A stretch of DNA of 20,000 nt from an uncultured virus (IMG/VR IMGVR_UViG_2851443076_000002) (taxonomy: Duplodnaviria; Heunggongvirae; Uroviricota; Caudoviricetes): positions 50,036 through 70,035 of IMG/VR virus record IMGVR_UViG_2851443076_000002. One strand, 5' to 3'. The translations under genes and the position numbers were made by a program. Positions within the stretch are counted from its first letter, which is position 1; each line of letters starts with the position of its first letter. Below, piece by piece: positions 1 to 20,000 of the stretch. The notes below the pieces were generated by a model. It saw only the letters and a list, made by a program, of their open reading frames with translations, ran no database searches and had not been told where the DNA came from.

Positions 1-95
1 TGATCAGCGTGGGAACTCCATCCCATACGCCATGAAATGGCACAGGACATTAGCAGGATTGCTATTGCGATGATAACGGCGGTTAAGCGACTCAT
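1..95 (-). CDS. Rz-like i-spanin, 5' part (runs off the window)
   Basis: ATG at 95 overlaps the endolysin stop (ATGA). Translates [31 protein letters not shown], an N-terminal TM segment. Position directly after the endolysin. Confidence 0.75.
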
Positions 96-589
96 CTTTG
101 CTCCCATAAACACACTTCACGCTCAATTTCCCTCCGGGTAATAAGTCCTTTCCACTGCTTACCTTTGGCATAGGTCCAGCGGCGCAGCTGATCACACGCA
201 CCTTTCTGGTCACCCTGGTTGATTTTGCGAAGCAGAGTAGAGGTCTGGAAGTTCCCGGCTCCGACGTTATAGGCGAATGAGTACAGAGCCCCACGCATTG
301 TTTCTGGGATCGGTTTTTTGATGTAAGGGTTGATCTGCCAGGCGACGGTATTCAGGTCTTTATTTAGTAGCGCCCGACACTCTGCCTCGGTATAGGTTTT
401 GCCGAGCATGATGTCTTTACCTGCGTGGCCGTAGCAAACCGTCCAGACACCTACCACATCCTGATAAGGGGAGTATCGCACTCCCTCAAGCCCATCATTA
501 CCCATCGGGCCAGTGATGAGTGCAGAGGCAATCGCCAGGGCCCCGCCGCCCACCGCCGCAAGAACAGTTTTACGTAGTGTCGGAGACAT
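92..589 (-). CDS. SAR endolysin (phage 21 R-like, GH24 lysozyme)
   Basis: Gly/Ala-rich N-terminal SAR segment ([19 protein letters not shown]). Catalytic E-x8-D-x5-T ([16 protein letters not shown]). C-terminal [10 protein letters not shown]. Confidence 0.96.
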
Positions 590-804
590 TATTCACCTCG
601 AGCAGTTTTTCGCCGGTCTTCTTTAATTTTGAAGTACAGATTCGTCAGGTATGTCAGCAAGCCAAATACCAGACTTCCCAGAACACCAATAGCGGCCCAC
701 TGGGATGGGGATACTTTGTCGAGCAATTGCAACATCCAGAACCCCGCGTTACCTGCGGACGTTCCGTAGGCAATACCTGTTGTTAGCTTGTCCATTCGAT
801 ACAT
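589..804 (-). CDS. Pinholin (phage 21 S-like) with dual start
   Basis: [18 protein letters not shown]...[35 protein letters not shown]. 71 aa from ATG 804, second Met at 795, GGAGGTGGAG RBS upstream. Confidence 0.95.
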
Positions 805-902
805 ACTCCACCTCCGGGTTAACGGGGTGCTTTGTGTTTGATAAGGTTCAGGACCGGCAGGAGGAAATCTTATCAATGATGATTCCAGGTACCTGAAAAT
901 GA

Positions 903-926
903 AAAAACCACCCTGAATAGGTGGCT
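903..926 (-). terminator. Intrinsic terminator upstream of the holin
   Basis: Minus strand AGCCACC-TATTCAG-GGTGGTTTTT: hairpin followed by a U tract. Confidence 0.65.
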
Positions 927-996
927 AGATAATTCAACGCGAGCTATGTGCCCGGGGATAGTGTATTGTTGCGGACCATTCATTAGGAAATATCAT

Positions 997-1167
997 ATGC
1001 AACAACGCAAAAACTCAAAAAACAATCGCAACTACCTCATCAAATGTACCTGCCCTAGCTGCACCAACCAATCAGAACATAGTTACACCCGAGTCCAGAA
1101 AGGCTCTGCGCTGATGTGCCCTCACTGTAGTAAGATTTTCACTCAAGACAAACTTCCCACCGCTTAG
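997..1167 (+). CDS. ynfU: YnfU-family zinc-ribbon protein (moron)
   Basis: MQQRKNSKNNRNYLIKCTCPSC...SEHSYTRVQKGSALMCPHCSKIF, two CxxC pairs, closely resembles Qin YnfU. AGGA RBS before ATG 997. Confidence 0.85.
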   Translation: MQQRKNSKNNRNYLIKCTCPSCTNQSEHSYTRVQKGSALMCPHCSKIFTQDKLPTA

Positions 1168-1318
1168 GCTTTACATCATCATAATCTCTGGTAATGCATC
1201 CACTGCTGCGCTCGTATAGATTAGAGAAGTAAGCCCATTAGGCAATGCGGCCGATGAATACCTGTTAGACGGGTCTCGGCTTACTGGCAGAAAATTAACG
1301 TTCTGGCATCGGCAAGAT

Positions 1319-1346
1319 AAAAGGCCTGCCGCAATGGAAGGCCTTT
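1319..1346. terminator. Hairpin terminator, probably bidirectional, directly 3' of RNA motif copy 1
   Basis: AAAAGGCCT...AGGCCTTT inverted repeat. Confidence 0.6.
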
Positions 1347-1363
1347 AGGGGGTTATGCAGTAT

Positions 1364-1470
1364 GTGTGGTGCCGGGTGCCTCCCGGTAAGTCAGCCCCAG
1401 TCAACAGACCCGCGTGTGTGCTCAAAGAAAAAATTGACTGGTCGCCCCACCGCACAGGGGGATTCACCAC
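1364..1470 (-). ncRNA. Structured small RNA, copy 1 of a 3-copy motif
   Basis: Homologous to 2317-2427 and 15431-15578. Closing stem GUGGUG/CACCAC, conserved ACCGGGAGGCACCCGG hairpin, CCAGUC/GACUGG loop pairing. G-U pairs favour the minus strand. Confidence 0.75.
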
Positions 1471-1476
1471 ACACCC

Positions 1477-1506
1477 ACATTAGCTACACGATATGCGCCT
1501 GGTCAA
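1477..1506 (-). promoter_or_regulatory. Sigma70-like promoter for RNA copy 1
   Basis: TTGACC-N18-TAATGT ending 6 nt before the first G of the motif. Confidence 0.6.
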
Positions 1507-1641
1507 TTCAATGTAACCAGTAAAATACATCTTTCGGAAACTGTATAACCTAGCGGGCAATAATTAATCACTGCATATTTAATCATTACAAAAACAACAA
1601 TAAATTTTCATATCTGTTATCAAATTAAGAAAAAATACTGT

Positions 1642-1655
1642 TAGGAATTTTCTCA
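1642..1655. promoter_or_regulatory. Putative RcsAB box
   Basis: TAGGAATTTTCTCA (reverse complement TGAGAAAATTCCTA) matches the RcsAB consensus TaAGaatatTCctA. Lies ~65 nt upstream of the small membrane protein ORF. Confidence 0.5.
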
Positions 1656-1720
1656 CTTAACTCGCACACTACGCCTCACGCGAACCACAATATCGATAGT
1701 CTTTCAGAGGATAAGCTCAC

Positions 1721-1840
1721 ATGACAACCATAATGATGCTAGCGTTAGCTGTTGTTCTTCTTTTAGTTGCAGTGGGTTCACTGATGTCTTACATCAAAGA
1801 AAGACGCGGATATAAAAAAACTTTCAAAAAAAGATATTAA
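1721..1840 (+). CDS. 39-aa small membrane protein (not in the ORF track)
   Basis: MTTIMMLALAVVLLLVAVGSLMSYIKERRGYKKTFKKRY: one TM helix plus a basic tail. GAGGA RBS at 1707-1711; terminator follows. Confidence 0.8.
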   Translation: MTTIMMLALAVVLLLVAVGSLMSYIKERRGYKKTFKKRY

Positions 1841-1862
1841 CGGTTATCCACTTTTCAAGAAG

Positions 1863-1900
1863 CAGGGGTAGTGGTACGTAAACATTCCCCCTGTTTTTTT
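1863..1900 (+). terminator. Terminator after the small membrane protein gene
   Basis: CAGGGGG...CCCCCTG followed by a T run. Confidence 0.6.
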
Positions 1901-2123
1901 GCTACCACCTTTGGGAACAAAGAACTGCCTTAATCTATAAGTGCTCTCGCTTGTGATGTTCAATTTACCGTTAAAGCGCTCAAGCTGTTGAGCTAAAACC
2001 GCAGTCTGGTGCGAATCTTGCGCGTATGAGATTAAACGTGAAGTACAGCACGCTGTAATCCAATTACCATGACCTGATTACTGATGTGAAAAGCCCAAGT
2101 AGTGCTTAGGCTAGATTATGAAC

Positions 2124-2149
2124 AAAAAAAACCCGCTTAGAGAAGCGGG
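2124..2149 (-). terminator. Intrinsic terminator
   Basis: Minus strand CCCGCTT-CTCT-AAGCGGG followed by T8. Confidence 0.8.
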
Positions 2150-2316
2150 AAGAAAGTTGGCAACCAAGGCTGTAACGAAAGGAAGGTGCACCTAATAGTC
2201 CGAGCTACCGATTTACCAGGAAAGCCTTCTTTTTTTACCGTTACGTTCGTTAACCATAGCCTGACAGACAAAAAGAGCAAGGTTTTTGTCATTACAGTCA
2301 CTATGTTAAGGCATTA

Positions 2317-2427
2317 GTGTGGTGCCGGGTGCCTCCCGGTGAGCATGCCCCAGTCGGCATGGCCCGCGCTGCATTTACAGGTTTCTGTAACTGACTGGTC
2401 GCCCCTCCGCATAGGGGGATTCACCAC
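2317..2427 (-). ncRNA. Structured small RNA, copy 2 of a 3-copy motif
   Basis: GUGGUG AAU CCCCC UAUGC GGAGGG GCGA CCAGUC ... CAUGCC GACUGG GGCAUG CUC ACCGGGAGGCACCCGG CACCAC. Confidence 0.78.
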
Positions 2428-2433
2428 CTCGAT

Positions 2434-2463
2434 AATTTATGATGCAAACATTCAAAGTGTCAA
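2434..2463 (-). promoter_or_regulatory. Sigma70-like promoter for RNA copy 2
   Basis: TTGACA-N18-TAAATT ending 6 nt before the first G of the motif, the same register as copy 1. Confidence 0.65.
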
Positions 2464-2608
2464 TATCTGACCATACCGCCAGCGCCTCTGCCATAATATA
2501 AGCCAACAACGCCCACTTAAATTGTATGCATTCTAATACTTAAAGCTATTGCGAAGCCCTGACTCAATGTAGCACTCACTGATATCAGGTAAATACGAGG
2601 TAAGTAAA

Positions 2609-2812
2609 ATGCTATCTACTGATAACCAAAGAATTTCAGAGATTTTTGAACGTTTGGCAGAAATAGCAGCTAAAACTGCTGAATTAACAAGCAACCCTAA
2701 TCTATCCCCTGCTCAAAAGCAGGCAGCATGTGACAGTTACTTTAGCGAACATGATCAGTTAACAACCGAAGCCCTAGAGATCTTCAAAAAAATCACTAAA
2801 AATCCTCGGTGA
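2609..2812 (+). CDS. Hypothetical 67-aa helical protein (moron, opposite to the late operon)
   Basis: Clean ORF with GAGGT RBS; amphipathic helical composition; no recognised motif. Confidence 0.7.
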   Translation: MLSTDNQRISEIFERLAEIAAKTAELTSNPNLSPAQKQAACDSYFSEHDQLTTEALEIFKKITKNPR

Positions 2813-2847
2813 ATGCTGAAGCATGTGAGATTGCGTATGCAATACGA

Positions 2848-2901
2848 CGATATGACAGGGGTATTGATGCAGCGCATCTCGCGAATACCCCTGTCGTATC
2901 G
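2848..2901. repeat. 18-bp inverted repeat (long RNA stem)
   Basis: CGATATGACAGGGGTATT / AATACCCCTGTCGTATCG with one wobble, enclosing GATGC-AGC-GCATC. Confidence 0.85.
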
Positions 2902-2910
2902 CCGGAAAGC

Positions 2911-2935
2911 AAAAACCCCGCACGGGCGGGGTCTT
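2911..2935 (-). terminator. tR'-like terminator
   Basis: Minus strand GACCCCGC-CCGT-GCGGGGTTTTT, ~65 nt downstream of the pR'-like promoter. Confidence 0.8.
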
Positions 2936-2999
2936 CGTTATATTTAGATTGTCGCTTTTTTTCGCTGCCGAGTGGCGCAGCTCTGCCAAGCATGAAGGG

Positions 3000-3027
3000 A
3001 TTATCTAACTTTCTGGCCCGTTTTCAA
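3000..3027 (-). promoter_or_regulatory. pR'-like late promoter
   Basis: TTGAAA-N16-GATAAT immediately downstream of the Q-like gene and upstream of a terminator. Confidence 0.6.
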
Positions 3028-3055
3028 TACCAAACAGGAAACATAGCACTTTTTG

Positions 3056-3658
3056 CTAATCCGCATGAATCGCCTTATGAACGGAAAGGAAAGCTTTTGC
3101 TCTGAATATTTCAAGGCACCAGCGCACTCTTTTCCGGGCCTCACTGTCTGTTAACCATGGCGCCACCAGCTGTATTTCCCGTGTTATGTCTGAGATTTTT
3201 TTGCGGGTGGTGTAATAGTTAACGCCAACGAGATAAACCGGATCACCCGTTTCAAATATCGCCAGTACACATCGTTCAACAAATTCAACATCATCCTCAG
3301 TGATCGCAGCGTCAATGGCGACCGTTGCAGGCTTCGGCCACAAAATGGCATGCGCCCTGCTTAATGCCTGTCGCCCGCGATACCCTTCACTTCTTGCCTG
3401 CTCGATTGCTGCCGTAAAGCGTTCTAATGCTTTATCTGACCAGTGATCACCCTTCATTCCTCGCCAGCATGAATGTCCTGATGGTTTACGCGGGGCAGCA
3501 CCTCCTCTCATCCCTTCCCCCCAAACAGTAAGCAGAGATTTTATCCAGGCGGACTGAATGCCACTAAGGGGAGTGAATCGGCCCAGCCAGCTTTTGCGCG
3601 GGGCGGCGGCCACTGTTTCTAATCCTGCACGGTGCAGACGGCGTTGACGTGGTGTCAT
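3056..3658 (-). CDS. Late antitermination protein Q-like (DUF1133-like)
   Basis: Last gene before pR'/tR' and the lysis cassette; WIKSLLTVWG motif and basic C-terminal HTH-like region; AGGAGAAGGA RBS. Confidence 0.7.
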   Translation of the reverse strand: MTPRQRRLHRAGLETVAAAPRKSWLGRFTPLSGIQSAWIKSLLTVWGEGMRGGAAPRKPSGHSCWRGMKGDHWSDKALERFTAAIEQARSEGYRGRQALSRAHAILWPKPATVAIDAAITEDDVEFVERCVLAIFETGDPVYLVGVNYYTTRKKISDITREIQLVAPWLTDSEARKRVRWCLEIFRAKAFLSVHKAIHAD

Positions 3659-3674
3659 TCTGTCCTTCTCCTTA

Positions 3675-4706
3675 CTACGCCAGAACGCCGAGCGCGTATG
3701 CCCGGTCCAGCAATTTAATAATCAATACCGGCTGGGCGCCGTATTCACGCTCAAAAGCGGCAGGGTCATGGTGCAAAGCACGGTGGTGCTTGCGGCATAA
3801 TGGGATCGTAAAAATATCGTGGGCCTTGGTGCCTACGCCGCCCTGCCCCCAGCCAATAAGATGGTGTGCATCATCTGCAGGCTGCCCGCAGCACATACAC
3901 GGCTGTTTTTTAACCCATGAGATAAAGTCAGCTGATAACCATCGGCTCCGCTTAGGTCTCGCGAATAGTGTCGCCGGTGCAACAGGATCGACGTTCACAG
4001 GAACCAGAGGTTTGCCCGGCGTTGTTATTGCCGTTGGCTTGATTGCTTTTTCGAGACGGGGAGAAAGAATGCTGGTGGCCGGTACCGACGGAACAATCTC
4101 ACTCTCCCTGTAAACCGATTTAATGCCATCGTCTTTAATACGCAGGGATCGGCGCGCCATTTCTTCTGTAATTTCATCGCCAATCCCGGCGCCTACCGCC
4201 CACCAGCATAGCTCCGCCAGTGACAATGAGCGCTGAGCGTCCAGACCAAGCGCGATGCGGGCAGTGTCGATTACCCAGTCAGCGTTGTTAACACCTACCA
4301 GTTGATCGAGGGTTTGTTCCGTTTGGTTTTTCAGCTCATTATCACAGTGCCAGCATGCGATTATTACACCCGTCGAATGGCGAAATGGGACAAGCTCATG
4401 GTGATGGTAATCGGAATGTGCCCACTGACAGTTTTTAACCTGCCGGCACAACCATGATTCTAAAGCACTAACACCACCAGCCGCCGTGATAACAGCTTTC
4501 TTCATGAAAAATGGTCTGAGCCCCATATCATCCCGCAACGGCTGCCGGGCATCAGGAAGTCGTCCACTGGGTATCTTTTTCATACTTGCCGGCGGTATTT
4601 CCACAAGAACCCGGCCGGAGCCGAATAACGGCATTAATTCACTACCCGGCTTAAGCAGCACAATTCCAAGATGGCGTGCAATATCCACGTTAAGCAAAGC
4701 TCGCAT
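3675..4706 (-). CDS. DUF968 (YdfU-like) protein with C-terminal Zn/His-Me-like motif
   Basis: MRALLNVDIARHLGIVLLKPGSEL start; C-terminal WVKKQPCMCCGQPADDAHHLIG...IPLCRKHH. ATG 4706 overlaps the upstream stop. Confidence 0.9.
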   Translation of the reverse strand: MRALLNVDIARHLGIVLLKPGSELMPLFGSGRVLVEIPPASMKKIPSGRLPDARQPLRDDMGLRPFFMKKAVITAAGGVSALESWLCRQVKNCQWAHSDYHHHELVPFRHSTGVIIACWHCDNELKNQTEQTLDQLVGVNNADWVIDTARIALGLDAQRSLSLAELCWWAVGAGIGDEITEEMARRSLRIKDDGIKSVYRESEIVPSVPATSILSPRLEKAIKPTAITTPGKPLVPVNVDPVAPATLFARPKRSRWLSADFISWVKKQPCMCCGQPADDAHHLIGWGQGGVGTKAHDIFTIPLCRKHHRALHHDPAAFEREYGAQPVLIIKLLDRAYALGVLA

Positions 4707-4909
4707 CAGTCCCTCCACATCTTCTGTATGTAGGTCCTGTCAATCCGTGGCGGCTTCTTCGATTCCGGCAACAGCACGCGGATCTCCCACGATGCAAAGT
4801 CTCTGGATAAGCTCTTCTCAACCACACAGTTATTTTTACGGTATCGCTCCACCAGCTCTGTAGCCTCAGCCTCTGAAAGTTGCTCGTGTAAAAACCAACT
4901 TTTCTTCAT
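4706..4909 (-). CDS. Conserved prophage hypothetical protein
   Basis: Translationally coupled on both sides; MKKSWF...LVERYRKNNCVVEKSLSRD type typical of nin-like regions. Confidence 0.8.
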   Translation of the reverse strand: MKKSWFLHEQLSEAEATELVERYRKNNCVVEKSLSRDFASWEIRVLLPESKKPPRIDRTYIQKMWRD

Positions 4910-5298
4910 GGCTGATCACCGAACAGTCGCAAAAACTCAATCGCTCTTTCACGCGCGCCGGGTTCTTCAGCGATCATTTCCTGCAGCAGCTGCACGGCGA
5001 GCATAGGCTCCTTTCGCCCGACGATGGAAATTCCTCTGGAGACACGGCGAGAGAGTTTTATAAAATTTTTTCTCTCTAACGCACGCAGATGCAACAGGAC
5101 AGCATTAGACGAGCTAACGCCGAGCATATCGGCCAGCTCAGATAGCGTAGGTGGGTAGCCATGCTGATTGATGTAGGCCACCAGCAGATCGAAAACTTCC
5201 TGCTGTCGAAAAGTTAGTTTTGAAGACGAAAGCAAACCGGCGCTCGATGAAGGAGCACCAGTCTGATGGGATTTTGATACTTCGGGGGTTTGCGTCAT
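4906..5298 (-). CDS. LexA-type DNA-binding-domain protein without peptidase domain
   Basis: LTFRQQEVFDLLVAYINQHGYPPTLSELADMLGVSSSNAVLLHLRALERKNFI matches the LexA N-terminal wHTH. Start MTQT at 5298 with GGAGAG RBS. Confidence 0.85.
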   Translation of the reverse strand: MTQTPEVSKSHQTGAPSSSAGLLSSSKLTFRQQEVFDLLVAYINQHGYPPTLSELADMLGVSSSNAVLLHLRALERKNFIKLSRRVSRGISIVGRKEPMLAVQLLQEMIAEEPGARERAIEFLRLFGDQP

Positions 5299-5338
5299 GG
5301 TTTCTCTCCGCGACGCAGCAGGTATAGGTTGTTCAGGC

Positions 5339-5587
5339 CTATGAAAGGAGTGTAACAGAATTCTTGCAAACGCGATAACCAGCACGCTCAAGCATCTGCG
5401 TAAAGAGTGTCGGTGTTCCTATAATATCATCATCCTGTAACGGCATGAATGACACCTCATCACCGCGTCTGTACATGAGCGCGCGCCCAGATTCCGGAAA
5501 TGAGTGCAGTCTTGCAACAATAGCCCCATCGTGGCACCGAATGACCGCGTAGCCCTTACATGGTAATTCCTGTTTATGTTTCACCAA
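5339..5587 (-). CDS. Small prophage protein, candidate antirepressor
   Basis: 82 aa, GTG start with GGAGAGGA RBS; second gene of the LexA-box dinI operon. Function is inferred from position only. Confidence 0.7.
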   Translation of the reverse strand: MVKHKQELPCKGYAVIRCHDGAIVARLHSFPESGRALMYRRGDEVSFMPLQDDDIIGTPTLFTQMLERAGYRVCKNSVTLLS

Positions 5588-5624
5588 TCCTCTCCTTCAC
5601 ACTGGAAAGTCCTTGCAAGCTGTA

Positions 5625-5858
5625 TCAAATAAACCAGTCGTCTGCACTTTTCCAAGTCTGCAAGAGGATTTCCTCAATCTTGTTCTTAACCTCTTTTTTA
5701 CCACCGTAAACAGTAAACCCTTCAGTGCCTGTACGGCGTATAACCAGACTGTACTCGCCGAATTGATTCTGGAACCCACTCAGTAATTGTTGTTCCATCA
5801 CCTGAACTGAGCCTTTGAAGATTTTTTTAGTATAATCAATGCTTAACTTAACTTTCAT
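5625..5858 (-). CDS. dinI: DinI-family protein
   Basis: MKVKLSID...RRTGTEGFTVYGG...IEEILLQTWKSADDWF, the DinI C-terminal signature. GGAGG RBS; SOS box upstream. Confidence 0.88.
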   Translation of the reverse strand: MKVKLSIDYTKKIFKGSVQVMEQQLLSGFQNQFGEYSLVIRRTGTEGFTVYGGKKEVKNKIEEILLQTWKSADDWFI

Positions 5859-5878
5859 AGATGCCTCCACTGCTTAAG

Positions 5879-5894
5879 CTGTATGCATATACAG
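5879..5894. promoter_or_regulatory. LexA (SOS) box
   Basis: CTGTATGCATATACAG = CTGT-N8-ACAG, 20 nt upstream of dinI. Confidence 0.92.
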
Positions 5895-6080
5895 TACACC
5901 TATACTTGTGATTGATCAATGGTTTAACAGCACGAATTGTTAAGTAATGGAGGTTTATCCTCCTTGTAGGTACATATAAAATAAGTGGAATTATCATCAT
6001 GGCAAGGGGAATGGTCTGTGGAACACCACCTGAGCAGATGATGTTCAAAATGAGGGATTACAATTAAAATGTGAAATTAA

Positions 6081-6941
6081 TTACCCTTTAAATTTTGCTG
6101 GGTCAGCACATTCCGGATACTTAAGACCATCGCTAAAATACATTACTTCATCTCCGGTATAACGCTCTTGAGCACTATAACTGATTCCATAAGATAAAGT
6201 TTTAGCAGAACTGTACATCGTACGAATTGGCAAAACATTATCATATGAAACTATCCAAGGTGTTTTAATCTCAGACTGTATTCTAGTAGAAATTAGAACG
6301 TGGTCCTCATGTAAATAATGATTTTCATATAATCCTTTGCCCTTAACATAATATGGAGGGTCAAAATATGTCAAAGAGTTCTCTGGCAATGCCATTATTA
6401 CTTTTGTAATAAAATCATCAGCATCGAGATTAAAAACATGAATTTGATTCTTTTTTTCGGCTATTAGTTTAATCCGCCGTATCAAATCCTCCTTATTGTA
6501 TCTGGCATCCAATTTCCATTTTCCTGATTGATTCTTGCCTCCGATCACTCCCCCCTTAAGTATACCAGAGCGATTTGTTCTATTAAGAAAGAATGTAGCA
6601 AATGCAAGTTGAAGAAGATCCTGATTTTCAGGGTTCGTAATTATTGATTTCTGAAAATGCCACTCATCCATTGTAACATCAGTTCTCAGAATCATGTGGC
6701 ATAATTCATCAGTTCGATTGAGCACACTATCCCAAAAAGAATATACAGCAAGATTCAAATCATTAAGATATATTTGTGAAGCACTTTCTTTAAAAAGTAA
6801 CTTCAACGCCAAACCTGCACCACCCGCGTATGGCTCTGCGTAATGCAGATCCTGTAACTTATTCATTCCTATGATTTTATCCATAAAATTGAACAATTTA
6901 CCCTTACCGCCTGGATAACGTAATGGCGTATTAAACCGCAT
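6081..6941 (-). CDS. Dam/D12-class N6-adenine DNA methyltransferase
   Basis: RYPGGKGKL, EPYAGGAG (SAM binding), DPPYY (catalytic). Likely start MRFNTPL at 6941 with GAGGTG RBS. Confidence 0.93.
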   Translation of the reverse strand: MRFNTPLRYPGGKGKLFNFMDKIIGMNKLQDLHYAEPYAGGAGLALKLLFKESASQIYLNDLNLAVYSFWDSVLNRTDELCHMILRTDVTMDEWHFQKSIITNPENQDLLQLAFATFFLNRTNRSGILKGGVIGGKNQSGKWKLDARYNKEDLIRRIKLIAEKKNQIHVFNLDADDFITKVIMALPENSLTYFDPPYYVKGKGLYENHYLHEDHVLISTRIQSEIKTPWIVSYDNVLPIRTMYSSAKTLSYGISYSAQERYTGDEVMYFSDGLKYPECADPAKFKG

Positions 6942-7021
6942 AAAGCACCTCGTATGTATCAGCCAATATTGTACCAAATTTGAAAAGGTTATGGCCATAC
7001 AATAATTCAACGTAAAAACAA

Positions 7022-8764
7022 TCACTTATCAATTTGAAGATAGCCATACACTTTGCCAGACTCAATGCCAAAGCCATTGATGAGCGCATTAATCAAGCTA
7101 GATTCAAATTTATTCTTAAATTCAACTTTATATTCTGGGTTATGTTTTAGCCAATATCTAAAGGGGTTTTTATTTACCGGACCAGTTAAAAGCTCTCGAA
7201 CTTTATCATTTTGAGCAAAAGACTTGAATAAAGTTCTTAACTCTCCTTTAACACTTTCCGCACTTTTACCTTTTCTGTAATTCTTGATAACATCTGAGAG
7301 AGATATTTTTTCCTCGACTATATTCAGCCTATCTATTATATCAGCGCTAATTTTAAGAAACACTACCTTTGTGAAGCCATTATTTTTTTGCCAATATGAG
7401 TCTTCCTTATCCAAATTATACATGAACTCAAATAAAAGCTGGTCAGGTGGAAGAGTTGTCGGCAACAAGCATAGGCTTTTTTCAGCTTTTGCTTTTTTAG
7501 CATTCGGACCGTTATCATTTACTACATCACCATCTAAAACTATGATACTTTTATTGATAAACTCAGGAATTTTACGTGCCATCAAATCAAGCAAAGTATT
7601 GCAGCTAATATTTACATCCTTCAGTGGCGTGAGAATTTTATTTATATGTCGTTCTGTTATTAGTTGTTTAAAAAACAAATACCCCTCAAAATCCTCAAAA
7701 TATACATTTATTTTAGGAAATGCCTCTTCAGCATCAACTTTTATAGTATCAACCAGTAAATCAGCATTAATCTCTGGCCATGATAGATTTGTCTTAGCCG
7801 AAATAGGACCATATGTATCTGTGAGATACACCGTTCTATAATCTTTATCAGCAAGTTGGCTAAGTTTAAATACTTCCTCTATAAGTATTGGCGAGTGAGA
7901 AGTCATTACGATTTGTAAGTCAAGCTTACTAGCCATTCTCTTAAGAACGTTAATTAGTTCAATTTGAGCAGCAGGGAAAAGTCCTGCATCCGCCTCATCA
8001 ATCAGTAGAATACCGCCATGATAATCTTTAAACTCCTCTTTCAATCTTTTAAAAGAAAATATAGCTTGTATAATTTGTCCTACGTTATCCTCGCCGACAG
8101 AAACAGATTCGTGGTCATAGTAGTCTCCATGTACAACCATTGAGTCAATAGTTCCTGTAGTTGCAGTAATGGAGGTTCCATTTTCCTTAATGAGTAGCCT
8201 TCTGTTCATTGCTAATATTTCATTTTTATTATCAATAATATATTGCTCATCCCTCTCGCTATACTCAGGCCTCAATGTTATAGGTAGAAGCCTCTGAAGG
8301 CTAAGATATATTACAGGATGTGTAACATTGCGGCTGGTATTTTTATTCCCTAAAACATCATTATTTCTGAGGACTGGCCTTGCTTTCTGATGATATTTTG
8401 AATCAACAAGACCAAGTTTTAAATTATTTAATTCTTTTTGAAAAGCACCATCATATAGAGTTATTTGCACTTCCATCCCGCCGGGCGCATCAAATTTACT
8501 TGAAAATCTAAAATGTTCACTAAATTGTGACTTGAAGCGATTCCCTGTAAGGGTCCGAAAGGAACCTAATGACTCCGCTGGCTCCTTTGAATAATCATGA
8601 GAGAAACTAAAAATTTGTGCAATAATACCAAGTATTGTAGATTTTGACGTACCATTTTTGCCGCAAATAACAGTAATACGCTCTCCGAAGGCGATATTTA
8701 CATTTTTTAATCCGCGAAAAGCTTCCACATGCATACTACGGAGTTTAGTTAAAGGTTTAGCCAC
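7022..8764 (-). CDS. ABC-type ATPase fused to a TOPRIM-like domain (OLD/AAA_15-21-like nuclease)
   Basis: Walker A GKNGTSKST, signature SVGE, Walker B LLIDEAD, H-loop TSHSP. C-terminal VYFED and IIVLDGD acidic motifs. GTG start with AGGAAGGA RBS. Confidence 0.85.
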   Translation of the reverse strand: MAKPLTKLRSMHVEAFRGLKNVNIAFGERITVICGKNGTSKSTILGIIAQIFSFSHDYSKEPAESLGSFRTLTGNRFKSQFSEHFRFSSKFDAPGGMEVQITLYDGAFQKELNNLKLGLVDSKYHQKARPVLRNNDVLGNKNTSRNVTHPVIYLSLQRLLPITLRPEYSERDEQYIIDNKNEILAMNRRLLIKENGTSITATTGTIDSMVVHGDYYDHESVSVGEDNVGQIIQAIFSFKRLKEEFKDYHGGILLIDEADAGLFPAAQIELINVLKRMASKLDLQIVMTSHSPILIEEVFKLSQLADKDYRTVYLTDTYGPISAKTNLSWPEINADLLVDTIKVDAEEAFPKINVYFEDFEGYLFFKQLITERHINKILTPLKDVNISCNTLLDLMARKIPEFINKSIIVLDGDVVNDNGPNAKKAKAEKSLCLLPTTLPPDQLLFEFMYNLDKEDSYWQKNNGFTKVVFLKISADIIDRLNIVEEKISLSDVIKNYRKGKSAESVKGELRTLFKSFAQNDKVRELLTGPVNKNPFRYWLKHNPEYKVEFKNKFESSLINALINGFGIESGKVYGYLQIDK

Positions 8765-9524
8765 GATAAATTCCTTCCTTGCGTAAGTGATTTTTATAAA
8801 TACTATATATACTTTTTTTCACTTCAATTCAAGAAATACATCTTGTTGATACAGAGAACCTTGCATATCCAAATCAAAAGTCTGCTTAGCAGGTTTGAAT
8901 TAACAGAGAAAATACAAAATATAATCTTTTACTTACTTTTAATTCCCATGTGCTACGGAGTCGTCAAAGATGGATAGCTTAACAATTATGTCCAATGATA
9001 TCAACTTGCCCCCCCCTATTAGCTTGCTAGTACAGGTTAAACATTTAATGAAACTTATTGCTGTGATGCAGGAATATTTTTCAGCAGTATGATATTCAAC
9101 ATAATGAGTTTATGAATTTACCATTGTACTTATCATTGCTTCTTTAAAAAGTCTCTCAATTATAAGATAGCATATTTTTCTTCACTTAGTGATCTTGCAG
9201 CGTAGAAATGAACAGCATGCCTATATATTATCTGCTATTTATCATCACCTTATCCACAACCGCTTGTACTTTATTAAAAGTAGCATTTTTAGCAACTGGA
9301 TGATTTTTCTCATAAACAGAAAGCTCAGGAGTTGATAGTCTAAATGAGAGACCTACATTAAGGAAGGAAATTCTAAATATTACCAATTTACAACTCAAAA
9401 ATGCTCAAATCATGGTAGAAGGTTCCAATCCCTAAGAAATGACGATACAATCAATAGCAACATCTTTTATGTTTCGATGGGAATTCTCAACTCCTATTGC
9501 AAAAATACAAAGCGAGCTGGCAGA

Positions 9525-10520
9525 ATGAATGAAAATCTTTATCGCTTGATTATTGACTTTCAAAGTAATGTTCAGAGTGCCTTAAAAATCATGTATCGTT
9601 CAGGTATTCAGATGCCGTCCAGTTGTTATGAATGGCTCGAGTATCATATACCTATTTCAGGTGAGTTAGAAGACGGGCGAAAATATTACAAACATGGCTA
9701 TGGATGCCGGGTGTATCTAAATTCAAAGGGGGTGGACTTTGACTTCGGGGAACAGGGTGAAGTAGGTGGGTTTAATTCGTGGGGGTTAACTGAATTTGCT
9801 GGAAGTAATTTGTCATCTTATGGCTTCAGAAATTATGAGGAAGTTAATGAACAGCTGAAGAGTGCGTTAGATAATGGACAGATAGCCCCCCTGAACAATA
9901 ACCTTTACTATTTTACAGATATTCCTTTTATGTATGCATCAGATACAGACAGCCGAAATCCTGATGATATGCTACCTTGTCGCGATCGAGACCGCGTACT
10001 AACACTCCAGATTCATTATTTTGAAACAGCTGACCTCATGTTTAAAAAATACGACAAGCTTAATGAAAGAATGAAAAAGAAAGGCCTTTTGAACCGTCAA
10101 GATAAATTTGAGTGGAGAACTTACCTTGTTACATGGTTAGGTTTTTTAGGTGTTGTATGCGAAGGTTTTCGAGGGCTAAACATCCGGCTTTTACTGAATA
10201 ATGAACGCCCTAATACTTTTCAAGAATTATTACCTATTTCTAATGACATAGGGACGTTGATGAAAGCGCATTCAGATTCACTAAGAAAATTTAGAAATAA
10301 TGTTTTTCATATGAGAGAGAATAGTGATTTTCTATCCCATTTTTTTGATAAAGATGTTGAGCGTCTGTCATGGGCTCGCGAATTGCATACAGCATTATCG
10401 ATTTTTTTTTCGGAGTATAGAGTTTTATGTGAAGTACACTATATAAGAAATGGGCGCAAAGGAGAAAGCGAACTGTTCGCACTAAATCAACCTCGCGTAA
10501 AAAATAAAAATATACGCTAG
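9525..10520 (+). CDS. DUF6896-like N-terminal domain fused to a HEPN-motif C-terminal domain
   Basis: N-terminal YYKHGYGCRV...VDFDFGEQGEVGGFNSWGLTEF; helical C-terminus with RNNVFH (R-x4-H). Start could be 9477 or 9525. Confidence 0.65.
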   Translation: MNENLYRLIIDFQSNVQSALKIMYRSGIQMPSSCYEWLEYHIPISGELEDGRKYYKHGYGCRVYLNSKGVDFDFGEQGEVGGFNSWGLTEFAGSNLSSYGFRNYEEVNEQLKSALDNGQIAPLNNNLYYFTDIPFMYASDTDSRNPDDMLPCRDRDRVLTLQIHYFETADLMFKKYDKLNERMKKKGLLNRQDKFEWRTYLVTWLGFLGVVCEGFRGLNIRLLLNNERPNTFQELLPISNDIGTLMKAHSDSLRKFRNNVFHMRENSDFLSHFFDKDVERLSWARELHTALSIFFSEYRVLCEVHYIRNGRKGESELFALNQPRVKNKNIR

Positions 10521-10665
10521 CATCCAGCATCGTTAACTTATCTTTAATAAAATCGTTTCTTGCTTAACACAGAAAAAGGTCGAGACGCAGAGAAAAAAAT
10601 AAGGCGTGTCTATTTCCTAACCCTTTTATCCACCCCGCACTTCTGAAAATATTCGTTATGAAAAG

Positions 10666-11160
10666 CTAGTCTTGTTTCATTGGGGAATAACATAAATACT
10701 CTGACAAGAAATTATTTGCTTGCGCGAAAAGCAGAGCTTGTTCTTTATCAAAAAGATATTTGGCTTTATTACCATGTAATGCATTATTCCTTAACCTCAT
10801 AACCACCATGAATATAGCCTCTACTTTATCTTTCTTAGTTGGGTTTTCCAATTCTAACTTGTTACGTATTTTTGTAATTATGCCTCTATTGAAATTAGAT
10901 AGAACCTCTAGTCTTCTTTCAGAACCCACTGCCATCAGATAACGATCTTTGAAGAAAGAAAAGTATTGCTCAACATCGATATTTGTATCACGAACAAAAA
11001 CTTCGGCATAAATGCCGGCCTTTCTAAAAGTTGCATTTCCACCTAGAAAGCGTGCTTCAGTATACGAATACGCAAGACTAAGCTTTTGAAATTCATGCAA
11101 CACCGACGCAGGGATGTCCTGAGAAAGCCCCAAAAAATCACGCATGTATTCAACATCCAT
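10666..11160 (-). CDS. Stand-alone HEPN-domain protein (Apea-HEPN-like)
   Basis: All-helical 164 aa with RLRNNALHGNK (R-x4-H-G-x-K); GAGGGA RBS. Confidence 0.75.
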   Translation of the reverse strand: MDVEYMRDFLGLSQDIPASVLHEFQKLSLAYSYTEARFLGGNATFRKAGIYAEVFVRDTNIDVEQYFSFFKDRYLMAVGSERRLEVLSNFNRGIITKIRNKLELENPTKKDKVEAIFMVVMRLRNNALHGNKAKYLFDKEQALLFAQANNFLSEYLCYSPMKQD

Positions 11161-11452
11161 AAATATCCCTCACATTTTCCATCACTTTTGATTAAAAAAT
11201 AAAATATATTCTTAAATTGACATTTGTGAACATGCTATAGGTCCAAATGACTTAGCATGAATGGCGGTTCCAAAGAACCGCCACAACTCAGGCCCCACAA
11301 CTGCAACTAGAACATTTTATTAACATATACGCGACTATAATGTCCAGTAAATCTACAAGCATTGCTGTCTGAATTTGTACTACCCCTATATCTTGTTGCC
11401 GATATTTATTTTTCAATTGTTATAAATCCTTGCATTTGTTAAACAGACTCCA

Positions 11453-11665
11453 TCAAGTCAAACTCGATAGCTGCACGACGATGGTGGATTGCTGCCAGGC
11501 GTCCATGGCAAATGTTCCCCCTGGTTCTCTCTGTAACCTGATATGTTTTATGGGAACTCCGGTCATTCTAGCTACCTGTTCGGTTGTGATGCGCCCATGC
11601 TTTTTTACAAAATCAATAATCCTCCGAACATCCCACACCTTCTGCAGTAGGGTTCTTTTAGCCAT
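11453..11665 (-). CDS. Short wHTH protein (DUF977-like), possibly truncated
   Basis: MAKRTLLQKVWDVRRIIDFVKKHGRITTEQVARMTG with GAGGTG RBS right after perC; the C-terminus runs into the AT-rich cargo boundary. Confidence 0.55.
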   Translation of the reverse strand: MAKRTLLQKVWDVRRIIDFVKKHGRITTEQVARMTGVPIKHIRLQREPGGTFAMDAWQQSTIVVQLSSLT

Positions 11666-11667
11666 AG

Positions 11668-12108
11668 TCAACACCTCGCCGCGTTGCGCAGGCAGCGGTT
11701 GCGCATTCTGGCCAGCAACCAGAGCTCGTTTGCTGTTGTTGTCATTCCAAGCATCGATGTATAAACAGTCGCAGCTCGGCGCCACAGCTTTTTGTCTTCC
11801 AGCATCTTAGCCAAGGACAGTGCGTTTTGGACTTTTTTCACATCCTCTTCAGATAATGGTGTTGCAGTCTGCGGCAGGGCAACATCGGGAACCTCAACGC
11901 CTGCAACAACCCGGTAGACATACTGGCAACCGTTATGGGTACGATGGAGTTTTCCCGCGGCATGGAGCTGCCGCAGCAAGTTACCTGCTGTACTGGCTTG
12001 CAAGTCGAGCGCATCGCAGACATCCTGCAGGACGCATTCTGGCGTCCGGCTAACGATGGCAAGCACCATCTGTGCTTTGGTTACTTTGGTTTTTGATTGT
12101 TTGGTCAT
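11668..12108 (-). CDS. wHTH + PerC-family protein
   Basis: N-terminal HTH (LQDVCDALDLQASTAGNLLRQL); C-terminal AKMLEDKKLWRRAATVY...RNRCL PerC signature. Confidence 0.82.
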   Translation of the reverse strand: MTKQSKTKVTKAQMVLAIVSRTPECVLQDVCDALDLQASTAGNLLRQLHAAGKLHRTHNGCQYVYRVVAGVEVPDVALPQTATPLSEEDVKKVQNALSLAKMLEDKKLWRRAATVYTSMLGMTTTANELWLLARMRNRCLRNAARC

Positions 12109-12121
12109 GGTCAAAACTCGT

Positions 12122-12793
12122 TTACTTGGTTAAACCTGCCGCCTTGCGGCGTTTGTACTCTTCCATCAGAAGCTGTGCTGGTGTAGGCCCAGCCGGATGT
12201 CGCGGCGCTTCAAGCTGTCGGCGAATCGGCGGGATCGAGAATCCATTAGCCAGGTGCTTCGTCCACTTCGTAAGTAATTTTTCTGCCAGTTTTTTTAGTT
12301 CCCCCTCTGTGAGGTTTCGCTCAACTCCCGTTCTGCGCATCTCAACGCAAATGTGATACAGCACGTCCTGTTTCCAGGGATATCTGTCGCTGCCCGAAAA
12401 GCGATAAGACTCATTGCGCCAGCGCTTGTATTCAGCCATCACAGCTTCGGACGTCAGGTTGAATGGGTTGGCTCCACTCGCCGAAACCAGCGCAACGAAT
12501 TCAGCCAGATCCGGTGGCCATGTGTTACCCGCGGCGCAGCGTTCCATGCACTGGCGGCAGACCAGGGTAATCTGGGCATCACTCATCGATCCAATCTGGG
12601 CAATCCACATATCCGAGGGAGCCGCCCCGTTCTTCTGGGTCCACCGGTTCGAGAATATCTCCCCCATGACCGTCCATAGCCGCCATGCCGTATCCGCCGC
12701 CAGCAAGTCCGCGTTGCTTCTCCCAGAGCTCTCTGGCTTCCTGAATTTGCTGGACTGCCCGGGATGCGGTGTTAACTGATTGAATTCTTGCAT
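12122..12793 (-). CDS. Replication protein P-like (helicase loader)
   Basis: Follows the initiator; contains WTQKNG and WPPDLAEF motifs. ATG 12793 has GGAGGT 7 nt upstream. Confidence 0.78.
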   Translation of the reverse strand: MQEFNQLTPHPGQSSKFRKPESSGRSNADLLAADTAWRLWTVMGEIFSNRWTQKNGAAPSDMWIAQIGSMSDAQITLVCRQCMERCAAGNTWPPDLAEFVALVSASGANPFNLTSEAVMAEYKRWRNESYRFSGSDRYPWKQDVLYHICVEMRRTGVERNLTEGELKKLAEKLLTKWTKHLANGFSIPPIRRQLEAPRHPAGPTPAQLLMEEYKRRKAAGLTK

Positions 12794-13562
12794 TGCCGTT
12801 ACCTCCGGTTGCTGGTTGTGGTTTGGATTTGGCTCTGGCATTTATCACGCTGCGGGCAAATTTCTGCTCCCACTGAACCTGAGTGAACACTTTCCCCTCG
12901 GATTTCCAGTACGCGGTGAACTCTGCCAGCTCTGTCGGCAGGTATGCCGGTTCGGGAAGCGCTATTCCCCAGGTAGCAGCCAGTCGCGGCCAGTCCTGTG
13001 ACGGCAGCCAAAGGTCGTGCATGGCGAATTTCCCGATCGGAATATCCACTCCAGGCAGATACTGAGGTTCCTGAAAAACATTTCCCTTGTGCGCATAGAG
13101 AGTGGGGTTTGATCCTTTTCCCTTCCCTTCCCTTCCTTTTCCGTCAGTGAGTCCTCCATGAGGATTCACTGAGTCCTCACTGAGCCCTCCTTGATTAGGA
13201 GCTCTCTTTTCTTCCTTTCCTGCCTTAGACTCAGTGAATTCTGGCGGAAGAGGTATTTTTGAGGCCGAAGGCCTGTTTATTTTTTGATGCTTAAGGAAAC
13301 CTTTAATCTGCAAATAGCAGACATCATTCACTGAATACTCAGTGAGTAATCCATGAGTAATCAGTTCCTGTATTAGTGGTTCGCAATCGAGCGCGTCCGC
13401 AGGGAAGATTTGCATCTTCAACCGTTTTGGCGAACGCTCAAGGCATCCCATATCGTTGGCGAAGTTGAACAACCCGATAAACAGGAGACGCGCTGGAATT
13501 GAACATTCCACCACCTTCTCATCTGTCCAGAATTCAGGTTTAACTGTTCTGATGCGGGCCAT
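12579..13562 (-). CDS. Replication initiator with DnaT-like DNA-binding domain
   Basis: MARIRTVKPEFWTDEK N-terminus typical of phage replisome organisers; GKFAMHDLW...ELAEFTAYW...QWEQKFAR DnaT-like domain; internal iterons. Confidence 0.88.
   Translation of the reverse strand: MARIRTVKPEFWTDEKVVECSIPARLLFIGLFNFANDMGCLERSPKRLKMQIFPADALDCEPLIQELITHGLLTEYSVNDVCYLQIKGFLKHQKINRPSASKIPLPPEFTESKAGKEEKRAPNQGGLSEDSVNPHGGLTDGKGREGKGKGSNPTLYAHKGNVFQEPQYLPGVDIPIGKFAMHDLWLPSQDWPRLAATWGIALPEPAYLPTELAEFTAYWKSEGKVFTQVQWEQKFARSVINARAKSKPQPATGGNGNARIQSVNTASRAVQQIQEARELWEKQRGLAGGGYGMAAMDGHGGDILEPVDPEERGGSLGYVDCPDWIDE
13117..13365. repeat. Putative replication origin: 11-bp-period iterons and a (CCCTT)n tract
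   Basis: TCAGTGAGTCC TCCATGAGGAT TCACTGAGTCC TCACTGAGCCC (13144-13187); TCACTGAATAC TCAGTGAGTAA TCCATGAGTAA (13328-13360); single TCAGTGAAT at 13231; pyrimidine tract 13117-13140. Confidence 0.75.
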
Positions 13563-13613
13563 CTGAAACCTCTTATTAGCCAGCTGGTGCTGGTGGTCAT
13601 TGTCAAAACTCGA

Positions 13614-14168
13614 TTAGAAAAACTGCGGCGCTACGGCGCTGATGCTCGCCAGAAGTGGTCCCGCCGCATCTGCAGGAAGCATGTTAAAAAGTGCAATTGC
13701 TGCCTCCCGAATTTCACGCTCTAACTTCTGCAACGGAGCACCAAGCAATTTTGCCTGGTGCGCTTCGCTACACTCTTTGATTGCTTGAGCCACCAGCTCG
13801 CTTTCAGTCAATCCACGTTTCAATCCGTGTTTGCGCGCAATCTCAATAGGCATCGCATCAGCGATCGCTCCTGAAAGCTGCATGACGTAGCTGGTGTACT
13901 TCTCTGATCCGGATTCGTTTTTCAGGTAGCGGTACAGATTCTGTTTATTGACGTTTATTCCGCGACCGTTTTGTTTTCTCCATTGCTCATCCACCAGCTG
14001 CGCGATGTGGTCCTGTGCACGTCCAGGTAAAGTCGACTCCCATTCCTGAACGGCAGCAAAAATTGCTCTACTCTTCATCCGAGCCCGGCGTAGACCGGAA
14101 AACTGATTTTCTGAGTTCAGTTGCAGGCCCATTACCGGGTTATGATTTTTAAAAGAGATGGTTTGCAT
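13614..14168 (-). CDS. ydaT: CII-like YdaT-family protein
   Basis: Directly after the cro-like gene; AVQEWESTLPG...NKQNLYRYL...AIKECSEAHQAKLLGAP...EIREA motifs. Confidence 0.85.
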   Translation of the reverse strand: MQTISFKNHNPVMGLQLNSENQFSGLRRARMKSRAIFAAVQEWESTLPGRAQDHIAQLVDEQWRKQNGRGINVNKQNLYRYLKNESGSEKYTSYVMQLSGAIADAMPIEIARKHGLKRGLTESELVAQAIKECSEAHQAKLLGAPLQKLEREIREAAIALFNMLPADAAGPLLASISAVAPQFF

Positions 14169-14170
14169 GC

Positions 14171-14392
14171 TTACTCCTTCGGTAATCCATCCGTTGGGTT
14201 TGGGTAGAGATCTGGTCTGAGTTCATGCGGAGTAACTTTCCACTCCAATGCCTTACTGACTTTCAGAACCAACTCGCCGGGAACTTTATGTTTGAACCAA
14301 CCATTTACTGTTTGTGCTCGCCGATTAAGCCGCCGTCCGATTTCCGATTGGCTACACACGGCAAGTAATTTTTTTTGAAGTGATGGCTTCAT
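14171..14392 (-). CDS. ydaS: Cro-like YdaS-family regulator
   Basis: HTH SQSEIGRRLNRRAQTVNGW; C-terminal VTPHELRPDLYPNPTDGLP; divergent from the repressor. Confidence 0.88.
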   Translation of the reverse strand: MKPSLQKKLLAVCSQSEIGRRLNRRAQTVNGWFKHKVPGELVLKVSKALEWKVTPHELRPDLYPNPTDGLPKE

Positions 14393-14408
14393 GCGCTGCT
14401 CCACTAAG

Positions 14409-14496
14409 AACTGTAAATTTGAATTACAGTTTAATCAGTTTATTTCGATAGTGTCAAATCATTCGATATGAGGCCTGAAGAAAAAATCTGTATAAT
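14409..14496. promoter_or_regulatory. oR region: pR, pRM-like -10 and operator-like repeats
   Basis: Minus strand TTGACA(14457-52)-N18-TAAACT; plus strand TATAAT 14491-96; palindrome AACTGTAA-N7-TTACAGTT; AGTTTATTTCGATA matches AGTTTATATCGATA at 15029-15042. Confidence 0.7.
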
Positions 14497-14503
14497 CTTT
14501 CTC

Positions 14504-14917
14504 ATGTGTTTGTTTGGGTGGATGAAGATGAACTTTGGTGTTCGACTGCAACGAGTCTTAGATGAGATAGGAATGTCTCAATCAGAACTGGGGCGGAGGA
14601 TCGGTGCGACATCCCAATCAGTGAATGGCTGGTGTCAGGCTGGAATCCTTCCCAGAAAAGAAATGCTTGAGCAACTTCCTGATATAACAGGAAAACCTTT
14701 GTATTGGTTTTTCATGACAGATGAAGACGAAGAGACGCTGCAACCGCCAAGATCGGAAGATATCTATGTCCTTACCCCGGAGACCAAAAAGCTCATAGAA
14801 ATTTACGATCAGCTTCCTCAAGTGGAGCAAGAACGATTCGTCGGGTTAATGCAGTTAAGGCTGGAAGAACTCGATGCTTTCATGAACGAATATTTAATGA
14901 AACGAAAGAAAGACTAG
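14504..14917 (+). CDS. CI-like XRE repressor (DicA/RacR-type, no S24 peptidase domain)
   Basis: HTH MSQSELGRRIGATSQSVNGW; short helical C-terminus. Start uncertain (14504, 14522 or 14528). Confidence 0.88.
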   Translation: MCLFGWMKMNFGVRLQRVLDEIGMSQSELGRRIGATSQSVNGWCQAGILPRKEMLEQLPDITGKPLYWFFMTDEDEETLQPPRSEDIYVLTPETKKLIEIYDQLPQVEQERFVGLMQLRLEELDAFMNEYLMKRKKD

Positions 14918-14942
14918 AACAGCCTTCCCCCCCTTCATAAGC

Positions 14943-14964
14943 GCCGCCTTCGGGCGGTTTTTTT
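14943..14964 (+). terminator. Terminator after the repressor gene
   Basis: GCCGCC-TTCG-GGCGGT followed by a T run. Confidence 0.9.
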
Positions 14965-15006
14965 GTGCCTGCTCCCCACCTCACATCCAATTCTGAAATT
15001 TAAATC

Positions 15007-15047
15007 ATCAGTTTTAATTGACAGCTGTAGTTTATATCGATAATACT
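15007..15047 (+). promoter_or_regulatory. pL-like promoter / oL
   Basis: TTGACA 15018-23 with an AT-rich -10 region (GATAATACT), overlapped by operator-like repeats shared with oR. Confidence 0.7.
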
Positions 15048-15063
15048 ATCTCCGTCCTATGAC

Positions 15064-15127
15064 GTCATCGAGGCAGGAAGCCCACGAAGTAGCTGCCGGC
15101 GGCATACGAAACACCGGATGAGATGAC
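15064..15127 (+). ncRNA. Structured leader RNA, possibly sRNA-Xcc1-like
   Basis: Closed by GTCATC/GATGAC with internal GGCAG/CTGCC and CCGG...ATACGAAACA...CCGG. The family name is from recollection and needs Rfam confirmation. Confidence 0.45.
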
Positions 15128-15189
15128 AGCAATATCAATCGCAGCAGGTTAAATGTTCGGCTGCCCGGCCTTAAGGGAAGGAAATAAGT

Positions 15190-15312
15190 ATGGATAAAGC
15201 ATACGAAGACTATTTTGAAAACCTCTCTGAAGGTGAAGAGGCACTGAGTTTCAGCGAGTTTACCGCGGCACTTTCAGGTAAGCCGGCAGACTACGCCTCT
15301 TCTGAGATGTAA
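15190..15312 (+). CDS. ydfB: YdfB-like 40-aa acidic protein (not in the ORF track)
   Basis: MDKAYEDYFENLSEGEEALSFSEFTAALS closely resembles Qin YdfB (KAYEEYFEGLAEGEEALSFSEF); GGGAAGGA RBS. Confidence 0.8.
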   Translation: MDKAYEDYFENLSEGEEALSFSEFTAALSGKPADYASSEM

Positions 15313-15323
15313 TGGAAATCCTG

Positions 15324-15402
15324 CGCGCTTCGTGGTGGTGAATTGCAGGGTGAAAAAGCTCAATCGTGAAGATCAGCGTCACGACACCACCGACGAAGCG
15401 CG
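15324..15402 (+). ncRNA. Three-way-junction RNA element in a long closing stem
   Basis: CGCGCTTCGT-GGTGGTG / CACCACC-G-ACGAAGCGCG, enclosing ATTG..CAAT and CGTGA..TCACG hairpins. Confidence 0.55.
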
Positions 15403-15430
15403 TCGAAGTAGTGAAAATAAAAAATCAGGG

Positions 15431-15578
15431 TTTGCAATGCGGTGAATGCGGCTATGCGCACGCGACACAGTTAAAAAAGTAAACATGGCGGTTATTCACA
15501 CGTTGTGGGGAAAAAGTTGTCGGCGGTAGTTGTTAACTGGCTGCCGTCACCGGGAGGCACCCGGCGCCGCATTGCAAA
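15431..15578 (+). ncRNA. Structured RNA, copy 3 of the 3-copy motif
   Basis: TTTGCAATGCGGTG/CGCCGCATTGCAAA closing stem. 19-nt identity TCACCGGGAGGCACCCGGC with the reverse complement of 2324-2342. CAGTTAA/TTAACTG loop pairing. Confidence 0.72.
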
Positions 15579-15613
15579 ACCACATCCTAATAATGAGTTA
15601 ACTGGAGATAACT

Positions 15614-15736
15614 ATGAAGGATTTTGCCCGAGTACCTACCGGGAACCAGGCGACCCGCCTGAACTGGTTCGAGGTGAGACTACGCCAGCTGTGTTACTTA
15701 CTGGCGCAGAAAGGAAACCCTGAGGCTGAGGCATGA
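15614..15736 (+). CDS. 40-aa early-left protein (not in the ORF track)
   Basis: MKDFARVPTGNQATRLNWFEVRLRQLCYLLAQKGNPEAEA; GGAGA RBS; stop overlaps the next ATG (ATGA). Confidence 0.72.
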   Translation: MKDFARVPTGNQATRLNWFEVRLRQLCYLLAQKGNPEAEA

Positions 15737-15927
15737 ATACCCTGTTTGCCCTTGTCATCAGCGTATGTGCTCTCACTGGTGAATGCTCTGATGTTCTGAT
15801 CGGTGTTTATCCATCAGAGGCCAGTTGCAACAGCAACGCGGATGAACAAAAAGTACAGGGCCAGTGCCTCCCCTACCGAAATGCACAAAACATGGCTGAC
15901 GACCAACAGCCTGCAGTGAGTTTTTGA
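15733..15927 (+). CDS. DUF1482 (YebW-like) protein
   Basis: MNTLFALVISVCALTGECSDVLIGVYPSEASC...GQCLP pattern. Confidence 0.8.
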   Translation: MNTLFALVISVCALTGECSDVLIGVYPSEASCNSNADEQKVQGQCLPYRNAQNMADDQQPAVSF

Positions 15928-15969
15928 ATCGAGTTTTGACCAATGGCCGTTACGGCCGGAGAAGTGATT

Positions 15970-16314
15970 ATGGAATTTGGAATGAAACGCGTTCTGGCAT
16001 CTGTCCAGGCCGCCGCCACTTTGAATAAGCTCTATGACGGCTCGCCCGTTTCACTGACGGCCATCAGTAAAGAGTCAAAGCTGTCTACTTCATACCTTGA
16101 GCAGATCTTCAAAAAGCTGCGGGCGGGTAACCTGGTTATTTCACAGCGTGGCCCAGGTGGTGGTTATAGCCCCCGCGGCGATGACATCACCGTTACAGAA
16201 GTGATCACTGCGGTATCTAAACTGCCAGCCCATAAAACTTTTGAGCCTATCCTGCGAGCGCTTGACGACGTTCGCGTATCACAGCTGCTGCGGGGCGATT
16301 CGCCAGCCCCATAA
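15970..16314 (+). CDS. Rrf2-family (IscR-like) wHTH regulator with no cysteines
   Basis: LSTSYLEQIFKKLRAGNLVISQRGPGGGY; GGAGAAG RBS before ATG 15970. Confidence 0.88.
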   Translation: MEFGMKRVLASVQAAATLNKLYDGSPVSLTAISKESKLSTSYLEQIFKKLRAGNLVISQRGPGGGYSPRGDDITVTEVITAVSKLPAHKTFEPILRALDDVRVSQLLRGDSPAP

Positions 16315-16319
16315 AGCAC

Positions 16320-16341
16320 AAAACCCGCGCAAGGCGGGTTA
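16320..16341. terminator. Hairpin, probable terminator
   Basis: AAAACCCGC-GCAAG-GCGGGTT; the U tract is better on the minus strand. Confidence 0.55.
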
Positions 16342-16455
16342 AGTACCCGGTCAGCCGACCAAAGCTTTCCGGAATCGAGTTTTGACCAATGACCACCACC
16401 AGGGCGGCTGCCATCAGCTGCCGGGTATCTTACAATCCAAAGGAGCCCAAACGCA

Positions 16456-18594
16456 ATGAACAACTACCCGTATCTCATTAAAGCTAAGGCAAAAGCAAAC
16501 GAAGCGAAAAGCCTCTTCTGCTGGTTCTCTGCTAAATCCGATTCTCGCGCCGAGCGCAAAATCCTGGACATCCTGGAAGACGCTGAAATTAACGTTGGCC
16601 GCGGCGCCAGCCATCAGCTGCCGATCCGCACCAACTGGCTCATCGTTGATGACTTACCGGAAGAAGGTGTACTGGATGACACCTGGTGCGATCGCTACGA
16701 GCTTGGTGGTGAAGACGGGCTGACATGGCAAAAAATCGTTGTGCCGGCGGCTGCTGAACTACAGCCCTCCAGTAAACCAGAAAACGATATCTCTCCTGCA
16801 AATAGTGATGAAGAAGACTATTCGAACAATGAAGAAGCACTCTTCAACCTGGCGGAAATGTCATTCCGCACGCAGCTGCTTGCCCAGTATATGGCCGACG
16901 AGCGTCACGTGTATCACATTAGCATTCCTCATCGTAACCGCCTTTCAGCGATGGAAATGGATACGGATAATCACGGTGTGCAGAATCTGCTGCTGACGGC
17001 AGAAAATATTCCGGAGCTTAAAAAATATGATATGCCTGGCCTGTGGAAATTTACCAGTGCATTTAAGAGCGTATTTCCTGTGGGGAAACGCCATGAGCTC
17101 GGCAAGCAAATTCAGTTCGCCAAATTGTGGCTTGAAACGTCGCACATTGACCGCGGGATCCTTACAAAGGAATGGGCTGCTGGAAACTATATCACCTCAA
17201 TAAACAAAACCGATGCCGGCGCCAATGCTGGCGGCGGTAATAAAACTGACCGCAATCCGGATTATCAGCATTCGCTGGATACTCTGGATATAGAGATCGC
17301 TCTTGCAACGATGCCTATGGATTTTGACATCTATAATTTTCCGGCATCAGTCCACCGCCGCGCGAAGGAAATAGTACAGAAGAAAGAAAGTCCATTTAAA
17401 GAATGGTCTGCAGCATTACGGAGCACACCAGGCATCCTTGATTATTCCCGTGCAGCGATTTTTGCACTGATCAGGGAGGCTTCCAGTGGAATAACTCCTT
17501 TTCCAGATCGGTTGCGTGGCTACATCAACGCGAATCTGACTGAACATAAGCATGATACCCCGAGCGCTGAAACGCTTGCCAAAGCGGGGCATATTCCATC
17601 TGCAGCAGTCACTCTGGATGCAATAAACCAAGCAATCGCCGGAGATGATAGCAGCGCAAACCTGGAAACACTCTCCTCCGACTTTAAAGCAGTTGGTACC
17701 GAACTGGTAAAAGAGGCTCAAAAGCAACGTCCAGACGCTAATCAGGTTCTGGCCTCCGAGCGCGGCGAATATGTTGAAGGGATTAGCGACCCTACGGATC
17801 CGAAGTGGATAACCGAAGACCTTACCAAGACCAGGCAGCCTGAAGTTTCAAAAATTGGGGACGGAGTATTTTCCATTGACGATCTTGTTGATGTTAAGGG
17901 CAAGGTTAACCAAAAAGAAAAAACAGATGAAGTTGTTCATCAAACGGATGCTGTAGATATTGAATCCGGTCATCATAATAAGGATGAAGATCAGCCAATT
18001 GATTATGTTCACGTTATGGTTGATCTGGAAACCATGGGTAAAAAAAATAACGCCCCTATCGTCGCTATTGGTGCGGTTGTTTTTGACCCGACAACCGGCT
18101 CTATTGGAGAAAGTTTCTATAAAGTCGTATGCCTTGAATCCTCTGTGAACTGGGGCGCCGTAATCGATCCATCTACTGTTATCTGGTGGCTTAAGCAGTC
18201 CTCCGAAGCACGCTCTGCGATCGTAAATGATGATGCTATCCCGTTGCAGGATGCATTACTCCAGTTTAGAGAATTTGTTTCTGATAATGTCGCTGGTGGG
18301 AGCAAAAAGGCGCAGGTATGGGGTAACGGTGCGTCATTCGACAACTCTATTCTGCGTTCTTCTTACGATTGCATTGCTGAAGATTATCCGTGGGAATACT
18401 GGAACGATCGGGACGTACGAACAATGGTAGAGCTCGGCCAGGCCATTAGCTTCGACCCCAAAACAACGATCCCGTTTGAAGGGTCTCGTCACAATGCCCT
18501 AGCTGATGCTATTCATCAGGCCCGCTATGTATCAGCGATCTGGCAGCGAATGATTGCCGGCAATCAGGTGCTGCAAAAATTGATGCAAAACTGA
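16456..18594 (+). CDS. RecE/ExoVIII-like N-terminal region fused to a DEDDh 3'-5' exonuclease
   Basis: N-terminal region with DDLPEEG..D.TWCDRYEL and AGGGNKTDR motifs; C-terminal MVDLETMG, WGNGASFD, RDVRT, HNALADA. AGGAG RBS. Confidence 0.85.
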   Translation: MNNYPYLIKAKAKANEAKSLFCWFSAKSDSRAERKILDILEDAEINVGRGASHQLPIRTNWLIVDDLPEEGVLDDTWCDRYELGGEDGLTWQKIVVPAAAELQPSSKPENDISPANSDEEDYSNNEEALFNLAEMSFRTQLLAQYMADERHVYHISIPHRNRLSAMEMDTDNHGVQNLLLTAENIPELKKYDMPGLWKFTSAFKSVFPVGKRHELGKQIQFAKLWLETSHIDRGILTKEWAAGNYITSINKTDAGANAGGGNKTDRNPDYQHSLDTLDIEIALATMPMDFDIYNFPASVHRRAKEIVQKKESPFKEWSAALRSTPGILDYSRAAIFALIREASSGITPFPDRLRGYINANLTEHKHDTPSAETLAKAGHIPSAAVTLDAINQAIAGDDSSANLETLSSDFKAVGTELVKEAQKQRPDANQVLASERGEYVEGISDPTDPKWITEDLTKTRQPEVSKIGDGVFSIDDLVDVKGKVNQKEKTDEVVHQTDAVDIESGHHNKDEDQPIDYVHVMVDLETMGKKNNAPIVAIGAVVFDPTTGSIGESFYKVVCLESSVNWGAVIDPSTVIWWLKQSSEARSAIVNDDAIPLQDALLQFREFVSDNVAGGSKKAQVWGNGASFDNSILRSSYDCIAEDYPWEYWNDRDVRTMVELGQAISFDPKTTIPFEGSRHNALADAIHQARYVSAIWQRMIAGNQVLQKLMQN

Positions 18595-18646
18595 TTTTTT
18601 ATTTTCAGATACTGGCCCAGCAATGGGCCATAATGAGGTAAAACAT

Positions 18647-18892
18647 ATGCTTCAGATGTTAACCCTTGAAGAGTGGGCAAACGAGAAATATAGAAGCAAT
18701 CCTCCAAGCGTTTCCACTCTCAGGAATTATGCTAAACAGAATATGTTTTCTCCCCCAGCCAAAAAAGAAGGTCGATTCTGGCGCGTCAGGGAGGATGCTG
18801 AGTTGGTCGGTACATTGACCACTCCTGTAGTAAAGAAAAGCGACCCTGTTCTTTTGCAGAGGATTTTGAACGATGGCTGCCAGACCACGTAA
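18647..18892 (+). CDS. xis: Excisionase
   Basis: MLQMLTLEEWANEKYRSNPPSVSTLRNYAK...PPAKKEGRFWRVREDA; GAGGT RBS; overlaps the int start. Confidence 0.92.
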   Translation: MLQMLTLEEWANEKYRSNPPSVSTLRNYAKQNMFSPPAKKEGRFWRVREDAELVGTLTTPVVKKSDPVLLQRILNDGCQTT

Positions 18893-20000
18893 AAATAATA
18901 TATCTATTCCAAATTTATACCCGCTCTACAGTAGAAAGGTTAATAAAGTATACTGGCGTTATAAGCACCCGATAACTGGTAAGTTTCATAGTCTAGGAAC
19001 AGATGAAGCAGAGGCCACGGCAATAGCTATTGAAGCAAATAAAAGACTGGCGGAACAACAAACCCGCCAGATAATGGCAGTCACTGACAGAATTTCCTCC
19101 AGCTCAGGAAAATCAATATCAACTAACACCTGGCTTGAACGTTACTGGAAGATTCAGCAGGAAAGATTAAAGTCCGGAGATATTAAAGAAAACACTATCA
19201 AACAAAAAGCAAAACCAGTATCTCTGCTTAAGGAGCGGGTAGGAATGAAATTAATATCCGCTGTCAATGTTCGAGATGTTGCGCAAATTCTTGATGAATA
19301 TTTAGCGGAGGGACAACCCAGAATGGCTCAGGTCATTCGCTCTGTCCTAATAGATGTTTTTAAAGAAGCTCAGCATGCGGGAGAAGTACCTCCTGGTTAT
19401 AACCCTGCACTAGCAACTAAACAACCTCGTAGAAAGATCACTCGCCAGCGCCTCACTCTTGAGGAATGGCAAAAGATTTTTGATATAGCCGATGAAAATC
19501 ACAAATACATGGGGAACGCCATGCTTTTAGCCATAGTAACAGGACAGCGACTAGGTGATATATCCCGTATGAAATTCTCGGACATCTGGGACGATCATCT
19601 ACACGTTGAGCAAGAGAAAACCGGAAGCAAAATCGCTATACCATTAGCTCTGCGTTGCAACGCAATCAACTGGAGCCTCCGAGATGTAATCAGTCGTTGC
19701 CGGGATTATGCAGTAAGCCCTTATTTGGTTCATTTCTTTAGAACCACCTCACAGGCTGAGCGAGGAGCACAGGTGAAACCCAGAACACTGACCATGAATT
19801 TCAGCAAGGCAAGAGACAGTGCAGATATTGACTGGGGACAAGGTACACCGGCAACTTTCCATGAACAAAGATCGCTTTCCGAGCGGTTATATAAAGCCCA
19901 GGGTATAAACACGAAAGATTTACTTGGACATAAAACTCAACAACAAACGGATAGGTACCATGATGATCGTGGGAAGGGGTGGACAACGGTGGCCTTATGA
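18873..20000 (+). CDS. int: Lambda-family tyrosine integrase
   Basis: N-terminal arm-binding domain; catalytic R (TGQR), K (EKTG), HEQR, LGH, Y (DRYH); stop codon at 19998-20000. Confidence 0.97.
   Translation: MAARPRKNNISIPNLYPLYSRKVNKVYWRYKHPITGKFHSLGTDEAEATAIAIEANKRLAEQQTRQIMAVTDRISSSSGKSISTNTWLERYWKIQQERLKSGDIKENTIKQKAKPVSLLKERVGMKLISAVNVRDVAQILDEYLAEGQPRMAQVIRSVLIDVFKEAQHAGEVPPGYNPALATKQPRRKITRQRLTLEEWQKIFDIADENHKYMGNAMLLAIVTGQRLGDISRMKFSDIWDDHLHVEQEKTGSKIAIPLALRCNAINWSLRDVISRCRDYAVSPYLVHFFRTTSQAERGAQVKPRTLTMNFSKARDSADIDWGQGTPATFHEQRSLSERLYKAQGINTKDLLGHKTQQQTDRYHDDRGKGWTTVAL

Follow-up and report, generated by a model that had tools for sequence, protein, structure and literature searches.

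The STnc100 family is already catalogued, and its known relatives include EcOnc27/sRNA103 of Stx2 phages and PasD of EPEC. Excerpts of the published work on EHEC place EcOnc27/sRNA103 over an STnc100 prediction downstream of stx2B in the O157 Stx2 phages, and record it as an RNA bound by Hfq (from Hfq-CRAC) and visible on Northern blots (PMC7873438, PMC12711010). PasD, in those sections of the EPEC study that concern it, depends on Hfq for its stability and has RIL-seq targets (PMC8550237); an excerpted preprint links it to STnc100 by cmscan (bioRxiv 10.64898/2026.05.13.724894). A second described system is the put RNA of HK022: according to the excerpted account, ~70 nt forming two stem-loops that bind the zinc-binding domain of the beta' subunit of RNA polymerase (PMC9378689).

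Three copies in a lambdoid provirus

The window – the whole 20,000-nt stretch of DNA that was analysed – lies in a lambdoid provirus and carries one folded RNA in three copies, at 1366-1470(-), 2319-2427(-) and 15431-15578(+). In the Rfam gathering scan copies 1 and 2 are full-length STnc100 matches (1312-1491(-), 85.4 bits, E 2.3e-17, and 2259-2460(-), 79.0 bits, E 1e-15), both above the gathering cut-off of 47 bits set for the family (RF02076). Copy 3 (15433-15578(+)) reaches 34.6 bits, under the cut-off, with an E of 5.6e-6 in a 451-nt search. The overlap with STnc100 raised in a preliminary description of this DNA is thus real. The novelty that it had claimed falls for copies 1 and 2, because the family is catalogued and its relatives, in the excerpts cited above, are Hfq-bound sRNAs seen on Northern blots.

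R1, a covariance model built in the present analysis, scores copies 1, 2 and 3 at 94.7, 92.7 and 68.6 bits and finds nothing else in the 70,035-nt provirus; all three were part of its training alignment. The model also recovers relatives whose own records stood outside the training – phage P7 (73.7 bits), mEp460 (71.5 bits) and the E. coli dicB leader (68.6 bits) – the training having held type-B viral copies similar to them. Copy 3, with its core at 15439-15570, is a diverged STnc100 subtype (type B) in the PL operon.

Copies 1 and 2 resemble the described family in matching the whole model, in their nested helices and in their place between a late promoter and the lysis genes; copy 2 has in addition a promoter-like site and a terminator, and copy 1 a weaker site and a hairpin aligned to the model. 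PasD1 and PasD2 of EPEC E2348/69, likened here by their excerpted description, are prophage sRNAs that also lie beside a Q gene and holin/lysozyme genes. There are differences, however: the matching phage records have a Klebsiella host range; two copies stand in tandem, and the ~950 nt that separate them contain small ORFs on the opposite strand; and copy 3, under the cut-off, is without promoter or terminator. On balance we favour the view that the three repeats are genes or segments of the STnc100 family, copies 1 and 2 being stand-alone sRNAs that would act in trans, and copy 3 a segment of the PL transcript that would be processed by RNase III.

Fold and pseudoknot

The core is ~105-130 nt long. 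It runs from a closing stem (P1) through an AAU linker, found in 109 of 114 parsed relatives, to a bulged hairpin (P2, loop UNNGC) and the 5′ strand of a pseudoknot; there follow a variable arm (P3), P4, P5 (5 bp, loop AGGCA) and the 3′ strand of P1, which P5 adjoins without a spacer. The segment from the 5′ pseudoknot strand to P4 varies in both sequence and length. All six features of the preliminary description – closing stem, linker, bulged hairpin, pseudoknot pairing, variable segment and P5 hairpin – are present where it had placed them. Unaided folds of copies 2 and 3 return the proposed architecture (z -2.21 and -2.84), the minimum-energy fold of copy 2 giving P1 to P5; in the corresponding fold of copy 1 (z -0.82) the 9-bp pseudoknot helix appears as a nested one.

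Two alignments, of 103 and 65 distinct relatives, show covariation that supports helices P1, P2, P4 and P5 as well as the pseudoknot, and that bears out the earlier suggestion of a functional RNA family. Among the 103, the 24 nested pairs are 92.7% paired versus 80.1% in shuffles, with double changes in 17 pairs and a covariation score of 0.392 versus 0.152, a value that none of 500 shuffles reached; slid controls are 39-48% paired. The type-B alignment (65 sequences; 39 pairs including the pseudoknot) is 92.5% paired versus 84.5% in shuffles, with double changes in 23 pairs and again 0 of 500 shuffles as high. In the larger alignment P1 has double changes in 6/6 pairs with 99% of cells paired, and the P2 pairs covary among CG, GC and UA. 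P1 is 14 bp long in copy 3 (15431-15444 with 15565-15578); in the type-B alignment this extension has double changes in 10 of 14 pairs, and the outermost 14 columns of P1 are 91.6% paired.

P5 had been called invariant, and its 16-mer does have the same letters in all three copies. Family-wide the description fails: the stem covaries (CCGGG/CCCGG versus CCUGG/CCAGG), and only the AGGCA loop is fixed, bar rare variants (AGGAA, AAGCA, AGGCG). In a set of 121 type-B instances CCUGG/CCAGG forms the stem in 72, CCGGG/CCCGG in 34 and another near-variant in 5, a pattern search finding none in the other 10; the third pair is UA in 43, GC in 21 and AU in 1 of the 65 type-B sequences.

The pseudoknot joins the strand that follows P2 to the loop of P4. 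In copy 1, CCAGUCAAU at 1433-1441(-) forms 9 bp with GUUGACUGG in the P4 loop (1397-1405(-)); in copy 2, CCAGUC (2393-2398(-)) pairs with GACUGG (2350-2355(-)), which is the entire P4 loop; in copy 3, CAGUUAA (15468-15474(+)) pairs with UUAACUG in the P4 loop (15533-15539(+)). A set of 114 cores supplies 68 distinct strand pairs, and the helix scores at least 6 in 83% of cognate versus 29% of non-cognate pairings. A second parse, of 167 cores, gives a helix of at least 5 bp in 91% of cognates; the figure is 20% for mirror-loop controls and 35% where non-cognate strands of differing loop alleles are paired. The covariation that had been noticed from three copies holds in both sets. In a set of papers naming STnc100 we found no link of the family to a pseudoknot. 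The structure line printed with the STnc100 model has none; covariance models cannot carry one, and the Rfam seed may differ.

On the stated strand G-U pairs occur often (55 of the 103 relatives have GU as the second pair of P4), which argues that the element acts as RNA and not as DNA. Conservation at the level of DNA, as a patch of shared homology for recombination of lambdoid modules, might be suspected since, in three assemblies of RNA libraries, this provirus and related prophages cease to be homologous at 15424-15427, on the 5′ edge of copy 3. We consider it highly improbable: compensatory changes preserve RNA pairs, the frequent G-U pairs are strand-specific, the pseudoknot covaries and the locus is transcribed. 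The pair statistics argue against such a patch as the sole explanation, and a recombination patch may itself be a by-product of the conserved RNA.

Copies 1 and 2 in the Q-lysis region

The PHROGs gene map places copies 1 and 2 in the late operon, after the Q gene, before the lysis genes and downstream of a likely PR′; it also confirms that the family occupies both the early-left (PL) and the Q-lysis regions, as had been proposed. Directly after the Q-like gene (3056-3658(-); phrog_753, E 1.1e-54) promoter and terminator scans returned a likely late promoter PR′ (3000-3027(-)) and a short leader to a terminator, tR′ (2915-2932(-)); we infer the PR′/tR′ assignment of 2915-3027(-) from position.

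Copy 2 is preceded by a promoter-like site (TTGACA, 18 nt, TAAATT; 2434-2463(-); 10/12) that ends 6 nt before P1, and is followed by an intrinsic-terminator-like hairpin from the consensus scan (2124-2149(-); 7-bp stem with 5 GC pairs, then TTTTTTTT), where its transcript likely ends, at a predicted ~300 nt. The site before copy 1 (TTGACC, 18 nt, TAATGT; 1477-1506(-)) also ends 6 nt before P1; at 8/12 by script it is weak alone, and it gains support from positional enrichment across the family. The hairpin and U-rich tail after copy 1 (1314-1346(-)) align to the terminator of the STnc100 model, the stem having been read by eye, and were called by neither the consensus scan nor the strict script. 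In a promoter scan of 850-3100 sites are no commoner than in shuffles (3 versus 4.4). Across the family, a match of at least 9/12 in register with P1 occurs in 25 of 96 type-A relatives, the same scan 25 nt further upstream giving 1 of 87; 62 of the 96 have a terminator at most 104 nt away, at a median of 28 nt after the structured domain. None of 17 type-B relatives has either.

RNA is made from the copy 2 locus. The raw reads of run X24 cover the bin 2002-2668 to a depth of 22.5 with the first mate on the + strand versus 2.49 on the other, strands here being those of the first mate; every other bin, on either strand, is at or below 3.42. Reads that end with unmatched letters at 2417, 2422 and 2427 fit the 5′ end of a minus-strand copy 2 RNA. 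In run X11, of size-fractionated RNA, a contig spanning 1158-2833 reaches a depth of 492.7, with flanking pieces at 2.5-9.8; all RNA runs except X24 are assembled contigs, which cannot reveal strand or ends.

We picture copies 1 and 2 as stand-alone sRNA genes, carried as cargo in the interval from the late promoter/Q gene to the lysis genes. The RNA of copy 2 would start at P1 from its sigma-70-type promoter-like site and end at the terminator-like hairpin. By analogy with the published relatives, both copies most likely yield discrete, Hfq-bound transcripts, probably made in the lysogen. These may pair in trans with mRNAs, the variable arm, the 3′ tail or both selecting the target and the pseudoknotted core serving as a stable scaffold at the 5′ end. 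The variability of the arm is no proof of specificity: variable arms are often mere tolerated insertion sites. A search for base-pairing targets in the window found none, complementarity of at least 10 nt being at chance level once the copies' own antisense and shared core are set aside; the longest, of 13 nt, involves a P4 stem strand. Nothing in the window speaks for the antitoxin or guide role earlier envisaged.

A different reading of the type-A layout – promoter, structured domain, terminator at a median of 28 nt – is that of a cis-acting sensor, a riboswitch-like or attenuator leader that controls the next terminator or ORF, the apparent sRNAs being terminated leaders. A pseudoknot and conserved junctions are typical of aptamers, and every type-B element is found a short way upstream of a small ORF that carries a Shine-Dalgarno sequence of its own. 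Nevertheless we regard this as improbable: the next gene past the copy 2 terminator is on the opposite strand, and copy 1 is separated from the holin gene by ~430 nt plus one further terminator. Moreover, in none of three type-B cases that were read does the 3′ strand of P1 overlap the Shine-Dalgarno sequence, the ORF starts anywhere from 20 to 94 nt past the end of P5, and no alternative pairing with the terminator was seen.

Copy 3 in the PL operon and the dicB and kilR leaders

Downstream of a cI-like repressor gene, and ~380 nt upstream of copy 3, lies a PL-like promoter (TTGACA, 18 nt, AATACT; 15018-15047(+); 10/12, a consensus match only). Neither consensus scan nor script found a promoter or terminator belonging to copy 3 itself. 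A 40-aa ORF (15614-15736(+); phrog_22279, E 3e-19) starts 36 nt past the last base of the closing stem, in the position of dicB or kilR in E. coli relatives. The subtype has blastn matches in 44 phage records; its E. coli form, between DicF and dicB, has a match in 4645 of 5426 complete genomes. Where a downstream ORF was called (58 relatives) it is DicB in 34 and NF008465 'FtsZ inhibitor protein' in 9. In most E. coli dicB and kilR, which encode FtsZ inhibitors, have a relative of copy 3 as their leader.

Copy 3 resembles the dicF-dicB spacer of the Qin-type dicBF operon in its fold, its GCGGC-type P2, its long closing stem and its position in a PL-type operon just before a small ORF. It differs in that the Rfam scan shows no DicF upstream of it in the window, in that the ORF that follows encodes the phrog_22279 protein and not DicB, and in its P5 (CCGGG/CCCGG versus CCUGG/CCAGG in the spacer). 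The 72-nt form of DicF is, in the excerpted account, made by RNase III (PMC5069750). A DicF of that length would end near base 2535 of L256, inside the 5′ strand of P1 (2529-2543, by eye), and on these published lengths an RNase III cut falls inside the long P1 of the dicB-leader relatives. Because the long stem of the E. coli relatives coincides with this cut, we infer that copy 3 – within the PL transcript, just upstream of the small ORF – may be processed by RNase III through its 14-bp P1, and so be cut out of the transcript or cut it apart. X24 yields next to no reads over the copy 3 locus (depths of 0.08 and 0.39).

A conserved multi-helix pseudoknotted core with fixed loops exceeds what a base-pairing sRNA usually needs, and points to a protein or ligand partner. 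It is conceivable, if rather doubtful, that the core itself is active, as a protein-binding or tRNA-like decoy module with the arm a tolerated insertion and Hfq binding secondary. It would then be produced by two routes: from its own promoter in the late region, and by RNase III excision through the long closing stem in the PL operon. That the same core both heads sRNA genes as their 5′ domain and lies embedded in an operon fits this idea, as do loops (P5 AGGCA, P2 U..GC) that stay fixed while stems covary, the continuous stack expected of P5 directly against the 3′ strand of P1, the pairing kept in the outermost P1 columns of type B, and the DicF end, from excerpted lengths, within that stem. 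Yet the analysis identified no partner protein and no constantly adjacent gene, cutting of both P1 strands is an assumption, and the relatives, in the excerpts cited, bind Hfq and form RIL-seq chimeras with mRNAs. The P5 loop does have its rare variants, and since one of these keeps an ordinary P2 loop there is, by eye, no sign of a contact between the two loops.

An antitermination element, among the roles first put forward, would agree with one copy downstream of PL and two in the late operon, and with the lack of an evident N-like protein among the PL ORFs; HK022 putL and putR are likewise structured phage RNAs downstream of early promoters. Even so, a processive antiterminator RNA of the put kind, modifying RNA polymerase from PL or from the copies' own promoters, is very unlikely. 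putL and putR look unrelated and have no sequence or model match to the copies, HK022 being without a match to STnc100 or R1. Terminators follow type-A copies, whose relatives accumulate as discrete sRNAs in the excerpted reports; in E. coli the element is downstream of the DicF terminator, not upstream; and the + strand of 14959-16000, downstream of PL, shows no terminator-like site. The provirus has, besides, its own Q-like gene with a promoter-like site and a terminator-like hairpin after it.

The C4 antisense RNA of P1 and P7 is another small folded phage RNA, with exchangeable recognition loops. The window holds no Rfam C4 match, and no immunity (immI) genes are annotated in the 5 kb around the P7 relative of copy 3, whose place is in the ban operon, with a tRNA-Thr gene on one side and terB on the other.

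Location and family membership of the three copies

Scans of the ORFs against PHROGs, Pfam and NCBIfam identify a lambdoid provirus, of whose 70,035-nt record the window is the terminal 20 kb; the closest phage records by megablast are Klebsiella phages in 31 of 31. The ORF profile scans assign to the minus strand genes that are cro-like (14171-14404) and cII-like (13614-14168), two replication genes (12579-13562 and 12122-12841), then a nin-type region, and beyond it the genes for a Q-like antiterminator (3056-3658), a holin (589-876) and an endolysin (92-589). The plus strand encodes a cI-like repressor (14468-14917), small ORFs, an exonuclease (16456-18594), Xis (18623-18892) and Int (from 18873). 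From this map it follows that copies 1 and 2 of the folded-RNA repeat, at 1366-1470(-) and 2319-2427(-), belong to the late operon, where they come after Q and before the lysis genes, and that copy 3, at 15431-15578(+), belongs to the early-left (PL) operon. The placement in early-left and Q-lysis regions proposed in a preliminary description is thus confirmed, and each feature that it listed for the three copies can be read at the level of sequence.

A central issue is whether the repeats belong to a known family. Overlap with the sRNA family STnc100 (Rfam RF02076) had been raised as a possibility, and cmscan bears this out for two of the copies: in the Rfam gathering scan copy 1 (1312-1491(-)) and copy 2 (2259-2460(-)) match the full model, positions 1-206, at 85.4 and 79.0 bits against a gathering cut-off of 47 bits, whereas copy 3 alone stays below that cut-off, with 34.6 bits over model positions 26-154. 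R1 – our own covariance model, built from A1, an alignment of 103 distinct cores – finds exactly three matches in the whole provirus, at 94.7, 92.7 and 68.6 bits. Model alignments, pair counts and single-sequence folds agree that the consensus helices of STnc100 are present: the closing stem (P1), the bulged hairpin (P2), the hairpin whose loop carries a pseudoknot strand (P4), and a 5-bp hairpin with an AGGCA loop (P5). Two candidate fourth copies – one at ~15330-15395 (GGUGGUGAAU...CACCACC), seen by eye, the other just outside the window at record positions 47966-48106 (Rfam 17.4 bits) – gave no R1 match at E values up to 1.

The flanks of copies 1 and 2 are those of small genes. Copy 2 is preceded by a promoter-like site (TTGACA-18-TAAATT, 2463-2434(-), 10/12 consensus) and followed by a strong terminator detected in a terminator scan (2149-2132(-)); copy 1 has a promoter-like site (TTGACC-18-TAATGT, 1506-1477(-), 8/12 consensus) and, at ~1346-1314(-), a terminator-like hairpin that aligns to the terminator of the STnc100 model and went uncalled by both automated scans. 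Both copies therefore combine the marks of a stand-alone sRNA gene, namely a promoter-like site, a terminator-like hairpin and the Q-lysis position. Copy 3 does not: consensus scans of its flanks found neither promoter nor terminator. Directly after Q lies a likely late promoter, by consensus match (TTGAAA-16-GATAAT, 3027-3000(-)), and ~60-80 nt beyond it a GC-rich terminator hairpin followed by UUUUUGCUUU (2932-2915(-)). Because this pair stands directly after Q, copies 1 and 2 are extra genes downstream and not the late leader. The segment 2915-3027(-), without an Rfam match in the gathering scan of the window, would be a short constitutive leader that corresponds in position to lambda 6S RNA or to StxS of Stx phages. 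There is nothing unusual about copies 1 and 2 as members of a catalogued family, nor about their location, and for the window itself the result is mostly an ordinary one – RNA genes of a known kind, found where they are normally found.

Members of this family carry separate sRNA names: STnc100, EcOnc27/sRNA103 and PasD. The text of a recent preprint on the Pas sRNAs (10.64898/2026.05.13.724894) links PasD and STnc100 by shared structure in cmscan, places PasD near a Q gene in >98% of cases, and says of Pas sRNA function that it 'has not been elucidated'. For PasD, Northern blots, Hfq-dependent stability and RIL-seq partners are described in the text of PMC8550237. According to the text of PMC7873438 and PMC12711010, the Hfq-bound EcOnc27/sRNA103 lies downstream of stx2B and overlaps an STnc100 prediction, and fimZ and espA transcripts increase when it is overexpressed, through a mechanism called unclear. 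The same texts note that at least eight Sakai prophages carry pairs of Hfq-binding sRNAs in the interval from late promoter to lysis genes, for a reason likewise called unclear. According to the text of PMC12370729, STnc100 has also been detected in vesicles, and an 11-nt match to stxB was proposed without a functional test. The family is common and adjoins medically watched loci, both downstream of stx2B and in the interval between late promoter and lysis genes. A discrete, Hfq-bound transcript is established for relatives and, by likeness, would be expected of copies 1 and 2. These two would most likely act as Hfq-associated regulators expressed in the lysogen and working by base pairing in trans, in which case the core would be a stable 5′ domain, with the choice of target left to the variable arm (P3) or to the 3′ tail. 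A script search of the window for targets complementary to the three RNAs returned only the RNAs themselves, the shared core and chance 10-13-mers.

Transcripts from the region can be sought in public data. The 24 runs considered, from 11 studies, include 16 RNA libraries, all but one of them stored as assembled contigs, and four runs were compared with the whole window. In X11, a run of size-fractionated RNA, a single contig spans 1158-2833 at a depth of 492.7, flanked by contigs at 2.5 (705-933), 9.8 (942-1185) and 8.9 (2951-3397); the contig is blind to strand, to transcript ends and to which of the underlying genes is expressed. X24, a single-cell RNA-seq run available as raw reads and sampled at about 2 in 100, reaches a depth of 22.5 for the first mate on the plus strand in the bin 2002-2668, as against 2.49 on the other strand and at most 3.42 on either strand in all other bins. 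Under the usual strand convention, from which that of the library may differ, this signal is minus-strand RNA, the same strand as copy 2. The reads turn to unmatched letters just past 2417, 2422 and 2427 (10, 14 and 11 reads), and these ends coincide with the predicted 5′ end of copy 2. The bin of copy 1 is low (1.94 and 0.93) and that of copy 3 near zero (0.08 and 0.39), the latter being expected of a repressed PL operon.

Three small plus-strand ORFs (946-1167, 1721-1840 and 2609-2812) run antisense to the late operon and are interleaved with copies 1 and 2. In this order, they encode a YnfU-family protein (Pfam PF23499, E 1.3e-28), a hydrophobic peptide of 39 aa that matches NCBIfam NF033853 'small membrane protein' at 45.2 bits, and a 67-aa product without a firm family match; the 39-aa and 67-aa ORFs are each divergent from one STnc100 copy. 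Complementarity between the RNAs of the copies and these ORFs did not exceed chance.

Covariation of the fold and its pseudoknot

Evidence for the fold came from single sequences and from alignments. Folded singly, copies 2 and 3 recover all of P1 to P5 (z -2.21 and -2.84); in the minimum-energy fold of copy 1 (z -0.82) P4 gives way to a nested helix formed by the 9 bp of the pseudoknot. In copy 3 the 14-bp closing stem runs out exactly to the stated ends, 15431 and 15578. At least 128 IMG/VR contig stretches contain the 16-mer of P5 without mismatch, and from the listed stretches together with the window we extracted 150 instances, 121 of them distinct; the closing stem could be parsed in 114 of the 121, and the AAU linker was present in 109 of these 114.

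The claim of covariation holds in larger alignments. In A1, made with MAFFT, the 24 nested pairs counted (the pseudoknot being omitted) are paired in 92.7% of cells as compared to 80.1% in shuffles, with double-sided changes in 17 pairs – 6/6 in P1, 3/5 in P2 and 8/8 in P4 – and a covariation score of 0.392 against 0.152 that was equalled in none of 500 shuffles; in slid controls, with partners shifted by 1-3 columns, only 39-48% of cells paired. P5 could not vary in A1, since these sequences were collected by their P5 sequence. A second collection of 121 instances was gathered by searching with the P2-side pattern of copy 3, and from it derives A2, a MAFFT alignment of 65 sequences of the copy 3 form (the internally deleted row L205 excluded) in which 39 pairs were counted, pseudoknot included. 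Here 92.5% of cells are paired (84.5% in shuffles), double changes occur in 23 pairs, among them 10 of the 14 pairs of P1, and again 0/500 shuffles scored as high. We regard a pure DNA-level role for the repeats as very improbable.

The hairpin P5 had been described as invariant, which its stem is not. The second collection contains CCUGG/CCAGG in 72 of 121 instances and CCGGG/CCCGG in 34; five are near-variants (loops AGGAA, n=2; AAGCA, n=2; AGGCG, n=1), and the ten missed by the pattern are truncated loci, one-mismatch stems, one CCAAG/CUUGG form and one locus without a recognisable P5. The third pair of the stem in A2 is UA in 43 sequences, GC in 21 and AU in one. Given these stem alleles and pair counts, P5 is a real covarying helix with a conserved AGGCA loop. 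A contact between the loops of P2 and P5, both of which contain GC, was considered and dropped: by eye, the rare P5 loop variants are accompanied by no compensatory change.

The pseudoknot, formed by a strand 3′ of P2 that pairs with the loop of P4, deserves separate treatment. MAFFT puts its strands out of register between subtypes (in A2 the same is true of about 10 of the 65 rows), and for this reason it was left out of the A1 count and tested by script. The relatives pair CCAGUC with GACUGG, AUCAGC with GCUGGU, CUGGUGU with ACACCGG, AAUGAC with GUCAUU, CAGUUAA with UUAACUG, AAGGUUG with CAACCUU, GAACUGGC with GCCAGUUC and AGACUGAC with GUCAGUCU. In a first script test the 114 cores yielded 68 distinct strand pairs; for cognate strands the best helix scored at least 6 in 83%, as compared to 29% of randomly re-paired strands, many of which share an allele. 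A second parse succeeded for 167 of 168 cores and yielded 52 distinct strand pairs: helices of at least 5 bp are formed by 91% of cognates as against 20% of mirror-loop controls and 35% of non-cognate strands with a different loop allele, and helices of at least 6 bp in 47%, 6% and 13%, respectively, all these lengths being underestimates because the P4 parser extends the stem into the loop. The covarying pairing between strand and loop noted at the outset is thereby upheld, and the pseudoknot is well supported as part of the STnc100 fold. The structure line that cmscan reports for STnc100 shows no pseudoknot, and covariance models are unable to hold one. In the main text of the Pas preprint (10.64898/2026.05.13.724894), which discusses the structure of the family, the word does not occur, and in the text of the papers searched we found no published link between STnc100 and a pseudoknot, co-occurrence of the two terms concerning other RNAs.

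Copy 3 and the leader of dicB and kilR

The family divides into two forms, which we call type A (copies 1 and 2) and type B (copy 3, the form of the dicB/kilR leader), and one provirus carries both. They differ in P2, which reads CCCCC-UNNGC-GGAGGGG in type A and GCGGC-UNNGC-GCACGC in type B, and in their flanks. Among 96 type A relatives with enough flanking sequence, a promoter match of at least 9/12 is set to start transcription at P1 in 25, as against 1 of 87 when the same scan is shifted 25 nt upstream; at a threshold of 8/12 the number is 51. A terminator-like hairpin with a T-run lies within 104 nt in 62 of the 96, its median start being 28 nt after P1. The same flank scan found a promoter or terminator in 0 of 17 type B relatives. 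Copy 3 has the features of type B: the P2 sequence, the 14-bp closing stem, a PL-type operon and a small ORF shortly downstream.

Relatives of copy 3 are widespread. By blastn it matches 44 phage records, 38 of them with at least 80% query coverage, including Rac-SA53, mEp460, PPompW-type prophages and the P1-like phages P7 and D6. The match in mEp460 lies in a PL-type operon immediately upstream of dicB; that in P7 (2505-2618 of the stretch L134) is unannotated, has by eye a 9-bp closing stem and belongs to the ban operon, with a tRNA-Thr gene on one side and terB on the other. D6 resembles P7, its type B copy likewise being part of the ban operon and flanked by tRNA genes and terB. R1 scores P7 at 73.7 bits, mEp460 at 71.5 and the E. 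coli dicB locus at 68.6; these three records themselves are outside its training set, which does contain similar viral type B copies. The matches to P7 and D6 led us to consider the C4 antisense RNA of P1/P7: there is no Rfam C4 match in the window, and the relative in P7 sits in the ban operon before terB and not in the immI region.

In E. coli the type B element fills the interval from the DicF terminator to the start codon of dicB. Of 5426 complete E. coli genomes, 4645 match a 240-nt query that runs from the end of DicF through the element into the first 50 nt of dicB, and in 4011 the coverage is at least 80%. Annotation at this locus names dicB only, leaving the leader form unannotated, and the Rfam scan of L256, the E. 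coli dicB locus, reports DicF at 2464-2515 with 72.5 bits and STnc100 at 2513-2722 with only 34.5 bits. With L256 as positive control, DicF (RF00039) gave no match in the window at gathering score. What follows the element is likewise informative. Of 76 type B instances with at least 300 nt downstream, 58 have a called ORF, which encodes DicB in 34 (NF049927, 132.8 bits), a 73-aa 'FtsZ inhibitor protein' in nine (NF008465, 161.6 bits; presumably the KilR family), proteins of 141-144 aa in three, hydrophobic peptides of 35-36 aa in three, a homologue of the 40-aa ORF of the window in one, and singletons in eight.

The two known forms of DicF bear upon the element. The text of Balasubramanian et al. 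2016 (PMC5069750) describes a 53-nt form made by termination and a 72-nt form made by RNase III processing of the full-length transcript. Counted from the start of the DicF match, 72 nt end near base 2535 of L256 – an estimate that depends on the true 5′ end of DicF and is good to a few bases – and this falls, by eye, within the long 5′ strand of P1 (2529-2543). The DicF lengths and these coordinates suggest a predicted RNase III site in the long P1 of type B, which is stacked on P5; by analogy the P1 of copy 3, with 14 perfect pairs, would be another. Processing there would detach the small ORF from the PL RNA upstream of it, and might also release the core. The text of Ragunathan et al. 2023 (PMC10448788) does not discuss the dicF-dicB element, in the text of two RNase III mapping papers (PMC6212723, PMC5371410) dicF appears only in passing or in reference lists, and neither 'dicB' nor 'pseudoknot' stands in the titles or abstracts of papers naming both. 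The less obvious points – the pseudoknot, the covarying P5, and the PL-operon element as the fold of the dicB/kilR leader – were found stated in none of the papers searched. They provide a structural model precise enough for mutagenesis and a testable link between late-region sRNAs and the leaders of FtsZ-inhibitor genes.

What the core does admits several readings. One that we hold tentatively, and consider rather unlikely, is that the pseudoknotted core is not a mere scaffold for base pairing but a self-contained functional module with a protein or a small ligand as its binding partner, made by two routes: from its own promoter among late-region cargo, and by RNase III excision from the PL transcript ahead of FtsZ-inhibitor and kil-type genes. 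For a scaffold alone the core would need neither its degree of elaboration nor its degree of conservation, and it serves equally as the 5′ domain of an sRNA and as a leader, which suggests that it has a partner of its own. If true, the late-region Hfq sRNAs of EHEC would be tied to the control of host-killing genes through one shared partner. Less probable still is a sensor acting in cis, that is, a riboswitch or other ligand-sensing leader: the arrangement of flanks and downstream ORFs would suit it, but no alternative pairing was seen. As for antitermination by the core, the obvious comparison is with the put sites of HK022, and HK022 has no STnc100 or R1 match. The put RNAs putL and putR, of ~70 nt with two stem-loops, are unrelated in sequence and read unlike the copies; we give this explanation hardly any weight.

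Mosaic joints and neighbouring genes

The assemblies of three RNA runs lose their homology to the window at 15424-15427, exactly where copy 3 has its 5′ edge, and the element therefore sits at a mosaic joint. A further joint is found at 5360, up to which related prophages in three RNA-library assemblies match before they diverge.

Several neighbouring genes merit mention. The exonuclease gene at 16456-18594(+) encodes a 712-aa fusion protein whose N-terminal part is exonuclease VIII (RecE-like; PF06630) and whose C-terminal part is an Rv2179c-like 3′-5′ exoribonuclease domain (PF16473, E 5.1e-70), and a gene of this kind lies downstream of dicB and ydfD at the E. coli locus. Also in the PL operon is an Rrf2-family winged-helix regulator (15943-16314(+); PF02082, E 3.4e-14). 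Within the nin-type region an adenine methyltransferase gene (6081-7025(-); PADLOC model PD-Lambda-5_B, E 9.5e-122, 403.8 bits) overlaps by 4 nt a gene for a 580-aa AAA_15/AAA_21 ATPase (7022-8764(-)), whose top PADLOC matches, among the best 25 of 110 families, are PtuA, AriA and GajA-type ATPases; judged by these profile matches, the pair (6081-8764(-)) looks like a two-gene anti-phage defence system of PD-Lambda-5 type. Finally, a 347-aa protein with a DUF6896 domain (E 1.2e-28) is encoded at 9477-10520(+), in an orientation that opposes the early-right operon.
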